A DNA stretch of 64,000 bases from IMG/VR virus record IMGVR_UViG_3300025120_000034, positions 7,554 to 71,553 of that record. One strand, 5' to 3'. Position 1 is the first letter of the stretch. Every line of letters begins with the position of its first letter. A model generated the notes under the pieces. That model did not search any database and was not told the DNA's origin. It was given only the letters and a program-made list of their open reading frames with translations. Below are positions 1 through 64,000 of the stretch, piece after piece. Source of the DNA: a virus. Made by a program: the position numbers and the translations under genes.

Positions 1-1003
1 AGTAAACACAGTCAACGGAAAGGAATTCAAAGTCCATCACCTCGATGAGGTACTCGTCGTATCCAAACGTGCTAGTACCTGAAGCTCTATCAATTCCTCT
101 CTGACCAAAAATCTCTTTGTTGTTGTATGACTTACCCCTTACAGAGCCAGCAATCTCTTCATACTCTTTCTCTGATATCTGATTACCAGCCTGTCTCTTG
201 AGTTCTTGAATGCTTATTCTTTTTACATGAGCACCGTAAACCAAGTCGGACATGTTAGGGTCTTCTGTTTGACTGTGCAGGAATGAAGCGGGGTCTACGT
301 ACTTAGTTGTTATTCCGTAGTTAGGGTCGTTCTCTCTTTTGATTACACCCATTCCACAAACAACCAAATCCTCTACAGCTCTCCTGTAAATCGTTTGGTC
401 AAAGTCATTCCAATCTAAAGTCAACGCTGTTCCCAACTGAGCAGCTATCTCAGCATTAGTCTTCATGTTTTGCTCCATGAAAATCTCTGCCTCTTCCGTT
501 GTGTCCGGAAGGATATCAGGGTCAATCCTTGGTTGAAGACCTAATGACTTAGCCTCCATTAATAAGTCCTTGTCTTTAATCGAAGCCTCTACCTCAGCTT
601 TTGCTTCATCCTTTTCCCCCTTACTGATTGGGTCGATGGCATCTACAGATGGATATGGCTTTCTGGAAAGAATCCTATTGACAACTACCTTTACAAACTT
701 AGGTATGATTGGAACAGGGCTCCAGTCTAAGTTAAGTAGAGTCCCGTCACCATTGTTTGGGTCAAGAGCATTTAGAATCTGTTTGTAAACAGACGTGTCT
801 TGTGTTCCGTTAGCGTAGTCTCTGTTCTTTTCAAAGTCCTGCATTCTTTGACTAAGTAGAGAGGTAGACGAATCTCCATTTCCCCACTGACTCTGAATTG
901 CTTTAGCGTACTTTAAACCGTAAGACTTCCCTAGCTTTTGTTCTGGTGACGCAAAGGGGTCTGGAAAGTTTCCGTATTTGGTATTTTTGCTCCCTTGGGT
1001 CAT
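1..1003 (-). CDS. Portal protein, copy A (N-terminal part, runs off the window's left edge)
   Basis: Not in the ORF track. Manual translation from ATG at 1003 gives MTQGSKNTKYGNFPDPFASPEQKLGKSYGLKYAKAIQSQWG...FEKNRDYANGTQDTSVYKQILNALDPNNGDGTLLNLDWSPVPIIPKFV, clearly homologous to the 55337..57724 protein. Lies directly downstream of TerL. Confidence 0.85.
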   Translation of the reverse strand, partial: MTQGSKNTKYGNFPDPFASPEQKLGKSYGLKYAKAIQSQWGNGDSSTSLLSQRMQDFEKNRDYANGTQDTSVYKQILNALDPNNGDGTLLNLDWSPVPIIPKFVKVVVNRILSRKPYPSVDAIDPISKGEKDEAKAEVEASIKDKDLLMEAKSLGLQPRIDPDILPDTTEEAEIFMEQNMKTNAEIAAQLGTALTLDWNDFDQTIYRRAVEDLVVCGMGVIKRENDPNYGITTKYVDPASFLHSQTEDPNMSDLVYGAHVKRISIQELKRQAGNQISEKEYEEIAGSVRGKSYNNKEIFGQRGIDRASGTSTFGYDEYLIEVMDFEFLSVDCVY

Positions 1004-1027
1004 GAAATATTTTGTTGGCCTCAAGTG

Positions 1028-1035
1028 CAAATATA
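1028..1035 (-). promoter_or_regulatory. Bacteroidota sigma-70-type -7 element (TATATTTG) upstream of portal A
   Basis: TAnnTTTG consensus; the same element sits before portal B (57750-57757). Confidence 0.65.
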
Positions 1036-1052
1036 ACAATATGCGGCGACCC

Positions 1053-3167
1053 CTAACTCAGCTTGTACCTTCTGAAGAAAACCTTCTCATCGAACTTAGC
1101 CTCTTTCTTTTCTGCCTTGACTTTTTGAGCAGCCAGTAAAGCTAAGCCAGCACTTATCGAAAGGTCATACTTTGTACGCTTGTCTATCTTGAATCCAACC
1201 CAATCTTCTAGAGTCCTATTAAAGTACATAGCTCCCGGTTCACCGTCTTCATTTAGACCAACATGATTGTGGATATAGTCCTCTATTGCGGAGGCGTGGG
1301 CCTGTATAACGTCCTGTGAATTTGAGGGGATACCCTTCGTTTTTACATTCACCGAAGAGCTAGGAGACTTTAGGTGAGCCGGCCTATCCATTACGTAACC
1401 GTCATAACCCCTTGATTCAAAGTACCTTACGATACCGTACTTGTTGTTCTCTATCAGTAACGGGTACCCATAAAACACAGCGGCCATCAATACATCTTCA
1501 TAGAATATCTTAGCCATCGGTGGTCTACTCGCGTACTCAGCTACAAACATATTGCTAGCCCCATCCAAGTTAAACTTGTTGTATATATGACAAGCACCCT
1601 TTGAGCCTCTTCCATCAACAGTAGCATCTAAGTCATAAGAGTCAACCCCTCCACACCCCCTGCTTGGGTTCGAGGGAATCATCTTACCCTTGTTTCTTGT
1701 CAGCACGCTTCGCTCAGAACTTTCAGGCATCCATGATACATACCACCTTCCGGCTGGGTTAGGATTAAAAACAACTTGGGTGTCCTTGACACCTCCCCTC
1801 CATTGAAAATTACCCTTGACTACTGGGTTAGGGTATAGAGAATCGTTATGCTCTATCTGTTCGTATATCTTACCAATATTAAATAGGCTCCCCTCTACAC
1901 TGTCCCTGAATGCTTCGTCCGGTGTAAATGGAAATTGACGGATAAGCTCATTTAATTCTTTCGCATCACTCTTAAGAGAATCCCTTTCGTTTCTTAGGAA
2001 TGTCTTGGAGCCAAAGGTCATCATGTCCCCCTCTAATGTTTTAACCTCATTCTTTGGGTCAGTGATGATTGGGTTTCCATAAAGGTCAAAGAAACCCTCT
2101 AACGATTCGTAGGCAGGAATAAACAACCTATACAGGCCTGACACTGTCCTTCCGTTAGCGTTACGTTTAAGCGGGTCTGAATCTCTCCATATCTGTTTGT
2201 ACTCAGAGCCACCCTTACCCATAGGGTTCACGGTACTCCCTACTAATGCCTTGCCTACTATACGACGGCCTACAATCAAACAGGTCCTCTCTATTCTCCA
2301 AGCCTCACGGATGTCAGATGGCTTCTCCCATTTACCTGCCTCGTCCATATACAACATATGAAGCTTCTCTCCGTCATACGCATTGTTCGTAGTGTTCTTC
2401 CAGTTGAGGACTGTATTCAATGCATCGCCAGCAAAAGAAGTCTTGTTGTTTTTTGTAATCCTTTTCGAGGGCTCGCGAAAGGCTAGCTCCATTCTTGGAT
2501 TTGTAGTACCGTCCTGAATAGGTTTGAAGAAAAATGGATAGTGCCTAAACATAGACACCACCTTCTTCATGAAGATATTTTCCTGCGCGTCTTTACCCGT
2601 CTTGCTCTGTATTCCGAGAAGCTTGTCTTTAACTTGAGTAGCTTCATCAAGAAGAACAGAGCTACAGATATTAGTGTAGCCAGAACGCCTACACTTAGTA
2701 TAAAGCTGACCGATGCAACGCGGGTCAGATTCACACGCAGCCATGTGGAGAAAGATGTCACGTTGGAACGCAAGATACGATGGGTATCCAATGTCAATCT
2801 TCGTCCACTGTAAGAGCATGTAGTGCCTCCCCGTGATATACGTAGGTTCACCCTTATTGTAAAACCAAAGACCCTCCCTACGCCTTCTAAATTCTTCCTC
2901 GATATATGGATGAAACTTCTCTCGAAACTCCTTCGGGGCCTCTGCCCACTCGTCCATACTTCTAAGACGGGACAGTTCTTTTGGCATAGGTACTCTCTCC
3001 CACATCTGCAAACTTGCCTCCAGACCCTCTCCTTTGATTCCGTCCTTCGGTATCGAGGGAAGGCAAATGAGAAGCCCGCCAAGTTCGACGATACTTCCGA
3101 CTGTACCGTTGGGACATATCTTAACAGCAGGCTCTTTATATTCATCTAGATTTAATAAGGTGTCCAT
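1053..3167 (-). CDS. terL: Terminase large subunit, copy A
   Basis: 704 aa; Walker A-like KCRRSGYT, Walker B LYMDEAGKW, coupling motif GST, RNase H-like nuclease GGVDSY...IENNK...DLSIS; adjacent to portal. Confidence 0.92.
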   Translation of the reverse strand: MDTLLNLDEYKEPAVKICPNGTVGSIVELGGLLICLPSIPKDGIKGEGLEASLQMWERVPMPKELSRLRSMDEWAEAPKEFREKFHPYIEEEFRRRREGLWFYNKGEPTYITGRHYMLLQWTKIDIGYPSYLAFQRDIFLHMAACESDPRCIGQLYTKCRRSGYTNICSSVLLDEATQVKDKLLGIQSKTGKDAQENIFMKKVVSMFRHYPFFFKPIQDGTTNPRMELAFREPSKRITKNNKTSFAGDALNTVLNWKNTTNNAYDGEKLHMLYMDEAGKWEKPSDIREAWRIERTCLIVGRRIVGKALVGSTVNPMGKGGSEYKQIWRDSDPLKRNANGRTVSGLYRLFIPAYESLEGFFDLYGNPIITDPKNEVKTLEGDMMTFGSKTFLRNERDSLKSDAKELNELIRQFPFTPDEAFRDSVEGSLFNIGKIYEQIEHNDSLYPNPVVKGNFQWRGGVKDTQVVFNPNPAGRWYVSWMPESSERSVLTRNKGKMIPSNPSRGCGGVDSYDLDATVDGRGSKGACHIYNKFNLDGASNMFVAEYASRPPMAKIFYEDVLMAAVFYGYPLLIENNKYGIVRYFESRGYDGYVMDRPAHLKSPSSSVNVKTKGIPSNSQDVIQAHASAIEDYIHNHVGLNEDGEPGAMYFNRTLEDWVGFKIDKRTKYDLSISAGLALLAAQKVKAEKKEAKFDEKVFFRRYKLS

Positions 3168-3352
3168 TACATTACTTGCCCCCAGCGGTTAGCCTTGAAA
3201 CTAGGCATACCTGACTTGGGTTCTTTTAAATCCATATATCCTCCACACTCATCACACCTTATGTCGTGCCTCACCTTACCGTCCAACATTTTGATGGATG
3301 TGTTGAGCCCCTCTTGCTCGTGGCTGCAATCGTTGCATATAAACTTTGCCAT
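3167..3352 (-). CDS. Small zinc-ribbon protein, copy A
   Basis: CNDC...CDEC; translationally coupled to TerL; homologue at 59884..60072. Confidence 0.75.
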   Translation of the reverse strand: MAKFICNDCSHEQEGLNTSIKMLDGKVRHDIRCDECGGYMDLKEPKSGMPSFKANRWGQVM

Positions 3353-3354
3353 AT

Positions 3355-3645
3355 CTACTTACTGAATTTTTCCGCGAATCCTCCTGAGTAATCTTTCTGT
3401 TGCTCGATGCTACCGTTAGACCTCATGTCTTTTACCATCTGTTCAAGCCGCTGCCGTTCCACCAAAAGTTCCTTGCAGTCCACCGCCGTCTGTTTAATAC
3501 TTTGCAGTTCAGCTTTCCTAGCACTTCCTCCAGCCTCAGGGTCAACAGGTTTTTTAACTTCATCAATCATGTTATCTATTGCAATCTCCATAGACCTCAT
3601 AAGTCTCTCGGCTGCGTTAATGGTAGTGAACTTACTTGACCGCAT
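3355..3645 (-). CDS. Conserved 96-aa helical protein, possible terminase small subunit, copy A
   Basis: Near-identical homologue at 60239..60529; position upstream of TerL. TerS function is inference. Confidence 0.6.
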   Translation of the reverse strand: MRSSKFTTINAAERLMRSMEIAIDNMIDEVKKPVDPEAGGSARKAELQSIKQTAVDCKELLVERQRLEQMVKDMRSNGSIEQQKDYSGGFAEKFSK

Positions 3646-4216
3646 ATGGGATGTCGTCTGATTTCATACGATAAACTATCGAGCCATCGTCAAGTTTCAT
3701 CTTGTAATCTCTGTCCTTTAAGAAGCCAACAACATCACCTTTAACTACACCCTCTTTAATCATGTCTATACTAGGTGTAACAACCCTAGCCTCATCCTTT
3801 GTTTCTTTAATAACGGATAAGATTATACCGCTGTCTGTCACGTCCTCCGATGCTTCCTCTTCTAAGGGCTCTAAGAAGACCCAGTCAGCCAGCATATGAA
3901 TATCTCCTTCCGAATCCCTATAAGCTATAGCGTGACTACCCCTCTTGTTTTGATTGTCATATATAGCCATATAGATTCCTTCTGATTCATCAATCACATT
4001 GGAGGCACCTGAAGTTACGTGGTGATGAAAGAACAAAGTGTCTCCCGGCTTGGCTCCGGTGTTGTGCTTAGAGGGGGCAGATATTATTTCCCCATAACAT
4101 ACTCTGTGTTCAAATTCGTTGAACCTAGTATCTAAGAAGATTTCTTTATCGCCAAGCTTTAGGGTTCCTGTTGATTTATTAGGAACCTTAACGAAGAAGT
4201 GATTTAATGTCTTCAT
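3632..4216 (-). CDS. GroES/Cpn10-like co-chaperonin (double length), copy A
   Basis: GroES-like segments (GEIISAP..KPGDTLFF; VTDSGIIL; VVKGDVVGF..YKMKLDDG.IVYRMKSDDI); homologue at 60516..61100. Confidence 0.65.
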   Translation of the reverse strand: MKTLNHFFVKVPNKSTGTLKLGDKEIFLDTRFNEFEHRVCYGEIISAPSKHNTGAKPGDTLFFHHHVTSGASNVIDESEGIYMAIYDNQNKRGSHAIAYRDSEGDIHMLADWVFLEPLEEEASEDVTDSGIILSVIKETKDEARVVTPSIDMIKEGVVKGDVVGFLKDRDYKMKLDDGSIVYRMKSDDIPYAVK

Positions 4217-4449
4217 TCAAAATTACAATCGTATTCAATTAAAAGTGGTTGGTTCTCAACCGTCTTCCAAATATACGTTGAATCTTCGTCCTCTAGGTAA
4301 ACATGATACCTTCTTACATTATACTTATATAGTGAAGCATCATCTTCTTTGATGGCGATTACCTTAGCACCACCAGCCTTCATGCCTACATAGTAAGCCA
4401 TAGCGTCCTTGGGGTTTGGCCCAATGACAATCTTTCTAATTACATTCAT
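4213..4449 (-). CDS. Conserved phage hypothetical protein (78 aa), copy A
   Basis: IRKIVIGPNPK.AMAYYVGM.AG; homologue at 61102..61338. Confidence 0.8.
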   Translation of the reverse strand: MNVIRKIVIGPNPKDAMAYYVGMKAGGAKVIAIKEDDASLYKYNVRRYHVYLEDEDSTYIWKTVENQPLLIEYDCNFE

Positions 4450-4455
4450 ATCTCT

Positions 4456-4740
4456 TTAGTTTAAAAAGAGACCCGGTAAATCAATTTCGTCTTCTTCACG
4501 TCCACGATGAAACGCTTCAACTTGAAGTGTAACAAACTCGTCAAACTCATCCGTGTCTCTACAATTGTGACCATAAGCCAAGCTCCATTTATTAGCTTCC
4601 TCGCCCTCTTCTTCTAAGTACCCAAAAGCTGTACTATACACCAACTCACCAGAGTGCTTGTACTTCTCTGCTATCTGTTCAACCTGAGCAAGCAAATCAG
4701 CAACCTCTTCAAACATAGCCTTCTTTAAAATGTCATCCAT
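4456..4740 (-). CDS. Acidic hypothetical protein (94 aa), copy A
   Basis: Syntenic and weakly similar to 61338..61634 (both acidic, ending in LN). Confidence 0.7.
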   Translation of the reverse strand: MDDILKKAMFEEVADLLAQVEQIAEKYKHSGELVYSTAFGYLEEEGEEANKWSLAYGHNCRDTDEFDEFVTLQVEAFHRGREEDEIDLPGLFLN

Positions 4741-4756
4741 GATAATAAGATACGAA

Positions 4757-5593
4757 TTATGGGGCAGGCATAACTAATACAGCAGCTACTGTAGTGCTAG
4801 ATGTTGTAAGATTAGCGGTCACTAACCAGTTAGTAGAGTCTACAGCAACAATATCGACAACATCGCCCTGACGACCACCGCTACTAGTCGAATCAGGGTC
4901 TAGATTTATTTCGTTGCGAGAGTTGTTCTGGGTCACGGTTCCCACTCTAGATTGACCAGTAGCTGAGTTAGAAGTTACAACAGCCTTACCATAAACATAA
5001 TCACCTGTTGCTGTGACAATACTTATGTTTCCAGTATTCGCTCCAATAATGATGAATTTAAAAACAACTCCGGGAGCCGCAGCAGGCAATGTAATAACAA
5101 ACCCACTAACAGAGTTTAAGTAATACGTGCTTCCAGAATTACTGGCAAGGAGAGTGGTGCTTGTACTAAGCTGGTTGATTGTTTCATTACCCCTCCCAAT
5201 AGTAATTACGTTGCTTGCTCGACTGTAACTCAAGCCGTCAGTTGCAGCCAGTGTAATCGTAGTGCTTGATGCGTCAGCGGCTTCGATGGTTATGGTAGGC
5301 GCAGCACTTCCACCAACGGTTGTGCTAACCGTAGAGTTAGATGGGAAGGTTCTATACTCGATTGCTTTTGTGCTGTCATTCCACACTAAAGCCTTTGAAC
5401 TTGAACTACCCCCTGTAATAGTATTAACCTGCAAAGCAGCTGCCTTTACGGTGGATGTAGATAAAGACAGAGCTGATTCATTTCCAGAGCCGTCTTGAAT
5501 AACCTTTAGTGTTCCGGTAAAGTTACCCGCATCACTGGTTTTAAGCAACCCAGTGTATGTATCTTTCAATCTAGTTCCGCTAAGAGTAGCCAT
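4757..5593 (-). CDS. Ser/Thr/Gly-rich putative virion (fibre/decoration) protein
   Basis: 278 aa; MATLSGT.LKDTY.GLLKTSD N-terminus and ITLPAAAPG.VFKFI beta-rich motif typical of phage structural proteins. Confidence 0.6.
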   Translation of the reverse strand: MATLSGTRLKDTYTGLLKTSDAGNFTGTLKVIQDGSGNESALSLSTSTVKAAALQVNTITGGSSSSKALVWNDSTKAIEYRTFPSNSTVSTTVGGSAAPTITIEAADASSTTITLAATDGLSYSRASNVITIGRGNETINQLSTSTTLLASNSGSTYYLNSVSGFVITLPAAAPGVVFKFIIIGANTGNISIVTATGDYVYGKAVVTSNSATGQSRVGTVTQNNSRNEINLDPDSTSSGGRQGDVVDIVAVDSTNWLVTANLTTSSTTVAAVLVMPAP

Positions 5594-5598
5594 GTTCT

Positions 5599-5617
5599 TA
5601 AATTTGAAACAAATATA
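5599..5617. promoter_or_regulatory. Overlapping divergent TAnnTTTG promoters, copy A
   Basis: TAAATTTG (+, 5599-5606) and CAAATATA (= TATATTTG on -, 5610-5617) in a 30-bp gap between divergent genes; conserved at 61639-61661. Confidence 0.65.
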
Positions 5618-5623
5618 CTACTA

Positions 5624-6052
5624 ATGAGTAGACATCATCCGGTTAGGAAGAGAAGGGAATTTAGCAAACTGAACAAGAGATATGTAAAGAAGAATGAGTT
5701 GAAGAAACTATCTATGGTTATGAGAGACATCAGGCTTAACTATGATATAGGTACAGCTGAAATAGAGGCTATGCTCTTTTGTTATGACTACGAGTTCTTT
5801 ACCGTTGACCACCTAGCCAAGGCAATGAAGAAGAGCAGGAGTAAGCTGTATGAAAGAACGGTAATGCCTCTACAACAAAAGGGATACCTAGAAGTAATTC
5901 ATCACGGAAAGGGAATAGACTCATTCGTTAACGCTATGTTTCACGAAGCAGGTCATCACAAGAATAGACTTGGTTTGTCTCAGTCGGGAAGAATTCTAGT
6001 TCAAAGAATATACAGAAAGCTAGAAGGGGGAGAACCTATAAAACTATCCTAG
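5624..6052 (+). CDS. Winged-helix (MarR-like) DNA-binding protein, copy A
   Basis: Basic N-terminus, helix-turn-helix region, wing LSQSGR; homologue at ~61675..62091 (YD.EFFT, PL...GY, SQ.GR..VQR.Y). Confidence 0.65.
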   Translation: MSRHHPVRKRREFSKLNKRYVKKNELKKLSMVMRDIRLNYDIGTAEIEAMLFCYDYEFFTVDHLAKAMKKSRSKLYERTVMPLQQKGYLEVIHHGKGIDSFVNAMFHEAGHHKNRLGLSQSGRILVQRIYRKLEGGEPIKLS

Positions 6053-6600
6053 CTATCAAACCTTAGTCTGTAACTTCCGTACTGGTCTTCAAAATTTTCA
6101 TTATACCCAAGTATCTTAGATATGTAGTCTCTAGTCTCAAGGGGTAATTCTTCAATCCAGTCAAGAGATTCATATATATCCTTGCCCTGTTCTTTAGCTT
6201 TGTTAAGCACGCGAACTGTAGCTGTAGGGCCATAGTTATATGCTGCCAATGCTTTAGCAATCTTAATCTCATCAGAGCCTTTATTCCAGCTCCTGTTCAT
6301 TAGACTATTCATATAAACCTGTTGCGCTTCTTTCGAGTGCTCAGGGTTGAATGGGTCGAAATCTTCTCGAAGCATTCCCTTCTCCTTTAGGTACTGCTCT
6401 GTTCCGGGCATTATCTGAGCTAATCCTCTCGCACCAGCTGGAGACTCAGCCAAGGGGTTTCCCGTGGATTCCTTATATATCTGTCTGTCCAGAATAGAAT
6501 CAAAAGACTTCGCTCCGCTTGGAGGCCAGTCTACTAAACCACCCTCTCTCATGCTTACTCTGGAGACCCTTTGAAATTTTTTTCCGCGTTTTACAAGCAT
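6049..6600 (-). CDS. Lytic transglycosylase (SLT family)
   Basis: ES.GNP.A.SPAGA.GL.QIMP.T, ALAAYNYG, ETRDY motifs. Likely start is the ATG at 6600 rather than 6651. Confidence 0.88.
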   Translation of the reverse strand: MLVKRGKKFQRVSRVSMREGGLVDWPPSGAKSFDSILDRQIYKESTGNPLAESPAGARGLAQIMPGTEQYLKEKGMLREDFDPFNPEHSKEAQQVYMNSLMNRSWNKGSDEIKIAKALAAYNYGPTATVRVLNKAKEQGKDIYESLDWIEELPLETRDYISKILGYNENFEDQYGSYRLRFDS

Positions 6601-6659
6601 GGGCACAATATACGGAATCTTAATGCGTTGTATAAGGGAACCCCATAACACAATTCATT

Positions 6660-7151
6660 ATGAAGAATTTATTTTTTATCCTAGCAATCGCATTGGCAAT
6701 CGTAAGCAACGCTCAATCCCTTAATAGTATCCTCGATGGTATTTACGCACCAACAGAAGAGAACGCACTTAGCACACCCCTACTACTAAGTATGAAACCA
6801 CAGAACGGAATACCGCACGAGGTTCTCGTAATCCGGGCCGTGGGCATGAATCCAGACTCAATCTTTGGAGACGTACTAGACCCGAACTTGGGTACCTCGC
6901 TGGAAACGTACACCGTATTCCACGGAGCAGACGTATTAGCCTTACCTCTTTTTGAGAAAGGTATCTACACCATCCTTTGCTTAGACGAGGATGGAAACAA
7001 CGTAGGAGAGGGAGTACATATCGTCGTGAACGAAAACTTCATTCAGGGAGTCATAGATACAGGATACGCAGAAAAAAGAAGCAGCCTAATCGTATCGACT
7101 AGACCTCTTCGTATTGGTCGGGATAGAACCGAGTTCGTTTCCTTCAACTGA
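6660..7151 (+). CDS. Secreted/periplasmic hypothetical protein with signal peptide
   Basis: MKNLFFILAIALAIVSNA/QS is a Bacteroidota-type Sec signal followed by Gln; preceded by the ACAATA-N15-CGTT motif at 6605-6629. Confidence 0.75.
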   Translation: MKNLFFILAIALAIVSNAQSLNSILDGIYAPTEENALSTPLLLSMKPQNGIPHEVLVIRAVGMNPDSIFGDVLDPNLGTSLETYTVFHGADVLALPLFEKGIYTILCLDEDGNNVGEGVHIVVNENFIQGVIDTGYAEKRSSLIVSTRPLRIGRDRTEFVSFN

Positions 7152-7736
7152 TTACATTCCACCTCGCAGACCGGGAACGACCTTAGGGAGGTCTCTTTCT
7201 CTCTCGTACTTAACGGGAGCGATGTTGAGTTTAGCTCTGAGGCCGTCCATGTCTTCGGCACCAAACTCTCCCATCAACGATTTGTTGTAAGAGCCTTGGT
7301 TCATCTCAGGGAAAGTGACACCTTTGTCACCGCCCTCCACAGCGATACCAGCCATACGATATGCCTGCATCATGTTATCCGCGTCAGGGAAGATTTCCAT
7401 GAGGTCTCTCGGATTGATTTGCTTTACTCCATCTTCTGTTCTCATGAAGACTGCTGCAATCTCTTTACCCGATGGGTCGTCACCGCGATTGTCAAACCCA
7501 GAAGCCACGAAAAACTTTCTAGGTGGGTCTCCCACTTCTCCGCCTTTATCGTATTGCTGTACGACACCTCCGCCCATCATCTCATACATCTTACCACCTT
7601 GGCCCATCTCAACCTTGGCACCATATTCGGCCCTATTCATCTTCATGCCGTACATGGCTTTCTTGAGGTCATTACCCCCTTTGCCATCTGCTGCAAAAAA
7701 CGGGACTTCTTTGCCCCCAACTTTAACCATTTTCAT
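7152..7736 (-). CDS. Gly/Met-rich hypothetical protein with repeated xxGG motifs
   Basis: 194-aa ORF; TATATTTG element at 7741-7748; syntenic with 62895..63689. Confidence 0.75.
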   Translation of the reverse strand: MKMVKVGGKEVPFFAADGKGGNDLKKAMYGMKMNRAEYGAKVEMGQGGKMYEMMGGGVVQQYDKGGEVGDPPRKFFVASGFDNRGDDPSGKEIAAVFMRTEDGVKQINPRDLMEIFPDADNMMQAYRMAGIAVEGGDKGVTFPEMNQGSYNKSLMGEFGAEDMDGLRAKLNIAPVKYERERDLPKVVPGLRGGM

Positions 7737-7756
7737 ATCGCAAATATAGTTGTTGT

Positions 7757-8179
7757 TTAACTTCTTAAATCTGTGTCGTGTTTACGAGAACCCTTTATGT
7801 AGCTGTTGACCCTGCCCATTGCCCAAGCTGCCATTGGCGCACCTCTCCTTGAGCCAGACGAAAGCCAAGCACCCTGCCCACGTCGGTAAACTTGCTTTAG
7901 GGTTCCGAAAGAAATTCCGGAACTCTTGGCTTTCTTTTGTAGCGTAGACGAAGTTGCTGAACTAATTGGCTTAGCCTTTACTTTAGTACCTGTCTTCGCC
8001 TCTACTCGCTTCTTAAATAGAGATAGCTTGATACGCTTGCCAGACTTGTAGTCCTTCGCCATCTTCTTCTTGTTGTCGGCATCCTCCTCTACAGTGGCTT
8101 TGATTTCTTTACCCTGTCCGGGGTCGGTATACTTCGTTGGTAGTCCCAACTTATACGACTGTTTTCTCTTACTTGCCAT
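7757..8179 (-). CDS. Basic protein, DUF5824-like
   Basis: LKQVYRRGQGAW.SSGSR.G....WAMGRVNS.I.G...HD.DL motif. Confidence 0.7.
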   Translation of the reverse strand: MASKRKQSYKLGLPTKYTDPGQGKEIKATVEEDADNKKKMAKDYKSGKRIKLSLFKKRVEAKTGTKVKAKPISSATSSTLQKKAKSSGISFGTLKQVYRRGQGAWLSSGSRRGAPMAAWAMGRVNSYIKGSRKHDTDLRS

Positions 8180-8357
8180 GAGTAGCTATCTTAAACGATG
8201 CCTTCTCTACAGCTCCGGGGTGCGAATTATCATCCCCCTCCATTAAATAGTATCTACCCTGCTCCTCCATCCAGTGATATCCAGATGGGGATGGTACATC
8301 TACTTTCTTTGAGGAAACTTTTAATTTACCTCTCTCTGATTTTTTAGCTGTCTTCAT
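8169..8357 (-). CDS. Hypothetical protein (62 aa)
   Basis: Coupled overlaps with neighbours; PSGYHWM motif. Confidence 0.65.
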   Translation of the reverse strand: MKTAKKSERGKLKVSSKKVDVPSPSGYHWMEEQGRYYLMEGDDNSHPGAVEKASFKIATHGK

Positions 8358-8605
8358 GATTTCATATTAGGTGCGGGTAATCCCTTTGACTGACGCTTCT
8401 TCTCCTGAGCAATAACAGCTTTTAGTGCGTCATCTTTGCGACCACTAAGTAACCATGTCATAGCATAACCCTGCATTACCTTATCAGGTATAGCTGTATC
8501 AGGGAAGGCTTTGCCCATGTGAACCGCCATGTCCTTTAGGTTAGACTCTTTGGTGATTGGGTCACCCTTTACCTTCGCTCCCTTCTGTGCCCGTTTGTAT
8601 TGCAT
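8354..8605 (-). CDS. Hypothetical protein
   Basis: Likely start MQYKRAQKGAKVKGDP at 8605, just after TATATTTG (8610-8617). Confidence 0.65.
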   Translation of the reverse strand: MQYKRAQKGAKVKGDPITKESNLKDMAVHMGKAFPDTAIPDKVMQGYAMTWLLSGRKDDALKAVIAQEKKRQSKGLPAPNMKS

Positions 8606-8618
8606 GGCACAAATATAA

Positions 8619-8885
8619 TTATTTACTGAGTCCCCAATTATGGTTTGAATCAGAGATATATTTTTTAAAATCAATATCCTTTATATAGAGACGCATGTTG
8701 TTTCGCTGGGTCTTTACTTTGGAGGGGGTTTTGAACGCAAGTTGTATGAGTCTATTACGATGTATGTCCGATTGCCATATCAAACTCTTATCGTTTCCGG
8801 CTAGAACAACGTCACGTAATTTATACTCGCGCTTGGATTTGCCGTCAAACAATACGACATCACAAAGATGGATAGGGTCTTTCAT
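8619..8885 (-). CDS. Hypothetical protein (88 aa)
   Basis: Fills the gap in the minus-strand operon. Confidence 0.6.
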   Translation of the reverse strand: MKDPIHLCDVVLFDGKSKREYKLRDVVLAGNDKSLIWQSDIHRNRLIQLAFKTPSKVKTQRNNMRLYIKDIDFKKYISDSNHNWGLSK

Positions 8886-8911
8886 AGACCTATAACGTAA
8901 TTAGCTGTGGG

Positions 8912-9118
8912 TTATTGTAGTTGGTTCTTAGCCAACAAAACTTTCAGCTCTTGGACCTCTCTGAGCAATTGCTTTACGTCCTCCTTCATCTCCCCGTTAT
9001 CATTCTCAAGTGCAATCACTCTTCCCTTCAGATGCGCGTAATCGGAGCTGTGTTTAATCCACGTACCAACTATCGAACCCGCAATGATAATCATTTCAAA
9101 TTGCGTCAATGTGTCCAT
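8912..9118 (-). CDS. Small membrane-anchored coiled-coil protein (possible lysis accessory)
   Basis: Start MDTLTQF at 9118 after TACTTTTG (9123-9130); short hydrophobic stretch then heptad repeat. Confidence 0.6.
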   Translation of the reverse strand: MDTLTQFEMIIIAGSIVGTWIKHSSDYAHLKGRVIALENDNGEMKEDVKQLLREVQELKVLLAKNQLQ

Positions 9119-9193
9119 GCTACAAAAGTAATAAAGAAAGGGACCGGCAAATGCCAATCCCCCTCCCTATCTAACCAAATGAATTATAGGAGA

Positions 9194-9325
9194 TTAGCCA
9201 CTACAGCTCTCGCAGTCCTCTGGGGAATCTATGTTACAGGTAATCTCTCCGCTCTCTAGTTTGTCTTCTGACTCTTTAAGCTTCTTAGGGTCAAGGAATG
9301 ATATGTCGAACTCTTCTTCTTTCAT
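9194..9325 (-). CDS. 43-aa peptide ending in C-x8-CxxC (resembles NrdA C-terminal tail)
   Basis: Below the ORF-track cut-off; manual translation MKEEEFDISFLDPKKLKESEDKLESGEITCNIDSPEDCESCSG*. Confidence 0.65.
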   Translation of the reverse strand: MKEEEFDISFLDPKKLKESEDKLESGEITCNIDSPEDCESCSG

Positions 9326-9482
9326 AGTATCTGGGGTTAGGGCACAAGCATCCTCTTCTCACGTACTTAGTTAATACGATTATGATAGCCGAGTTTATAA
9401 AAATGCTGGGAGCTATCTAAAGAACTCTTGAATGCGGCCACCGCAAGCATTCGAAGATGTTCGTTCGTTCGCTAAGCTGATG

Positions 9483-9515
9483 CGAAGTTACACGAAAAAA
9501 ATGACAAAGTCAAGT
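9483..9515 (-). promoter_or_regulatory. Probable leftward Bacteroidota-type promoter heading the late arm
   Basis: Minus strand reads ACTTGACTTTGTCATTTTTTTCGTGTAACTTCG (TTG/TTTG -33 and TAnnTTcG -7). Confidence 0.5.
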
Positions 9516-9939
9516 CCTTTTCCTGTTTAGTATGAATTCAACTGTCCACTTGAATGCGAAGAAAGTGTAAGCTCCAAGTATGCTATATGCTAAAAAAATC
9601 ATCACGCAAAAATACACATTTCTTTTAATTGATGATACAGCTACACCCGGTTTTTTTGGGAGTAATGTTTACTAGTGGGATTATACATACATAGGGACGA
9701 TTGGCTGAGCAAACCGAAACGCATTGCACAGACCCACCCCCACAAACTTTCTCAGGGTTGCGCTAAATGTTTTGGCTTTTTGGTCCAGCCTATCCGGTGA
9801 GCACATCGCATCTATATCAACCTAAGGGATACGCCAACCAATGACAGATGGAATCGATTCACTATCGAGCACCGAAGACCTCAGGTACAATCATCCCCCT
9901 TGCGTTAGTCAATCATATAGTACTACCCATGTGTGGGAT

Positions 9940-9995
9940 GTTAACATCTGTTGGCAAGTACTGGATACTAGAACAAGATTGATATCCGTTATAGA
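9940..9995 (+). promoter_or_regulatory. Early promoter motif (variant copy)
   Basis: GTTAAC-N4-GTTGGC, then ATACTA-N16-CGTTA with the same spacing as the other copies; upstream of the 10048 ORF. Confidence 0.5.
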
Positions 9996-10047
9996 ACCTG
10001 TAACGCGATAGCTAAATAGATATAACATAACCCCTAACACACTGATA

Positions 10048-10536
10048 ATGAGTAAGTTAAACATCACATTCAAGAGAGGCATCAACACGATGGACCTGAG
10101 AGCCGCGGGATACGGAGTCATCCAGCAGAAGGTCACCGACGTATTCGTCGATGGTGAATTCAAGATGTTCATCGCAAAGGACGAAGTGCTCAAGGAGTAC
10201 ACTGCATACGAGGACAATGACAGCGAGATGTTCGCTGGAGGATTGACCTTGAGAGAGTGCAAGGAGAACGTTGAGCGCGTCCTGTTGAAGGAGGCTCGTG
10301 AGGACAATCAAGACGCATACGAAGACGCGTTACTTGAGCGGCGCTTCATGCGCAGCGTCAAGGATGTTTGCACTACTCCAAGTGAGCGGTTCGAGGCTCA
10401 GGAAGCCATTGATATCGCACAGGCTAAACTGGATGCATTGCAGTCTGAATTCGAGGCGATACTGGACCGCCTTAAGGACCTTATGCCTAGCCACGCACGG
10501 AGCGCGGCGCAAATTAGATTGGGCTCTGCACAATAA
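10048..10536 (+). CDS. Early hypothetical protein (162 aa)
   Basis: First ORF of the plus-strand arm; strong codon bias. Confidence 0.75.
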   Translation: MSKLNITFKRGINTMDLRAAGYGVIQQKVTDVFVDGEFKMFIAKDEVLKEYTAYEDNDSEMFAGGLTLRECKENVERVLLKEAREDNQDAYEDALLERRFMRSVKDVCTTPSERFEAQEAIDIAQAKLDALQSEFEAILDRLKDLMPSHARSAAQIRLGSAQ

Positions 10537-10566
10537 AGTAAATGTTGAATCCGTTATAGCTGTATA
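10530..10566 (+). promoter_or_regulatory. Early promoter motif ACAATA-N16-CGTT-N5-TGTATA
   Basis: Repeated intergenic motif before the 10586 ORF. Confidence 0.65.
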
Positions 10567-10585
10567 ACTAAAACCCCGATAGAAA

Positions 10586-10912
10586 ATGTGGATTGATGAC
10601 AACGTTAGTTTGGTGTGCATTGAAGCGATGGCACTGGAAAACATTAAAAATGATAGTGAAATGACTCAGCGACAAAGAGCAATGCTCAAGGATATTCAAG
10701 AAGGAGAAAACGACGGAATCGGAATGGGTTACAGCGAATTCGACGGCACAGGACTCACACCAGAGGAGAAAGGCGTTCTCGGTTCATTGGTTGCAGCCGG
10801 ATACGTTTACAACTCATTCGAAGGGCAAGAAGGATTTGAGCCGATGTACTGCTCTACCATGAAAGCACCGAGACTGATTGACGAAAGCATGCATGACCAC
10901 ACAATAAAGTGA
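10586..10912 (+). CDS. Early hypothetical protein
   Basis: KGVLGSLVAAGYVY suggests a small winged-helix; start uncertain (possibly 10661). Confidence 0.65.
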   Translation: MWIDDNVSLVCIEAMALENIKNDSEMTQRQRAMLKDIQEGENDGIGMGYSEFDGTGLTPEEKGVLGSLVAAGYVYNSFEGQEGFEPMYCSTMKAPRLIDESMHDHTIK

Positions 10913-10937
10913 GATTGAGGAGCGTTAACATTATAGA
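10901..10937 (+). promoter_or_regulatory. Early promoter motif ACAATA-N16-CGTT-N5-TATAGA
   Basis: Directly upstream of ardC. Confidence 0.65.
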
Positions 10938-10978
10938 AACAGGGGAGGCAATCCAGTCTCCCCACAAATTGAAAGAGC

Positions 10979-11899
10979 ATGGCTAAAGTAGATATTTATA
11001 AGAAAGTGACTGACCGAATCGTAGAAGGTTTGGAGTCAAAAGGTCTCCAGTGGTTTCGTCCTTGGAGCGGAGGTGACGGCATGATGTCTCCAATCAATAA
11101 CTCGACTGGCAAGGCGTACAAGGGAGTCAACACCCTGTTCCTATGCGTAGAGCAGATGGAGCATGAGTATCCGCACAACGAGTGGTTGACATACAAGCAA
11201 GCTGTTGCCAAGGGGGGGCAGGTTCGCAAGGGAGAGTCAGGCACATGGATTGTCTTCTGGAACATCGTATTCCGTGGAGAGGACGGCAAGTTCTACCGAA
11301 AGCATCAGGATATCCCGAACGGCATGAAGTACGACAAGATTTTCACTCCTCGCTCTTGGAACGTATTCAACATCGCCCAGTGTGATGACATTGAGCCGAG
11401 ACGCAAGCCTGTTGCTCCAGTCGAAGGTGTGGGCGAATTCACACCGATTGACAAGGCTGAGAGAGTTTACAAAGAGCAGTACCCGAAGGACAATCGTCCA
11501 AGCCTGTCTCATGGAGGAGAGCGTGCGTTCTACGTTCCGTCACGTCACCATGTGCAGATGCCGAATCCAGAGACGTTCGTCACCAACGACGATTACTACA
11601 AGACCTTGTTCCATGAGCTGGTTCACAGCACTGGACACGAAACAATCTTGAAGCGACTAGACAAGGTTGCAGCATTCGGAAGTGATGCGTACTCCAAGGA
11701 GGAGTTAGTTGCTGAGATTGGGAGTCAGTTCCTTGTGGGCCTCACTGGAATCAGCCCAAAGGATGATGAGCAGAATAGTCAGGCATATATCAATGGATGG
11801 GTTAAAGAGCTAAAGGATAAGCCAAAGATGGCCCTGTCAGCCGCGACCAAAGCGATGAAAGCTGTGGACTACATGCTGGACGAAAAAGAGGAATCATGA
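10979..11899 (+). CDS. ardC: ArdC-like antirestriction protein (ssDNA-binding N domain plus zincin-like domain)
   Basis: W.RPW, Y.G.N.L.L, WLTYKQA...GGQVRKGE.G, VFNIAQ, AFY.PS.H.VQMP, YY.TLFHELVHSTGH..RL, YS.EELVAEIG motifs. Confidence 0.9.
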   Translation: MAKVDIYKKVTDRIVEGLESKGLQWFRPWSGGDGMMSPINNSTGKAYKGVNTLFLCVEQMEHEYPHNEWLTYKQAVAKGGQVRKGESGTWIVFWNIVFRGEDGKFYRKHQDIPNGMKYDKIFTPRSWNVFNIAQCDDIEPRRKPVAPVEGVGEFTPIDKAERVYKEQYPKDNRPSLSHGGERAFYVPSRHHVQMPNPETFVTNDDYYKTLFHELVHSTGHETILKRLDKVAAFGSDAYSKEELVAEIGSQFLVGLTGISPKDDEQNSQAYINGWVKELKDKPKMALSAATKAMKAVDYMLDEKEES

Positions 11900-11967
11900 G
11901 CATCGAGGAGCTACAGGAGTTATACGGATTGGAGTGGATTGACTATGTCGATTGCCTCTAGGAGAGC

Positions 11968-12028
11968 GTTAACATTCGTTCACATACTACGCACAATAAC
12001 AAGGAGAGTCCTGCGTTATTACTATAGA
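11968..12028 (+). promoter_or_regulatory. Early promoter motif with tandem GTTAAC boxes
   Basis: GTTAAC-N4-GTTCAC-N9-ACAATA-N15-CGTT-N5-TATAGA. Confidence 0.7.
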
Positions 12029-12051
12029 GGTTCAATTAAACACATTAAGAT

Positions 12052-12435
12052 ATGATGAAAGCAACAGGAAGACAGCAACACTTTAGCCTTATAGGATTCG
12101 TTCCCTCCCCTATGGAGATGAAGGTTCGAGATAGCATTCGGCTACTCTACACCAACATGCCCGGAGTCAACGTCGATGGTGTCAGCGCAAGGATGGAGTT
12201 TGAATGCAAGAAAGGTGGATTCCGAACCAAGGTCAACGTACACCTTACCATAATGACTGGCAAATCACCGAATATGGTCCTTAGCTGCGATGTACCAACA
12301 GCTATGGCTCTTATGGATATGTATGGTCTGCGTCATCCGTTTGACATGCTGGGACTGGAGTGCACTTTGTTGAGCAGAGACTACAAGAAATCGTATGAGA
12401 TTCTACGGACTCGTACACAATCCATAGCATCATGA
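12052..12435 (+). CDS. Early hypothetical protein (127 aa)
   Basis: Follows the promoter motif and an A-rich leader. Confidence 0.65.
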   Translation: MMKATGRQQHFSLIGFVPSPMEMKVRDSIRLLYTNMPGVNVDGVSARMEFECKKGGFRTKVNVHLTIMTGKSPNMVLSCDVPTAMALMDMYGLRHPFDMLGLECTLLSRDYKKSYEILRTRTQSIAS

Positions 12436-12605
12436 ACAAGCCGTTTGACAATTCTCCGAACCCCTTTCTACAGCTAAACCTGTCGATAGAAGAGATTGTA
12501 GAAGCATACATATTTTTCAGCGATGCCGACCACGAGGCCCAACTACTTGTGATTGAGGCACTTGACAAGTCATACAACGTAAGAGACTTAATTAACTTTC
12601 GTTAA
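12432..12605 (+). CDS. Small hypothetical protein (57 aa)
   Basis: ATGA-coupled to the previous ORF; manual translation MNKPFDNSPNPFLQLNLSIEEIVEAY...; below track cut-off. Confidence 0.5.
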   Translation: MNKPFDNSPNPFLQLNLSIEEIVEAYIFFSDADHEAQLLVIEALDKSYNVRDLINFR

Positions 12606-12651
12606 CAACACAAGCACAATAACAGCAAACCTGCCGCGTTATTACTACAGA
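12591..12651 (+). promoter_or_regulatory. Early promoter motif with tandem boxes
   Basis: ATTAAC-N4-GTTAAC-N9-ACAATA-N15-CGTT-N5-TACAGA. Confidence 0.7.
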
Positions 12652-12679
12652 AGCAGTTTAATCTTTTAATCTAATTGAC

Positions 12680-13849
12680 ATGAGTAAATCTAAATTCACA
12701 CCACAGGAAGCGTTAGCGCAAATCGAGAGCAAGCTCTTGGGAGATAACGAGTCACGACAATCTATCGTGCTATCAGTATTGAAGCAAGAGGTGGAGAAGA
12801 CCAAAGACCAATTCGGAGTCCCGCAAATATGGAAAGATTTCCGAGAGTACAGGGTAGCTGTAAAGCTATCGTTGATTGCAGAGTTTCCCAATATCGTGGA
12901 GCTAATGGAGTCTCTGCCTCTACTTAATGATAGTGACTGGGATACAGACGCGCCTCTCAAGCTAGCTGTCAGGGAATACAGGGAAGCAAATCCCAGCCGT
13001 GTATGGTACAAGTCAGCGTTCTTGGCGGAACTGAGTCGTATTGACTACGTATTGAACCATGAGCTGAAGCACACCAGTCAGTACCTAGCCAACGTTGACC
13101 GCTCACTTCGAGAGATAGAGGAAGACATGCAGGACGAGGCAAAGTCTAACTTCAAGCGTAGCGAATACCTGAAGCGAATCAGTGCTGGAAACTACGAGGT
13201 GAAGGAAAGCTTCATGGATACGCTTGACAGCGTAGTCATAAACGGAGTTATTGTCAATCTTAAAAAGGACTCTGATAACGTATGGGCATTAAGTATAGAT
13301 GGTATAGTTCTCACATGGTACGACACGCTTCGTGATGCTGTAATGTGCTTGGAAGAGCGGTTAGCTATCAATGAGAAGCGATGTATCGAAGAGGCTTTCA
13401 ATGCCATCAAGCAAGGTAAGAGCGAAGGAGAGGCAGTCACTAGTCGTGGTTTCTCAAGAGGGGAGTTTGAGATTCTCCTTGAGGTCAAAGGTTTATCAAA
13501 GCCCGATGTATCCAAGTTTCATGTCATCAAGGGAGGATGGAGAGTGTACGATGTTGTTGAGGCTGGCGAAGCTCAATCTCATGCCAGTGATGTAGAGATG
13601 GAAAAAGTCACCTCTGGTGATGGTCTATCATACAGCGATGCAGAAGCGTTGTGCAATCACCTCAGGAACGCTAAGAGTAATGCATCAGCCATAAGCTTTC
13701 AGCAGAATCGGGTTTCTGAATTAGTAGCTTCCCTTGACGAGGCTGAGGAAAAGCTCAAGGATTTGATGCACGCGAAGTCGATTATATCTCATCGCGGAGA
13801 GGAATGGGACGTGGTCTTAAACTCTAACCAACAGGTTAACATCCGTTAA
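12680..13849 (+). CDS. Early hypothetical protein (389 aa, coiled-coil rich)
   Basis: Long ORF flanked by promoter motifs; no recognised domain. Confidence 0.8.
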   Translation: MSKSKFTPQEALAQIESKLLGDNESRQSIVLSVLKQEVEKTKDQFGVPQIWKDFREYRVAVKLSLIAEFPNIVELMESLPLLNDSDWDTDAPLKLAVREYREANPSRVWYKSAFLAELSRIDYVLNHELKHTSQYLANVDRSLREIEEDMQDEAKSNFKRSEYLKRISAGNYEVKESFMDTLDSVVINGVIVNLKKDSDNVWALSIDGIVLTWYDTLRDAVMCLEERLAINEKRCIEEAFNAIKQGKSEGEAVTSRGFSRGEFEILLEVKGLSKPDVSKFHVIKGGWRVYDVVEAGEAQSHASDVEMEKVTSGDGLSYSDAEALCNHLRNAKSNASAISFQQNRVSELVASLDEAEEKLKDLMHAKSIISHRGEEWDVVLNSNQQVNIR

Positions 13850-13895
13850 CAAACGACGGACAATATTTCAGAACTCGGTGCGTTCTAACTATAGA
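13835..13895 (+). promoter_or_regulatory. Early promoter motif with tandem boxes
   Basis: GTTAAC-N4-GTTAAC-N9-ACAATA-N15-CGTT-N5-TATAGA. Confidence 0.7.
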
Positions 13896-13916
13896 AACAC
13901 CACAAAACAATTCATC

Positions 13917-14159
13917 ATGAATATCAACTGCAATTCCAAAGCGTTAATCCCAGACACAGCTCAGCTGACTGGAATGATTATGAATTACGAGGGAGGTTTA
14001 GCTAGTGCTGATAGCGTACTGGAGCTGTTCTCTGTGCTAATCCAAACCGGATTAGTGTGGAGTCTACAAGGCAGCTATGGTCGCACTGCTAGGCACCTCA
14101 TCGACGTAGGAAGTTTATCCGAGGATGGCACAATAACTCACGAGTTCCTGCCGTTCTAA
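13917..14159 (+). CDS. Conserved small phage protein
   Basis: LF..LI.TG.VW.LQG.YGR.A..LI motif common in phage early proteins. The ATG at 13917 is preferred because the 13878 start lies inside the promoter. Confidence 0.7.
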   Translation: MNINCNSKALIPDTAQLTGMIMNYEGGLASADSVLELFSVLIQTGLVWSLQGSYGRTARHLIDVGSLSEDGTITHEFLPF

Positions 14160-14184
14160 ATGTAGAACCATTAATAATAGAATC

Positions 14185-14466
14185 ATGAGCTACGAATCAT
14201 TCAGAAACAAAGAGACTTGGTTGCTAAATGTATGGGGATACATTGATGAGATTGCCAGTGTTTGGCAAGAGACAGAAGCTGTAAATGATGCAATGACAAT
14301 TAACATCACACCTCAGTATTGCCAAGATGTATTTGACATGCTAATAGAAAGCACCTACGAAACCATTCCCAACGGAGTCCTTAAGGATTTCATAGACCAC
14401 AGCCTACAATCAATAGATTGGAACGAAGTGTTAACGCATGTTAAAGACACAATAACAGAAAGTTAA
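14185..14466 (+). CDS. Conserved acidic phage protein
   Basis: Y....N.ETW..N.W start and ...IDW.E end. Confidence 0.7.
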   Translation: MSYESFRNKETWLLNVWGYIDEIASVWQETEAVNDAMTINITPQYCQDVFDMLIESTYETIPNGVLKDFIDHSLQSIDWNEVLTHVKDTITES

Positions 14467-14484
14467 TCACGTTAATACAGTATA
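14449..14484 (+). promoter_or_regulatory. Early promoter motif ACAATA-N15-CGTT-N5-AGTATA
   Basis: Upstream of the 14505 ORF. Confidence 0.6.
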
Positions 14485-14504
14485 ACCCCTTTAATTTAAT
14501 TCAC

Positions 14505-14738
14505 ATGAATACGGAAACAGATAGAAACTTTAGTCTCACCCACGGCCCTGAATCAGGAGTCCTTAAGATTACCATAGGCAAGCTCACGTTATCAGTTACA
14601 ACTATCAACAACAGACATGAAGCTGTAGTTTTTAGTGAGAGCGGTGACACGGTCAGCCAGAAGAATGGAATCACAGACTTCATGGAGGTAGTTCATATCA
14701 TGTGGAATCTTGAACGCTTGTCAAATTTGAACCGATGA
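14505..14738 (+). CDS. Hypothetical protein (77 aa)
   Basis: ORF after promoter motif. Confidence 0.6.
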   Translation: MNTETDRNFSLTHGPESGVLKITIGKLTLSVTTINNRHEAVVFSESGDTVSQKNGITDFMEVVHIMWNLERLSNLNR

Positions 14739-14817
14739 GTAATAACACAGAAGAATTAGCTGTATCAATAGGATACATAGGGATATTTTTAATCTTAATC
14801 TATTTAACCTTAACTCA

Positions 14818-15030
14818 ATGAACATAACAGAAGAACAACCACTAAAAGAGCATGACAGGATGTTCAAACTGCACGACAGCGAGTCTGTTTGCAAACGTTT
14901 TTTAGACGCTTGTAGGCAATACGATGCAGGTCAACTTACAGTGCCAGAGTTCACTCAAAAGTGCATGGTGATTAACGATGACGCTGAAAGACTTGGCTTG
15001 ACCGGCACGCTTAATTCATTGAAATCATGA
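14818..15030 (+). CDS. Hypothetical protein (70 aa)
   Basis: AT-rich leader; coupled to next ORF. Confidence 0.6.
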   Translation: MNITEEQPLKEHDRMFKLHDSESVCKRFLDACRQYDAGQLTVPEFTQKCMVINDDAERLGLTGTLNSLKS

Positions 15031-15290
15031 ACAAAGCCTTTCACATGTGGAAAAAAATGTGTGCAAACATGTTGATAATGTCGAGGAAAACCTCGAACTT
15101 TGTAGAACAGGCACACACAGAGAGGAAAGCATACAACAATCTGATTCGACAACAGAGCGTATTGCTTGATGAATACGAGGACTTAATAAAAGCCTATGAT
15201 GAGAACAATAAAGATGTTGATAGCATCTCCGATAGTAATCCTCTGCATACTGCTCCAACCAGTAGTGATGCTTCAGATGAGGTTGATTAA
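15027..15290 (+). CDS. Hypothetical coiled-coil protein (87 aa)
   Basis: ATGA overlap with previous ORF. Confidence 0.55.
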   Translation: MNKAFHMWKKMCANMLIMSRKTSNFVEQAHTERKAYNNLIRQQSVLLDEYEDLIKAYDENNKDVDSISDSNPLHTAPTSSDASDEVD

Positions 15291-15316
15291 AGAAGTTGAA
15301 TCCCTAATTAAATAAC

Positions 15317-15853
15317 ATGAGCAATCATAAATTCAAGACCACGAACATTCGTGGCAAGCAGTACGTAGAAGTAAACGAGCGTATCAAATTCTTCCGAGCT
15401 GAACAACAATACAATTTTTGGACCATCTCAACCGAGGTTACCATACTGGATAACAATGAAGAGTGTATCTGTAGATGCGTAATAGCAGACCTAGAGCAGC
15501 GTGTCATAGCGACGGGACATGCGCATGAGGTAAAGGGTAGCAGCAACATCAACAAGACTAGCTACGTGGAGAACTGCGAGACTTCGGCTATTGGTAGAGC
15601 GTTAGGGGTGTTAGGTATTGGAATTGACACATCCATAGCTTCAGCGAATGAGGTAAAGGATGCAATTGCTAAGCAATCAGCACCGGAAAAACCTAAGAAG
15701 GAGTCGTCCGTAGATGATGACTACCAGAAAGCTGTTGACTATCTCAAGAAATCAGATGACAAGATGGACTCTTGGTCTAAGATTGAGAAGCAGTCGAAGA
15801 CTAAGTTCAATGACGAGCAGTACAATCGTCTCGCTGAATACGCTAAGTCGTAA
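15317..15853 (+). CDS. Single-strand annealing recombinase (Rad52/Sak-like)
   Basis: GK.YVEVNERI..FR, ATGHA.E, TS.VENCETSAIGRAL..LGIG; coupled to an exonuclease. Confidence 0.7.
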   Translation: MSNHKFKTTNIRGKQYVEVNERIKFFRAEQQYNFWTISTEVTILDNNEECICRCVIADLEQRVIATGHAHEVKGSSNINKTSYVENCETSAIGRALGVLGIGIDTSIASANEVKDAIAKQSAPEKPKKESSVDDDYQKAVDYLKKSDDKMDSWSKIEKQSKTKFNDEQYNRLAEYAKS

Positions 15854-16617
15854 TGTTATCCATCAAGTTAGCCGAGGCAGTAGGTAAGGGTCACTTATCA
15901 TACAGCTCAATCAAGTACGCCTTGCAAGACATGCGTCTGTGGGAGATGTACATGAGGGGACAGCTAAGGAAAGAGTCTCCAGCGTTGGCGTTTGGCAGCA
16001 TGTATGACTGCATGTTGTTTACCCCTGAAGATTTTGATAAGCAGTTCTCCATACTCAATGACAAGGAGAAGTGTGATGAGATAGGAGGCAGAGCTCCCAA
16101 GATGACTAACAAGTACAAGGCTTGGGTCAAAGACTATGAGGAGGACGCAGAACAACGTGGAGTCAGGTTGGTGAGCGAGGAGGATTACAAGAAATCTCTT
16201 GAGATGATTGAAAGGTTGAAGGTCACTGGGGTGTATGACAAATACCTCGTTGGTGACTATCAATATGAATTCAACGAAGAGATTGACGGATGTCCGGTTA
16301 GAGGATTCCTCGATTGCCTTGGGAGTGATTATGTATCAGACAGCAAGAGCACAATGTCGCTCGATAAGTTTAGGTACAATGTGTTCAGCTTTGGATATGA
16401 CATTCAAGCTTACATATACATGGAGGTTCTCAAGAAGGAGAAGTTCTATTGGGTAGCACAAGAGAAGGCTTATCCCTTTGCAATTGGTGTTTATCAGGCA
16501 AGCGAAGAAACATTACAATCTGGTGCTGATAAATTCAACAAGGCGGTAGACAGAATCAACTACTACCTAGACAATAAAAAAGAAACGGACACGTTTTTTA
16601 AATCAGGAATAATCTAA
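15853..16617 (+). CDS. RecE/ExoVIII-like PD-(D/E)XK exonuclease (DUF3799-like)
   Basis: LSYSSIK, AL.FGS..D, RG.LD, D.KST, YDIQA.IY, WVAQEK..PF. Confidence 0.8.
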   Translation: MLSIKLAEAVGKGHLSYSSIKYALQDMRLWEMYMRGQLRKESPALAFGSMYDCMLFTPEDFDKQFSILNDKEKCDEIGGRAPKMTNKYKAWVKDYEEDAEQRGVRLVSEEDYKKSLEMIERLKVTGVYDKYLVGDYQYEFNEEIDGCPVRGFLDCLGSDYVSDSKSTMSLDKFRYNVFSFGYDIQAYIYMEVLKKEKFYWVAQEKAYPFAIGVYQASEETLQSGADKFNKAVDRINYYLDNKKETDTFFKSGII

Positions 16618-16883
16618 TGACTGCACAAGAACTCATATTAAAATCTAACCTTCACTTCGGTATTGACGTGAGCCTACCTACAGCTTTTGGAAAGGGGGCG
16701 TTCAATGAGCGTTGCATGACGGCATACTACGCCATCAATGAACTTCACATGCCATACAAGGAGTTGGGTTTAGCTATGGGTTCTGACAACTTAGAGTTGC
16801 GTATGATGTGGTTATATGCAGAGGGAAACATGGGAGTTGTACAATCCCGTAACCGGTACAAAGAATATATTTTAAACCTTTAA
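16617..16883 (+). CDS. Hypothetical protein (88 aa)
   Basis: Coupled to the exonuclease. Confidence 0.65.
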   Translation: MTAQELILKSNLHFGIDVSLPTAFGKGAFNERCMTAYYAINELHMPYKELGLAMGSDNLELRMMWLYAEGNMGVVQSRNRYKEYILNL

Positions 16884-16896
16884 TACTTCACCAATT

Positions 16897-17160
16897 ATGG
16901 CTGAAAAAAAAGAAAACGTGTACGTGGGCTACGTCAATGCCCCACGAGTAGAGACTAGAATCTCTTTTACATTGGAAGAGCTTGAATCAATGAAGCAATA
17001 TGCTACAGCGAAAGGGCGAGTGTATATTGATGTGCTTGGAATCCCGGACAAGGAGGACAATCGACGGATGAAAGCTTTCTGCTCAGTGTATGACCCGAAT
17101 AGCGCAAGCGAGCAACAACGAAAGCTCGACAAGCAAAGCACTAATGATGTGCCATTCTAA
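16897..17160 (+). CDS. Putative small ssDNA-binding protein
   Basis: Acidic-aromatic SSB-like tail (NDVPF); lies in the recombination module. Confidence 0.55.
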   Translation: MAEKKENVYVGYVNAPRVETRISFTLEELESMKQYATAKGRVYIDVLGIPDKEDNRRMKAFCSVYDPNSASEQQRKLDKQSTNDVPF

Positions 17161-17249
17161 ATAAAAGTCAAGGGAGAGTTACGATTAAAACCCTCATCCG
17201 TTAACGTGATTGTTTGAAGACACGCACGTCAGAAGGGTCTCTCCTACCT

Positions 17250-17323
17250 GCCTTCGTAGCTCAGCTGGATAGAGCAACTGTCTTCTAAGCAGTAGGTCAT
17301 AGGTTCGATTCCTATCGAGGGTA
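17250..17323 (+). tRNA. tRNA-Arg (anticodon TCT)
   Basis: Acceptor GCCTTCG/CGAGGGT, D arm GCTC/GAGC, anticodon stem ACTGT/GCAGT with loop CTTCTAA, T arm ATAGG-TTCGATT-CCTAT; no encoded CCA. Confidence 0.93.
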
Positions 17324-17522
17324 CTTTTGAAAGCCGCGCACCTAATTAAATCTTTACCTTGTCGGGTGAGGTGGGGTGTCCAGTCTTTTACTTTGAATTT
17401 AATTGTAGAAGTAAAGGGTTAAGTCAAGAGGTGCGTGGTGTTAACCATGAACTTGTTATGGACATCAAAGACTGACAGCTCGGAAAGTCGAGCCTTAATT
17501 GAACATAATAAAACACATATAA

Positions 17523-18110
17523 ATGGACATTTTCAGGGAAGTTTGGAACGAGTATTGTAGTGAGTTGAGTTGGTCACCAAATCTCAACTCTAGGATGAGA
17601 CCGGAAGTTGAAATGAGAGCTGCATTTGCCAATGCATCCGCACCTTTCTTTCACACTTCTGTGTGTGCTAAGATTTTTAATAAAGACAGGACCACCATCT
17701 CTCACTACGTAGTAAACCATGAATGCTACTACATGAACAGCCCTGACTATCGCTCCGCGTTTGATGTGGCATCGAGAATAATTACAGAGAGGATTGATAA
17801 CATGCCTAAGGAAAATCTTACCTTAGAGGCACAAAATTTCTTAAGACCCCATGAGCAAGTTGACACAATCGAAGGACTCATTGAAACACTCAAAACCTTC
17901 AAAGAAAAAATTCAATACCGATTACGATACGGTAAATCCAAATCACTACAAGAAAGGAGGGCAACAAGTGTGGCATATGATGCTAAAGATTTGGGGAAGG
18001 GAAGCTTACATGGCTTTCTGCGAGATGAACAGCTTCAAGTACAGGATGAGAGCGGGTTCGAAACCAACGTCAAGCATCGAAGAGGACCTAAAGAAAGCGC
18101 AGTGGTATGA
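17523..18110 (+). CDS. Protein with DnaA domain IV-like helix-turn-helix
   Basis: SRMRPEV..R.A.......AKIFNKDRTTISHY resembles the DnaA C-terminal HTH; the C-terminus overlaps the next gene. Confidence 0.55.
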   Translation: MDIFREVWNEYCSELSWSPNLNSRMRPEVEMRAAFANASAPFFHTSVCAKIFNKDRTTISHYVVNHECYYMNSPDYRSAFDVASRIITERIDNMPKENLTLEAQNFLRPHEQVDTIEGLIETLKTFKEKIQYRLRYGKSKSLQERRATSVAYDAKDLGKGSLHGFLRDEQLQVQDESGFETNVKHRRGPKESAVV

Positions 18111-18225
18111 AAACCAGATAGAGGAACTGCGCAATGAAAAGCAAGAGAGTAACAATATATCCGACAATCTATCGCACACAGGACGCAGTGATTACGTCCC
18201 TAGATACAGTGCTAACGAGGATTAA
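17851..18225 (+). CDS. DUF3310-family (T7 gp1.7-like) protein
   Basis: VNPNHY..G, FC..N..KY..RAG.K, EDLKKA.WY. Confidence 0.8.
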   Translation: MSKLTQSKDSLKHSKPSKKKFNTDYDTVNPNHYKKGGQQVWHMMLKIWGREAYMAFCEMNSFKYRMRAGSKPTSSIEEDLKKAQWYENQIEELRNEKQESNNISDNLSHTGRSDYVPRYSANED

Positions 18226-19930
18226 AGATGGAAAGAGCCGACCAAAGGTTGAGTTAATAAGGAACGGAGATAAAAGTCATAAGCAAGAGCTTCCGGCGGT
18301 TTGTTTTAGTGGTGTGTTTGAAGATGGTCAGCGCAGTGACGATACGCTAAAGTATCACAGCGGCCTTATCATCCTAGATTTTGACCACGTTGACGCGAAC
18401 AGAGCTAAGTCAGCCCTAGCTGGAGACAAATACATTATGTCTTGTTGGTCATCACCAAGCGGTGACGGAGTCAAGGCTCTTGTGGAGGTAACAAATACCG
18501 AGAGACATAGAGACCACTATCGCTCTTTAATAACATACTTCGATAAGCAGTATGGGCTAGAGCTAGATAGCACAGGAGAGAATGAAAGCAGGTTGTGCTT
18601 TGAGTCGTATGACCCAGACATCGTAATCAAGAATGAGTACGAGCGATATGGAGGCATGCTCTCCGAGCGTTCCCAGCATCAAGAAGTGAAAGGCACGGGC
18701 GGTAAGACCGACTTTAACAAGGTCAATATAGCTGCTGCCATGATTGCTAAAGCTCCGGATGGAGAGAAGCATTCTGTTCTTGTGAAGGCTGCCAGTCTTA
18801 TGGGTGGTTACATAGCTAGCGGTATTGTCGAAGAGGATGTAGCGAGATGGGTGCTTGAGAGAGAGATATCAAAGAGAGATATAGATAACATCGAAGCCGC
18901 TATCAATACTATTAATGATGGTATTGCGAATGGTAAGAACCTTCCAATTGGGGAGGTGATAAGCAACGAGGAGAAGGTTCGTAGAGAGATGAAGCTCAAC
19001 GATGGCGATATGTCATTCGTAAGTAGTGATGATGTTGACTATGACTGGATTGAAAACTATGTGGATGGCAACATCCCTCTTGGATTATCTACAGGGAACA
19101 GTCGGGTTGATGAGCATTTTGTTTTCAAGAAAGAGTTTGTTATGATTAACGGTCACAGCAACATAGGTAAAACAACATTTGCTCTTTGGATGATGGTTGC
19201 CAGTGCCATGAATCATGATTGGAGGTGGGTTATTTACAGCTCTGAAAATAGAACGGCAGCAGTCAAGATGAAGCTTGTTCAGTTTGCTCTTAATAAAAAG
19301 ATAAGCAGCACTACATATCAAGAGAGGGCGCATGCACGAGAGTGGGTTGAGAATCATTTTATTGTGATTGACAACAGTAAAACTTACAGCTACTCAGATA
19401 TCATTATATTTTGTGAGAAAGTTCACAGGCAGCAACCTATTGATGGCCTCTTCGTTGACCCTTACAACAGCCTCAAGATAGAGATGAGTGCGGGTAGAGG
19501 TGTAGGTCCTCATGAGTATCACTACGAAGCAGCATCAGAATTCCTGACCTTTAGCAACAATATGGATGTAGCTGTATGGGTTAACGCGCATAGCATTACG
19601 GAGAGTCAAAGAAGAAAGGGAGACGATGGATTACAGGTAGCCCCTTATGCTGAAGACACAGAGCACGGTGGTAAATGGGTTAATCGTAGCGATTGTTTCA
19701 TCACACTACACAGAAAGATACAGCATCCAGATGTGTTGATGCGTAGATGCGTGGAGATGCACGTTAGGAAAGTGAGAGAGGTAGATACCGGAGGAAAGCC
19801 AACCTCATATCATGAACCATTGATGTTTGAATTCAACAGTACACAGAGTGGTTTTGCATTGCGCGGTCCCGAACCATTGTTATTCACATCGCTTGGTGAA
19901 AAAGTTGTTGGCAAACAAATCAGTATCTAG
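18134..19930 (+). CDS. Primase-helicase (BT4734/VirE-N-like N domain plus DnaB-like SF4 helicase)
   Basis: K..LP...FSG.F, HSG...LDFDH, SPSG.G.K, R.CF.SYDP; Walker A GHSNIGKT, YSSEN, FVDPYN, VNAH. Confidence 0.85.
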   Translation: MKSKRVTIYPTIYRTQDAVITSLDTVLTRIKDGKSRPKVELIRNGDKSHKQELPAVCFSGVFEDGQRSDDTLKYHSGLIILDFDHVDANRAKSALAGDKYIMSCWSSPSGDGVKALVEVTNTERHRDHYRSLITYFDKQYGLELDSTGENESRLCFESYDPDIVIKNEYERYGGMLSERSQHQEVKGTGGKTDFNKVNIAAAMIAKAPDGEKHSVLVKAASLMGGYIASGIVEEDVARWVLEREISKRDIDNIEAAINTINDGIANGKNLPIGEVISNEEKVRREMKLNDGDMSFVSSDDVDYDWIENYVDGNIPLGLSTGNSRVDEHFVFKKEFVMINGHSNIGKTTFALWMMVASAMNHDWRWVIYSSENRTAAVKMKLVQFALNKKISSTTYQERAHAREWVENHFIVIDNSKTYSYSDIIIFCEKVHRQQPIDGLFVDPYNSLKIEMSAGRGVGPHEYHYEAASEFLTFSNNMDVAVWVNAHSITESQRRKGDDGLQVAPYAEDTEHGGKWVNRSDCFITLHRKIQHPDVLMRRCVEMHVRKVREVDTGGKPTSYHEPLMFEFNSTQSGFALRGPEPLLFTSLGEKVVGKQISI

Positions 19931-19946
19931 CCTTACCTTTTAGGTT

Positions 19947-20414
19947 ATGGCTAAAATTCGAAGGAGTAAAACAAAGCCTAGCAAGAAAAGAAATTTAAAT
20001 CGTGGCGGTGTAAATCTAAAGTCAACGCTAGAGACTTACTGTTACGATAAATTAAGAGAGGCTAAGCTTAAGTTTAATTACGAAGGCGAGACGTTTCAAT
20101 TGATGGACTCTTTTAGATATCCCGGTATATACTATAAGTCAACAAGGGGTAAAGATGTTCTCGTTGATGCAACAAACAAAGTGGCTCTAGGAATAAAGTA
20201 CACACCTGACTTTGTTAGCCACGAACATAAGTTCATCATAGAGACAAAAGGATTCGTTCCGTCTCAACACACCTTCCCTTTGAGGTGGAAGCTTTTCCTG
20301 AAGTACATGGTTGAAAATGATATGGATGACTACATGTTATTCATCCCTAAGAATAAAAAACAGATAGAGCATGCAGTCTCTGTCATAAAAAAAGAGATAG
20401 ATGACCGAAGCTAA
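19947..20414 (+). CDS. T7 endonuclease I-like Holliday junction resolvase
   Basis: KS.LE, F.YE, YTPDF, IIETKG. Confidence 0.75.
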   Translation: MAKIRRSKTKPSKKRNLNRGGVNLKSTLETYCYDKLREAKLKFNYEGETFQLMDSFRYPGIYYKSTRGKDVLVDATNKVALGIKYTPDFVSHEHKFIIETKGFVPSQHTFPLRWKLFLKYMVENDMDDYMLFIPKNKKQIEHAVSVIKKEIDDRS

Positions 20415-20637
20415 ACTCAGTCAATTATACAGCTACTGTACCATCGAGATACAGAGACTGACTACAGAGCTTTATGAGCAACTCCACGAACCTGAGGGGA
20501 TGCCAGACAGTAAATACGAGGAGACTCTGGAGAATGTAAGGAAATACAAACGTCTAATTGTTCTTGAGCTTGAGGCAATAAAGCACGCCGTTCGAGAGTT
20601 TAACAACCATGATAATGGGAAGCAGCTTCAAAAGTGA
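20401..20637 (+). CDS. Hypothetical protein (78 aa)
   Basis: In operon with short overlaps. Confidence 0.6.
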   Translation: MTEAKLSQLYSYCTIEIQRLTTELYEQLHEPEGMPDSKYEETLENVRKYKRLIVLELEAIKHAVREFNNHDNGKQLQK

Positions 20638-21193
20638 TAAGGAATGGGGCGATTACATAGAGCTTGTATGGGCTAATTGGCTGCACTCACACACCGGTGG
20701 TGACACGTTCGAACACTCTAACGGAAGAGTACCGGGATGGGACTTGAGGAACGAAAGGACTGAAAGAAAGCACGAGGTTAAATGGGACGCTGCCGGAAGG
20801 TCGCCTTGGAAGAGTTACGGTAATGTCCGTCAACCAACGGGAAACATCTTCATCGAATATAAAAATCCTACTACTAATGTTGATACAGGAATCATGGCAT
20901 CTGAGTCAAACATATGGGCGCATATTGTTAAGGTGTCTGACAGCTTTGTAGAGGATTCTTCTTTCGACTACAGTGCTTGGGCCTATGTCTTTTCATTGCC
21001 TAAACTTAGGGAGTTCTGCAAAGAGGTGGGCCTTCGTTCTCGTGAAACAACAAGAGACATAGGTAAGAAGGGCAAGCCTAATGCTAAGGGGTGGCTGCTT
21101 CCAATTGATATGATTCTATCAAACAGTAAGGAGTGTGGTTTGATATTGAGAGCTGACATTACCCCTTATCTTTACTCCTCAGAAAAATTTTAA
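20609..21193 (+). CDS. PD-(D/E)XK nuclease-fold protein
   Basis: G...E, WDL, EVK.D, TGNIFIEY, GI..S.S..W, G.LLP motifs. Confidence 0.65.
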   Translation: MIMGSSFKSDKEWGDYIELVWANWLHSHTGGDTFEHSNGRVPGWDLRNERTERKHEVKWDAAGRSPWKSYGNVRQPTGNIFIEYKNPTTNVDTGIMASESNIWAHIVKVSDSFVEDSSFDYSAWAYVFSLPKLREFCKEVGLRSRETTRDIGKKGKPNAKGWLLPIDMILSNSKECGLILRADITPYLYSSEKF

Positions 21194-21194
21194 T

Positions 21195-21728
21195 ATGAGT
21201 CACCTGAAAGAATTTAACTCACTGCGAGATGCAGTGAATGAAGTAATGGACGCAAGTGTAGAGGCTACTGACCGGAAGAGAGTAAATGTTGAGGCGAGAA
21301 TGGTGTTCTCTAAAATATTAGTTGACAAGGGCCATAGTAAATCAATGGTAGGCAGATACCTTAATAAGTCTCACTGCCTAGTTATTCACTACTGCAATCA
21401 GTTTAAGGACTTAGTTGTTTATGACAAAAGACTCAAGGTCAAGTACGAAACTGTCGTTGATGTTTATCATGAAAATTACGACCCTATTTACAACATGACT
21501 AGGGCTGATATGAAGGAGCTGATATTTAAACAGCGGAGAGAGCTAAAGGATTTTGAGAACGAGCTATTCAAACAGGATAAAGTTATTAAAGAGTTGAGTC
21601 GTGATGAAGATACCGGATACGACAGGCTAGAAAAACTGCATAACCTCATCAGGGAAAAGGTTCCTGTAGGAAAAGAAGACATCCTTTATAACAGAATAAA
21701 TATCTTTCTCAATGGCCTATACAGTTAA
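21195..21728 (+). CDS. DnaA domain IV-like HTH protein with coiled coil
   Basis: RKR.NVEAR.VF......G.S...VGR.LNK.H..VIHY. Confidence 0.65.
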   Translation: MSHLKEFNSLRDAVNEVMDASVEATDRKRVNVEARMVFSKILVDKGHSKSMVGRYLNKSHCLVIHYCNQFKDLVVYDKRLKVKYETVVDVYHENYDPIYNMTRADMKELIFKQRRELKDFENELFKQDKVIKELSRDEDTGYDRLEKLHNLIREKVPVGKEDILYNRINIFLNGLYS

Positions 21729-21948
21729 TGACATCCATAAAATAGTGGAGTTTAAAAGTTGGACAGACGAGAAGAAGCTGTCTGAACTCCTTAGGATTGA
21801 TGCCGCTTTATACTGCTCGCTTGGCACCGACTCAACCAAAACGGAAAGAGATTTAGTAAAGTCTAAATCAAGGACAATATACAAGGCTATTAAAACGTTT
21901 GACCAATCAACTGGAGAGATGTTTCTCCGTGCAATGGACATGAAATAA
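21712..21948 (+). CDS. Conserved hypothetical protein (78 aa)
   Basis: LL.IDA.LY..LG.DST..E...VK..SR.IY.AI motif. Confidence 0.7.
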   Translation: MAYTVNDIHKIVEFKSWTDEKKLSELLRIDAALYCSLGTDSTKTERDLVKSKSRTIYKAIKTFDQSTGEMFLRAMDMK

Positions 21949-22229
21949 TGACTGAAGAATTTATGACTGGCTTGCTCAAGCACAAGCACGAGCAGATGAT
22001 GGATATGCTGATTGAATCAGAAGCACTTCTTGCTGATGGGTTTCATCAAGCAATCATTGGGCACACACAGGGTTTTAATGTGATAGCTGTATATGATTAT
22101 GACTTGTGCATTCACATACTAATGGAAAGAGATGAGATGGATTGCCAAGATGCGATTGATTTCATGGAGTACAATGTTATCGGCTCCTATGTTGGCGAGA
22201 AGACCCCCTTGTTTATATCTGTAATTTAA
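21948..22229 (+). CDS. Conserved phage hypothetical protein (93 aa)
   Basis: ADGF..AIIG...AVYD...CI..L...M...A.DF.EYN..G.YVGEKTP; last gene of the plus-strand arm. Confidence 0.75.
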   Translation: MTEEFMTGLLKHKHEQMMDMLIESEALLADGFHQAIIGHTQGFNVIAVYDYDLCIHILMERDEMDCQDAIDFMEYNVIGSYVGEKTPLFISVI

Positions 22230-22270
22230 GTATATTACAGCTGTTACACCGGTATAGTGCTGGAGTTTCG

Positions 22271-23386
22271 CTACCAATGACGGCCCTCACTTTTAATAGT
22301 GGGGGCTTCTTGTTCTCTATAGAATGGGTCAAGCTCAGCTCCATAGCATATCATTCCCCAATGCGCTAGCAATATTTGAAAGTCAATTACATTGAAGTAT
22401 CCGTTACCATTGAGGTCCCCATCAATCCAGTAAGCATCGTCCCAGTTTGTTAGCATAAGCATTAAGTCCATCATGCCCACCACATGGTCTCCGTTTATAT
22501 CGCCCACGCAATAGGGTGGTTGGTCTGTGATTCCCGGACGAAGTATAGGGAGTGCAGCATGTATTCTTTCTATCTGACCTTCTGTAAAGTTTGTTCTACA
22601 TGAGTCAACGTAGTAATCCATATGATTATTCGGTGTGTAGTCGTAAGCTCCGGGTGGACAAATAGGATTAACACAGCTCCAGTTTATTTTAGTTGGAGGT
22701 GTATCACACACATAGTCTCCTGTCTCTAAGCAATCCCCTAAGACCTGACCGCAGTTATCTACATTCCTAAACACATGATGCAAACCAACGAAGTGACCCA
22801 CCTCATGTACTAATGTTTTGTTTTCCATTCTTGCAGAGTCTGTTAGTTGCGGCCCATACCTACCCGTCATATCAGACCTAACCCAAACTCCATCAAGGTC
22901 AGTCGAGGCATAGGCAGTCCAAGCAAATCCCAATATACCGCCGCAAAACTGGGGGAATATATGTACATTCATATACTCCTCTCTATCCCATATTAAATCT
23001 TCTACATAATCTTCCATCCAGTTCCAACCGCTTGAACTGTAGGGGACGCATACGTTGTTATTGCCTAGTATTTCTGGGGCTGCCCAGAACTCATCGAAGT
23101 TATGGTGCGAAATTGACACAAGGTCAAAGCTTATCATGGCCTCGCTAAACTCTTCATTTAAATGCTCGTGAGCATCCATAATAATGTCTTCTGAAATATA
23201 ACTATAAGGAAAGCTGTCGGTGTAATGTACGTGGTAGACACAGTCTATCTCCTCCCACTGGATAGAGCGAGACTGAAGCCCCATGAATTTAGCGTATACA
23301 CTTTCCTCGGAACTAAAAACGATACATTCCTCTTGAGCTTGAGATGATAAGCTAAGAAGAGAAAGAGTTAAAGTTAACCACCTCAT
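22271..23386 (-). CDS. Secreted M43 (pappalysin/ulilysin-like) zinc metalloprotease with dockerin-like C-terminal repeats
   Basis: Signal peptide; HEVGHFVGLHH, GD.VCDTPP, N.MDY Met-turn, FT.GQ..R; two GD.NG Ca-binding repeats. Confidence 0.85.
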   Translation of the reverse strand: MRWLTLTLSLLSLSSQAQEECIVFSSEESVYAKFMGLQSRSIQWEEIDCVYHVHYTDSFPYSYISEDIIMDAHEHLNEEFSEAMISFDLVSISHHNFDEFWAAPEILGNNNVCVPYSSSGWNWMEDYVEDLIWDREEYMNVHIFPQFCGGILGFAWTAYASTDLDGVWVRSDMTGRYGPQLTDSARMENKTLVHEVGHFVGLHHVFRNVDNCGQVLGDCLETGDYVCDTPPTKINWSCVNPICPPGAYDYTPNNHMDYYVDSCRTNFTEGQIERIHAALPILRPGITDQPPYCVGDINGDHVVGMMDLMLMLTNWDDAYWIDGDLNGNGYFNVIDFQILLAHWGMICYGAELDPFYREQEAPTIKSEGRHW

Positions 23387-23829
23387 CTTTTTGTTTTTTC
23401 TATAGTTCTTCCTGCAAAGTAAGCCCCGAATACCGTAAGCATTAACACTTGAAGAAGGTCTATGTAGTTCTCTCTTGGGGAGAACTCAGTGTCAACTCCA
23501 TCCCAAATCATAACCACCATAAAAAAAGCAAGCATAGTGATTAGCACGCTAGGTCTAATGAGCTTGGCTAGCTTTACATCGCTTGACATGTCTGACTCCC
23601 ATCGCTTCGTGACGTTGTCCTGAGCATTCATCTCTTGTCGCGCAGCAATCTCACTGAACTCCATTCGCTGCTCAGGCGTTAAGTCTGGCTCACTATCCAC
23701 CAGTCTCTTTACAACACCCAGTACACCTTTGTCCGGAAGCGAGTTCCCTACCACATCCAGTACATGAGGTACACTCCTTGCCAGCCACTTTCCTACAGCT
23801 GTGTCCTTTAATTTCTTCTTGTCTTCCAT
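23383..23829 (-). CDS. Holin (GTA 3TM-holin-like)
   Basis: VT.RW.SDM.SD..L.K.IRP, two hydrophobic helices, GAYFAGRT.EK. Confidence 0.75.
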   Translation of the reverse strand: MEDKKKLKDTAVGKWLARSVPHVLDVVGNSLPDKGVLGVVKRLVDSEPDLTPEQRMEFSEIAARQEMNAQDNVTKRWESDMSSDVKLAKLIRPSVLITMLAFFMVVMIWDGVDTEFSPRENYIDLLQVLMLTVFGAYFAGRTIEKTKR

Positions 23830-24283
23830 CTAAGTCTATATATGTGATGCTACAGTCCTCGATTTCAATTGCATCTGCAATATCCGAATATATGGATTTG
23901 TAGGCTGTGATTGAAGAACCGACATATCCTGTAGAGTTTTTGTTTTCTGTTTGTGTGGCCCCAACAAGAAGGCAACCGCTGGTGTCATCATTATCGTTTC
24001 CACAGTGTATTAGTATGTGAGTGAAGTTAGGGACATCCATAACCTCAATCATGCCTTTGTGAATTCCAGAAAATCTTTTTGAATACCTGTCGTGAAACCC
24101 GCCCCATGTTTTTAACCGGAGGTTGTATGTACCCGCAGGGATTCTAGTCTCATGCATAACCTTGGTTTCTCTGTACTCATCTTCCAAAGTGTAGCACATG
24201 AACTTGCGGCCTTCCGTTACATCAAACAGTAACCCAAGGGTATCATCCTTCTGACTGCTGAATCTGATTACCTCTAGTCTCAT
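23693..24283 (-). CDS. DUF5675-family protein (putative cell-wall enzyme)
   Basis: TLG.L, CYTLED, IPAG.Y, VPNF..ILIH.GN...DT.GCLLVG; adjacent to holin. Confidence 0.8.
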   Translation of the reverse strand: MRLEVIRFSSQKDDTLGLLFDVTEGRKFMCYTLEDEYRETKVMHETRIPAGTYNLRLKTWGGFHDRYSKRFSGIHKGMIEVMDVPNFTHILIHCGNDNDDTSGCLLVGATQTENKNSTGYVGSSITAYKSIYSDIADAIEIEDCSITYIDLDGRQEEIKGHSCRKVAGKECTSCTGCGRELASGQRCTGCCKETGG

Positions 24284-27200
24284 TCTTCTATCGATTCAAT
24301 GTATCGTTCTTGTACATAAAAGCTAGGCTTTACTAGGCTAAGATAAGTGTCAAGGAATAATTTAAATGCCTCGAAATCTTTTGGCTTCATGTTATCTTTC
24401 TTGCCCCTGAGATACGCATAGTAATCTCTAGCATTCTTCAATTGTTTAGGTAGCTTTCTGGCCTCCCTCATGTATACCTTATACTGTTCGGGATAAGAGG
24501 TTCTCATGTGCTGTTCAGCTATGACTGGCTTTACAGATGACTTGAATGAGTTCGCAACTCTAATCTTATCGAATGGATTGTCTACCTGATTGATGAGTTT
24601 GATTAACCTTTCATCTCCCTCCCCTGAGATTACATCACGACCATATCTTTCTGCGATAGTTTCGTATGCAGCTAGCTGTTCTTCATTTGATAACCTTCTA
24701 TCTCTTGGTAAGTCATCCAATGATGATATCAATTTTCTAACCTCGCTACTGGATAGCCCTACCATTTGAGTAGCTGCTAACGTAGTCTTAAGAGCGAAGT
24801 GAAGCATCATTGAGTTCTTGTCCTCAGGTCTAACGTAATACTCTGCACCAGTGGCGGTAACAACTTTGTTATTGGGGAGCTGTAAGTTGTGTACCGTAGT
24901 TACGATGTCATCAATATAGTCTCCGTAAGGTCCAGCCCAGCTACCACCGTCTTCAAATACAGGGACACCCTTGTTTAATCTCACCCATCGCTCATACCCA
25001 TCATCGTCACCAAGATTATAATCACCCTCTCTTGCCTTATCTAATTGATACCACACGCTTCTGTTCAAAAAGGATTTCGCTTTGTTGTCTACCAAGGATA
25101 ACGGAGGCAAAGGAGACATATCAATAGCCGTTTGAGTCGCAATATCTCTAAGTGTATTTGATTTTTTAGGAGCTTCTTCATCATCTTCCCCGAATAGCAA
25201 CGCGCCCACATAAGCCGTAAGTCCCGCCAATACAATCTTATTGGTGGCATGGAACATAGCGGTCTCTACGCTATGACCAAGCATAGCAACTGCACCTTCG
25301 GACTTAACTTTTAAATCCTGTCTGCTCTTAGGTATTAGTCCGCTCATCCCATCAGCCCCAACCATTCGCCACCAATCAGAAGACACGCTTCTCTTTTTGT
25401 TTATGCTAAACCTTGCAAATGGAATGAGAAGATTTTTAGCTATGTGCATTCCCAAGTTGTTAAGACCTTTCTCTTGAGCATATATTTCAGCTGCCTCTCT
25501 AGTAGTGGATGCTGACTGGTCTTTAGCAACCATCATATCAGAGTAACTCAAAGCTGTACTGTTGGGGTTCGCTGCCTCCGCATCCCAGTCAATCTCTTCA
25601 AAGCTATCTACAACGCCTTCGCTTATTAAAGCGTCCCCGTAGAACATAAACCATGAAGCAACAGCCGCAATCTTATCTGTACCCTTGAGGTTTTTTAAAC
25701 TTATGTTTGTTAGCTTTCTCTGTAGCTTTGCGAATCCACCTTCATCAAGGTTTAACTTACCTGTGAATGGGTCAATGTTTCCCGCTTCGTAATCCCTTTG
25801 AAACACAGGTGAATTTTGCAGTAGCTTGTATCTACCACCATCCATTGCTAGCTTGGAATCCTTTTTCGTTAGGGTCTCAATATTAAACATCATGAACTCT
25901 GACATTACCTGAATCAGATAAGGGATAGACTTCATTGGGTTGTTGGCTTGAAATGCAACACTCCACAGTACCTGTGATTGCTTTAATGTTTGAAAGACAA
26001 AGCCACCAAAAAGACTAACAACAACTGCATTTCTCAGTACGCTGATTGGGTTAACAAACTTAACCCCTCTTATCGTCTGTGTTGGCTGGAATGCCAACGG
26101 CACTGTAGCTGAATCCTGCTGAACATACAGCATAATCTTTTTCTCTAGGTCGAGTCTGGATTTTCTGTTTGGAATCAATGATGCGGCAGCGTCACTATTA
26201 ATTACATGATTAGCAACAACGACATCCCCTATAGTATTTGATAGTATAACGTTCTCTCGAATCGTTCTTTCATTTATAGCCACGAAGTCTAAGCCTATCT
26301 TGCTCTTCCCTTTTAGTGACCTTGGGTTTCTTTCAAAGCTGCTGCCTGCAACTTTCTTAGAATGAGACAGAGACGTACTAGCTAGTGACTGCTGAAGCGA
26401 AAGTCTTAAACTGAGTATGTCATCTACATCCTTGACCCCTGTCTCAGGTATAACCTTAAAGGCAGTGTAGTTCTCCTCTACCTCCAGCTCCTTTCCTAAA
26501 TATCTCTCTACATAATTTCTAAACTGAGGCATCAAGGTAGAATGAATGTCCGCCACAAACTGAACGAACCCAGTAATGTCAGACCTATCTCCCTCAACCC
26601 TTGCAATCATATCAGATAGCGTTTCGTTCTCATTGAACATGTAAGAGTACGCATCCTCGAATTCATTTATCTCCTCAATAGGGTATGTCTTTTGTTCAAT
26701 GTAGTCGTCAATCGTTCTTCTCATTGAATCTCTAAGCTCTATATACCAAGCTGCTTCAGCTCCACCACGCTCACCCTCGAAGCTCGGCATCTGTCTTGCC
26801 ATTGAATATAACTGAGCGATTGCCCTGTCATATCTAGTACCAACACTACCACCCTCTTCCGATATCCTGTCAATCTCTTCGCTAATCATTTCAGTTAGCT
26901 GTGAATGAATGAAGTCGGCCTTAGCAAAGCTTCCAACAAGCTGAGCAATACCAAAGCTAACCCTAAGCTTAGCTGAAGTAATCCTGTCTGTTGGGATTAG
27001 GTTCTGAAGGAATGAGTTTATTGTTCCGAACGGAGCCAAGAAAACATTTGGTCTAGACTTCAATCCCTTTGACCGCGTGAGTTTAGATAATGAAGATGGT
27101 AGGTCAATGTTACCTCTAACCAAGGAGTGCATATATCCAATGCCGTACACAGAATCATTTACAATGTAATCATCAAGCCTATAGTCAAGGTTGATTACGT

Positions 27201-30200
27201 GATGTCTCTTTAACAGGTTTAATCTATCTCTTAATACATCTAGGTCTAAGTCTTCAACGCTATGAATCCCCAATATCTCAGCAATGTGATTGTCCTCTAG
27301 TAGCTTCTCAATGTTGGCGGCTATCCTAGGTATTAATACATCGTTGATTATTGCGTCTTTCTTTAGCTCTTCTTTTGTAGAAGCTTGCTCTGCTAGAATC
27401 CCTGTTACGATATCAATGTGAGCTGGGTTGCTTTCGTTTAGAGCTATCGTCTCCCCGGTATCAGGGTTTACAGCTGTAGGGTTTTCGTCAATGAATTTAA
27501 GTATCGCTCTTCTGCTTGAAGACAATCTACTTCTTTCATAGTTCTTTAGTAGCTTTTCGTACTCCTGCTGAACGCTTGTACCGTTTTTAATTGCTCTTGA
27601 TTGCGCCCTAGCCATGAACAATGACTGCCGACCAAGCTCCTCCATTGCGCTGTAATTGCTTAGTCTATTATACAGAGCCTCAGCAGTGGTCTTAGTGTAA
27701 TCCACACCAACATAAGCCTCCAGTTCTTTATCGAATACAGCTTCAGACTTCGACATAGACGCGATAGTCTCCATGATAGTAGCAACGAATCCCTCAAGTT
27801 CTTTTTGAGGCAGGAGTGCTGGGTTAATAGCAGCTAATCCTCTGGCTATCTTGGCGTATGTAGTTACATTCTTGGGTGAAGAACCTCTACCTTTTACCTT
27901 AGCCATTTTCTTTAGCCTCTTCTGTAGAGACTGAGCATACTTAATACCCTTAAGGTATTTATCCATTTCAGCCTTGGCATCTCGGCTATCGAATATCACA
28001 GATATCTTGTCAATGAATGACTGCATAGAGTCAAGACCTTCGCTCTGTGCTTTCTTTGCGCTAGTCCTATGAGCTTGCCGGATGAACTTAACAATGCTAT
28101 TTACCTGACCCCTAGTAAACGGTGTCTTAGAGTTCTCTTTCATCCTAGCGTCAATGAGCTCGATGGCCTTTGCTAAGAATTCATTGAATGTACTTGACTT
28201 GTCTCTTAACTCCTCTAGTGACTTCTTTAGATTACGCGCCTTGGTTGACAGCTTCTTTGCGTCAGCTGCATTCTTTGAAGCAACACGCATACCTTCTTTC
28301 TTGCCTTGAGTCCTTCCTTGCTTGTAGGCTACCGCCTGCTTAAACATCATCTCGGAACCCTCCTTAGAGAAGCCCATGTCAACTAAAGTTTTAATTACCT
28401 CCGCCTTGGTGTGCGCGAAAGCATCTAGCTGTGAGGTTTCATCAAGCCCTGTGACAGGATTCTTTCTTCTCTTATCACGATTTACAATTGGTGATGGGTA
28501 CTTCTGGTCTATCAATTGAGACACTTGTTTTAAGAAGCTGCCTTGAGCTTTTGACTCTTGAGCTACGATAGCTTGAGCCTTGGTCTTAACCTTACCCGTT
28601 CCGAAGGCTTGATTTCTCATGCCTAGAAGAGCGTACCATGCTGACTCTGCTGCTTTCAGCGGGTCTTTAGGTGTGCCGTCTTTCCTGAACCTCCCTTCAT
28701 ATTTGGAAGAGAACTTGTCTATAAAAGGTTGCTTTTCAAAACCTCTTTCAGTAGTAAGAATATCCTCTGCTGACTCTTTGTCTTTAAATAAGTGAAGAGT
28801 TGAATTTTTCTTGTTGCCTTTTTCGTCTACCTGAAACAGTGCTGCGGGGAATATAGGTGATGACTCTGGCTCCATAGCAAAAGACAGGTCGGAGTCAATC
28901 TCTACGGCGGCGTAAATCATTCCTTGAGGAACGCCCTGCAAGAAATTCTCAGTAAGCATCTTAGAAACCACACCCTTAGGAACGCTTCCGCCTTGAGCCT
29001 TACCTATTTCCTCACTGTTAAGGAGTTTCTGGACAGCTAGTCTAGCTTCTTCATTTTCTTTTAGAGCGTCTCGCATATTAACAAACAACCTATCCGTGTA
29101 ATACTTTCTCTTACCGAAGGTTGATTCATTTACATCCCCCATGTAAGCAAGTATTCTTTCTGCTACATCTGAGAATGAACCGTCAATTCGGATTGGCTTT
29201 TTCTTTGGAAACGTTTGCTTAAACGATTTAATCAGAAGCTTATTAAACACGGACTCAGGCATAACACCCTGCTCAACAAGCTTTCTAAGTATGATTTCAG
29301 AAGCCTTAAGAGCCCCTGTATTACTGAACAGCTTCTCTTGTGTTCCGCTAATCAAAGTAAAGAAGACTTTACCATCAGGAGACTTCTTGCGCATGGCATT
29401 AATCTTATCGACCATTTCCTTGGCCTCCTTTGGTTTGGCAACAGCCCACACATTACCAGTTCTTACAGGATAGAATACACCACCACCGCCCGTGAATATT
29501 AATTCATCCTCAAAGTATACATCACCAACCATTAGGTTGTCTGGAGACGATGTAACTATAGTCCTTCCTGCCAGTAATTCATACACATCAGCATCATGCT
29601 TAACCACCTTGCTCATCAACTTCTTAAACTCCTTGTCGTCTTTACTGTATCTGTTGGAGAAGCTACCAAACTTCTGAGCTTTGTTAGAAAAAGTTTGAGA
29701 TGTAGATAATCCGGTTTGACCGGGAAGCACCTTCTGAAACTTTACAGCTGAACCGTCTTTATTAATTACGTTAAACCTTTCATCAGACACAGCCACCTTT
29801 TCGGCGTTCTTAGCCAAAACTAAAGCTCCTATTTGAATTACTTCAGAAGCAGATACAATAGGCTTTCCATCTCTCTTGTCATAGAACCAGCTGTGACGGA
29901 AGGGATTCATACCAACTTGAATCCAACCCTCAAGCTTTCCTTCTCCGAGTTCTGATTTGTTGTACTCCTCACTAGCCATGATGTCTTCAGCCCTGTCTCT
30001 CAATCCCTGCGGGTCATGATTATTCCAGTCACCAAACATCCTAGCTATTGTTGTTTTCCCCTTTTCAAGAGCTATGTTTAACGCTCCCTTGGCTATGGAT
30101 TGAAACTCTACATTGGTGGCTAGTGCTGTTTGAGCATACCCAATTGACTTGCCGCCTAAGTTTGGAGTCCTCTCTTCACCTCTAGCACCTTGGTGTACTG

Positions 30201-33200
30201 ACACAACCCATACATCATAGTTATCATATGCGGGAATATCCAGTCTAAGACCAACGTAATAGTTCTCAGGTATTTCTTTGTTAACACCTATGATACCAGA
30301 CTCAACCTTATTACTTGTAAGTGCAGCCACAATGTCCATAGTAGTAGGTACTGCCGGAACAGAAACAAATGGCGTTATTGGTGACTCCTCCCTTACAACT
30401 TGTATGTATTGGCTTTGATTAATTTCTTGAGCGACATAATTCTTTAAAGCATCTACAACCTTAGGACTACGCTTTTGTCTTTGACTTTCATCTAGCTTTA
30501 AATCTTCTCTTCGCTTCTCTAGCTGTTCTTCGGTAACGCCTTCAGCAGATAAAAAAGACTCTCTACCCGGCTTATCTTCTAGTGATTTTATGACTAGGGC
30601 CTGAGCCTTTCCGTTAGCCTTTCCTTCGGCATAGTTATAAGCTTCCATGTAGTCGCTCATTCTAATACCATCACCAATATTACCATCACCCTTGACAAAG
30701 AACACAACGTCAGGCTGGTCTTTAAGGGGAGAAGATTCACTATCCCATCCGTCTGGTGCAAACTCAGGATTGAAGTCAAGCCTAGCAACTGGCCTCCACC
30801 CGTTGTTTACGTACTGACGTTCAAGGTCTGTTGCAAATGCATCATAAAACTTACCACCCTCTCTACCTCTAATGATTTGTAGTGGGTAGCTGACAGCTTT
30901 TAATTGAGAGTCTGGGTTTTTAAACAACCCCCCCATGTATCCGTCCTTGTTAACGTAAGCTCCAGCTAGTCCATCTTTAGTCATGAACAGTTTACCACCA
31001 CCATCTAGAATTTCCTGAGCCTCTTCTTCCGAAAGGGGTGTCACTTGTAGTGCCATGAGTTTACCCATGTCTCGCATCCTGCGAATAGCATCACTCATAG
31101 CTGTAGAGAACTGGGCAGCGTCGTTCACCTCCTCAACATCTCTCATTCTAGCGTTAATGCCTTGGGCCTTGGAGCTCATGTCGTCGAGCTCAACCATCAT
31201 AGCGTTATAACCAGCTCTTATTGCTGCTTCCCGAACGTCTTGAGTTCCTGTTACAGCCTCACCAGAGGCTAGCTGACCAGTCATTTTTTGAATAGCTGTG
31301 ACTAGGTCTTGTTGTTTTGGGTCAACGTCTGTGAAGTCAACGCTTACATTAGGTATCTTATTTAAGGACGTATTGATAAAGCTCTTGAGAGAGTTTACCA
31401 GTCCTCTTTTTACCGTGGCCTCTAAGCCTCCTGTAGTAATATCAGCAAGCAATTCAACCAAGAACTCCTCTGCTACAGCGGGGTTGTTTAAAATGGCTTT
31501 ACGAATGTTTCCCGCCGCACCATACTTCTTTAGGAACTCAACATATTTTGGGCGTAGCTCACCAGAAAGATTTGCGAAAAGCTTTTCCGCTAGCCCTGTA
31601 ACAGCTTCAACGCCTATTGACTCAAGGACCAAGTCGTGAAACGCCTCGTGAAATCCTGTATTTTCTAGCACCGCAGGAGCATAGATATGAATCTTTCCTT
31701 TACCAGTCCACATACCCCTAGCTACTTCTCCAGCCGCATCCTGAAAGGAGCTCTCGGTCTTGTGAATAACAACCCCATCAAGCTTGCCCGTTTTTGATAG
31801 AGCTTTTACAACCGTCATGACGTTAGCCATTGCTCGCCTCATCTGAGCACCACTCTTAAATGTCTTGTCTTCTATCTGACGGACACCATCTAAGGTTGTG
31901 CCATTGATAGCGTCAAGCACGGCATCTACATTTTCTCCAGTCACGGTAACTGAATCACCCTCTCCTTGGAATATCTCACCGTATCCATTGTACCTCTCGT
32001 CTATCTTAGACACACCCCTAAGTATTCTTCCAACTTCACTGCTTGAGTTTAGGTCATATTCTAAACCAAGCTCAGCCTCTTTCTTAGTTCGTTCGTCAAT
32101 CAAAGCTGTGAGCTGTCCTTTTAAAGTGCCCCTCTCGCTTTCGCTTTCACTTCTGCTATGGTCAATGCCTAGCTTTGCAATCTTCTTTTGTATCTCCTCA
32201 AGACTGTTGAATGCCTCTGGGTTTGACTCTTGAAGTTGTTCGTAGAACTTAGAGCGTCCAAGCTTTTTGTCCCACGCTTTCATCACAGCTGCATTTAACT
32301 TCTCGCCAATCTCTTTTCTGAGGGCTTGACTCTCCGCCACATCATACTCACGAGCTAGCTTTTTAATCTCAATGCTATCCCTTAGTCCGGGTATAGATGT
32401 AGCACTCATTGCTGCTGCACGGATACCAGCAGGAAGGTTGGCAGCTCCAGCTACCCCAGCACCTAGAAAAGCACCAGCATAAATCCCCTCTTTAGTTGCT
32501 TCCCAAAGTCCAGCTTGACTGAACTCTACGTTAGGGTTAGTAATTGAGTTGATGTAGTACTGTCCAGCTGCTGTGACTCCCTCTGTAATAGCCTCTTCAG
32601 TAGCACCTGCAAAAACAGATTTAATCAATCCTTTCGCAAAAGACTCAACAGACCTTTTACCAGCAGTTCTTAGTACGTTTGTTGCAATGGCTGCGCCGAC
32701 AAATGCTGGTGCTCCTTCAAGGAATCCCATCGCGCTTGTGTATCCAGCTTTCTCAAAACCATCCATCTCTTGAAACCAACTCTCGTCTCTTACCGAGTTG
32801 TATGTAGATGCCATACCCATTGCGGTAGTAGCTGTTAAGGCTCCCCTGTTCTGAGCTTTCCCAGCCTGCTTAGCAATCCTAGCAGACGTAGTTGTCTTTT
32901 GTGATTTTCCTAATAGGTTTGTAGAGCGTACAGCATTTAAATCTTTGTTCGCCTCTAGAATTTTTCGACCAGCAGCAACTTTGTCCGCGCCCTTAAGCTT
33001 ACTGAACTTCCTACCAATCCCCATGCCTCTAGTTGCACGACCACGAGTGACAACACCTGCCGCTAAAGCCGCACCCATCATTGGTACTGACTCACCGAAC
33101 ATCCGTAAGTTTTCATTCACCCAAGAACCTATGTTCGCTGTGGTGGTCTCGTCCTCATCTACACCACTACCGATACCCGTAAACTCTGTGAATGTCTTGC

Positions 33201-34248
33201 CAAATAACTGTTCGGTTCTTGTGGCATAACTCTGAAGAGAGAAGGGTAATCTTTTCTCAGCCTCTTCCGCTAGGTTTCTGCTATCCTGACCAGATTGATG
33301 TGCCCATCTGCTAAACATATTGTCCTCGCCGAAAACAGAAGAGACGGCATCGCCCGCCAGCAGCTTACCACCGGCCATAGCTTCGTGCCACGCCCTTGCT
33401 ATCGAAGTCCCCGTGCCTGAAAAAGCACCGCCCTTCAGAACGTCATAACCACCAATATACGTATCCTCATTAAGGTCTACAGCTATATTGTATTCATCAA
33501 ATAAGTACCTTTCGTAGTCGCTTATTTTCTGAGGGTCGTCTTGAATTTCTTGTGGGAGTAGCTCTCTCACAGCTTGTGCATTTTCCCTAGCGGCAGCACT
33601 ACCGATATCCTTTATAGCGTCTGCCATTGGGACCGACAGTGCCTCTCTCTCTAGCGCACCCTCACCCTCAAACTCTGCGCGGCCAGTCATGTGTCTAAAA
33701 ACCCTCTCATCAGAGGAACCTACTACATATCTACTGACCTCATAGTCAGAGTCCTCCTCAATCATGTAGTAGTCAACAATATCTGACTTAGCCTCTAGCC
33801 TTTCAGCCTCAGAATCAGCTGTGTCAAACGCCGTTATTAACTCCCGTTGGGCATCATTAGCTGAACCTTCATAATCTAGTATCTGCTTGTACTTATCTAC
33901 GTCAAATCGGTCATATAAAACCGAGGTGTATGAGTTCGAAAATTCAGACGCTAATAAATCAAGAGCATCAGCCTCATATTGAGGCACTCTCTTGTTACCA
34001 ATCAGTGGTCTTTGAAGTACATCCGAAAGTGTAAGCTCTTCGCCTCCCTCCAAAGTTGAACCCTGCCTTGAACCCAACGAATCCTCCTCCGAAGTGGACG
34101 GAAAAGTCGCAATAAGAGGTGGGGTAATCTGTTCGGATAATTCTTTTTTTTTTTGAGCTTTATACTCATCAAGCATTCGAATCAACTCTTCTCTTGAAGC
34201 TCCGTTTGCACGGGCCTCAATCAACATGGCTTTTATTGTTTCATCCAT
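24280..34248 (-). CDS. Giant 3322-aa multidomain internal virion/ejection (polyvalent) protein
   Basis: Last of three internal-protein genes after the nozzle; Ala/Gly-rich membrane-like segment, HEAFH zincin motif, GNAT-like segment. Confidence 0.75.
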   Translation of the reverse strand: MDETIKAMLIEARANGASREELIRMLDEYKAQKKKELSEQITPPLIATFPSTSEEDSLGSRQGSTLEGGEELTLSDVLQRPLIGNKRVPQYEADALDLLASEFSNSYTSVLYDRFDVDKYKQILDYEGSANDAQRELITAFDTADSEAERLEAKSDIVDYYMIEEDSDYEVSRYVVGSSDERVFRHMTGRAEFEGEGALEREALSVPMADAIKDIGSAAARENAQAVRELLPQEIQDDPQKISDYERYLFDEYNIAVDLNEDTYIGGYDVLKGGAFSGTGTSIARAWHEAMAGGKLLAGDAVSSVFGEDNMFSRWAHQSGQDSRNLAEEAEKRLPFSLQSYATRTEQLFGKTFTEFTGIGSGVDEDETTTANIGSWVNENLRMFGESVPMMGAALAAGVVTRGRATRGMGIGRKFSKLKGADKVAAGRKILEANKDLNAVRSTNLLGKSQKTTTSARIAKQAGKAQNRGALTATTAMGMASTYNSVRDESWFQEMDGFEKAGYTSAMGFLEGAPAFVGAAIATNVLRTAGKRSVESFAKGLIKSVFAGATEEAITEGVTAAGQYYINSITNPNVEFSQAGLWEATKEGIYAGAFLGAGVAGAANLPAGIRAAAMSATSIPGLRDSIEIKKLAREYDVAESQALRKEIGEKLNAAVMKAWDKKLGRSKFYEQLQESNPEAFNSLEEIQKKIAKLGIDHSRSESESERGTLKGQLTALIDERTKKEAELGLEYDLNSSSEVGRILRGVSKIDERYNGYGEIFQGEGDSVTVTGENVDAVLDAINGTTLDGVRQIEDKTFKSGAQMRRAMANVMTVVKALSKTGKLDGVVIHKTESSFQDAAGEVARGMWTGKGKIHIYAPAVLENTGFHEAFHDLVLESIGVEAVTGLAEKLFANLSGELRPKYVEFLKKYGAAGNIRKAILNNPAVAEEFLVELLADITTGGLEATVKRGLVNSLKSFINTSLNKIPNVSVDFTDVDPKQQDLVTAIQKMTGQLASGEAVTGTQDVREAAIRAGYNAMMVELDDMSSKAQGINARMRDVEEVNDAAQFSTAMSDAIRRMRDMGKLMALQVTPLSEEEAQEILDGGGKLFMTKDGLAGAYVNKDGYMGGLFKNPDSQLKAVSYPLQIIRGREGGKFYDAFATDLERQYVNNGWRPVARLDFNPEFAPDGWDSESSPLKDQPDVVFFVKGDGNIGDGIRMSDYMEAYNYAEGKANGKAQALVIKSLEDKPGRESFLSAEGVTEEQLEKRREDLKLDESQRQKRSPKVVDALKNYVAQEINQSQYIQVVREESPITPFVSVPAVPTTMDIVAALTSNKVESGIIGVNKEIPENYYVGLRLDIPAYDNYDVWVVSVHQGARGEERTPNLGGKSIGYAQTALATNVEFQSIAKGALNIALEKGKTTIARMFGDWNNHDPQGLRDRAEDIMASEEYNKSELGEGKLEGWIQVGMNPFRHSWFYDKRDGKPIVSASEVIQIGALVLAKNAEKVAVSDERFNVINKDGSAVKFQKVLPGQTGLSTSQTFSNKAQKFGSFSNRYSKDDKEFKKLMSKVVKHDADVYELLAGRTIVTSSPDNLMVGDVYFEDELIFTGGGGVFYPVRTGNVWAVAKPKEAKEMVDKINAMRKKSPDGKVFFTLISGTQEKLFSNTGALKASEIILRKLVEQGVMPESVFNKLLIKSFKQTFPKKKPIRIDGSFSDVAERILAYMGDVNESTFGKRKYYTDRLFVNMRDALKENEEARLAVQKLLNSEEIGKAQGGSVPKGVVSKMLTENFLQGVPQGMIYAAVEIDSDLSFAMEPESSPIFPAALFQVDEKGNKKNSTLHLFKDKESAEDILTTERGFEKQPFIDKFSSKYEGRFRKDGTPKDPLKAAESAWYALLGMRNQAFGTGKVKTKAQAIVAQESKAQGSFLKQVSQLIDQKYPSPIVNRDKRRKNPVTGLDETSQLDAFAHTKAEVIKTLVDMGFSKEGSEMMFKQAVAYKQGRTQGKKEGMRVASKNAADAKKLSTKARNLKKSLEELRDKSSTFNEFLAKAIELIDARMKENSKTPFTRGQVNSIVKFIRQAHRTSAKKAQSEGLDSMQSFIDKISVIFDSRDAKAEMDKYLKGIKYAQSLQKRLKKMAKVKGRGSSPKNVTTYAKIARGLAAINPALLPQKELEGFVATIMETIASMSKSEAVFDKELEAYVGVDYTKTTAEALYNRLSNYSAMEELGRQSLFMARAQSRAIKNGTSVQQEYEKLLKNYERSRLSSSRRAILKFIDENPTAVNPDTGETIALNESNPAHIDIVTGILAEQASTKEELKKDAIINDVLIPRIAANIEKLLEDNHIAEILGIHSVEDLDLDVLRDRLNLLKRHHVINLDYRLDDYIVNDSVYGIGYMHSLVRGNIDLPSSLSKLTRSKGLKSRPNVFLAPFGTINSFLQNLIPTDRITSAKLRVSFGIAQLVGSFAKADFIHSQLTEMISEEIDRISEEGGSVGTRYDRAIAQLYSMARQMPSFEGERGGAEAAWYIELRDSMRRTIDDYIEQKTYPIEEINEFEDAYSYMFNENETLSDMIARVEGDRSDITGFVQFVADIHSTLMPQFRNYVERYLGKELEVEENYTAFKVIPETGVKDVDDILSLRLSLQQSLASTSLSHSKKVAGSSFERNPRSLKGKSKIGLDFVAINERTIRENVILSNTIGDVVVANHVINSDAAASLIPNRKSRLDLEKKIMLYVQQDSATVPLAFQPTQTIRGVKFVNPISVLRNAVVVSLFGGFVFQTLKQSQVLWSVAFQANNPMKSIPYLIQVMSEFMMFNIETLTKKDSKLAMDGGRYKLLQNSPVFQRDYEAGNIDPFTGKLNLDEGGFAKLQRKLTNISLKNLKGTDKIAAVASWFMFYGDALISEGVVDSFEEIDWDAEAANPNSTALSYSDMMVAKDQSASTTREAAEIYAQEKGLNNLGMHIAKNLLIPFARFSINKKRSVSSDWWRMVGADGMSGLIPKSRQDLKVKSEGAVAMLGHSVETAMFHATNKIVLAGLTAYVGALLFGEDDEEAPKKSNTLRDIATQTAIDMSPLPPLSLVDNKAKSFLNRSVWYQLDKAREGDYNLGDDDGYERWVRLNKGVPVFEDGGSWAGPYGDYIDDIVTTVHNLQLPNNKVVTATGAEYYVRPEDKNSMMLHFALKTTLAATQMVGLSSSEVRKLISSLDDLPRDRRLSNEEQLAAYETIAERYGRDVISGEGDERLIKLINQVDNPFDKIRVANSFKSSVKPVIAEQHMRTSYPEQYKVYMREARKLPKQLKNARDYYAYLRGKKDNMKPKDFEAFKLFLDTYLSLVKPSFYVQERYIESIEE

Positions 34249-34267
34249 AGTTCAAAAATACGGATTA

Positions 34268-36013
34268 TTAATTGCTTTCGTCCTGAGGGTTCGGGAACAA
34301 TTCATCAAGTTCCTTCTCAGACTTCGTCTTCTTAGCCTCCTCCTTCTTCCGAAGTTCAATATAGCGGACCGCTGATTCTTTTGCGTCATCAAGGAACTGA
34401 GCCCCACTTCTCTTGTTCTTTGAAGCTGCCTGAAATTGCTGGATGCTCGTCCTAATTTCCTCAAATGCGGGTTGACCTTTTTGAACGTATATTGATTTAA
34501 GAGGTGTACCATCTATAGATAGAATAGCATTTTCAAGAACTCCCGGACCAGTGACAATATCAAATCCCTCTAGCTCTCCGGTGGTTGGGTTAAACGCTAG
34601 GTTTTCTACCTCTATCTTTATATCTCCATCCAACTCTCCAGTTACGTCTTTTACTTCCTTGCCCTGTTCGTCTAACGTAGACTTTACTACATCACCACTA
34701 ATCGTAAACGCATATTTTCTAGTACCAACAGAAGCTTTTACTTTGGGCATGTCACCACTTATATTCTTATTTTCGTCACCATCGGTTATTGCGTAAGTGC
34801 CCTTCCCTTTGAATGCTTGAATAGGGGTGAAAGGTGAAGTAATGTTTTTTAAAGCTTCCTCATCGGCAAGACGCTCCTCATCTAGTAATCTCTTAGCCTC
34901 TCTGTCTGCAAGAATTCTGTCCTGCTCATCTTGAACTACGATTTGTTGGAACGCTCTGTTAGCTGTCTGCTCGGCGTACTCCTTGAAAGCTAGTCTTTTG
35001 TCGATTGCTTCACCGAACCCTACCTTTTTTAACTCGTCGTCTGTTACATCAAATACATACTCTCCATCAGTATTGATTCCACCAGCAGTCAGGGTTGAAC
35101 CTGCTTTATCTCCGACAGGATATTGAGTGTCTAATAGCTCAGACTGGGTGTAGTATTTTTGTGCGTCTGCAAAGTCCGACTCAGTCAATTGAGTTTTACC
35201 GGGAGTACGTAATGTCTTCTGACCCACAGCTTGTATAGCTTCCATTAGCTCAGGCCCCCTTAAGCTTACCCTAGCCTTAAACTCTTTGTTAAATAAATCT
35301 ATCGCTGCATTCATATCAACCCTACCTGTAGCAAACCCTGTTTCAGGGTCTCTACCTTGAAGGCTTTCTAACTTTGGCTGCAAAAGATTAGAGTATATAT
35401 CATCTCCAACTTTCTCTGGCATATACTCAGTACCAGTCCAAAGCATCTTAGGAACATATACATCGTTAAGGTCACCGATATTACTTGATTGCCAAGGGAC
35501 AAACTGATTGCCAACACCTACCATCAAGCTAGATGTTTCTTCATTCCAAATATAAGAAGCTTGATTGCTGTCCCTATACAAAGCTAAATTATCCTCAACA
35601 CTTCCAGACATTCCGGGTATTTGCTGGTTCACTATGTTAACCATAGTCTGGCTATCCATTGCGCTTTTAGCAGATGCGACATTTTTAAACTCAGTAAACT
35701 CTCTCTTCAACTTAACGTAGTCATCCACGTCAGAAGACTTACCTGTCCTTTGAGCTGTGATAGCTGCTTCTTGATACTTCTCTAAAAGAATCTGAGCACC
35801 TGCTTGGTATTTCTCAGTTAGTCCTGCTGGAGATGATTCAGAAAGGGCTTTAGAAAAACCCATGTTTGCGTTTAACTGGGCCTTCCTTCTGCTATCTGCG
35901 TCAGCTAGGTCTTGCAGGTTATCAGCTATACGTTCACCAAAGGCGCGACCCATTTCTGAATAGCTAACCTGAGCAGGCAAAAACCCTGTCTTAAATCTAG
36001 TTCCTTCGGCCAT
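34268..36013 (-). CDS. Putative internal virion protein (581 aa)
   Basis: Position between the pilot-like protein and the giant protein. Confidence 0.6.
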   Translation of the reverse strand: MAEGTRFKTGFLPAQVSYSEMGRAFGERIADNLQDLADADSRRKAQLNANMGFSKALSESSPAGLTEKYQAGAQILLEKYQEAAITAQRTGKSSDVDDYVKLKREFTEFKNVASAKSAMDSQTMVNIVNQQIPGMSGSVEDNLALYRDSNQASYIWNEETSSLMVGVGNQFVPWQSSNIGDLNDVYVPKMLWTGTEYMPEKVGDDIYSNLLQPKLESLQGRDPETGFATGRVDMNAAIDLFNKEFKARVSLRGPELMEAIQAVGQKTLRTPGKTQLTESDFADAQKYYTQSELLDTQYPVGDKAGSTLTAGGINTDGEYVFDVTDDELKKVGFGEAIDKRLAFKEYAEQTANRAFQQIVVQDEQDRILADREAKRLLDEERLADEEALKNITSPFTPIQAFKGKGTYAITDGDENKNISGDMPKVKASVGTRKYAFTISGDVVKSTLDEQGKEVKDVTGELDGDIKIEVENLAFNPTTGELEGFDIVTGPGVLENAILSIDGTPLKSIYVQKGQPAFEEIRTSIQQFQAASKNKRSGAQFLDDAKESAVRYIELRKKEEAKKTKSEKELDELFPNPQDESN

Positions 36014-36951
36014 TACTTATCTGCTTTTTCAAATCTTTTAACTAAGCTACCAACGAATTTGTGTAGCTCACCTTTACCACTGCCTACCAGTTGTTTTAAT
36101 TTCTGTGCATCCTTGGGGGCAATAACATATTCGCCACCAGTAAGCGCAATCCCCATAGACTTACCGTCCTCATCAACCACGTACATTTCATTAGTGTCGT
36201 GATTAAATTCACCCGGAGTCTTTTGAACCTTTATGCCTTTTTTAGCAAAGCCTCCCCCACCAACGGGTTGTACTGGAGGAAGGAAATCACCTTCTTCGCC
36301 CGCGCCAGTCTCCAAATTTTTGAATTTGTTCTTGTTGCCGCCACCATACTTATTAGCAGCAGCAATTCCTAGTCCAACTGTAGCCAAGCCACCAACAGCA
36401 CTAGCAATTCCGCCTGACATCTGTTGTCTTGCTTGGGCTAGCTGAGCTTCAGACAAAGCCTTTGCATCATACCCATACTCTAAGTCTCTATTTGAACGTG
36501 CTTCACGAAGACCAGTTTCTCTTTCTCTTGCGGTAGCAAGGTTAGTTAAGGCTTGAGTTTGAAGCTGTTGTTGATTCATCGCTTCCTGCCTTAGCTGACC
36601 CTGAGCTTGCTGCTGAGCTTGCATAACGGCACCAAGGCCTCTTGAGCCATACTGTTGTGCGGCTTGCGTAGTGGTGGCAAGAGAACGATTGATGTCTTCA
36701 TTCCTCATCGATAGCAACCTCTGGTCATAAGCATTCTTAACAGCGTCGTAATACTCTGCGGGTGTAGATAAAGAGGGTTGGGAGGCTTTCAGGGACTCAA
36801 GATTCTGATTGGCTTTATCAAGAGCATCTTGACCTCTCTTCTTTCCTGCCGCCCCAGCAAATATATCTATCACCCCACCGACAGTTCCGCCGATAACCTG
36901 TGCTCCAACCCCAGCTAGTGACGCTGCTCCTTGTAAATCTAATTCAGCCAT
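36013..36951 (-). CDS. Putative ejection/pilot protein (312 aa)
   Basis: Gly/Ala hydrophobic ends flanking a Gln-rich coiled coil; TAAATTTG element at 36956-36963. Confidence 0.6.
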   Translation of the reverse strand: MAELDLQGAASLAGVGAQVIGGTVGGVIDIFAGAAGKKRGQDALDKANQNLESLKASQPSLSTPAEYYDAVKNAYDQRLLSMRNEDINRSLATTTQAAQQYGSRGLGAVMQAQQQAQGQLRQEAMNQQQLQTQALTNLATARERETGLREARSNRDLEYGYDAKALSEAQLAQARQQMSGGIASAVGGLATVGLGIAAANKYGGGNKNKFKNLETGAGEEGDFLPPVQPVGGGGFAKKGIKVQKTPGEFNHDTNEMYVVDEDGKSMGIALTGGEYVIAPKDAQKLKQLVGSGKGELHKFVGSLVKRFEKADK

Positions 36952-36960
36952 ATTGCAAAT

Positions 36961-39900
36961 TTAGTTTGTTTCTGAGTTATCTAGTGCTGAGGGTGTATAT
37001 ATTGCATTGACAGCATATAGTTCTTTCTCAGCTGTGTTGTCGTTTGTCAGTTTGAATTTCGCGTAGTAATCTCTCATCTGCTCACCGTTAATTACGTCTG
37101 ACGATACAGCAACAAGAGTATTACCAATCTGTCCAGTAGCCGCCCCAGAAAACCGTAATTTATTTCTGCCTAAAACAGCAGTAATTGTCAACCCTAAATC
37201 TTGCTCGCCGCTTCCTGATATAACTTTTACCGAATCACCAATCCCGAACGGTAGGTTACTTACCCTCCCTGTAAAGGTCACATCTAAAGAATTTCCAGAA
37301 AGAGCCGACACCTCGCCCAACACAACCCTTTCTGTGCCTACGGAATCATTAGAATCCGCTGCAACATCGTTAGGAATGTTAGTGTAGTAAATACCCTCCT
37401 TCTCCTCATACATAGCCTCTGGAATTGAGGTGGTTTGATTGCTGTTGGTTACAACACCAGCCCAAGTATCATTACCCTCAAGGCTTATTGCGTTGTAAAC
37501 TTTTACAGAAGATGGGTTTTTCTTAGAAACGATTTCAATCTCTGAGTTCTTCTGAGCACCGTAGAAATTATTTCTAGTCTCATTAACATTATGTCTGTAA
37601 ATCTGACCAGCTTCAAATGAAAAGAATCTATTATGAAGAGAGGAATACAGCTCTGGATTAAACGAATAAAAGCTTAACCAGAAGTTTTTATCTGTGCTGT
37701 AGGCCAAGGTCTTACCGTCATCGTCAACACCATCTGTAATCGTAATAGTTTTAGATACGTCAGAGGAGGCTCCTTTTTCTATTATGGTGGTAGAGAAGAT
37801 TATACTCCCATCAGCCATATTCATTTTAGCCACACCTCGGTACTTACCGTCTGATGTAATTACATCTGCTTTAAAATCTGAAGTGCTCGCACTTTTATCA
37901 GGACTAACAAAAGACGAACCTCTTTCGGTTAGCTTGTCAATAACCACTAGAGCATCACCAACAGAGTCCCATTCAGGAAGAAATGATACTGGAGTTATGT
38001 TTGTGTCGTCCCACTTAATTGGGTCGGTTGACCAAGAAAGCATATTAGAACCACCGACAACGGGCTTTATCTTACCCACAGCACCAGTAACCCTAGCATT
38101 AGCTGGAGGTTTAGGAACGTTTCCAACATTTAAAGTACCAAGAGTAATATCATTTACGTCTTGACCTTCGACAGTAACTATAAACTCATCATTTTCTGGG
38201 TCAATTCCACACGGAATCCTTGGGATAGAATCCCTGAGCAATAGGTCGGCAAATAAGCTTCCAAAGAACGCAGACATTTTAACCTCGCTTATGGGTTGAA
38301 TACCCTTAGACGACAAGGAGAAAACCTTACCAGCATCCATGTCGCAAAAGTATGTTACTCCAAACCTGTCTACCACAGACTCAGGATTTAATCCCGGACC
38401 AAAAGTTCCTGCAAAGTAAGTTTCAGTTCCTAATACGTTAGTGCTAGTTACCAGCATGCCATCTTTCCCTGCCGATTGAATAAGCGTCCTATCTATTGGT
38501 GTACTGCTAATCTTTTTTTCCTGCATAACAAGAAGTGATTCACCCTTGTCAATTATGGAACACACAGGACCGTTGATTGAGTTGTAATCTTTATAGGAAA
38601 ACAAAAGAGGGTTAAATGTGGAAAGATTCAATACGTTAGAGTCCGATACAAAAGGTGCGCTATATGTGATGGCTGTCGCCCTGCGTATTTCTTCTTGGTC
38701 TGGCGTTTCTATAAATGGCCTGCCAATCGATATGGCTTTTGAATCGAAGTAGTCGCTAACGGACTCGTCCTCTATGACAAATTTCCTGTAAAGCTGATTG
38801 TCAGGTATGGTCGGGTCGTATTTAAAAACAATAGTTTGACCACTGGGTGTATAGTCAGTCTTGGAGTTTCCTAATTGCTCTCTTATTCTTAAGTACATAT
38901 CACCCTTAGTGAGCGTCACCACGCCTTTATGAAGGCTGTTCGGGCTTCCCACGGCGTTATCTACGACACACGGGAATATAGCTCCGTCTGACACGTTTGA
39001 TGTGGTGAACGGCTGTCCTGAGTATACGGTATAGGTATACACCCCATTAGAGTTTGGTACTATACCTTCTATGAAAACATGCTCCCCAGAACCTGCACCT
39101 ATTATAAGCTTATCCCCTAAATACAACCTTGTAGTGGATGTGAAAATAGTAGGGCTTAATACCTGAATAGTAACCGCAGGGCTTACTGAATTCGAGCGGT
39201 CACCCGCATGAGTTCTTACACCGCCAACCTCCAAAATATCATACTGCTTTTCAATCTCGTAGTAAACCCTAGACTCTTCCTCAACGCCTCTCTTAGGTCT
39301 ACATATCTCCACTAAACAGTTTTGGGAGAAGAAGTCCTTTCCTACTAAGATGTCTCCTCTCTTAAAGTTAGAAATATTATTATCCCTAATCGTCAAATAC
39401 CAGCCAGTCCTTCTGTAGTTAGTCTCGTCTTCATCTGGGGAGTTTTGAGAAAGCCTTATAGGGTTCTCGTCATTGTCAGTATAGAACTTATATGAGGTTA
39501 TTTTAAACTCGTGAAGAGGTCTCTGTATATTACCTTCCGAATCTTCGTACTGAAGAATTCTCAGTATATCACCCTCATTATACTCGTAAGATTTACTAGC
39601 CCCCTTGAAGTCCTTATAAGAGTTAGACTTTCCCTCTAGCCCACGAAGAGAAATAAAGATTTGACCGTTAACACCCCCCTCCAGACCAGATAATACGGGC
39701 CTAGTTTTTACACCGTCATTAGAACGGATGTCTGTGAATGTTGTTTGCTTTCCCGTTGCGGCCTCGTTAACCAAGACCTGAAGAACCTCACTATAGGATG
39801 TGTTTTTAGAGTAGACGGGGGCCCATTTAGTTGCCCAACTTGGAGGCTCGTGTAATAATCTGAAGTCTATTTCTGTTCTACCATTATTACCTCCCGGTCT

Positions 39901-42225
39901 TTGCCCGAAATGCTTTACGCTTTTTTCCTCTAAGGGCTGTACGCCAGACGGTCTGTTTCTGTGGTCGTAATAAACGATACCAAAATCATGTGTAGCCCCA
40001 GCCTTAAAAGAAGTAACTGCTTCTCCATCCTGAGTAAAAATAGATATGTCGCCAGAGATAAAGTTATATTCTTCCCAATGACTTCTCAATGCACCTGAAC
40101 CTACACTATAATCACGAACAGTATATCCTGCTCCATTCTCCTGAGAACCTATACTTAATGATACTTTATCAGAAGTAAATAAATTCATCTGATGGTTGTA
40201 CCCACTTCCTTGGAAAATTGACCCGTTATTCGCTCCTACTCCATAGTAAAGATTCGCTGCAAGCTGAGCGTCGGTTCCGCCAACAAAATCATTTGTCACC
40301 GTAGTAGGTCCTACAGTGGTTGGTGCTAAGGCATAGTCGGTATCAAGGCTTATGTCGATACAACGAACCATGCATGTTACTTTTTGAGATTGTTGGTCGT
40401 ATGTAGCACTGTGAACCTTAAACTCACCAAAGCCTGACATCCAAGCTAGGAGACAATCGGCTTCTTGGGTGGTGGGCTGAATGCTGGGGAAACCAGCAGA
40501 TGTCCCAGAGAAAAATGCAGTTGCGCCAATCAGGTTTTGGTTCGGTCCTTCGGTTGAAGGGGTGAGACCTACCGTTGAGGATTCTAATTCATTAACTATA
40601 GCGGATGAAATAAATTCTCCAAAAGAATTAACGTCTTGAAAGTCTTGGCCTTGCGATGTCAAATTAAATTGCAAGGGATTCTGAAACTTAAGATTGCCTA
40701 TCCCAGACTGAATACTATCGGGGTTCAGTATAGTTACATTTTGACTGTGGATTTCCTCTCCGTCGTCGGCGTATGTAGTAGCCAACACACTGAATTGTGT
40801 GTTACTTGCGTTGCTATCTAAATCAGGGGAAATTCCAAACCTATCGCAAGACAAATTAAAGTTCATATTTATCTGCGAATCCGAAGCGTCAAATCCCTGT
40901 GAGGGGAAGTCAGATAAATCAATCTGAAAACTTATTCCGTTTGTAGTGGAATCCCCGTACCTAGCAAAGGTTAGTGACGGAGACAAACTCAGCCATTCTC
41001 CAGATGCATAAAAAGCATTCGTAGAGGTGCCTCCATAAATAGCTCTCCAAGAACTCTGAAACTGGTCTGATGCATAGGAGCCTACTCCAAGAGTTTCGGT
41101 AACGACACCGTTTGTACCGCCAACAACATCAATATTTATAGAAGAAGATGTTTCTATGTCGGGGTGATATACAGGGTATGAAAACACATCTGGCTGGGGT
41201 AGATTATCAAACCCTTCTAAATAGTTACCGTAAAACAGTCTGCTATTCGAAATAGCCTGTGCGGAAGCTACCCTAGGGACAGCGTCGTGAGTTCTATTAA
41301 CCTCTTCAGAGGAGACGTAGCTGTATATCTTGTCGTTTCTGAACGTAAATGTTTGCTCGGTTTGCTGCGGGTCATTACTAAGTTCCTTGACTTTGAAGAA
41401 TGCTCCGTCGTTATTTCGCCTAGCGAACACCCTAATCTTATCTACTGGGCCATCAGAATTTGAAACTGTTACAGCTAATTCATTGTTAAACGCACTAGCA
41501 AACTGAATAGAGGTTGAGTTAAACGCTAAGTTTGTGGGGCTCACGGCTAAAGGCGAGTAAGCGGAAATTGCACTTACCTCACCGTCATCATATATGTATT
41601 GATAGGCAAACTGAAAGCAATTATCCCTGAGGTTATTCTGCCCCACAGATTCGTTAGTTCCAAACTTAAAAGTAGGGACCGATTGAGGCGGTGGTTTACA
41701 AACAGTAAAGAATTTTTCCTTCTGTATGGATGTCCCTGAAGTCAAGTTCGGTCCATACCCGTTGTATAAAAGTCTAGTTGCGTTTATTTTTCTCGGCTCG
41801 TTTCTGTTGTCCGTGAAGTATAGTAGGTGTTCTTCAAATTGATTTATAATAACATCAGCTTTAATAAAACCGTCTCTACTAAAATTAAGAACGGGGTCTT
41901 GATAAAGTTTAATGTACTTGTCATCTATGAAGTCATACTTATATATACCGTGATTTAGATTTGAGTTGTAAACAAAGAAATAAATACACTTTCCAGATTC
42001 GCACGTTACCGCACCTACTGCTCTATTAGTCCCTGAGGGGATAGCATCATCGGTTGTAACCGGGTTTACAATAGTGTTTCCCTTTATATTTCTAACTATT
42101 CCTTGGTCACTTCCATCGTCAGGAGAGATTCGGATGTTAAGAGCATCGGTCATCTCGAAAGGCTTAACCAACCTCTCGTCCTCATCCTTGTTCAGATACT
42201 GGGGTACAAGCTTGTCAATAGCCAT
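36961..42225 (-). CDS. Tail nozzle / stabilization protein (1754 aa)
   Basis: LN.D.DERL..P....DALNIR, LYFTD..NEPRKIN, FQFAY.Y.Y.D.E.SA.S, RL.YGNY.EG.D, HDFGIVYYD...R, NPES, W.SFYSF.P, NFYG motifs typical of Bacteroidota podovirus tail proteins. Confidence 0.7.
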   Translation of the reverse strand: MAIDKLVPQYLNKDEDERLVKPFEMTDALNIRISPDDGSDQGIVRNIKGNTIVNPVTTDDAIPSGTNRAVGAVTCESGKCIYFFVYNSNLNHGIYKYDFIDDKYIKLYQDPVLNFSRDGFIKADVIINQFEEHLLYFTDNRNEPRKINATRLLYNGYGPNLTSGTSIQKEKFFTVCKPPPQSVPTFKFGTNESVGQNNLRDNCFQFAYQYIYDDGEVSAISAYSPLAVSPTNLAFNSTSIQFASAFNNELAVTVSNSDGPVDKIRVFARRNNDGAFFKVKELSNDPQQTEQTFTFRNDKIYSYVSSEEVNRTHDAVPRVASAQAISNSRLFYGNYLEGFDNLPQPDVFSYPVYHPDIETSSSINIDVVGGTNGVVTETLGVGSYASDQFQSSWRAIYGGTSTNAFYASGEWLSLSPSLTFARYGDSTTNGISFQIDLSDFPSQGFDASDSQINMNFNLSCDRFGISPDLDSNASNTQFSVLATTYADDGEEIHSQNVTILNPDSIQSGIGNLKFQNPLQFNLTSQGQDFQDVNSFGEFISSAIVNELESSTVGLTPSTEGPNQNLIGATAFFSGTSAGFPSIQPTTQEADCLLAWMSGFGEFKVHSATYDQQSQKVTCMVRCIDISLDTDYALAPTTVGPTTVTNDFVGGTDAQLAANLYYGVGANNGSIFQGSGYNHQMNLFTSDKVSLSIGSQENGAGYTVRDYSVGSGALRSHWEEYNFISGDISIFTQDGEAVTSFKAGATHDFGIVYYDHRNRPSGVQPLEEKSVKHFGQRPGGNNGRTEIDFRLLHEPPSWATKWAPVYSKNTSYSEVLQVLVNEAATGKQTTFTDIRSNDGVKTRPVLSGLEGGVNGQIFISLRGLEGKSNSYKDFKGASKSYEYNEGDILRILQYEDSEGNIQRPLHEFKITSYKFYTDNDENPIRLSQNSPDEDETNYRRTGWYLTIRDNNISNFKRGDILVGKDFFSQNCLVEICRPKRGVEEESRVYYEIEKQYDILEVGGVRTHAGDRSNSVSPAVTIQVLSPTIFTSTTRLYLGDKLIIGAGSGEHVFIEGIVPNSNGVYTYTVYSGQPFTTSNVSDGAIFPCVVDNAVGSPNSLHKGVVTLTKGDMYLRIREQLGNSKTDYTPSGQTIVFKYDPTIPDNQLYRKFVIEDESVSDYFDSKAISIGRPFIETPDQEEIRRATAITYSAPFVSDSNVLNLSTFNPLLFSYKDYNSINGPVCSIIDKGESLLVMQEKKISSTPIDRTLIQSAGKDGMLVTSTNVLGTETYFAGTFGPGLNPESVVDRFGVTYFCDMDAGKVFSLSSKGIQPISEVKMSAFFGSLFADLLLRDSIPRIPCGIDPENDEFIVTVEGQDVNDITLGTLNVGNVPKPPANARVTGAVGKIKPVVGGSNMLSWSTDPIKWDDTNITPVSFLPEWDSVGDALVVIDKLTERGSSFVSPDKSASTSDFKADVITSDGKYRGVAKMNMADGSIIFSTTIIEKGASSDVSKTITITDGVDDDGKTLAYSTDKNFWLSFYSFNPELYSSLHNRFFSFEAGQIYRHNVNETRNNFYGAQKNSEIEIVSKKNPSSVKVYNAISLEGNDTWAGVVTNSNQTTSIPEAMYEEKEGIYYTNIPNDVAADSNDSVGTERVVLGEVSALSGNSLDVTFTGRVSNLPFGIGDSVKVISGSGEQDLGLTITAVLGRNKLRFSGAATGQIGNTLVAVSSDVINGEQMRDYYAKFKLTNDNTAEKELYAVNAIYTPSALDNSETN

Positions 42226-43028
42226 TAATACTTAGGTGCTTGTTTGAAGTTCTTTCTAATTGTCTTGAGTGCCTCTTCACCGCTAAACGCCTTAAGCCTT
42301 GCGTTAGCCTTGCGTCTCTCGTTGTAGTATTCCTGACGAGCTCTACCCTTCTCTCCGAGTGGGACACTTCCCTTCCTTTCTACAAGCTTGTAGTAGATGT
42401 AAGAACGTAACGCCTCTTCTGCTTCAACATGCACTGTCGGGTTAACCGAGCGAGCCTCGTCAGCTATGTACTCAATTACAACCTCAGAGAAAGTACCGCC
42501 AGAAACTTCAATCCTGTTCTGGTCTTCGTTGAGTCGATACTGCCCACTATAAAAACCTCCGCCTAATCCATACAGCTGACCAACTCCACCCTGAAAAATG
42601 TAATTACTAAACGTCATAAAGTCGTCCTCGCTAAACAAGCTTCCAGTTGAACCCGTCTTTGAGTCAACCCTATCAGCAATCCCATCACCATCAGAGTCGA
42701 TGATGTTACCAGACGAATCAGTAGAATACTTCTGAGAGTAGTTAATGTTTTTGTTCTCACCAAACACACTAACCAATCCATCATTACCCACGATACCTAT
42801 CTTAATCAATGAGACGAAATCATCAGGGAGAGTAACTGTATCGTTAGAGTTCTTGGTTAGTTTAATTGACCTTACCCTCTTAAGCATGTCAAAGCCCATC
42901 TCCCGGATTCCCCTGAGTGCAACGTTTTTAATAACAACGTCAGAAACATTGTTTACGTAATCATCTGAATCGAGCGTCAGTACAAAGTCATTGACTACCT
43001 GCTCTACTGTAACTAAGTTCCTTGCCAT
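42225..43028 (-). CDS. Tail adaptor/ring protein
   Basis: LPDDFV...KI, V.IEYI.D motifs; position after the capsid cluster. Confidence 0.6.
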   Translation of the reverse strand: MARNLVTVEQVVNDFVLTLDSDDYVNNVSDVVIKNVALRGIREMGFDMLKRVRSIKLTKNSNDTVTLPDDFVSLIKIGIVGNDGLVSVFGENKNINYSQKYSTDSSGNIIDSDGDGIADRVDSKTGSTGSLFSEDDFMTFSNYIFQGGVGQLYGLGGGFYSGQYRLNEDQNRIEVSGGTFSEVVIEYIADEARSVNPTVHVEAEEALRSYIYYKLVERKGSVPLGEKGRARQEYYNERRKANARLKAFSGEEALKTIRKNFKQAPKY

Positions 43029-43031
43029 CTA

Positions 43032-43769
43032 TCAACGCTTTTGTTTCTGTCCTTCTGCGTAGTTGTAGATGCTGGCATCACGCAGGTTAACACCAATGAG
43101 TCTAGCCATCTCCTCAACAAGCTCTGGTATATAGTGCTCAGGCAACTCAAAGTCAACACTAGTGGAAGCTGTGTACACCTCCTTGTTATTGGTTACAGTG
43201 AAACCAAACTTAGGCATTGAAGCTGTCCTCGCCCCCGTTGTGGCTAACAGTCCTTCTGGCTGCTTATAATACCTTACACTAATCTTCTTAATGCTGTCAG
43301 GGAATACCATGACCTCATCATCTAAGAAAGCTACAGGCGAGTCTTCAGTTGGTTTACTGAGATTACTATTAAGCACATACTCAAGCTTTTCTTCATCATA
43401 CTCTACTGGAATTGTTACAGAGCTACTTACATCCATTAGGATGCTTCCAAACGTTTTAACTGTAATAATCCTAGATAGGTCATCTGGCTTTGCAAAGTGA
43501 GAACCCACGGTTCTTGTGATTGCTCCTGATGTTTTTGAAAATAATGACAGGTCTTCCTTGACTTGTTTGCCAAGTGACTTATCTCTGCCGGGGTCGATAC
43601 CCCTACGTCTCATTGCTTCTGCATTACCCAACTTATTAAATATGTTGTTAAACACATTCGTTTGGGCTATAGGTGCAAACGCATTGAATTGACTAGGTGT
43701 AACAAACCCTCGCTGGTCTTTGTTTGCGATATCTTTCAGTGCATTGTAAACTTCTCTAACGCTTGCCAT
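43032..43769 (-). CDS. Head-tail adaptor/ring protein
   Basis: VY......NKDQRG.VTP..FN.FA..AQ, Y.K.P, SVDFELP; TATATTTG element at 43789-43796. Confidence 0.6.
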   Translation of the reverse strand: MASVREVYNALKDIANKDQRGFVTPSQFNAFAPIAQTNVFNNIFNKLGNAEAMRRRGIDPGRDKSLGKQVKEDLSLFSKTSGAITRTVGSHFAKPDDLSRIITVKTFGSILMDVSSSVTIPVEYDEEKLEYVLNSNLSKPTEDSPVAFLDDEVMVFPDSIKKISVRYYKQPEGLLATTGARTASMPKFGFTVTNNKEVYTASTSVDFELPEHYIPELVEEMARLIGVNLRDASIYNYAEGQKQKR

Positions 43770-43798
43770 AGTTGAGGGGAATCTCCAGCAAATATACA

Positions 43799-43827
43799 GA
43801 AAAAGAAAGGGGGCTAATGCCCCCCTT
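43799..43827 (-). terminator. Rho-independent terminator
   Basis: Minus strand GGGGGC-ATTA-GCCCCC followed by TTTCTTTTTC, downstream of the 274-aa gene. Confidence 0.75.
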
Positions 43828-43849
43828 CGTCTGATGAGAATACCGATGA

Positions 43850-44674
43850 TTAAGCAAGTGCCTCAAGCTGGCGTTCCAGCTCCGACAGGACAGAAGCTCC
43901 CTTATCAGTCATTACAAATCTAGTCATTACCTCGATAATATCCTGACCTAATGGTACAGAAACAATCATCTTTCCTGTGTCAAACCAAACACAAGCTCCG
44001 TTTCTTTCCTCAATTATTTGGAAATCAATGGATTGAGCTACGGTTGAGCGAGCGTTAACCATCGGACTATCAATCGTAGACATAAAATCGTCTGGCTTAT
44101 TCTTTGCGTATTTAATCAAGGCATGCTTTATCGATAAGTCCTTTTGATTGGTGTTGATGTTAAGTGCCATAGCCACTGGTAACAACTCATCAATCGGTCT
44201 GTTCTTGATAATAGAAATAGCATCGCTGACCTTGAACTCCTCCTCTACGTCAACCTCTACATTCTCATCTTTCTGAACCAGCTTGAATATATTACCGCCA
44301 TTCTTTACGTTTCCCGGATGCGTGTCCATAAACGCCCTGAGGTTAGGTTGGGTGGGTGGTACTGTCAAATACTTTTTATCAAAAAACAAGGGTTCTATTA
44401 GAGCCCCTTCTGACTGTTCGTCGATGTAGATAGACTTCTCCATAGGCGCATACCTAATACCCCTTACTGAATTAGACGGCTCATCATACACCTGAATGTT
44501 TTTAGTGGGTAGCCTTCTCATGAAGTTACTTCCGTCAATACATTCATAGAGCCTAGCTTGTTTGGCTAAGTCTGGAATTTCTCTCCTGATAATAGGAGAT
44601 TTTTTGCGAGCTGTTGCAGGTTCTTGTTTAGGCGGTCTGCCCCCGCGCTTCTTAGTCTGTTCCATTTTATACAA
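43850..44674 (-). CDS. Conserved hypothetical protein downstream of the capsid gene (274 aa)
   Basis: Long ORF with an N-terminal KRGGRPPK (AT-hook-like) segment. Confidence 0.75.
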   Translation of the reverse strand: MYKMEQTKKRGGRPPKQEPATARKKSPIIRREIPDLAKQARLYECIDGSNFMRRLPTKNIQVYDEPSNSVRGIRYAPMEKSIYIDEQSEGALIEPLFFDKKYLTVPPTQPNLRAFMDTHPGNVKNGGNIFKLVQKDENVEVDVEEEFKVSDAISIIKNRPIDELLPVAMALNINTNQKDLSIKHALIKYAKNKPDDFMSTIDSPMVNARSTVAQSIDFQIIEERNGACVWFDTGKMIVSVPLGQDIIEVMTRFVMTDKGASVLSELERQLEALA

Positions 44675-44691
44675 TTTAAATTAGGAGATAA

Positions 44692-44717
44692 TGAAGGGGA
44701 GAGCGATTCCCTCCCCC
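44692..44717 (-). terminator. Hairpin after the major capsid gene (terminator/attenuator)
   Basis: Minus strand GGGGAGGG-AATCG-CTCTCCCC then TTCATT (weak U tract). Confidence 0.55.
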
Positions 44718-44732
44718 GCATTACCAATTAGA

Positions 44733-46109
44733 TTACTTAATCAATACGTGCTGGTTTGCAGCTCGTGTCACCAAGCAGCATTCAGAACGGTAGTGAAACT
44801 TAGCGATGTCAGTGGTATCGTTAGTGAAACCAAGAACACCACCACCAGTTACCCAGTGGTCCATTTCTCTGTTGTATCCATTAGCAGCCTTATAGTTAAG
44901 CTCTAGAGAAGGTGCTTTATTACCTGTCTTCGGGTCTACAACATTAGCCAAAGGAATCAAACATCCTTTTGCAATAGCCTGACCGTTGGTGTTACCCAAC
45001 AAGTTAGGGCTGTTCAAAAGACCCATCTTCTTCATGTGGAAAGTGTAACCACCTCTAGCGAAGCTTTGGAAACCGAGGTTAACAGCTGCGGCAGAGTCAT
45101 TGTTGAATGTGCCATAAGCAGCATTGTCAGCCTCTCCAGCAACGAATCCGTTGAAGGCAGCAAACAAGCTACTGTTTAACATAGCTGCATACTCAACAGG
45201 GGCCCCTTGCTTATCCAAGAGAGCGATAGTAGCATCCAACTCTGTAAGGTTATCCAAGTCTCCTGCGGCTCCAGTAATACCTCTTTCTCTTACAGCGGCG
45301 AAGTAGCCTTCCGTTCCTGAGATACCGGTTGGGACGGATGTCTTTTCGCCCAAAAGCATGGTCAACTCTCTAGCGTCTAGGAAACGCTGACGAGCATCCA
45401 TCTCACCTTTGATGTACCATCTGTAGTCTCCTCCACCAACGTCGATATAACCGATGTTAGTTGCGGCAGAACCACTTACTTGATAGCTTTCCTTAACGAT
45501 AGCGAAGGGGTTAGTTCTCTTCACGATGTTAGACTCAATGTATCGGGTGGGTTGGTCCGTTCCTTGAGCGTACATGTTACCTACGATAGGAAACTGAACT
45601 ATCGCATCGTCTGCAATAGCGGCCAAGTTTTCACCGTCCAGAGACTCAATAGTAAATGCGCCAGTAGAAGGAGTAGCAGCAGTAACGATTGCAACTTTTC
45701 CTGTCGTATCGAGAACGAGGTCACCCTTACGCACCTTCAAACCAATTAAGCTATCTGTACCAGCTGCGTCAGCATCGGTTGCTGCTAAGGTTTGAGAGGC
45801 TGCCGCGTCAATATCGGCACTACCGGCGATATTCTTAATTTGCTGAATAGGGTGTAGACGAGTCTCCTCAAAATAGGTTACGTCATCAGCTGTACCTACA
45901 GCTTTAGTTGCCCCCATCAACTCCAACAAACCAGAGATACCCTGATTTCCAAAAGTTTTTGTGAGGTCTTTTCTAACGTCTGGTGCAATGTTATCGGCAA
46001 GGTCACCTAAGGAGGCGTACTTTGCTGCTGGTGTACCAAAGTTAAAGGCGTTGCTCACCGCACCTTTTGGTGCGTTTAGAGCGTTTTGGCCTTGAATTTC
46101 TTGAGCCAT
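44733..46109 (-). CDS. Major capsid protein
   Basis: 458 aa after the acidic scaffold and followed by a hairpin; E.RLH, N...IVKE.Y.VSGS..TNIG, GTEG.FAA...RG, NLGF.SF.RG.Y.F, SE.CL....AN motifs of Bacteroidota podovirus capsids. Confidence 0.8.
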   Translation of the reverse strand: MAQEIQGQNALNAPKGAVSNAFNFGTPAAKYASLGDLADNIAPDVRKDLTKTFGNQGISGLLELMGATKAVGTADDVTYFEETRLHPIQQIKNIAGSADIDAAASQTLAATDADAAGTDSLIGLKVRKGDLVLDTTGKVAIVTAATPSTGAFTIESLDGENLAAIADDAIVQFPIVGNMYAQGTDQPTRYIESNIVKRTNPFAIVKESYQVSGSAATNIGYIDVGGGDYRWYIKGEMDARQRFLDARELTMLLGEKTSVPTGISGTEGYFAAVRERGITGAAGDLDNLTELDATIALLDKQGAPVEYAAMLNSSLFAAFNGFVAGEADNAAYGTFNNDSAAAVNLGFQSFARGGYTFHMKKMGLLNSPNLLGNTNGQAIAKGCLIPLANVVDPKTGNKAPSLELNYKAANGYNREMDHWVTGGGVLGFTNDTTDIAKFHYRSECCLVTRAANQHVLIK

Positions 46110-46123
46110 TTGTTCTAAGTTTT

Positions 46124-47212
46124 TTAGATGTTAAAAGTCATTGTTGACCCCCCACCTAAAGCATTGCGAAGCTGTTCTGCGATACTATCTGACTGCTGAG
46201 ATGTGTCTCTTTGAGCTGATTCATTGCTTACGTTAGCAGCTGACTGTACAACTTTCTTTTGACCGTCACTCATACCCTGTTGGTAAACAGATTGTACGAT
46301 GCTGTCAATATTGTCAACCAGTGCCCTGTGTGCATTAAGCTTCTCAAAGTTCCAATCACCTTGGTCACTCACATAGTCATCGAAGTATTGCTCCAGCTGA
46401 GTGTTCTTTGCTACCAGTTCCTTTCGATAATCGTCTTTGATTCCGTAGGTGAATTTCTCACCAGATGGAAGTTCAAAAACCAAACCATCGAAATCTTGGA
46501 CCTCGGCAGACATAGTCTTCAGCCAATCTTCTGTAATGGGGGATTGCGCTTCGGTTTCTCCCTGTTCATTTACGGGTAGTTGATACCCGTCTCTCAGTTC
46601 AGAGATAGACTTCCGTGCAGTTTCCGCGTCCATCTTAAGCTGTAGTTTAGCCATCGAGACTTCGTTCTCGTCGTATCGGTCAGCATCCATTTTGTACTTA
46701 TTCCCCACGAGCATGTTAATCTCATCGAGAGATAGGTTGTCGTGTTGAATAACCATCTGGTTACGTACAGCTGTCATGTCATCCATTTCAGATGGGTTCA
46801 ACTGCTGATACTTATACCAGTCTTCTGGACTGCGTCCCGTCTTCTTAACGAAGTCATTGATTGCTGCTACGCGCTCGTCAATTTCTGCGGGTTTATTTGA
46901 AATCATTTCAGTCAAAGCATCGTATCCGGAGAACTCAGTCCCAAGCTTTTCGCTTAAGTATCTAAGAACTTCAGAATCGACATCAATGTCTGGGATTGAT
47001 TCAGATTCATTTGTTATCGCTTCCTGAACGGGAACTGAAGGTTCAACCTCAGGCTCCGCGACAGGTGCGTTATTTTCAACAGGAGTTTGTTCAACCACTG
47101 CTTGCTCTTGTACAGGCTGTTCTGTAACATTCTCTGTTGGTTCTTGTGTAGGCGGAGTATCACTGATTGCAAAACCAGCAGCCTCCATCGCCTCTTCTAA
47201 TTCTTTACTCAT
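46124..47212 (-). CDS. Capsid scaffolding protein
   Basis: Acidic low-complexity N-terminus, helical body, immediately upstream of the capsid gene. Confidence 0.65.
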   Translation of the reverse strand: MSKELEEAMEAAGFAISDTPPTQEPTENVTEQPVQEQAVVEQTPVENNAPVAEPEVEPSVPVQEAITNESESIPDIDVDSEVLRYLSEKLGTEFSGYDALTEMISNKPAEIDERVAAINDFVKKTGRSPEDWYKYQQLNPSEMDDMTAVRNQMVIQHDNLSLDEINMLVGNKYKMDADRYDENEVSMAKLQLKMDAETARKSISELRDGYQLPVNEQGETEAQSPITEDWLKTMSAEVQDFDGLVFELPSGEKFTYGIKDDYRKELVAKNTQLEQYFDDYVSDQGDWNFEKLNAHRALVDNIDSIVQSVYQQGMSDGQKKVVQSAANVSNESAQRDTSQQSDSIAEQLRNALGGGSTMTFNI

Positions 47213-47218
47213 ATCTAT

Positions 47219-47539
47219 TTATTTAAATTTCTTTTTTTGTCCTTTAGGTGGGGTCTTTGAATGACCTCCCGCCTTCCAAAGGAATCTATTTGCCCAGTAT
47301 GCGGCACTGCCCTTTCGTGCAATATTCTTAGCGTGTCTGCTTTTAAACGCAGCCCTTGCTTTAGCATTGTAATTATTCCCCATGCTCTGGTCTCCAAAGC
47401 GAATGAGAACACCAGCTTCTTGACCGGGACCAAGAGTACTAACTACAGCTGCCTTTTTTGTTGCATGGCCTTTAGTCAACTTAGGTTTGTTGACTCCTTT
47501 AAAACCTAGCTTCTTAGCTTTATCTGCGGCACTGGACAT
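47219..47539 (-). CDS. Small basic protein (106 aa)
   Basis: NKPK.T..H..K..V, IRFG.Q, R..FK.RHAKNI..K.SAAYWA...LW motif; TATCTTTG element at 47544-47551. Confidence 0.7.
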   Translation of the reverse strand: MSSAADKAKKLGFKGVNKPKLTKGHATKKAAVVSTLGPGQEAGVLIRFGDQSMGNNYNAKARAAFKSRHAKNIARKGSAAYWANRFLWKAGGHSKTPPKGQKKKFK

Positions 47540-47572
47540 TTAGCAAAGATAATGAAAAGAGGATAAGGCTTT

Positions 47573-47785
47573 TTAAGGCATCAAAGACGCTATCAGTGCT
47601 TTATCTGATTCTGATAGAACTACTTGCTGTTGAATAATTTCTGCTTCATCATCTGAAATAACGCCATTGTTATCATAGGATGTAATCATTGCCAATTTTA
47701 CCTGCAAATTGTAATCGCCTTCGACTATGTGTTGGACAACTAAATCCTCACCTAACAAGTCCACAACTGCTTTTATCTTGTTCAT
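47573..47785 (-). CDS. Hypothetical protein (70 aa)
   Basis: Coupled to the upstream gene. Confidence 0.6.
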   Translation of the reverse strand: MNKIKAVVDLLGEDLVVQHIVEGDYNLQVKLAMITSYDNNGVISDDEAEIIQQQVVLSESDKALIASLMP

Positions 47786-48642
47786 TATCCAACGTTTAAG
47801 TTACTATTACCTGCGTTATTACTGGTAGCACTCATTGGCCCAACGTGTGCCAATTCAGTGTAGTTTACTCCATCATTTGACCCTTCAAACAATAAATGAA
47901 AAGCGTACAGCACGTTCAAGTTCATGCTCTTAATGGTTGGAGGGGTGCTATAGGTTCCCGGCTCAAATTCAATTTGAAGGTATTTTGGAGTACCGCTTAT
48001 GCCCCAAAATCTCGTAGAAGTACTGCTGTCAAAAGCCTTGTACTTATAATTGGTTGAATACACAGCTGACGAGGTTAAAGCGATACCCGTTTGACTTGTA
48101 TTAGAACTAAGGTTTGTGGTTGGGTGATTTGTTCCTGTTTGACCCGCCCCCTCATACAAAGACCAGTCTCTTATAGATAACCATGAAGTACCGCTTGTCC
48201 CTTTGGTGGCGTTCGTGTTGGTCAAGCGGATATATCTATAAGCAGTGAAAGACGGCGTATAAGTCAATGTTAGTGCTGTACTTTGTATGTTATCCCCAAA
48301 CTCCTGAGCCTTGACTGTTACGGTGCGTTCTGCTGTGCTTGTGTTTGTATCGGTAAAGGTCATGACTGGCCCCAATGAATCATCGCCATTGTCCATAGCG
48401 TGATTTACATCTGCATCAGCAACGATTTCCGTACCGCCAATTGACACGGATACTGAATAATTAGGATTTGTATAGCTAGAGTGATTACTAATTATGACTG
48501 AACCCTGCCCAAAACCGAAGGAGATTGAAGCCGTCGGTGTGGTTGTAGTTGTACCACCACCACTGCTGGTTGCTATATCAACACCGCTTATTTTTTCAAT
48601 ATCAGCCATGTCTATTCCGCTGTACTTTTCAATATCTGGCAT
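47785..48642 (-). CDS. Putative fibre/receptor-binding protein with discoidin (F5/8C)-like C-terminus
   Basis: AYRYIRL, YKAFD.ST.T.W, YLQ.EF, F.GSNDG.N.T; N-terminal repeat DIEK.SG.D.A. Confidence 0.55.
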   Translation of the reverse strand: MPDIEKYSGIDMADIEKISGVDIATSSGGGTTTTTPTASISFGFGQGSVIISNHSSYTNPNYSVSVSIGGTEIVADADVNHAMDNGDDSLGPVMTFTDTNTSTAERTVTVKAQEFGDNIQSTALTLTYTPSFTAYRYIRLTNTNATKGTSGTSWLSIRDWSLYEGAGQTGTNHPTTNLSSNTSQTGIALTSSAVYSTNYKYKAFDSSTSTRFWGISGTPKYLQIEFEPGTYSTPPTIKSMNLNVLYAFHLLFEGSNDGVNYTELAHVGPMSATSNNAGNSNLNVG

Positions 48643-48646
48643 GCCA

Positions 48647-49981
48647 TTACGCTAATTCAATATGCTCGACAGAAGGGTTAAAATAAATAACGCTAGTGCT
48701 GACTGCGTGTCCAAGTATTCTTTGATAGCCCGTAGTTGGTGCGGTAGAAGTTACTTGACCCGAGCCATTCGAAGAAGAAGAAAACACCGTTTGACCCGCT
48801 GTGAGTTGAGCACTTACCAATGACGGGCGAACAAACCCCCTCAAGATGAATCCTGAACTCATTGTGCTTCCTACTGCCATACCTAAAAGGGAAATTTGAG
48901 AAGCTGCTACAGCTGTTGAATAAAGAGCCCAAGTTGTCCCGTTGTGGTAATATATCTTTCCAGCAACAACAGAGGTTCCAGAGCTCCCAAGAAAAGTAAT
49001 ATCGGCTCCAGCTCCATAATCGCCAGCAGAACTGATACCAGAGCTATGCTCTTGAATAAACTCATTTGCCGTGACTGGCCCATTTAGTTCGATTCCGCTT
49101 GACCCGCCAATAAGTGTCTGGGTAAACCCCCCGTTAAATACAGCAACATTGTTGGCATCTGCTTTAGCTAATACTCTAGGACTGCCGCCCGTGTTTTTAG
49201 CAATAAAAGACTCGTTATTATCAACTTGAATGCCACCCGAAGCAACAGCCAAATTGGTTCCGTCGTATGTCAGGTTAGCCTCACCCTCTAACGTGCTGGC
49301 AGTTCCAGAGCCTGTAATAAGGCTGTTGTCGGCGTTGTTGTTTATAGTGACCCCTCCGCCTGCGGCCTCTAAACTTATCTTAGCGGAAGAGTGGTCGTAT
49401 GTCAGTACGTAGTTGTCTTGACCCGAACCCACAGACTGATCGGCATCCAAAGTGTAGTTACCTAGTTTTACGTCCCCTGTCCCATTAGGCTCCAACACTA
49501 TATTACCGTTCGTTGCTGTGGTGTATATCTTTTTTATGGACAAGTCTAGATCAGCGCCTAGCTTTAGGTGGTCGTGGTTGTTGAACAACAGCTTTCCGCT
49601 AGTAGAAAGATTTAAATCAGTCCCGTCAACGATTACAGCATATCCAGATTTTCCAGTAAAGTCAGAAGCTGAAACCCCATCCAAGGCTGTCACTTTATCT
49701 GTACTCTTAATTAGAGTGTCTGGAGCTGCGTTTACAACAGCGTTTACAGCTGTAACAGCAGCGCTAACGGTGGTGCCAAAAACTGCATCGGAAGAATCAA
49801 CAAGTTGAGTGATGTCAAAATTATTCAACACCTTCCTGTTGGTGTCTGTGTCGGTCAAAATAATCCTACCCCCGCTAGTTCCTGCTGCCGCCTGAAGAAC
49901 TCCTGTTTCGTAATTAACAAACCTATTAGTGGTCTGTACGGTTACCAGGTTGTTTGTTTTGCTAATTATTACCTTCCCCAT
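48647..49981 (-). CDS. Putative tail-fibre-like protein (444 aa, mosaic)
   Basis: NG.I.L.PNGTG.V, INNNADN..ITGSGTA..L.GEANLT.DG and C-terminal R.LG.A......YFNPS modules typical of phage fibres. Confidence 0.6.
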   Translation of the reverse strand: MGKVIISKTNNLVTVQTTNRFVNYETGVLQAAAGTSGGRIILTDTDTNRKVLNNFDITQLVDSSDAVFGTTVSAAVTAVNAVVNAAPDTLIKSTDKVTALDGVSASDFTGKSGYAVIVDGTDLNLSTSGKLLFNNHDHLKLGADLDLSIKKIYTTATNGNIVLEPNGTGDVKLGNYTLDADQSVGSGQDNYVLTYDHSSAKISLEAAGGGVTINNNADNSLITGSGTASTLEGEANLTYDGTNLAVASGGIQVDNNESFIAKNTGGSPRVLAKADANNVAVFNGGFTQTLIGGSSGIELNGPVTANEFIQEHSSGISSAGDYGAGADITFLGSSGTSVVAGKIYYHNGTTWALYSTAVAASQISLLGMAVGSTMSSGFILRGFVRPSLVSAQLTAGQTVFSSSSNGSGQVTSTAPTTGYQRILGHAVSTSVIYFNPSVEHIELA

Positions 49982-49983
49982 AA

Positions 49984-51147
49984 TTAGTTGTTTGCTACAA
50001 AATTAATTTTAGTTCCCGTTTTAAGGTTTATGAACTCAGTTCCCCCAAAACTCTGAGCTTCTATGGTGAGCCTTATCTCGTCGTACGAAGCTGGATAGAA
50101 AGCGGTCAAAAAGGGAATAAGGCTTTCTGTTGCCGAATACTCCCACGACCCTGCCGTTGGATCCTCGTTAAGCTGCTGTGGAAAGTAATGTACGCCAGAA
50201 GCCTGCAAAGTATTGTTGTTGAAAAACTCAACCTTAATCCGTGGCATTATTTCTGAATAATTAGGAACGGTTTTATTTACGTTTAGCTTAATCGTGGCTT
50301 CGGCGACGTCAGGGATTTGACCAGTACCTAAAAAATTAGAAAGCAGAGTAAAGTTAGTTCCATCCGACAGGGTTAAATAATCATTAGCGTCGTTAAAACC
50401 GTTGTTAATCCCAGTAGATGTAAGGCCGTTAGTAAGATCGCTAGACTCAAACGTAATCGTTTTAAAGCTGAGTGCGTCGCTCGCCCCAGTGAAGTCAACG
50501 GGACTCCCATCGCTTTGAAAGTCTGCTGTCCAGTCTATAGTAAAGGGGGCTCCAATCCCAAAATTCCCAAGAAACAACAGTAGGTCAGCCGTAGTGACTA
50601 CGCCGTCACCATTAAAGTCTCCCAAGATGTTTGATCCAGCTGCCGAATATGTATCAACGGTTCCTAAGCCTTGGTCTATTAAGACCTGAGCGAAGGCGGT
50701 TGTGAACCACCCAAAGAAATCGTTCTGAGAAAGCTTCTTGTACGTATCAGTGTCTGGATTATAAAGCTGAAAAAAATACTTATCGTCGTCTGCCGCAGTC
50801 AAAGTAGCAGGAGTTACAACCCCGTACTCATCCGTATTGTGAGGAATTAAAAGCCAGTTAGATCCTGTTTGCCAAGGAGTGTCGCCCATGTCCGCAGACG
50901 TGTAAACACGAAGCTCATTGTTGCTTTTAGTGTACGCTAGATAACCTTCTTTTCGACTTGAGGAGGCTACACCGTTTCTTGCATTGACATCAGCAAAAAC
51001 ATTGTAATCACTAGACCCCGAAGCCGCCTCCCAAGCAGCACCTCCAGCCCCATCCGAAGCTAAAACGTATCCGTCGCTAGAACTCTCAGAGTTTATATCG
51101 CCAGCAGTTACAGAGCCAGACGTTAATATTTTTTTCCAGGTCGCCAT
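49984..51147 (-). CDS. Putative structural protein with dockerin-like motif (387 aa)
   Basis: MATWKK N-terminus, DGYVL.SDG.G...W fibre repeat, GDFNGDGVVTTADLL.FLGNFG. Confidence 0.6.
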   Translation of the reverse strand: MATWKKILTSGSVTAGDINSESSSDGYVLASDGAGGAAWEAASGSSDYNVFADVNARNGVASSSRKEGYLAYTKSNNELRVYTSADMGDTPWQTGSNWLLIPHNTDEYGVVTPATLTAADDDKYFFQLYNPDTDTYKKLSQNDFFGWFTTAFAQVLIDQGLGTVDTYSAAGSNILGDFNGDGVVTTADLLLFLGNFGIGAPFTIDWTADFQSDGSPVDFTGASDALSFKTITFESSDLTNGLTSTGINNGFNDANDYLTLSDGTNFTLLSNFLGTGQIPDVAEATIKLNVNKTVPNYSEIMPRIKVEFFNNNTLQASGVHYFPQQLNEDPTAGSWEYSATESLIPFLTAFYPASYDEIRLTIEAQSFGGTEFINLKTGTKINFVANN

Positions 51148-51155
51148 TTTTTAGC

Positions 51156-51326
51156 TTAAGACTTTTTAAGCTTTGTTTCTTCTTTTTCCTGAATGCCTTG
51201 AAGTCTAGTAAATTCTTCATCCAGTTTAGTCATAAGGTTAGCTACCGTTGGGGCATCTACGGCCTTGATGCTAGCCGCTTTTACTACTTCGTTTAGGAAG
51301 TAAACTTCGTTGATTTCTAATTTCAT
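51156..51326 (-). CDS. Small hypothetical protein (56 aa)
   Basis: Manual translation MKLEINEVYFLNEVVKAASIKAVDAPTVANLMTKLDEEFTRLQ...; fills an operon gap. Confidence 0.6.
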   Translation of the reverse strand: MKLEINEVYFLNEVVKAASIKAVDAPTVANLMTKLDEEFTRLQGIQEKEETKLKKS

Positions 51327-51349
51327 TTGAATTGAATTAAGGTTTGAAA

Positions 51350-51523
51350 TTATTTAGCCTTCAGTTGATTCTGAAGTTTATTTACTACGTCTGCCAACAA
51401 AAGTACGTCTTTTCCTTCAAAAGTGCTATCGTGAAGGCACTTTAAAATAAACGTAAGCTCCTGCTGGGTCAGGGTGTCAGTGGTCACCCCACCGACATCT
51501 CTGCCCTTGCCAAGAATTCCCAT
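51350..51523 (-). CDS. Small hypothetical protein (57 aa)
   Basis: Manual translation MGILGKG...LTQQELTFILKCLHDSTFEGKDVLLLADVVNKLQNQLKAK; coupled to the stop of 51523..52608. Confidence 0.6.
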   Translation of the reverse strand: MGILGKGRDVGGVTTDTLTQQELTFILKCLHDSTFEGKDVLLLADVVNKLQNQLKAK

Positions 51524-52608
51524 TACTGAACTCTCACGTAGAGTGCGCCATCTGCGTTAGATGCTGATTGAGCAAAGAAGAAAGATCCTACTCCCGCAGC
51601 ATCACCTGTTGGTGCATCAGCCGAAGTGAGGTTGAAATCCATAATGGAAATTTCAAAATCAGTCTGGGCAACATCGGTTGCTGTAGAGTAATCAGCAGTA
51701 TCTCTTAATGTCCAACCAGTAAGGTTTTGACCTGTTTTGCTCCAGTTGAGTGCAGCAAACATAGTTTCGCTTGAGCCATGATGGGACGTAAGCGTCAAAC
51801 CACCGCCATTAGCACCATCATTCGCTAGGCCTGCCCCTGTGTCGTTAGTGGCATAGGCGCTGTCTGGGTTTGCAAGAACAACGTTTTTATCTTCGACAAC
51901 AAGTGTTTCAGTCTGAACGGAAGTGGTAGTTCCAGTTACAGTGAGATTACCAGCTATAGTTGTATTACCAGTGATGTCCGCGCCACCCGTAGTAACGGTC
52001 AAGCCAGTAGCCGCAGTAATTGTAGATGTTGAGGCAATACTACCTGGAGCGATAAACGCAGCAGGAGTGCTAAACACAACGCTATTAGTACCTGTGGTCG
52101 TAGAAATCTGATTAGCCGTTCCCGCTAAATTAAGCGTCTCTGAGTTTAAGATTTCTTGAGCGGCCCCTGAATCTCCAGAAACGTCGAGAGCAAAACCAGC
52201 CGCTGTCACTGTCGCAATTTCGCTGTCCACGTAGCTCTTAATGGCCTTGGCGGAAGCAAGTGTGTCATCATTCGCAGAAACACTAGAAAGGTTAGCGTCA
52301 ATGGTGAGAGCTGTAGGTGCTGCGGCACTAGCCGTTGCGTTACCGAGAACGGTAGCGGCGGCAATATCTGCAATCTTAGCGAGGGTGACGTTTGAGTCAA
52401 GGATCTTTGCCGTAACAACCTTGTCGGCCCCAATAGTAACCGCACCAGTGGTTGCAATCGTAACATCACCACTAACGGATACGTTGTCAAAGGAGTCTAC
52501 GCCGTCATGAACTAAAATTTGAGCTGACGATGCAGATGATACTGATGCGTCTGATAAGTCATTGATGGCGACGGCACCCTCAACTAATACTTTTTTCCAT
52601 GTTGCCAT
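51523..52608 (-). CDS. Putative tail-fibre-like protein (361 aa)
   Basis: VSGDVTI...G..TI....V..AKI, DDTLASAKAIK.YVD, GNLTV.GTTT.V.T..L.VED repeats; TATATTTG element at 52643-52650. Confidence 0.65.
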   Translation of the reverse strand: MATWKKVLVEGAVAINDLSDASVSSASSAQILVHDGVDSFDNVSVSGDVTIATTGAVTIGADKVVTAKILDSNVTLAKIADIAAATVLGNATASAAAPTALTIDANLSSVSANDDTLASAKAIKSYVDSEIATVTAAGFALDVSGDSGAAQEILNSETLNLAGTANQISTTTGTNSVVFSTPAAFIAPGSIASTSTITAATGLTVTTGGADITGNTTIAGNLTVTGTTTSVQTETLVVEDKNVVLANPDSAYATNDTGAGLANDGANGGGLTLTSHHGSSETMFAALNWSKTGQNLTGWTLRDTADYSTATDVAQTDFEISIMDFNLTSADAPTGDAAGVGSFFFAQSASNADGALYVRVQ

Positions 52609-52661
52609 GATATGCTATTTTTTTATTTTCTAAATATTTCAACAAATATACAACGTATTTA

Positions 52662-53252
52662 TTAGGTCACCCCGAAGTACAGGTTATCAGCATCGTCCGC
52701 ATACATACCCCCCTCGAAAGCTGTAGGGGCATCGGCAGTGTGATCGAACTGCTTAAACTGTACAAGACCGTCTAGATTTATCTTTCCAGTAGATGCTGGG
52801 GATGGAGTAAACTTTATCGTTTGATCTGTTGTAGCCTCTATCTTAAACACAGACCCTGTAGAGGACATCTCCACAGAGTTGTTAAATTCAATTTTGTCGC
52901 TTTCGCCAAGCTCAATATCGAAATTGTTTGTTTGAAGGTTAGCCCCTAGCTGAGGAGATAAGTCTTCTACTATGTTTTGCAAACCACCACCAATAATGGT
53001 TGCTAGGTCTGTCCACCCTGTGGCTTTTGTAGCAATGTTGTTCTCATCCACTAAGAGGTAAAACTTAGAGTCACCCTGGTGGTAGACTATAGTAACGTAC
53101 TCCTTGAGCTGATCGCTTACAGACGTAAGACCAGTTAAACCAGCGTCGTTAGCAACCACCCTGACACCGCCTCTAACGAAGTTAGAATCAACAAAAGCTT
53201 TTGCTGAGTTGTTATGGCCGTATTCGCCCGCCCTTCCTAGTTGTACTGGCAT
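52662..53252 (-). CDS. Putative structural protein (196 aa)
   Basis: VED.SPQLG.NL..N motif common in fibre proteins. Confidence 0.6.
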   Translation of the reverse strand: MPVQLGRAGEYGHNNSAKAFVDSNFVRGGVRVVANDAGLTGLTSVSDQLKEYVTIVYHQGDSKFYLLVDENNIATKATGWTDLATIIGGGLQNIVEDLSPQLGANLQTNNFDIELGESDKIEFNNSVEMSSTGSVFKIEATTDQTIKFTPSPASTGKINLDGLVQFKQFDHTADAPTAFEGGMYADDADNLYFGVT

Positions 53253-53256
53253 GAGT

Positions 53257-54933
53257 TTATGAAATGCTTAGGAATTGGTTATTCAGTGCGTTTGTAGAAT
53301 CACTTCTGTAAACGGTATAAGTACTGGAAACTCCATACCTGTTTTCAAGCGTATAGGTACCAAGATCATTGAAAGCCCCAAGAGTGGGAGATACACCGTC
53401 CAAGTTCATTGTAGATATGTGATTATTACCTGGGTAGAATATATACATAAACTTATTGCTCGTTTGAATAGTGTATGTATTCGTATTCCCTATGCTTGAA
53501 GGATAAGACCCTGTTTTTATCTCTCTTTCATTGTTGCCGCTGTCGTCACCACCAAACGCTGCATAAACAGTTTGAACGGCGTTCTGGGAAGATCCAGTAG
53601 TCAATGCTGTTGTGTCGAAACACACCTGATAAGAGTAGTAGTAGTTTATGTTAGAAAAGTCACTAGAGGTGTCAGACCCGTAAGTGCTGTCAACAACAAC
53701 TCTATATCTATGGGGTGTGGCCTCCGCCGTTAAATCAGTAGATCCGTCTGTAGCAACAGTAATTGAATCCGTGTTTATAGCGAGCGAGATATTATTCTCA
53801 GTGGAACCATTTCCTAAAGAGCTGAGATCCGTAGTAGAGTCTGGAGTTGTTATCTCCCTGTAATTGCTTCCTACTTCAAATTGAACAACAGAGTCAATTA
53901 GCGGATCATAAAGCTCATCCCTTCTCACGTCATAACGAAGAGTAGACTGAACATCACCATACTCCCTGGTTGTAGAGGTTGTGCCTGTTGCAGCAGAAAT
54001 GGTTGAATTGCTCCTAGTTATTTGCTTGTCGCTAATAAGAGGCGAGTCAAAACTATTGGCTGTTGTGAATTCGTTTGCTGTCTGTTCAGTTGTACCGCTG
54101 GTGCTGTCCGTTACCCTAAGTCGAAAATGGAATACGTTGTTGCTAGCCCAGGCCTCTCCAGTGCTATAGACCTTTGAGAGATTCGAGGCCCCAAAAGTAA
54201 CCTCAGAGGATGTGTACGATTGAACCGTTGTCCATGATCCAGTAGGGGTTGACTGAGTATTAGCAAGTTGGTACTCAAGTACAGCGGTTCCCGTAGCGCC
54301 TTGGTTGGCGATGCCAAAGTTTATAGAAGATACAGTTACAGAAGATGCGCTTGAAGGGTGCTGCCAATCAGGTCCAGAAAGGCTAAAGCTAGGGGTTGGG
54401 TTAATGGCGTCCGTAAACGCATCAACTAAAAGTTCTGAAGCTGTCTTTCCATTAGCGGGAATGGTGTCTCCGTTTTTGTATTTCCCAAAAGTTTTCACGA
54501 CCCCTGAAACGGTGGGCATGTTTGCCACATAGTTCTGAGTAAAAGTCAATTGGCCTCCGTCCGCTCCGTCTGCTCCAGCGGCTCCATCAGCACCAGCAGG
54601 ACCAGCAGGTCCCTGAGCACCATCAGCTCCAGCGGCTCCAGCAGGCCCCTGAGCGCCTTGAGCTCCGTCAGATCCAGCAGCCCCAGCAGCCCCAGCAGCC
54701 CCAGCAGGACCAGCAGGACCTTGAGGTCCTTGAGCGCCAGTAGGCCCTTGAGCGCCAGTTGCTCCAGCAGGTCCAGCGCCAATAGCTCCAGCTACAGAAA
54801 TGTTATTATTTGCAGCCTGATTTAAAACTACGACCTTAGTGTCAGTGCCTCCCTTTACGACAGATACTTTAATGATATCTCCGTTCTCACTAGATATCTT
54901 TATGCTTTTTGGTTGTTCTACACTTATCGGCAT
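53257..54933 (-). CDS. Collagen-like repeat fibre protein (558 aa)
   Basis: Uninterrupted Gly-X-Y run (GAGPAGATGAQGPT...GADGADGG) followed by a beta-rich domain. Confidence 0.8.
   Translation of the reverse strand: MPISVEQPKSIKISSENGDIIKVSVVKGGTDTKVVVLNQAANNNISVAGAIGAGPAGATGAQGPTGAQGPQGPAGPAGAAGAAGAAGSDGAQGAQGPAGAAGADGAQGPAGPAGADGAAGADGADGGQLTFTQNYVANMPTVSGVVKTFGKYKNGDTIPANGKTASELLVDAFTDAINPTPSFSLSGPDWQHPSSASSVTVSSINFGIANQGATGTAVLEYQLANTQSTPTGSWTTVQSYTSSEVTFGASNLSKVYSTGEAWASNNVFHFRLRVTDSTSGTTEQTANEFTTANSFDSPLISDKQITRSNSTISAATGTTSTTREYGDVQSTLRYDVRRDELYDPLIDSVVQFEVGSNYREITTPDSTTDLSSLGNGSTENNISLAINTDSITVATDGSTDLTAEATPHRYRVVVDSTYGSDTSSDFSNINYYYSYQVCFDTTALTTGSSQNAVQTVYAAFGGDDSGNNEREIKTGSYPSSIGNTNTYTIQTSNKFMYIFYPGNNHISTMNLDGVSPTLGAFNDLGTYTLENRYGVSSTYTVYRSDSTNALNNQFLSIS
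54553..54790 (-). repeat. Collagen-coding 9-bp-period repeats
   Basis: Tandem GCCCCAGCA x3, GGACCAGCA and CCTTGAGCG units. Confidence 0.8.
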
Positions 54934-54942
54934 AATAATATC

Positions 54943-55335
54943 TTAAGCTGTTTCTGACACGTCTTCAATAACTCTTACCGTTCCGTAGATTAAAGTGGTT
55001 ACAACTGCTCCTGACTTCTGTTCGACATCATAAGCATAGAGTCCAGATGGCATCGTCTTCATTGTGGTCGCGGCCAAGGTGAGATCAATGTACTTTGCGG
55101 TAACGTCGTCAGAATCTGCCGTTACCTCCATCACGAATTGCACAACAGGGTCGGAGGTGTTAGCCACTGGGGTGCCCGTGTCGGAATTTCTTACCTCCAT
55201 CAAAAAAACATCTCCAGCGGTAAAACCAACAGTATCGTCAGCATTGGTTATATTAAGTCTCAAGGAAAAAGTGTCACCTTTCCTGCAAGTGATGTCAACC
55301 CTTTCAGATGTATCTAAGTTTATTTTTGTAGCCAT
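54943..55335 (-). CDS. BppU-like/adaptor structural protein (130 aa)
   Basis: DI.CRKGDTF, M.VR, G.Y.YD.E....V.T...G...V.EDV. Confidence 0.55.
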   Translation of the reverse strand: MATKINLDTSERVDITCRKGDTFSLRLNITNADDTVGFTAGDVFLMEVRNSDTGTPVANTSDPVVQFVMEVTADSDDVTAKYIDLTLAATTMKTMPSGLYAYDVEQKSGAVVTTLIYGTVRVIEDVSETA

Positions 55336-55336
55336 C

Positions 55337-57718
55337 TTATTCGTTGATTATTTGTGGTGTTTCATCCCCCTGTCTTTGAGCAATAAGCTTACTCTGCTCA
55401 GCAGACTGCTTCTTAACTCTATCGTCTTTTCGATCCTCTTTAAGGACTTCAAGCTTTTCTTTAAAGTTGTCGTCAGTTTCTTTAAACCCAAGGGTTGCCT
55501 TAGCTTTAATGATTTCGATCTCCTTCCTGAACCCGTGTTTTACCTCTTCTAGTTGAGCCTCTAGCTGAGCCTTAAGCTGCATCTCTTGGGATTTTAGCTG
55601 GGCCTCCATTTGCATTTCTTGCTGTCTAGCCTGAGAAGCAGCCTGTGCTGATTGCTGCTGAACCTGAGCTTGCTGCTGAGAGTTCTGTTGGGCCATCTGC
55701 TGGTTGCTAGCCATTCGCTTCTTTCTTCTAACGATTAAAAGCCTTTCAGCCTGGTTTACGTCCCTAAGCTGTCGTATAGCAAGGGCGTCCTCAAGGTCTA
55801 TCTCTTTTTGAGACAAGGCTATCTGTATGTTCTGCTCCAAGAACTGCCTTTCGTTTTCCTCCATCTCCTTCACAACCTTGACGCCGAAATTAAACATCGA
55901 CAGGTTCCTGAAGGAAGACAAAACTTTCATGTTCTCCTTACCGACAGCATTCTCATACATAGAATAGAGAATAGAATCTGGATGAATAACCTGCAAGCAC
56001 TTTACCACATCGCTACAAACCTTCTTGTACAAAACCATAGAGGAATTCGTGATGTCATATATAGCGTTGTTTGCAGCGGCAAGAGCTTGTTGCCTGACGC
56101 CTACAAGGGCGTCACCCTTAGGTGAAGAGGCGTCCATAACCTCGTTGATTCCTGTGGAGTCTCGGATCATCCTGAGGTAGTGGTTATATAAACCAGTTAG
56201 CTCGTTGATATTACGAATGCTGTTGCCGATCTCCCGAATAGGGGGATTTTGAAAGCCTCCTTCTGGGTTCTTGCTTCTATAGTAGAACACACCCGTCTGC
56301 TCGTATATGTCGTGCAGCTCAAGCGGCTGAAGCTCTCCACCCTTTCCTAGCTGTACGTTTTCCAGCCCCTCAATATCAATGATGATACCGTCTGGCTTTG
56401 CCTTCGCTACAGCCTGTTGAATCTTTAAGTGAGTAAGCTGAAGTTGATCGGCGAACCCGATGCAGCTGTCCACCATAGACTTAGGCATCATGTCCATCAT
56501 GTTTGTAGCGCAAACAGAATAAGACAGGGATGCCTTTGTTATGTCGTGGATGTTTTTCGGTATGTTGGTTTTCTTGCCATACCCAAAGACCATATCACAA
56601 CCAAGGATGTAGTATCCACCGTAAACACATGTGTTATCTAGTCGCACGGAGTCTCTATTGAAAACAGAGTTTTGTGGTTGACTATAGTTGTCCCCTTTGT
56701 CGTAAAACCCTACGTTTCCGTACTTGTTTTCTTTTGACTCGTAATAGGTTGAGTCTACCGATAGAAACTCAAATTCAAGCACCTTTACAGTATGCTCCTC
56801 CATGTCCATGCCAGGTCTGTTTGAAGTTTTATTATACATCCCAGATGTATTGTTCTTCTGACCAGAGCTAGCCACCTTCTTGTAGTCCTCTTCGGTTAAC
56901 TCATTCCCAGCAAGTCTTTTAAGCTCAGCGATAGGCATTGTTTTTACATGACCAGCATAAGTCATGTCCCCGAAAGAAGGGTCTTCTGTGTAGCTGTGAA
57001 TAAAGTTAGACGGATCAACGTATTCGGTTTTAATCCCGTAGCTAGGGTCGTTAGTTCTTTTCACAACAGCCATACCAAGTATGGTCATATCGTTTACACA
57101 CCTTCTGAAAATAGAATCATTAAAGTCGTTCCACTCCAGAGTCAGGTTGGTAGCTATCTGGGCGGCAATTTCAGAAGAAGCCTTAACGTTGGTGCCCATA
57201 AATATTTCAGCCTCCTCAAGGGTTTCTGGAATCGCTTCGGGATCGCCAGCCACTTCAACTCCCAGTTTGCTTTTGATACCCTGAAGAGCAGCCTTAGACT
57301 TTACGGCAAACTCAATCTTCTTTTTCTCTAAGTCCTTCTCCGAGGTAGATAAAGGGTCGATTGCCTCCAGGTTTGGGTAAGGAGACAAAGAAAGAATCTT
57401 ATTTACTACAATGCGGACAAACTTTGGAAGAATTGGGACTGGGGTAAAGTCCAGGTTCAACATACTTCCATCGCCGTTGTTAGGATCAAGAGACGTAAGC
57501 AAAGACCTGTATATGGCTGTGTCTTGGGTTCCGTTAGCGTACTTTCTGTTCTTTTCGAAAGTTCGGTTCCTGTTCTTGTAGGTGGACCCGTCTTGATCCA
57601 TTTTACCCCACTGCTGATATATAGCCTTAGCGTATCCTAGCCCGTACTTCTTTCCTCCTTTTTCTTCTGGAGGGCTAAGCGGATTAGGAAAGCCTGATTT
57701 TTTGTTGTTGATGTTCAT
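55337..57718 (-). CDS. Portal protein, copy B
   Basis: ~793 aa directly downstream of TerL, with a Gln-rich coiled-coil C-terminal barrel as in podovirus portals; ATG at 57718; promoter TATATTTG at 57750-57757. Confidence 0.85.
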   Translation of the reverse strand: MNINNKKSGFPNPLSPPEEKGGKKYGLGYAKAIYQQWGKMDQDGSTYKNRNRTFEKNRKYANGTQDTAIYRSLLTSLDPNNGDGSMLNLDFTPVPILPKFVRIVVNKILSLSPYPNLEAIDPLSTSEKDLEKKKIEFAVKSKAALQGIKSKLGVEVAGDPEAIPETLEEAEIFMGTNVKASSEIAAQIATNLTLEWNDFNDSIFRRCVNDMTILGMAVVKRTNDPSYGIKTEYVDPSNFIHSYTEDPSFGDMTYAGHVKTMPIAELKRLAGNELTEEDYKKVASSGQKNNTSGMYNKTSNRPGMDMEEHTVKVLEFEFLSVDSTYYESKENKYGNVGFYDKGDNYSQPQNSVFNRDSVRLDNTCVYGGYYILGCDMVFGYGKKTNIPKNIHDITKASLSYSVCATNMMDMMPKSMVDSCIGFADQLQLTHLKIQQAVAKAKPDGIIIDIEGLENVQLGKGGELQPLELHDIYEQTGVFYYRSKNPEGGFQNPPIREIGNSIRNINELTGLYNHYLRMIRDSTGINEVMDASSPKGDALVGVRQQALAAANNAIYDITNSSMVLYKKVCSDVVKCLQVIHPDSILYSMYENAVGKENMKVLSSFRNLSMFNFGVKVVKEMEENERQFLEQNIQIALSQKEIDLEDALAIRQLRDVNQAERLLIVRRKKRMASNQQMAQQNSQQQAQVQQQSAQAASQARQQEMQMEAQLKSQEMQLKAQLEAQLEEVKHGFRKEIEIIKAKATLGFKETDDNFKEKLEVLKEDRKDDRVKKQSAEQSKLIAQRQGDETPQIINE

Positions 57719-57763
57719 TTGCAATGAGTCGAGTTCTTATAACTCAATGCAAATATAGTAAAA

Positions 57764-59884
57764 CTAGGAGTGCCACACTTTAGGCTTGAAAGTCCTTATA
57801 AACTGCTTGTTTGTGAAACTAGATTGCTTCTTTTCTTGCTTAACTTTTTGAGCGGCTAAAAGGGCTAGACCAGAACTTATAGTAAGGTCAAACTTAGTCC
57901 TGTTGTCTATCTTGTAGCCAATCCAATCTTCTAGGGTCTTATTAAAGTACATGTTTCCGAACTCGTCGGACTCTGGCTTGATGCCTACGTGGTTATGTAT
58001 GTAAGCCTCAATTGCCTGAGCGTGAGACTGTATTACATCCTGGGAGTTAGATGGTATGCCTTTGGTTCTAACGTTTTTGGATGAACCAGGAGTTTTCAGG
58101 AAGTCGGGGCGATCCATTAAGTATCCGTCGTAACCTCTTGATTCAAAGTACCTTACGATACCGTACTTATTGTTCTCTACAAGTAAAGGATACCCGTAAA
58201 AGAAAGCGCACATTAAAACGTCTTCGTAAAATATACTGGCTAAATCTGGACGGGAGGCATATTCCGCAACGAACATATTGGCAGGGCCTTCCATGTTGAA
58301 CTTGTTGTACATGTGTAAAGCGCCCTTAGATCCTCTGCCGTCAACTGTTGAATCCAAGTCGTAGGAGTCAACACCGCCGCAACCTATATGTCCGTTTGGG
58401 GCAACCTTCTTGCCTCCTTCTTCTTTCTTTACGTTCTTGTTTTTAGGCATCCAGGAAACCCTAAACCTGCCGTTTGGGTCAGGAGAAAAAGCCACCTCCT
58501 CATCTTTTTTAACCCATACAAAGTTGCCTTTTACTACAGGATTAGGAAACAAGTCGTCGTTGTATTCTATCTGTTGGTAAATCTTACCCAAATTAAAAAG
58601 ACTTCCCTGAATGCTATCTCTAAACGCCTCGTCCTCAGTAAAGGGGAATTGACGTACTATTTCGTTTAGCTCGGAAGGGTCGTCTTTAAATGACTGGCGA
58701 TCATTCTTAAGGTATCGTTTGCTGCCTTCTTCGATAGGATCCCCGTCTATACCTTGTATGTTTTGGGGAGGATCATCAACAATGGAATTGCCGTATACGT
58801 CGAAAAAACCTTCAAGAGCATCATAGGCTGGGATGAATATTCTGTATAATCCAGATCTAGTTCGTCCGTTGTTGTTTCTTTCAGTAGGCTTTGAGTCTTT
58901 CCAAAGCTCTCTGTATTCGCTACCGCCTTTACTCATTGGGTTAACGGTAGACCCTACAAGGGCCTTCCCAACAATCCTCTTACCGACTATTAAACAGGTT
59001 CTTTCTATCCTCCAAGCCTCTCTGATGTCAGTGGGCTTCTCCCACTTACCAGCTTCGTCAAGATATAGCATGTGAAGCTTTTCCCCGTCATAAGCGTTAT
59101 TAGTGGTGTTCTTCCAGTTGATAACCGTATTAAGAGCATCACCCCTATGGGATGTTTTATTGTTTTTGGTTATACGCTTCGACGGTTCACGGAATGCCAA
59201 CTCCATGCGGGGGTTTGTAGTACCGTCCTGGATGGGTTTGAAAAAGAATGGATAGCTGCGAAAGATCGCAACCACCTTCTTCATGAAAATGTTCTCCTGC
59301 GAGTCTTTACCAGTTTTCGACTGTATGCCAAGAAGCTTCTCTTTAACTTGACTAGCTTCATCCACCAAGACAGCAGAGCATATGTTAGTGTAGCCAGAAC
59401 GACGACACTTAGTATAAAGCTGACCGAAACAACGAGGGTCAACTTCACAAGCAGCCATGTGCGTAAAGATGTCTTTTTGGAAAGAGAGGTATGATGGATA
59501 TCCGACATCAATTTTAGACCATTGTAGAAACATATAGTGTCTCCCTGTAATATACGTAGGTTCCCCATTATTGTAAAACCATAAACCGTCGCGCCTACGC
59601 TGAAACTCTTGTTCGATGTAAGAACGAAACTTGTTCCGAAACTCGGCAGGTTTTTCGAACCACTCATCCATGCTGCGTATCCTTTGCATTTCCTCTGGCA
59701 TAGGTGCGCGTTTCCACATTTGCAGCTTCTTTGGCTGGTCATGGAAGAGGATTTTCGATTTGAGCGGTTTCTTTGGAAGGACCACGAGTAGCCCGTGGAG
59801 CTCGACAACTTCTCCTTCTGTAACGTTAGGGTCGATCTTAATCCCTTTAGTTTCATAACCCTTTATATCTGTTAAAACGGACAT
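57764..59884 (-). CDS. terL: Terminase large subunit, copy B
   Basis: 706 aa; same motifs as copy A (KCRRSGYT, LDEAGKW, GGVDSYD). Confidence 0.92.
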   Translation of the reverse strand: MSVLTDIKGYETKGIKIDPNVTEGEVVELHGLLVVLPKKPLKSKILFHDQPKKLQMWKRAPMPEEMQRIRSMDEWFEKPAEFRNKFRSYIEQEFQRRRDGLWFYNNGEPTYITGRHYMFLQWSKIDVGYPSYLSFQKDIFTHMAACEVDPRCFGQLYTKCRRSGYTNICSAVLVDEASQVKEKLLGIQSKTGKDSQENIFMKKVVAIFRSYPFFFKPIQDGTTNPRMELAFREPSKRITKNNKTSHRGDALNTVINWKNTTNNAYDGEKLHMLYLDEAGKWEKPTDIREAWRIERTCLIVGKRIVGKALVGSTVNPMSKGGSEYRELWKDSKPTERNNNGRTRSGLYRIFIPAYDALEGFFDVYGNSIVDDPPQNIQGIDGDPIEEGSKRYLKNDRQSFKDDPSELNEIVRQFPFTEDEAFRDSIQGSLFNLGKIYQQIEYNDDLFPNPVVKGNFVWVKKDEEVAFSPDPNGRFRVSWMPKNKNVKKEEGGKKVAPNGHIGCGGVDSYDLDSTVDGRGSKGALHMYNKFNMEGPANMFVAEYASRPDLASIFYEDVLMCAFFYGYPLLVENNKYGIVRYFESRGYDGYLMDRPDFLKTPGSSKNVRTKGIPSNSQDVIQSHAQAIEAYIHNHVGIKPESDEFGNMYFNKTLEDWIGYKIDNRTKFDLTISSGLALLAAQKVKQEKKQSSFTNKQFIRTFKPKVWHS

Positions 59885-60072
59885 TAATAGCTCTGACCGT
59901 GTGAGTTCATTCTGCCCAACGAAGGTACACCTTCTTTAGGGTTTTTAATCTCCATTTGTTCACCGCATTCACACTGCCCTTCAGGGTAGTAAACGCTACC
60001 GCCCTTAAATTTCATGGTAAGGCTTCTTACAGATCTCTCTGCTTTACATTTTTCGCAAATTAAGTCTGGCAT
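59884..60072 (-). CDS. Small zinc-ribbon protein, copy B
   Basis: CEKC...CECG; homologue of 3167..3352. Confidence 0.75.
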   Translation of the reverse strand: MPDLICEKCKAERSVRSLTMKFKGGSVYYPEGQCECGEQMEIKNPKEGVPSLGRMNSHGQSY

Positions 60073-60089
60073 CTTGTTTGATTTTATTG

Positions 60090-60163
60090 TACCCTCACTA
60101 GGAATCGAACCTAGAACCTACAGCTTAGAAGGCTGTTGCTCTATCCAGTTGAGCTATAAGGGC
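60090..60163 (-). tRNA. tRNA-Arg (anticodon TCT)
   Basis: Minus strand GCCCTTATAGCTCAACTGGATAGAGCAACAGCCTTCTAAGCTGTAGGTTCTAGGTTCGATTCCTAGTGAGGGTA folds as a full cloverleaf. Confidence 0.93.
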
Positions 60164-60238
60164 TTGTAGTTAACTATTTGTTTGGTTGTGCTGGTTTGGT
60201 CAAAGATGTAATCCTCCCAGTATATTAGCCCACTAGCT

Positions 60239-60529
60239 TCATTTAGAGAATCTTTCTGCAAATCCTCCTGAGTAGTCTTTTGTTTGTTCAATTTCTCCAT
60301 TGTTACTTAGTTCTTTAACCATTTGCTCTAGTCTCTGGCGCTCCACCAAAAGCTCTTTACAGTCAACGGCAGTCTGCTTTATGGATTGGAGCTCAGCCTT
60401 ACGCGCAGAACCTCCCGCCTCAGGATCGACAGGCTTTTTTACCTCTTCGATCATATTGTCGATAGCGACCTCCATGCTGTGCATTAGCCTTTTCGCAGCC
60501 GATATAGTCGTGAATTTAGGCTTCGACAT
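60239..60529 (-). CDS. Conserved 96-aa protein, possible terminase small subunit, copy B
   Basis: Near-identical to 3355..3645. Confidence 0.6.
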   Translation of the reverse strand: MSKPKFTTISAAKRLMHSMEVAIDNMIEEVKKPVDPEAGGSARKAELQSIKQTAVDCKELLVERQRLEQMVKELSNNGEIEQTKDYSGGFAERFSK

Positions 60530-61100
60530 AGTATATATCGTCTAGTCTCGTTCTGTAGAAGGTGTCTCCGTCGATCTTGAAGGAGTAGTCAGAGTCTTTC
60601 CTTACTCCAACTACGTCTCCTTTCTTCACGCCTAAGTCTTTTAGCTTTTTATTTTCAAAAGCGACTTTAGCTGTTTTAACTTGAGGTTCCTTGAGTTTAA
60701 CAATTTGTATGCCACTTGAAGAAGCTTCGGGCTTTTGCTCAACATGACTGAGAATTGACCAGGAAGAGAGAGCAGAGATTTTACCAGTCCTTTTAGACTT
60801 GTAAGCAAAAGCTTGAGAACTAACGGCATGGTCAGGATGATAATGAACAACAAAATGATTATCGTCAACAGGAAGAGGCTGAGCGTCAGCCATAACAACG
60901 AGGTGATGAAAGTAAAGGGTGTCCCCTTTCTCAACGCCTGTTTCGTGTTTCGCAGGAACAGCAACAACTTCTCCTTCATTTACTCTGTTTTTAAATGGTT
61001 CAAATTTGGTGTCTATATAAAGCTTTAGGCCACCTTCTGTTTCTATCTCGTCTTCAAACTTCTTTTCGAGATAAACAATAAAGTTATTTAGACTCTTCAT
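60516..61100 (-). CDS. GroES/Cpn10-like co-chaperonin (double length), copy B
   Basis: GEVVAVP...VEKGDTLYFHH; SSGIQI; VKKGDVVG; homologue of 3632..4216. Confidence 0.65.
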   Translation of the reverse strand: MKSLNNFIVYLEKKFEDEIETEGGLKLYIDTKFEPFKNRVNEGEVVAVPAKHETGVEKGDTLYFHHLVVMADAQPLPVDDNHFVVHYHPDHAVSSQAFAYKSKRTGKISALSSWSILSHVEQKPEASSSGIQIVKLKEPQVKTAKVAFENKKLKDLGVKKGDVVGVRKDSDYSFKIDGDTFYRTRLDDIYYVEA

Positions 61101-61101
61101 A

Positions 61102-61338
61102 TTAAAAATTTAAATCAAATTCAACTATGCATGGCATCTCTTCCACGCTTTTCCATAGCATTGTAGATCCGTCGCGCTCTATATACACAAGATACCTTTT
61201 TATTGATTTCTTGAATAATAGCTCGTCGTCTAAAATGATAGCAGAGACAAGTCCGTTTCCTGCCCTCATACCTACGTAATAGGCCATACCTTCTTTCGGG
61301 TTTGGCCCGATAACAATTTTTCTAATAAGTCCTTCCAT
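61102..61338 (-). CDS. Conserved hypothetical protein (78 aa), copy B
   Basis: Homologue of 4213..4449. Confidence 0.8.
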   Translation of the reverse strand: MEGLIRKIVIGPNPKEGMAYYVGMRAGNGLVSAIILDDELLFKKSIKRYLVYIERDGSTMLWKSVEEMPCIVEFDLNF

Positions 61339-61634
61339 TAGTTCAGGGATATACCCAGTCCACCAAGAAGATTGTCTAATGAGTCGTCATCCGAATAAGC
61401 GGTATCCATAACCTGCTTTAATGTTTCTAACTCTTCCCTGTTCTCAAGGTTGAAGCTATACATTGTTTTCATCTCTGCGCTGTCATCGTCCTCCTCAACG
61501 GCGTCAAAGTCTATGACTCCAACAACTATAGAGGCAAGGGTTCGGTCTTTCATTTCGAACTCATCAATCGTCTCCTCCATCTTTTTGACGAGAGAGTACA
61601 TTTCGGCAAAGAAGAGGGTGTCTTTAGGGTTCAT
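61338..61634 (-). CDS. Acidic hypothetical protein (98 aa), copy B
   Basis: Syntenic with 4456..4740. Confidence 0.7.
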   Translation of the reverse strand: MNPKDTLFFAEMYSLVKKMEETIDEFEMKDRTLASIVVGVIDFDAVEEDDDSAEMKTMYSFNLENREELETLKQVMDTAYSDDDSLDNLLGGLGISLN

Positions 61635-61638
61635 GATG

Positions 61639-61661
61639 TAAATTTGTTTGAGTCAAATATA
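61639..61661. promoter_or_regulatory. Overlapping divergent TAnnTTTG promoters, copy B
   Basis: TAAATTTG (+, 61639-61646) and CAAATATA (61654-61661). Confidence 0.65.
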
Positions 61662-61674
61662 CGACACATTTTAC

Positions 61675-62091
61675 ATGCCTAGGTCAACAGTTAGAAAAAC
61701 GAGATTGTTTAGAGATGTTTCCATGCTTCCAGAAAAGTATGTAAAACAAAACTTCTTAAAGAACATAAGGAGTGCTACGGACATGTTCTTGGACGGAAGC
61801 GATCTGACCAAAAGCTACCTGTACTTTATGCTGTTCATATATGATCTTGAGTTCTTCACGATATCCTGGGTGGCTAGCGAGTACGGAATGAACAAAAAGA
61901 ATTTAGCTGACAGGATGATATACCCACTAGTATCTATGGGGTATATATACAAGCACTTCGATAGACTCACGCCTTCCTCGACAGCCGAGGATCACTTGTT
62001 TCGTGATGAGACAAAATATAACTACAGAGTTCGTTATGCGATGTCACAGAAAGGAAGGCTAGCGGTGCAGCGTTTTTACAACACCTTGTAG
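61675..62091 (+). CDS. Winged-helix (MarR-like) DNA-binding protein, copy B
   Basis: Homologue of 5624..6052. The ATG at 61675 (MPRSTVRK) aligns with MSRHHPVRK; the track's 61648 start lies inside the promoter. Confidence 0.65.
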   Translation: MPRSTVRKTRLFRDVSMLPEKYVKQNFLKNIRSATDMFLDGSDLTKSYLYFMLFIYDLEFFTISWVASEYGMNKKNLADRMIYPLVSMGYIYKHFDRLTPSSTAEDHLFRDETKYNYRVRYAMSQKGRLAVQRFYNTL

Positions 62092-62537
62092 TACACTCCC
62101 TTTTCATCTCGGTAGGCTCGCTTGATCTGCTTCCTGTTGTTTCCGCCCTCTTTGAATGACACATGTATCCAGGCAGGGTTCTCGTCATCACCGAACTCCC
62201 AGATCATTTGGTCCCATTCCAGGTTCTTCTTAATGAAGTCGAATATCTCTGAGTTGTTAACCTTCCCATACATATCGGCGTCTATATCAATAGCTTCCCC
62301 GATCATATGCTGAGAGTATTTACTTCCTCCAATCGCTTTGTTCAGCGCCTTTGATCTAAATCCAGAGGTAACACCGATGGGTACACCAAAGTGATCACGT
62401 ATAGGTTGAAAGATATGGTCTGCTACAGCCTGTAGGTTGTGAATGGCCCACTGGTCAGGGGTGTTGTCTATCCCCTTTCGGGTCGCGGTGTTTGATTTCA
62501 CCACCTCCTTTAACGTAAGGTTTTTGCTTAATTTCAT
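62076..62537 (-). CDS. Peptidase M15 endolysin (Zn D-Ala-D-Ala carboxypeptidase fold)
   Basis: SGFRS..LN.AIGG...SQH..GEA.D, DQ.IWE, WIHVS; promoter TAACTTTG at 62619-62626. Confidence 0.88.
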   Translation of the reverse strand: MKLSKNLTLKEVVKSNTATRKGIDNTPDQWAIHNLQAVADHIFQPIRDHFGVPIGVTSGFRSKALNKAIGGSKYSQHMIGEAIDIDADMYGKVNNSEIFDFIKKNLEWDQMIWEFGDDENPAWIHVSFKEGGNNRKQIKRAYRDEKGVYYKVL

Positions 62538-62713
62538 TTTTCTGAGCCACCCAAGACGGGTTGATTCTTTTAATTCGAGGATTGTGATAATATTTCTTCA
62601 ATCTATGATTGAATATAGCAAAGTTAGAAAAAAAATTTGTGAGATCGAAAAGTTTGTCTTACCTTGAGATCAGCAAACCGAATTTACGAAACAATTTAAA
62701 ACAGTTATTTGCT

Positions 62714-62911
62714 ATGAACAATTCATTCTTTATCCCCGCTACACTGGTAGCAATCTTTTTCGCTGTGTCTGCAATCTGCATCCTCGATACAGCGCCCCGT
62801 CCAACTGGCGATGTCGTCAAAAGCCAGGCTCAATTATTTGAGAACCACATTGTGGAAGGCATGATTGCCCGACAACAAGCTAAGCTAGACGCTATTAAAA
62901 AGAAGCTTTAA
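62714..62911 (+). CDS. Small membrane-anchored protein
   Basis: ATG at 62714 (MNNSFFIPATLVAIFFAVSAICIL) with a hydrophobic N-terminus; same slot and strand as 6660..7151. Confidence 0.5.
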   Translation: MNNSFFIPATLVAIFFAVSAICILDTAPRPTGDVVKSQAQLFENHIVEGMIARQQAKLDAIKKKL

Positions 62912-63689
62912 TTACAGGCTGATCAGCTTGTAAGAAGAACCCTCTTTGAGTAGGGTCTTTATAAACCTCGGACATTACCATTGAATTGATCGCACCGCGA
63001 TTTTGATTCCTGGTAAATAGTTCGGGGTTTTTTCGTGCTAGTTCTTTCATGAACTCCATTGCATATGGATCTCTAGCATTTACTCCTGCCTCTTTCATGA
63101 GCTCAAACACCTTTGGTGTAGCATACATGTCTTTTCCGTCTTGTCTAAACCCTTGAGCAAAAGCATCCTTCTCACCACCCAGTGTTCTGTATCCAGCATC
63201 TGGGTTCTTAGAGTCTTTTCTGGTGTAGGCCCTTACGTTAGACGTGGTAGGCTCAAACATAATCGGCTGTGAAGAAGACTCCTCTCTAGGCTGTTCTTCT
63301 CTTCCCCCTCCCATAAGCATTCTGGCTAGGTCTTGCCTGACTGGTTGAGGTCCTCTTCGTCTCACAGGCATCATGTTTTCACCTCGTGGGGATTCTTCTG
63401 ACGGCATCTCATAGCCCTCAATAGCTCTCAAGGCAGAAGCCAGTCCTGGCATAGCCACATCCGTAGATTTTTCACTTCCTTGAGAAGGCATTGATCCTGA
63501 CTCTTGGGCTGCGTTATCTGCTGCAACCATGCTTGCGATAGCCGCCAAAGCCTCTTTTCTTGGATCCCCCTCAACTGGACCTCCTACAGCGTACTTTTTT
63601 ACCATACCGCCATATCTGTAACTGTTGCATCCTGCACATTTAGGCTTTCCGCAGCCACAACCACCAGACTTAGATTTTCTTACCATCAT
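62895..63689 (-). CDS. Hypothetical protein with Cys-rich N-terminus and YxxGG motifs (264 aa)
   Basis: TATATTTG element at 63694-63701 just upstream; syntenic with 7152..7736. Confidence 0.75.
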   Translation of the reverse strand: MMVRKSKSGGCGCGKPKCAGCNSYRYGGMVKKYAVGGPVEGDPRKEALAAIASMVAADNAAQESGSMPSQGSEKSTDVAMPGLASALRAIEGYEMPSEESPRGENMMPVRRRGPQPVRQDLARMLMGGGREEQPREESSSQPIMFEPTTSNVRAYTRKDSKNPDAGYRTLGGEKDAFAQGFRQDGKDMYATPKVFELMKEAGVNARDPYAMEFMKELARKNPELFTRNQNRGAINSMVMSEVYKDPTQRGFFLQADQPVIKASF

Positions 63690-63712
63690 ATCGCAAATAT
63701 AACTATATTTTT

Positions 63713-64000
63713 TTATCCAGGATAATAGCTATTGGAGTAGTACATACCCTGAGGCTGTTGGTACTGAGGGCCTCCAGAGTTCACCGCACCCCCAACATTT
63801 GGATCAAACCCATAGCTAAGCTGAGAGTTGTCCTGCATAGGCACTTCAGGTAGTGCTATTGGTTCTGGTTTTAGGGTTTTATATATGTCCATACCCACAT
63901 CTACTACAGGCTTAACCGTGTCTACCACCTTCTTTACCTTCTGAGCTCCCTGTAAGATCTTTGCACCCGTGCTCAACGCTGTCGTCCCTGCCGTGGTTGC
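63713..64000 (-). CDS. Hypothetical protein, C-terminal part (5' end beyond window)
   Basis: The frame stays open to the window edge; the track's 63976 start is an internal TTG. Confidence 0.55.
   Translation of the reverse strand, partial: ATTAGTTALSTGAKILQGAQKVKKVVDTVKPVVDVGMDIYKTLKPEPIALPEVPMQDNSQLSYGFDPNVGGAVNSGGPQYQQPQGMYYSNSYYPG

Follow-up and report, generated by a model that had tools for sequence, protein, structure and literature searches.

Two diverged packaging cassettes in a marine virus record most likely belong to two related phages joined by the assembler

The two packaging cassettes of the virus record IMGVR_UViG_3300025120_000034 are real sequence, but they most likely come from two different marine phages that were joined by the assembler. 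Judging from sequence comparisons, it is highly probable that the assembly made one turn of a circular 56-kb genome, wrapped around and then ran on into a related phage, and that the arrangement is an artefact and not two motors. The duplication is most likely not a property of any single genome. The DNA analysed, called the window here, is a stretch of 64,000 nucleotides from this one 71,553-bp record of IMG/VR; window position 1 is record base 7554, and the first 7,553 bases of the cycle described below lie to its left. The two copies of the cassette are called copy A and copy B, the phages to which they are assigned phage A and phage B, and the single-copy middle block of the record M. The original prediction left a choice between a head-to-tail join of two related phages (recombinant concatemer or assembly chimera) and one phage carrying two packaging motors. 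Our analysis favours the join and gives no support to two motors in one phage. This preference is based on a 127-bp exact vertex at the first base of the record, on relatives with a single TerL, on the split of the two TerL in a tree, and on the association in relatives of the backbone with the A type only.

Results

Two diverged copies of the packaging cassette

Self-blastn, the ORF list and blastp confirmed that the packaging cassette is present twice in the same order. On the whole record, copy A takes up approximately the first 13.6 kb and copy B the stretch from 55.3 to 69.6 kb, with 14 colinear gene pairs that are 28–84% identical in amino acids. The repeat had therefore been placed correctly from the window, but its extent was underestimated there, since the 14 gene pairs are seen only on the full record. 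In self-blastn, window 666-3010 matched 57390-59724 with 68.5% identity over 2,378 nt, 3364-3591 matched 60248-60475 with 72%, and 4373-4440 matched 61259-61326 with 81%. The starts of the two TerL genes, predicted to be about 56.7 kb apart, are separated by 56,717 bases.

Amino acid identity between the copies varied among the genes (Table 1 for positions). It was 84% for the 96-aa protein, 72% for TerL, 59% for the portal and 57% for the 78-aa protein, and 35% for the GroES-like protein, 35% for the Cys protein and 32% for the + strand protein. The GroES-like label was supported by the PHROG and Pfam matches listed in Table 1. For the label 'wHTH' on the + strand protein there is only a Pfam hint that stays below threshold. 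The acidic proteins had also been paired, but blastp detected no similarity between them at E 1e-3; with isoelectric points of 4.25 and 4.05 they are analogues by position only. The endolysins of A and B likewise have no mutual similarity and occupy the same relative position. One gene is extra in copy A, and each part of the record has a tRNA-Arg gene. Pfam and PHROG scans gave no family match for a 3,322-aa ORF or for several cassette proteins. The 458-aa virion structural protein of the single-copy block, used here as a backbone marker, is probably the major capsid protein, judging from its position.

Table 1. Parts of the record and cassette features in window coordinates (strand given where recorded; phage assignments follow the preferred reading)
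Feature	Window position	Strand	Family match or remark
Part of the cycle in the window (putative phage A): A-type cassette, early/replication genes, single structural block	1-48366 (record 7554-55919)
Second occurrence of the 127-bp repeat N	48367-48493 (record 55920-56046)		inside the 285-aa tail gene; first occurrence outside the window
Stick, 15,507 bp (putative phage B): tail/fibre, portal, TerL, GroES-like, lysis	48494-64000		right end of the record falls within a gene
Portal, copy A, 829 aa	2-1039, runs off the window (whole gene record 6103-8592)	-	PHROG 6547, E 1e-198
Portal, copy B, 795 aa	55337-57724	-	PHROG 6547, E 1e-192
TerL, copy A, 704 aa	1053-3167	-	PHROG 6681, E 9e-197
TerL, copy B, 706 aa	57764-59884	-	PHROG 6681, E 2e-211
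Four-Cys protein, 61/62 aa	A 3167-3352; B 59884-60072		ORF list
tRNA-Arg, copy B	60089-60163
96-aa protein	A 3355-3645; B 60239-60529		ORF list
GroES-like protein, copy A, 194 aa	3632-4216	-	PHROG 13932; Pfam Cpn10 below cut-off
GroES-like protein, copy B, 194 aa	60516-61100	-	PHROG 13932; Pfam Cpn10 34.1 bits, above cut-off
78-aa protein	A 4213-4449; B 61102-61338		ORF list
Acidic protein, 94/98 aa	A 4456-4740; B 61338-61634		ORF list
Extra gene of copy A, 278 aa	4757-5593
Basic protein	A 5624-6052; B 61648-62091	+	ORF list
Endolysin A, transglycosylase/lysozyme-like, 200 aa	6049-6651	-	PHROG 669 and others
Endolysin B, peptidase type, 153 aa	62076-62537	-	PHROG 894, E 2e-39; 95% aa to the G001 homologue
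Virion structural protein, 458 aa, single-copy block	44733-46109	-	PHROG 13704
Tail protein gene containing N, 285 aa	47785-48642	-	PHROG 17517

A 127-bp exact repeat at the start of the record

Record bases 1–127 are identical to bases 55,920–56,046, and the first mismatch is at base 128. No other exact repeat in the record is as long; those of at least 20 bp measure 35, 34, 32, 25, 25, 25, 23, 23 and 20 bp. One occurrence lies at the very terminus of the contig (base 1) and the other is internal, with 15,507 bp beyond it. Because of this exact repeat at the record start, the record reads as a 55,919-bp cycle followed by a 15.5-kb stick, and because the second occurrence is internal, the shape is that of a lollipop and not of a plain circle. 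The JGI metagenome workflow uses metaSPAdes with k of 33, 55, 77, 99 and 127, the largest k being 127 (bioRxiv 10.1101/2020.09.30.320929). The length of the repeat would be the top k of the assembler if, as we infer, the record was made by this workflow with this k. A real genome with two diverged copies that share 127 bp of identity would likewise give a contig that stops at the vertex.

Closing the cycle restores a gene. When base 55,919 is joined to base 1, the frame stays open over 287 aa, with 93.7% identity to the 285-aa tail gene, and the closure aligns unbroken to two independent IMG/VR contigs, G001 (1,984 nt, 93.1%) and L166 (1,649 nt, 92.0%). The path as written, from M through N to B, drops the matches to both contigs at record base 56,181. 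As written, the 285-aa tail gene has a B-type N-terminal part, and the A-type N-terminus is found at record bases 273–1. Both ends of the record cut genes. At the left end only 91 aa of the tail gene are left, an N-terminal piece 80% identical to the 285-aa tail protein, and the ORF at the right end is open at the end, its homologue in G001 having 212 aa. The size of the cycle, 55,919 bp, fits the 55,066–64,005 bp of closed relatives. The M-to-B join appears to be the false one.

The right end of the record has no exact repeat of at least 9 bp elsewhere in the record, and neither IMG/VR nor the metagenome collection yielded a near-identical contig (at least 95%) across either junction. When a 40-mer of the 127-bp repeat was searched for exact matches, it occurred in one other IMG/VR contig (L166, about 92% identical) and in no metagenome contig. 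In a run search with window 43400-53399, which spans the M-to-B join, one run had 0.98 of the sampled words and the other 23 runs had 0.14–0.37; the first is probably the source sample and hence not independent. The other 23 runs carry the label 'marine/seawater metagenome'.

Relatives of the two copies

A single TerL was counted in 15 of 16 long related IMG/VR records, and one TerL place in all 118 matching GenBank phage records. The exception is G017 (68,281 bp), which has diverged overlapping ends, 1–3228 against 63585–66807, with 69% nucleotide identity. G017 was considered as a second case of the 127-bp signature and set aside: its last exact match is just 32 bp, so the same assembler signature is unproven there. 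Three relatives with direct terminal repeats have lengths of 55,066, 60,853 and 64,005 bp.

Each copy is much closer to its kin elsewhere than to the other copy: TerL A is 99% identical in amino acids to that of L002, and TerL B is 100% identical to that of L082 and 98% to those of G001 and L084. The stick is 92% identical in nucleotides over 8.8 kb to G001, a record with a single TerL, and 98.5% identical to L082. G001 is itself a mosaic. Its cassette is B-type (90–99% aa, portal to endolysin), its structural backbone has just 30–57% amino acid identity to that of the record, and its first gene is A-like (74–94% aa). For the first gene of B past the vertex relatives reach at most 72% amino acid identity, and for the 458-aa backbone protein at most 85%. 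Megablast of the fetched loci gave no match of at least 85% inside record 10.6–55.1 kb. With the first 8 kb of the window as query, a search of GenBank phages (50,697 records) gave nothing beyond one 139-nt match at 70%.

A tree of TerL, with 155 rows and Elemovirus as root, separates A from B at its basal split, which divides 72 from 82 tips. A lies in a 22-row clade and B in a 45-row clade, each with support 99. The backbone was compared in 36 loci that have a homologue of the 458-aa virion protein together with a portal or TerL. The eight loci with the nearest backbone protein (69–71% aa) have A-type portals, 75–84% identical to A versus 60–63% to B, and in the eight loci with a portal nearer to B the backbone protein is just 36–45% identical. 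In these comparisons the single-copy structural block goes with A-type portals. The link is a tendency and not a rule, because mosaicism is strong in the group, as seen in G001.

Discussion

The record would be explained as a walk through a lollipop-shaped de Bruijn assembly graph and not as one genome. Bases 1–55,919 may represent a virulent marine podophage, phage A, whose circular (or circularly permuted) genome was traversed once in full. At 55,920–56,046 the walk would come back to its starting 127-mer vertex, and it would then leave by the other outgoing branch into a 15.5-kb piece of phage B, a relative that was also in the sample. This piece of phage B would carry tail/fibre genes, portal, TerL, GroES-like and lysis genes. 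If the walk went through two phages, the cassettes are alleles of one module in two phages and not two motors in one virion. According to the original prediction, a real duplication would gain support if the full contig had a single capsid and replication module. The record has just one of each, but this does not discriminate, because the record is only 1.28 unit lengths long and the fragment of the second phage simply stops.

A different error of assembly has to be considered, in which M is a collapsed repeat. Two real phages, A plus M and B plus M, would share a near-identical M and differ in the 15-kb cassette, and only their concatenation would be false. A 127-mer at the first base fits this graph equally well, and cassette exchange is known in the group from G001. 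One run contains 98% of the sampled words across the 10-kb M-to-B stretch, as would be expected, although this run is probably the source and not an independent sample. However, the start of M is then expected after the right end, with a repeating vertex near record 14–15 kb, and the last bases have no exact repeat, nor does the right end have blastn similarity to 14–16 kb at E 1e-3. B-type portals in relatives also pair with backbone proteins that have low identity to that of M. We consider a collapsed M unlikely. It is still less likely that the record is a real molecule, either a hetero-concatemer or recombinant intermediate of two co-infecting phages or a genome of more than 71 kb that has two cassettes owing to a diverged tandem duplication. 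All genes of both copies are intact ORFs, but this is expected just as much from two working phages, and the left end falls to the base on the 127-bp exact repeat, with genes cut at both ends. G017, which likewise has diverged overlapping ends, speaks for a real molecule; it is the one departure from the single TerL seen in the other long relatives and in the GenBank phages. A genome of more than 71 kb would presumably need to fit a capsid of the same family, whose closed relatives have 55–64 kb. Since the TerL of A and B lie across the basal split of the tree, the duplication would predate the sampled group and yet be missing from its other members.

Two related prophages in tandem in a bacterial chromosome would also give a head-to-tail order of two related elements, with a tRNA-Arg gene in each part. 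Both tRNA genes lie inside phage modules, away from the junction, and no integrase, excisionase or repressor family was detected in 67 of the 85 ORFs, scanned against PHROGs, the other 18 ORFs having at most 106 aa. Host genes are absent and there is no direct repeat at 14–16 kb. The relatives are closed virus records of 55–64 kb, and the nearest cultured kin are podophages of Flavobacterium and Cellulophaga, which we take to be lytic. With no integrase in the scanned ORFs, no att repeats and no host genes, tandem prophages were rejected as an explanation, and their probability is close to nil. True terminal redundancy was rejected because of the divergence of the copies.

The proposed wrap-around into a second phage can be compared with known systems. 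It resembles the '127 bp artificial overlaps' that SPAdes and metaSPAdes produce for circular genomes, in that an exact 127-bp repeat starts at the first base of the record and its two occurrences are 55,919 bp apart, in keeping with the genome size of closed relatives. In an ordinary k-mer-length overlap the contig ends with the second occurrence of the 127 bp, whereas this record runs on for 15,507 bp along the branch of a related phage. A check for terminal repeats misses the case because the contig goes on past the second occurrence. Chimeric contigs from mixed related strains are similar as well: two lineages are joined in one contig at a stretch of identity, and for each half the nearest relatives are found elsewhere and not in the other half. 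The difference is that here the join comes after a full turn of the genome, and the result mimics a 15-kb diverged terminal redundancy and not a simple mosaic. As in phage terminal repeats (T5- or T7-type DTR, headful redundancy), the two ends have their genes in common, with order and orientation preserved. True terminal repeats, however, are identical, whereas the copies here are about 68% identical in nucleotides over TerL and portal and 28–84% in amino acids, make up about 26% of the unit length and have genes cut at the ends. The earlier conclusion that the copies are not a terminal repeat therefore holds.

Among cultured phages the record was compared with Elemovirus (Flavobacterium phage vB_FspP_elemo, podophages of about 60 kb) and with related Cellulophaga, Tenacibaculum and crAss-like phages. 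Elemovirus has a similar genome size and a TerL 40% identical in amino acids over 95% of its length, and NC_055853 has the same order of endolysin, several genes, GroES-like, TerL, portal and virion structural proteins. The kinship is only distant, and unlike those phages the record has about nine tail/fibre genes between the portal and the capsid block, and the 3,322-aa ORF without family match. By sequence, the record shows kinship with Elemovirus-like marine Bacteroidota podophages at approximately the family level, not membership of the genus.

The relevance of the finding is mainly one of data quality. The record is classed in IMG/VR as having linear ends, and its completeness estimate by CheckV is 100, but most likely it consists of a closed genome of 55.9 kb to which 15.5 kb of another phage have been added. 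Such a chimera inflates length and doubles hallmark genes, and it could mislead clustering, host-range calls and claims of gene duplication. A simple screen for this class, which checks for terminal repeats miss, is to ask whether the k bases at the start or at the end of a contig recur exactly inside it. There is only a very small chance that a real molecule underlies the record, be it a hetero-concatemer or a stable tandem, with two anciently diverged cassettes (tail fibre, portal, terminase, lysis) one genome length apart. If true, either motor could serve for packaging, in one phage or in two that co-infect, and the modules for host recognition and packaging could be switched together; G017 would then be a further natural case and not another artefact. 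For the biology of the group, the comparison shows that the 15-kb block of tail/fibre, portal, TerL and GroES-like genes up to the endolysin circulates as exchangeable alleles in an abundant group of marine phages, with its left border inside a conserved tail gene, as ordinary phage mosaicism.

Gene content and the duplicated cassette

The window covers bases 7,554-71,553 of one single virus record of 71,553 bp, with ends classed as linear by IMG/VR and a completeness of 100 (CheckV). Crude ORF prediction yielded 85 ORFs in the record. PHROG scans covered 67 of these, the other 18 all being 106 aa or shorter. Matches included TerL, portal, collagen-like tail fibres, several virion structural proteins, a virion protein of 1,754 aa, a RecE-like exonuclease, a primase/helicase and an ArdC-like anti-restriction protein, in which Pfam found ArdcN and a zincin peptidase domain. 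No integrase was found among the 67 ORFs scanned. Neither the 3,322-aa ORF nor its neighbours of 581 aa and 312 aa had a PHROG or Pfam match at E 1e-3, or a blastp match at E 1e-5 in G001, a related IMG/VR record (loci L161-L163). The 371-aa Peptidase_M43 protein lies at the border of the replication and virion blocks and has 69-74% aa identity in G001, where it is two ORFs. The 245-aa, 362-aa and 373-aa proteins likewise each correspond to two adjacent ORFs in G001, so that these four genes of G001 seem to contain either frameshift errors or genuine breaks.

Self-blastn aligned window positions 666-3010 with 57390-59724 (68.5% nt identity over 2,378 nt) and gave shorter matches between the cassettes at 72% and 81%. 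Self-blastp among the 85 ORFs gave 14 colinear gene pairs with 27.6-84.4% aa identity (Table). The duplication is far beyond chance, and the repeated packaging block of the original prediction is present. Its extent is larger on the whole record than could be seen in the window, copy A running from record base 1 to ~13.6 kb, colinear with copy B at 55.3-69.6 kb. The copies are separated by a single early/replication block and a single structural block.

The acidic proteins (pI 4.25 and 4.05) have no detectable similarity to each other and are paired by position only. Copy A has an extra gene of 278 aa, and copy B has one of 387 aa plus a tRNA-Arg. The endolysins after the + strand gene occupy the same place but belong to different families according to the PHROG scans, and the small + and - strand genes beside them are also unrelated between the cassettes. 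Because these genes are non-homologous yet in the same position, the exchangeable block seems, from sequence comparison, to extend to the lysis genes. The two tRNA-Arg(TCT) genes are 84% identical and stand at non-equivalent places; copy A has no gap at the spot where B holds its tRNA, and the tRNA-Arg of G001 is placed as in B, in the four-Cys/96-aa gene interval on the - strand. The tail-fibre genes, coding for 728 aa in copy A and 558 aa in copy B, both match collagen-like tail fibre families, and their products are unrelated past the first 65 aa, as expected for swapped receptor-binding parts.

Table. Features of the record and identities of paired genes in copies A and B
Feature	Position	Strand	Remark
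3,322-aa ORF	window 24280-34248	-	adjoins tail and virion genes
371-aa protein	window 22271-23386	-	Peptidase_M43 (pappalysin-type) zinc metallopeptidase domain, Pfam 64.5 bits
Endolysin, copy A	window 6049-6651	-	transglycosylase/lysozyme-like
Endolysin, copy B	window 62076-62537	-	PHROG 894 peptidase
tRNA-Arg(TCT), A cycle	window 17250-17324	+	in early/replication block
tRNA-Arg(TCT), B	window 60089-60163	-	packaging cassette, between four-Cys gene and 96-aa gene
9-bp-period short direct repeats in tail-fibre genes	record 5341-5384 (left of window) and window 54674-54707		
TerL pair			72% aa identity
Portal pair			59% aa identity
96-aa protein pair			84% aa identity
78-aa protein pair			57% aa identity
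GroES-like pair			35% aa identity
Four-Cys 61/62-aa protein pair			35% aa identity
+ strand basic protein pair			32% aa identity
Tail fibre pair			74% aa identity, limited to first 65 aa

Assembly of the record

Record bases 1-127 recur exactly at 55,920-56,046, inside the gene for a 285-aa tail protein, with the first mismatch at base 128. This is the longest exact repeat of the record and starts at its first base; the remaining exact repeats of at least 20 bp measure 35, 34, 32, 25, 25, 25, 23, 23 and 20 bp. The largest k accepted by SPAdes is 127. In its assembly description, the JGI metagenome workflow uses metaSPAdes with k 33, 55, 77, 99 and 127, so that its largest k is 127 (bioRxiv 10.1101/2020.09.30.320929). 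We infer that the record was assembled by such a workflow. It would then represent a walk passing one graph vertex twice, first around a 55,919-bp cycle and then 15,507 bp along the other outgoing branch of the vertex. The right end of the record has no exact repeat of 9 bp or more elsewhere in it. The ordinary k-length overlap of circular SPAdes contigs works in the same way, but here the walk would run on into a second phage and therefore be missed by a terminal-repeat check.

When base 55,919 is connected to base 1, a 287-aa open frame results, with 93.7% identity to the 285-aa tail gene. The sequence across this closure has one unbroken match in each of two independent related contigs, G001 (1,984 nt, 93.1%) and L166 (1,649 nt, 92.0%), whereas along the path written in the record both matches end at 56,181. 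At the left record end the tail gene is limited to its first 91 aa, and at the right end an ORF is still open (its G001 homologue has 212 aa). Both record ends cut genes and are therefore not packaged genome termini. No near-identical contig spanning either junction was present in the collections searched.

Relatives and the middle block

Among cultured phages, those closest by TerL are the Flavobacterium phages that make up the genus Elemovirus (40% aa, about 60 kb); Cellulophaga, Tenacibaculum and crAss-like phages come next. An Elemovirus genome has the same local order as here: endolysin, several genes, GroES-like, TerL, portal and structural proteins. IMG/VR contains very many members of the group, with more than 590 confirmed relatives for each TerL query as a lower bound. 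One TerL was found in 15 of 16 long IMG/VR records of the group, and one TerL place in all 118 matching GenBank phage records. Three of the 16 long records have direct terminal repeats (55,066, 60,853 and 64,005 bp).

A FastTree of 155 TerL rows comprised the two copies and 153 loci in which the coverage was 650 aa or more, leaving out partial TerLs such as that of locus L002. Rooted on Elemovirus, it separated A from B at the basal split, between groups of 72 and 82 tips. Copy A belongs to a clade of 22 rows and copy B to one of 45 rows, each supported at 99, although rows were picked as best hits of each copy, a choice that favours two clusters. Among the matches listed, TerL A is 99% identical (aa) to L002, and TerL B is 100% identical to locus L082 and 98% to G001. 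Judged by these proteins, each copy is far closer to kin elsewhere than to the other copy, the choice of rows notwithstanding.

Thirty-six fetched loci contain both a homologue of the 458-aa virion protein of the middle block and a portal or TerL. The eight nearest to this protein (69-71% aa) have portals with 75-84% identity to A and 60-63% to B, whereas the eight loci with portals nearer B have just 36-45% identity to the 458-aa protein. G001 (55,069 bp, one TerL) carries a B-type cassette at 90-99% aa identity (92% nt over 8.8 kb), with a structural block just 30-57% identical (aa) to that of this record. Since A-type portals accompany the nearest 458-aa homologues and the B cassette of G001 sits on another structural block, the middle goes with A, which would make its join to B the suspect one.

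Another IMG/VR record of this phage group, G017 (68,281 bp, another sample, ends classed linear; L164 = 1-8000, L165 = 58000-68281), has diverged overlapping ends. Bases 1-3228 are 69% identical (nt) to 63585-66807, with a partial second TerL at the first bases, and its final 311 bp match 5360-5670 at 96.8% identity, exactly so only in the last 32 bp. G017 probably arose as a wrap-around chimera of the same kind, from another assembler or k.

Discussion

The two-cassette arrangement most likely does not exist in any real genome. The 127-bp repeat, the closure, the cut ends, the single-TerL relatives and the TerL tree support an assembly chimera of two related phages, one of the alternatives originally proposed. 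The other, one phage with two packaging motors, found nothing in its support, with one TerL in 15/16 long relatives and 118/118 matching GenBank records. A contig would also break at the vertex if a genuine genome contained two diverged copies with 127 identical bases in common; a paired-end assembler would then be expected to walk on into a distinct upstream sequence. A phage terminal repeat was ruled out by a nucleotide identity of 68% instead of 100%, and a tandem prophage by the lack of an integrase (67/85 ORFs scanned), att repeat or host flank.

It is improbable, but consistent with the mosaicism of the group, that both cassettes occur in the sample joined to the same middle block, which was collapsed in assembly; the contig would still be an artefact. 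In G001 the first gene after the vertex is A-like and the cassette further on is B-like, and the phage group is strongly mosaic. Counting in this collapsed-repeat variant, the arrangement is almost certainly not a genome feature. The value of the finding is chiefly that of a curation note.

Follow-up and report, generated by a model that had tools for sequence, protein, structure and literature searches.

A step in restriction-site content inside a tail-fibre gene probably marks an assembly walk through two related marine phages

The question raised by this locus is why a viral record of 71,553 bp changes its restriction-site content abruptly inside a tail-fibre gene, and whether that change belongs to the genome of one phage or marks the meeting of two. 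The window referred to here is the whole stretch of DNA analysed, 64,000 nucleotides in length, with positions 1–64000 corresponding to bases 7,554–71,553 of the record (contig positions in what follows). The large ORFs of the record are phage structural and replication genes. TerL (phrog_6681) and portal (phrog_6547) are among them, as are several virion proteins, a collagen-like fibre and giant ORFs of 1,754 and 3,322 aa. An exonuclease and a primase-helicase are encoded as well, along with a homologue of an anti-restriction protein. The CheckV completeness of the record is 100%, and its GC content, as computed by script over the window, lies at 41–48% and is flat across the site boundary. 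We consider it likely, with a probability of roughly 0.85, that this record arose when an assembly walked through the genomes of two co-occurring related phages, here called A (left) and B (right). This reading is preferred because of a repeat that closes a circle, the duplication of genes within the record, the smaller size and single TerL of its relatives, and site signatures that are uniform across whole clades.

The preliminary description of this DNA, made by eye, had claimed that GATC and CCWGG are missing from the left part, and this is borne out by complete counts, with neither site occurring in window 1–49437, nor in contig 1–7,553. The first positions it gave on the right are also correct, both for GATC (window 49438, 49549, 50160, 50436, 50633 and 50861) and for CCWGG (window 49945, 51136 and 52043). 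Over contig 1–56,990, no GATC was observed against 190 expected under a Markov model or 214 expected from base composition, and no CCWGG against 72 expected, whilst the last 14,563 bases hold 58 GATC (54 expected) and 23 CCWGG. The change was described as step-like, and a per-2-kb table shows a step without any gradient. TerL copy A likewise has none of these sites and TerL copy B has eight GATC and four CCWGG, as had been noticed. The codon choices proposed to underlie the absence on the left were recovered by counting: across 10 A-side ORFs, an Asp that precedes a codon starting with C is written GAC 52 times and GAT not once, although at other positions on that side GAT outnumbers GAC (263 GAT, 218 GAC; 10 ORFs), and Pro before Gly is always CCG or CCC (seven and five of 12). 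On the B side (seven ORFs), the corresponding Asp codons are GAT in 19 cases and GAC in 14, and Pro before Gly is CCA or CCT (two each, 4 of 4). Avoidance is therefore kept mostly by synonymous codon choice, with coding retained.

A reciprocal avoidance, which the earlier description did not contain, was found for CCGG. The left part holds 77 of these sites and the right part none at all, against 22–34 expected in its 14,563 bp. The idea that the right-hand genome had evolved free of restriction pressure is thus not supported, and the broader proposal, that the two sides are different phage genomes with different histories of site avoidance, holds with the amendment that the right side avoids CCGG. 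By site content alone, the boundary can be placed within window 47,961–49,438; a Poisson change-point model has its maximum at window 49,438 and gives 48,730 as the one-sided 95% bound.

The architecture of the record was also informative. Contig 1–127 is exactly identical to contig 55,920–56,046, and a circle of 55,919 bp (phage A) therefore closes. The match continues in a looser form (contig 1–201 versus 55,920–56,120), with the first mismatch at base 128 and five SNPs in the 74 bases past the 127-base tract, after which identity falls to ~60%. The 15.6 kb beyond the circle, attributed to phage B, repeats the gene order of A, with 12 gene pairs (contig 56,200–69,644 versus 275–13,605) in the same order at 28–84% aa identity. 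Hallmark genes are duplicated in the one record, the two copies being 72% aa identical for TerL and 59% for portal. Five near-complete relatives (G001–G005; CheckV 91–100%) have sizes of 55,069–58,403 bp, compared with 71,553 bp here, and one TerL each, compared with two. The order TerL-portal-...-fibre-g106-g362 is found in all five, and a homologue of the 285-aa tail gene lies directly after the fibre in both relatives in which one is detectable (G001 and G004); the adjacency of fibre373 and tail285 is also seen in two further loci, L082 and L083. This is the arrangement that closure of the A circle predicts. No direct terminal repeat or simple overlap between the contig ends was found in the whole record. 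The preliminary description had spoken of a genome junction, and whilst two genomes do meet here, the record comprises a full circle of 55.9 kb followed by 15.6 kb of a second phage.

In the mechanism proposed, the walk would start in the 285-aa tail gene of A, make one turn round the circular map of 55,919 bp, re-enter the 127-base tract and leave it by a different branch into phage B, which would add 15.6 kb in which fibre, portal and TerL genes appear again in divergent form. The connection of A to B would in that case exist only in the assembly graph. With the clade of A purged of GATC and CCWGG, and the clade of B purged of CCGG, the step in site content would mark the end of A-type and the start of B-type sequence, and the enzymes of A's host would be expected to cut GATC and CCWGG and those of B's host CCGG. 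The length of the repeat is circumstantial evidence that it represents an assembler k length in this record, 127 being the highest k value that the JGI metaSPAdes workflow uses; the CheckV paper (PMC8116208) describes contig-end repeats as often matching assembler k lengths, and chimeras of closely related viruses as escaping CheckV detection. Compared with the assembly artefacts of IMG/VR type described in that paper (PMC8116208), the present record is no concatemer of a single genome, its second pass being a relative at only 60–72% nt identity, and checks based on k-mer frequency would therefore miss it.

A genuine genome of 71.5 kb, carrying an old and diverged 15-kb duplication of packaging and fibre genes, would also account for two sets of genes on a single contig with the ORFs of both copies all intact, but we regard it as extremely improbable. 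The relatives are single-copy at 55–58 kb, the two copies fall into different TerL clades with opposite site signatures, and the exact 127-base re-entry closes a circle of normal size. The features of the record are given in Table 1.

Table 1. Features of the record around the change in site content, with the parts assigned to phages A and B under the preferred reading. Coordinates are window positions unless marked as contig.
Feature	Coordinates	Strand	Remarks
Phage A (putative), continuing from contig 1–7553	1..48366	.	0 GATC, 0 CCWGG; 77 CCGG in the 55,919-bp circle
Portal copy A, C-terminal part (829 aa; gene start at contig 8592)	2..1039	-	
TerL copy A, 704 aa	1053..3167	-	in the clade without GATC and CCWGG (27/27 loci among the matches listed)
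285-aa tail gene, hybrid in the second pass	47785..48642	-	mosaic at 48,493–48,567
Last CCGG of the record	47958–47961 (contig 55,511–55,514)	.	site scan
127-base tract, closure of the circle and branching of two continuations	48367..48493	.	exact repeat
944-bp piece, 3' two-thirds of fibre and start of tail gene	48494..49437	.	0 GATC, 0 CCWGG, 0 CCGG
444-aa tail-fibre gene	48647..49981	-	hinge motif at residues ~165–250
Fibre hinge, PNGTGDV...YVLTYDH module	49330..49486	-	L001/L002 homology drops and L003–L005 homology begins; first GATC at 49438
Phage B fragment (putative)	49438..64000	.	58 GATC, 23 CCWGG, 0 CCGG; gene order as in contig 275–13,605
Portal copy B, 795 aa	55337..57724	-	phrog_6547, E 1e-192
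TerL copy B, 706 aa	57764..59884	-	phrog_6681, E 2e-211; sister of G004 TerL in the tree
Site toggle	contig 55,514		CCGGG in A, CCAGG in L082 and L083 (near-identical, CCGG-free)
Site toggle	contig 373		CCGAG in A, CCAGG in L083
Site toggle	contig 55,314		GGACTT in A, GGATCT in L083

The site signatures on the two sides are shared with the relatives of each. A survey with both TerL copies as queries listed 81 loci, of 583 IMG/VR stretches encoding relatives. No GATC and no CCWGG, with CCGG present, was the state of 27 of the 81, and among the matches listed these are exactly the loci whose TerL has 82% identity or more to copy A. CCGG alone is absent from 39, other combinations account for 11 (GATC and CCGG absent in five, CCWGG and CCGG in five, CCWGG only in one), and all three sites are present in the remaining four. 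The signature types form clades on a TerL tree (FastTree, midpoint root, 87 sequences, HSPs of at least 600 aa), in which copy A falls in the GATC/CCWGG-free clade, beside L103, and copy B in the CCGG-free clade, beside G004. The near-complete genomes G001–G003 have no GATC, no CCWGG and 78–130 CCGG throughout, and G004 and G005 have 184 and 236 GATC and 75 and 43 CCWGG, respectively, with no CCGG. Over 10 kb, the B segment matches the 55-kb G004 at 91% nt identity, and A has ~70–74% identity to G001–G003. Site avoidance is thus heritable, for GATC and CCWGG in 27 of the 27 listed loci of the copy A clade and three whole genomes, and for CCGG in 39 listed loci and two genomes.

Domains of Dam-, Dcm- and N6/N4-type methyltransferases (PF02086, PF00145 and PF01555) were each found in none of five records, comprising this record and four relatives, so that self-methylation by these families is no explanation for the difference between the two sides. 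Given the lack of domains of these three families, the likeliest cause is selection by Type II restriction enzymes of the hosts, which would differ between the hosts of A and B. In a survey of site avoidance that includes virulent phages (Rusinov et al., 2018; PMC6286503), roughly one viral genome in ten is reported to have lost sites completely or almost completely. The present case resembles those described by Rusinov et al. (2018; PMC6286503) in that short palindromic Type II sites are wholly gone from a non-temperate dsDNA phage. It differs in that related clades of one marine group carry alternative all-or-none sets of absent sites, which among the matches listed are GATC with CCWGG, CCGG alone, GATC with CCGG, and CCWGG with CCGG.

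The place at which the record passes from A to B is less firmly fixed than the passage itself, and the 127-base tract and the fibre hinge (~49,330–49,437) are about evenly matched as the site of crossover. The 444-aa fibre gene has no Pfam or PHROG match, and its hinge motif is present in 401 IMG/VR stretches, in the fibres of marine phages. The protein is 72% aa identical to that of L001, 63% to that of L002 and 34% to A's own fibre. Nucleotide identity to L001 and L002, which are its closest full-length relatives, falls from ~82–92% to 50–75% at window ~49,330–49,400, such that the N-terminal part of the fibre is common to L001 and L002 and the C-terminal part to L003–L005. Phages exchange the receptor-binding parts of their tail fibres modularly at conserved hinges, and the switching of partners by this fibre at a shared hinge motif is of that kind; unlike in the usual modular exchange, however, the hinge here lies within 1 kb of the point at which the assembly re-enters its own beginning. 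The preliminary description had set the boundary at this fibre module. The hinge is indeed a real mosaic boundary, but the only linking repeat seen lies in the neighbouring 285-aa tail gene, ~1 kb to the left of the first GATC.

Between the tract and the first GATC lies the 944-bp piece, which bears directly on this choice. Its lack of both GATC and CCWGG has P = 0.016 under B codon usage by codon resampling, a method calibrated on B ORFs (34 and 14 sites observed versus 30.9 and 13.0 resampled), and its lack of CCGG has P = 0.05 under B usage and about 0.12–0.27 under A usage. The estimate is milder with a second-order Markov model fitted locally, in which 0.9 GATC, 1.4 CCWGG and 3.3 CCGG are expected. 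The only k-mers that separate the lineages are words containing GATC, CCWGG or CCGG, and the piece has none of these, but the k-mer pools were chosen by the same three sites and so do not constitute an independent test. A simple passage from A to B at the 127-mer is strained by the site-free piece (P = 0.016), and a join by the tract would have this part of the fibre free of GATC either by chance or by descent from a GATC-free donor.

It is possible instead, at somewhat below even odds, that the sample held a strain A' with another, site-free fibre cassette (48,494–49,437), and that the assembler crossed from A' to B at the hinge, in which case the branch at the 127-mer would be true strain variation. 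The absence of GATC and CCWGG from the piece would then be explained, with its lack of CCGG being unremarkable for A-type sequence, the drop in L001/L002 homology adjoins the first GATC, and A-type genomes do hold site-purged fibre cassettes of B-type ancestry. However, a strain A' requires a third haplotype and an unseen identical tract of at least 127 bases at the hinge, no k-mer beyond the three sites assigns the piece to either lineage, and the affinities of the sequence are with CCGG-free relatives. The 444-aa gene groups with these over its full length: its closest relatives, L001–L007, have no CCGG in seven of seven cases, with GATC and CCWGG to either side of the fibre gene, and the relatives of the C-terminal part likewise all lack CCGG. 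A 27-mer from the hinge matched only the L001 contig, which is also CCGG-free. The tail gene of the second pass, part of which lies in the 944-bp piece, is a hybrid. Its first ~75 nt are 88–90% identical to CCGG-free L001 and L006, the next part has five SNPs in common with L082 and L099 and not with A, and the remainder is the same as in A.

This fine-scale mosaic in the tail gene is one of several observations that would also suit a living phage with a junction in its own molecule. Under this alternative, a recent recombinant would consist of an A backbone to which a CCGG-free lineage has contributed a ~15-kb packaging-and-fibre module that is as yet unpurged, and the local junction would be present in an actual molecule, though the record would still over-run the A circle. 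Such a recombinant is not absurd, as the lineages do recombine finely. A's fibre-tail cassette (contig 1–1,150 and 55,095–56,181) is 91–99% nt identical to CCGG-free G004 and L082, with flanks at ~68% identity. Among 158 loci with a length of 8 kb or more, 15 have site-free patches of 2.6–8 kb in which at least 10 sites would be expected; those in GATC-rich relatives span 2.6–3.5 kb, and one GATC-free patch of 2.7 kb is near-identical in two samples (L137 and L145).

The same cassettes, however, also argue against this alternative. The differences at the sites toggled between A and its relatives (Table 1) are single bases, and they lie inside cassettes that are 94–100% identical. Cassettes cross between the clades and are recoded at precisely the GATC, CCWGG and CCGG sites, and since the few sites in an exchanged cassette have all been toggled away, purging appears to be fast. 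A genome with 58 GATC and 77 CCGG would be open to cutting in either kind of host, signatures mixed over tens of kb are seen in none of the five near-complete relatives and in none of the 27 and 39 listed loci, and the hybrid tail-gene sequence was found in no other contig scanned. We therefore hold the living recombinant to be unlikely. That the junction is real in the stricter sense of a very recent recombinant between the lineages, caught before the restriction-driven purging of its 58 GATC and 23 CCWGG, is quite unlikely, but if it were true, the recombinant would let the tempo of site elimination be measured directly.

The same junction was found in no independent assembly by exact-pattern scans, which may hide the record's own or very near records. 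A 45-mer from the hybrid tail gene gave no match in metagenome and viral contigs, and the 127-mer none in metagenome contigs. The first 60 bases of the 127-mer matched, among viral contigs, only L082, in which the gene order is A-like, and the 27-mer of the hinge had a single match, that to L001 mentioned above. The public runs holding parts of the region (24 runs, as listed) are marine or seawater metagenomes; the share of sampled words was 0.97, 0.46, 0.32 and 0.20 in the best four, of which the first may be the source of the record, and these shares are uninformative on the join.

With regard to the identity of the two phages, window 46–53 kb gave no match to deposited phages by megablast, and the single match by blastn was over 75 bases of the fibre hinge, to Prochlorococcus phage P-GSP1. 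TerL copy A matched 117 GenBank records, mostly from phages of Flavobacterium and Cellulophaga hosts, at 41–46% aa identity. The Flavobacterium 'elemo' and the Cellulophaga podoviruses that give the best of these matches have genomes of ~60 kb, similar in size to A, but A differs from them in the low identity of its TerL and in having no nucleotide match to deposited phages. This distant TerL link suggests that A and B are podoviruses of Flavobacteriia type.

Under the preferred reading of an assembly walk, a record scored as 100% complete is a whole phage genome with a quarter of another, and it should be split at window ~48.4–49.4 kb before it is used for taxonomy, host prediction or gene content. 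Site avoidance and chimeric viral contigs are both already known, and the signatures and toggles reported here are a neat new example and not a new kind of system. The uncultured marine podovirus group to which these phages belong is abundant, with more than 580 TerL matches in IMG/VR, and its clades carry all-or-none 'restriction barcodes', which offer a cheap test for chimeric contigs and could aid the assignment of host groups once the restriction enzymes of the hosts are known. For the biology of the group, these clade barcodes are more useful than the junction itself.

Phage A, the 55,919-bp circle that lacks GATC and CCWGG, was also found to be devoid of three 6-base palindromes, with no occurrences of CTGCAG, CCATGG or CTCGAG in contig positions 1-56,990 against Markov expectations of 9.5, 6.8 and 5.8, respectively. 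The family matched by its 306-aa protein is annotated as an anti-restriction protein, and owing to this match phage A may, besides avoiding restriction sites, also counter restriction actively. Its structural module includes two giant ORFs, for the larger of which the PHROG search returned no match.

Features of phages A and B and GATC-free patches of related loci
Feature	Length	Position	Strand	Match
Giant ORF, phage A structural module	3,322 aa	window 24280-34248	-	
Giant ORF, phage A structural module	1,754 aa	window 36961-42225	-	virion structural protein families
Phage A protein	306 aa	window 10979-11899	+	PHROG 7245, E 8e-71
Collagen-repeat fibre, B	558 aa	window 53257-54933	-	
Counterpart of B fibre, A	728 aa	contig 3486-5672	-	
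GATC-free patch		L137 80-2807		
GATC-free patch		L145 444-3058		
GATC-free patch		L134 1947-5462		
GATC-free patch		L065 1-8218		

Sub-clades of the phage group that holds A and B show additional all-or-none site sets. Among the 81 TerL-bearing loci listed, five lack GATC and CCGG while keeping CCWGG (L128-L132), another five lack CCWGG and CCGG while keeping GATC (L153, L155, L157, L161 and L165), and one lacks CCWGG alone (L152). Patches of 2.6-8 kb without GATC were observed within four contigs that are elsewhere rich in this site (L137, L145, L134 and L065). As one such patch is common to L137 and L145, contigs of two different samples, small natural mosaics with differing site content may exist.

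The similarity of the collagen-repeat fibres of A and B (the 15.6-kb remainder of the record) is confined to the first 84 residues, at 73% identity, and the pair is a further case of an N-terminal anchor whose distal part has been swapped. Within the fibre hinge, a motif in the 444-aa tail-fibre gene, 75 bases (window 49274-49348) share 80% identity with a gene that is annotated as hypothetical in Prochlorococcus phage P-GSP1. Given that the hinge motif is encoded in 401 IMG/VR stretches, it constitutes a fibre joint that is very widespread in marine phages.
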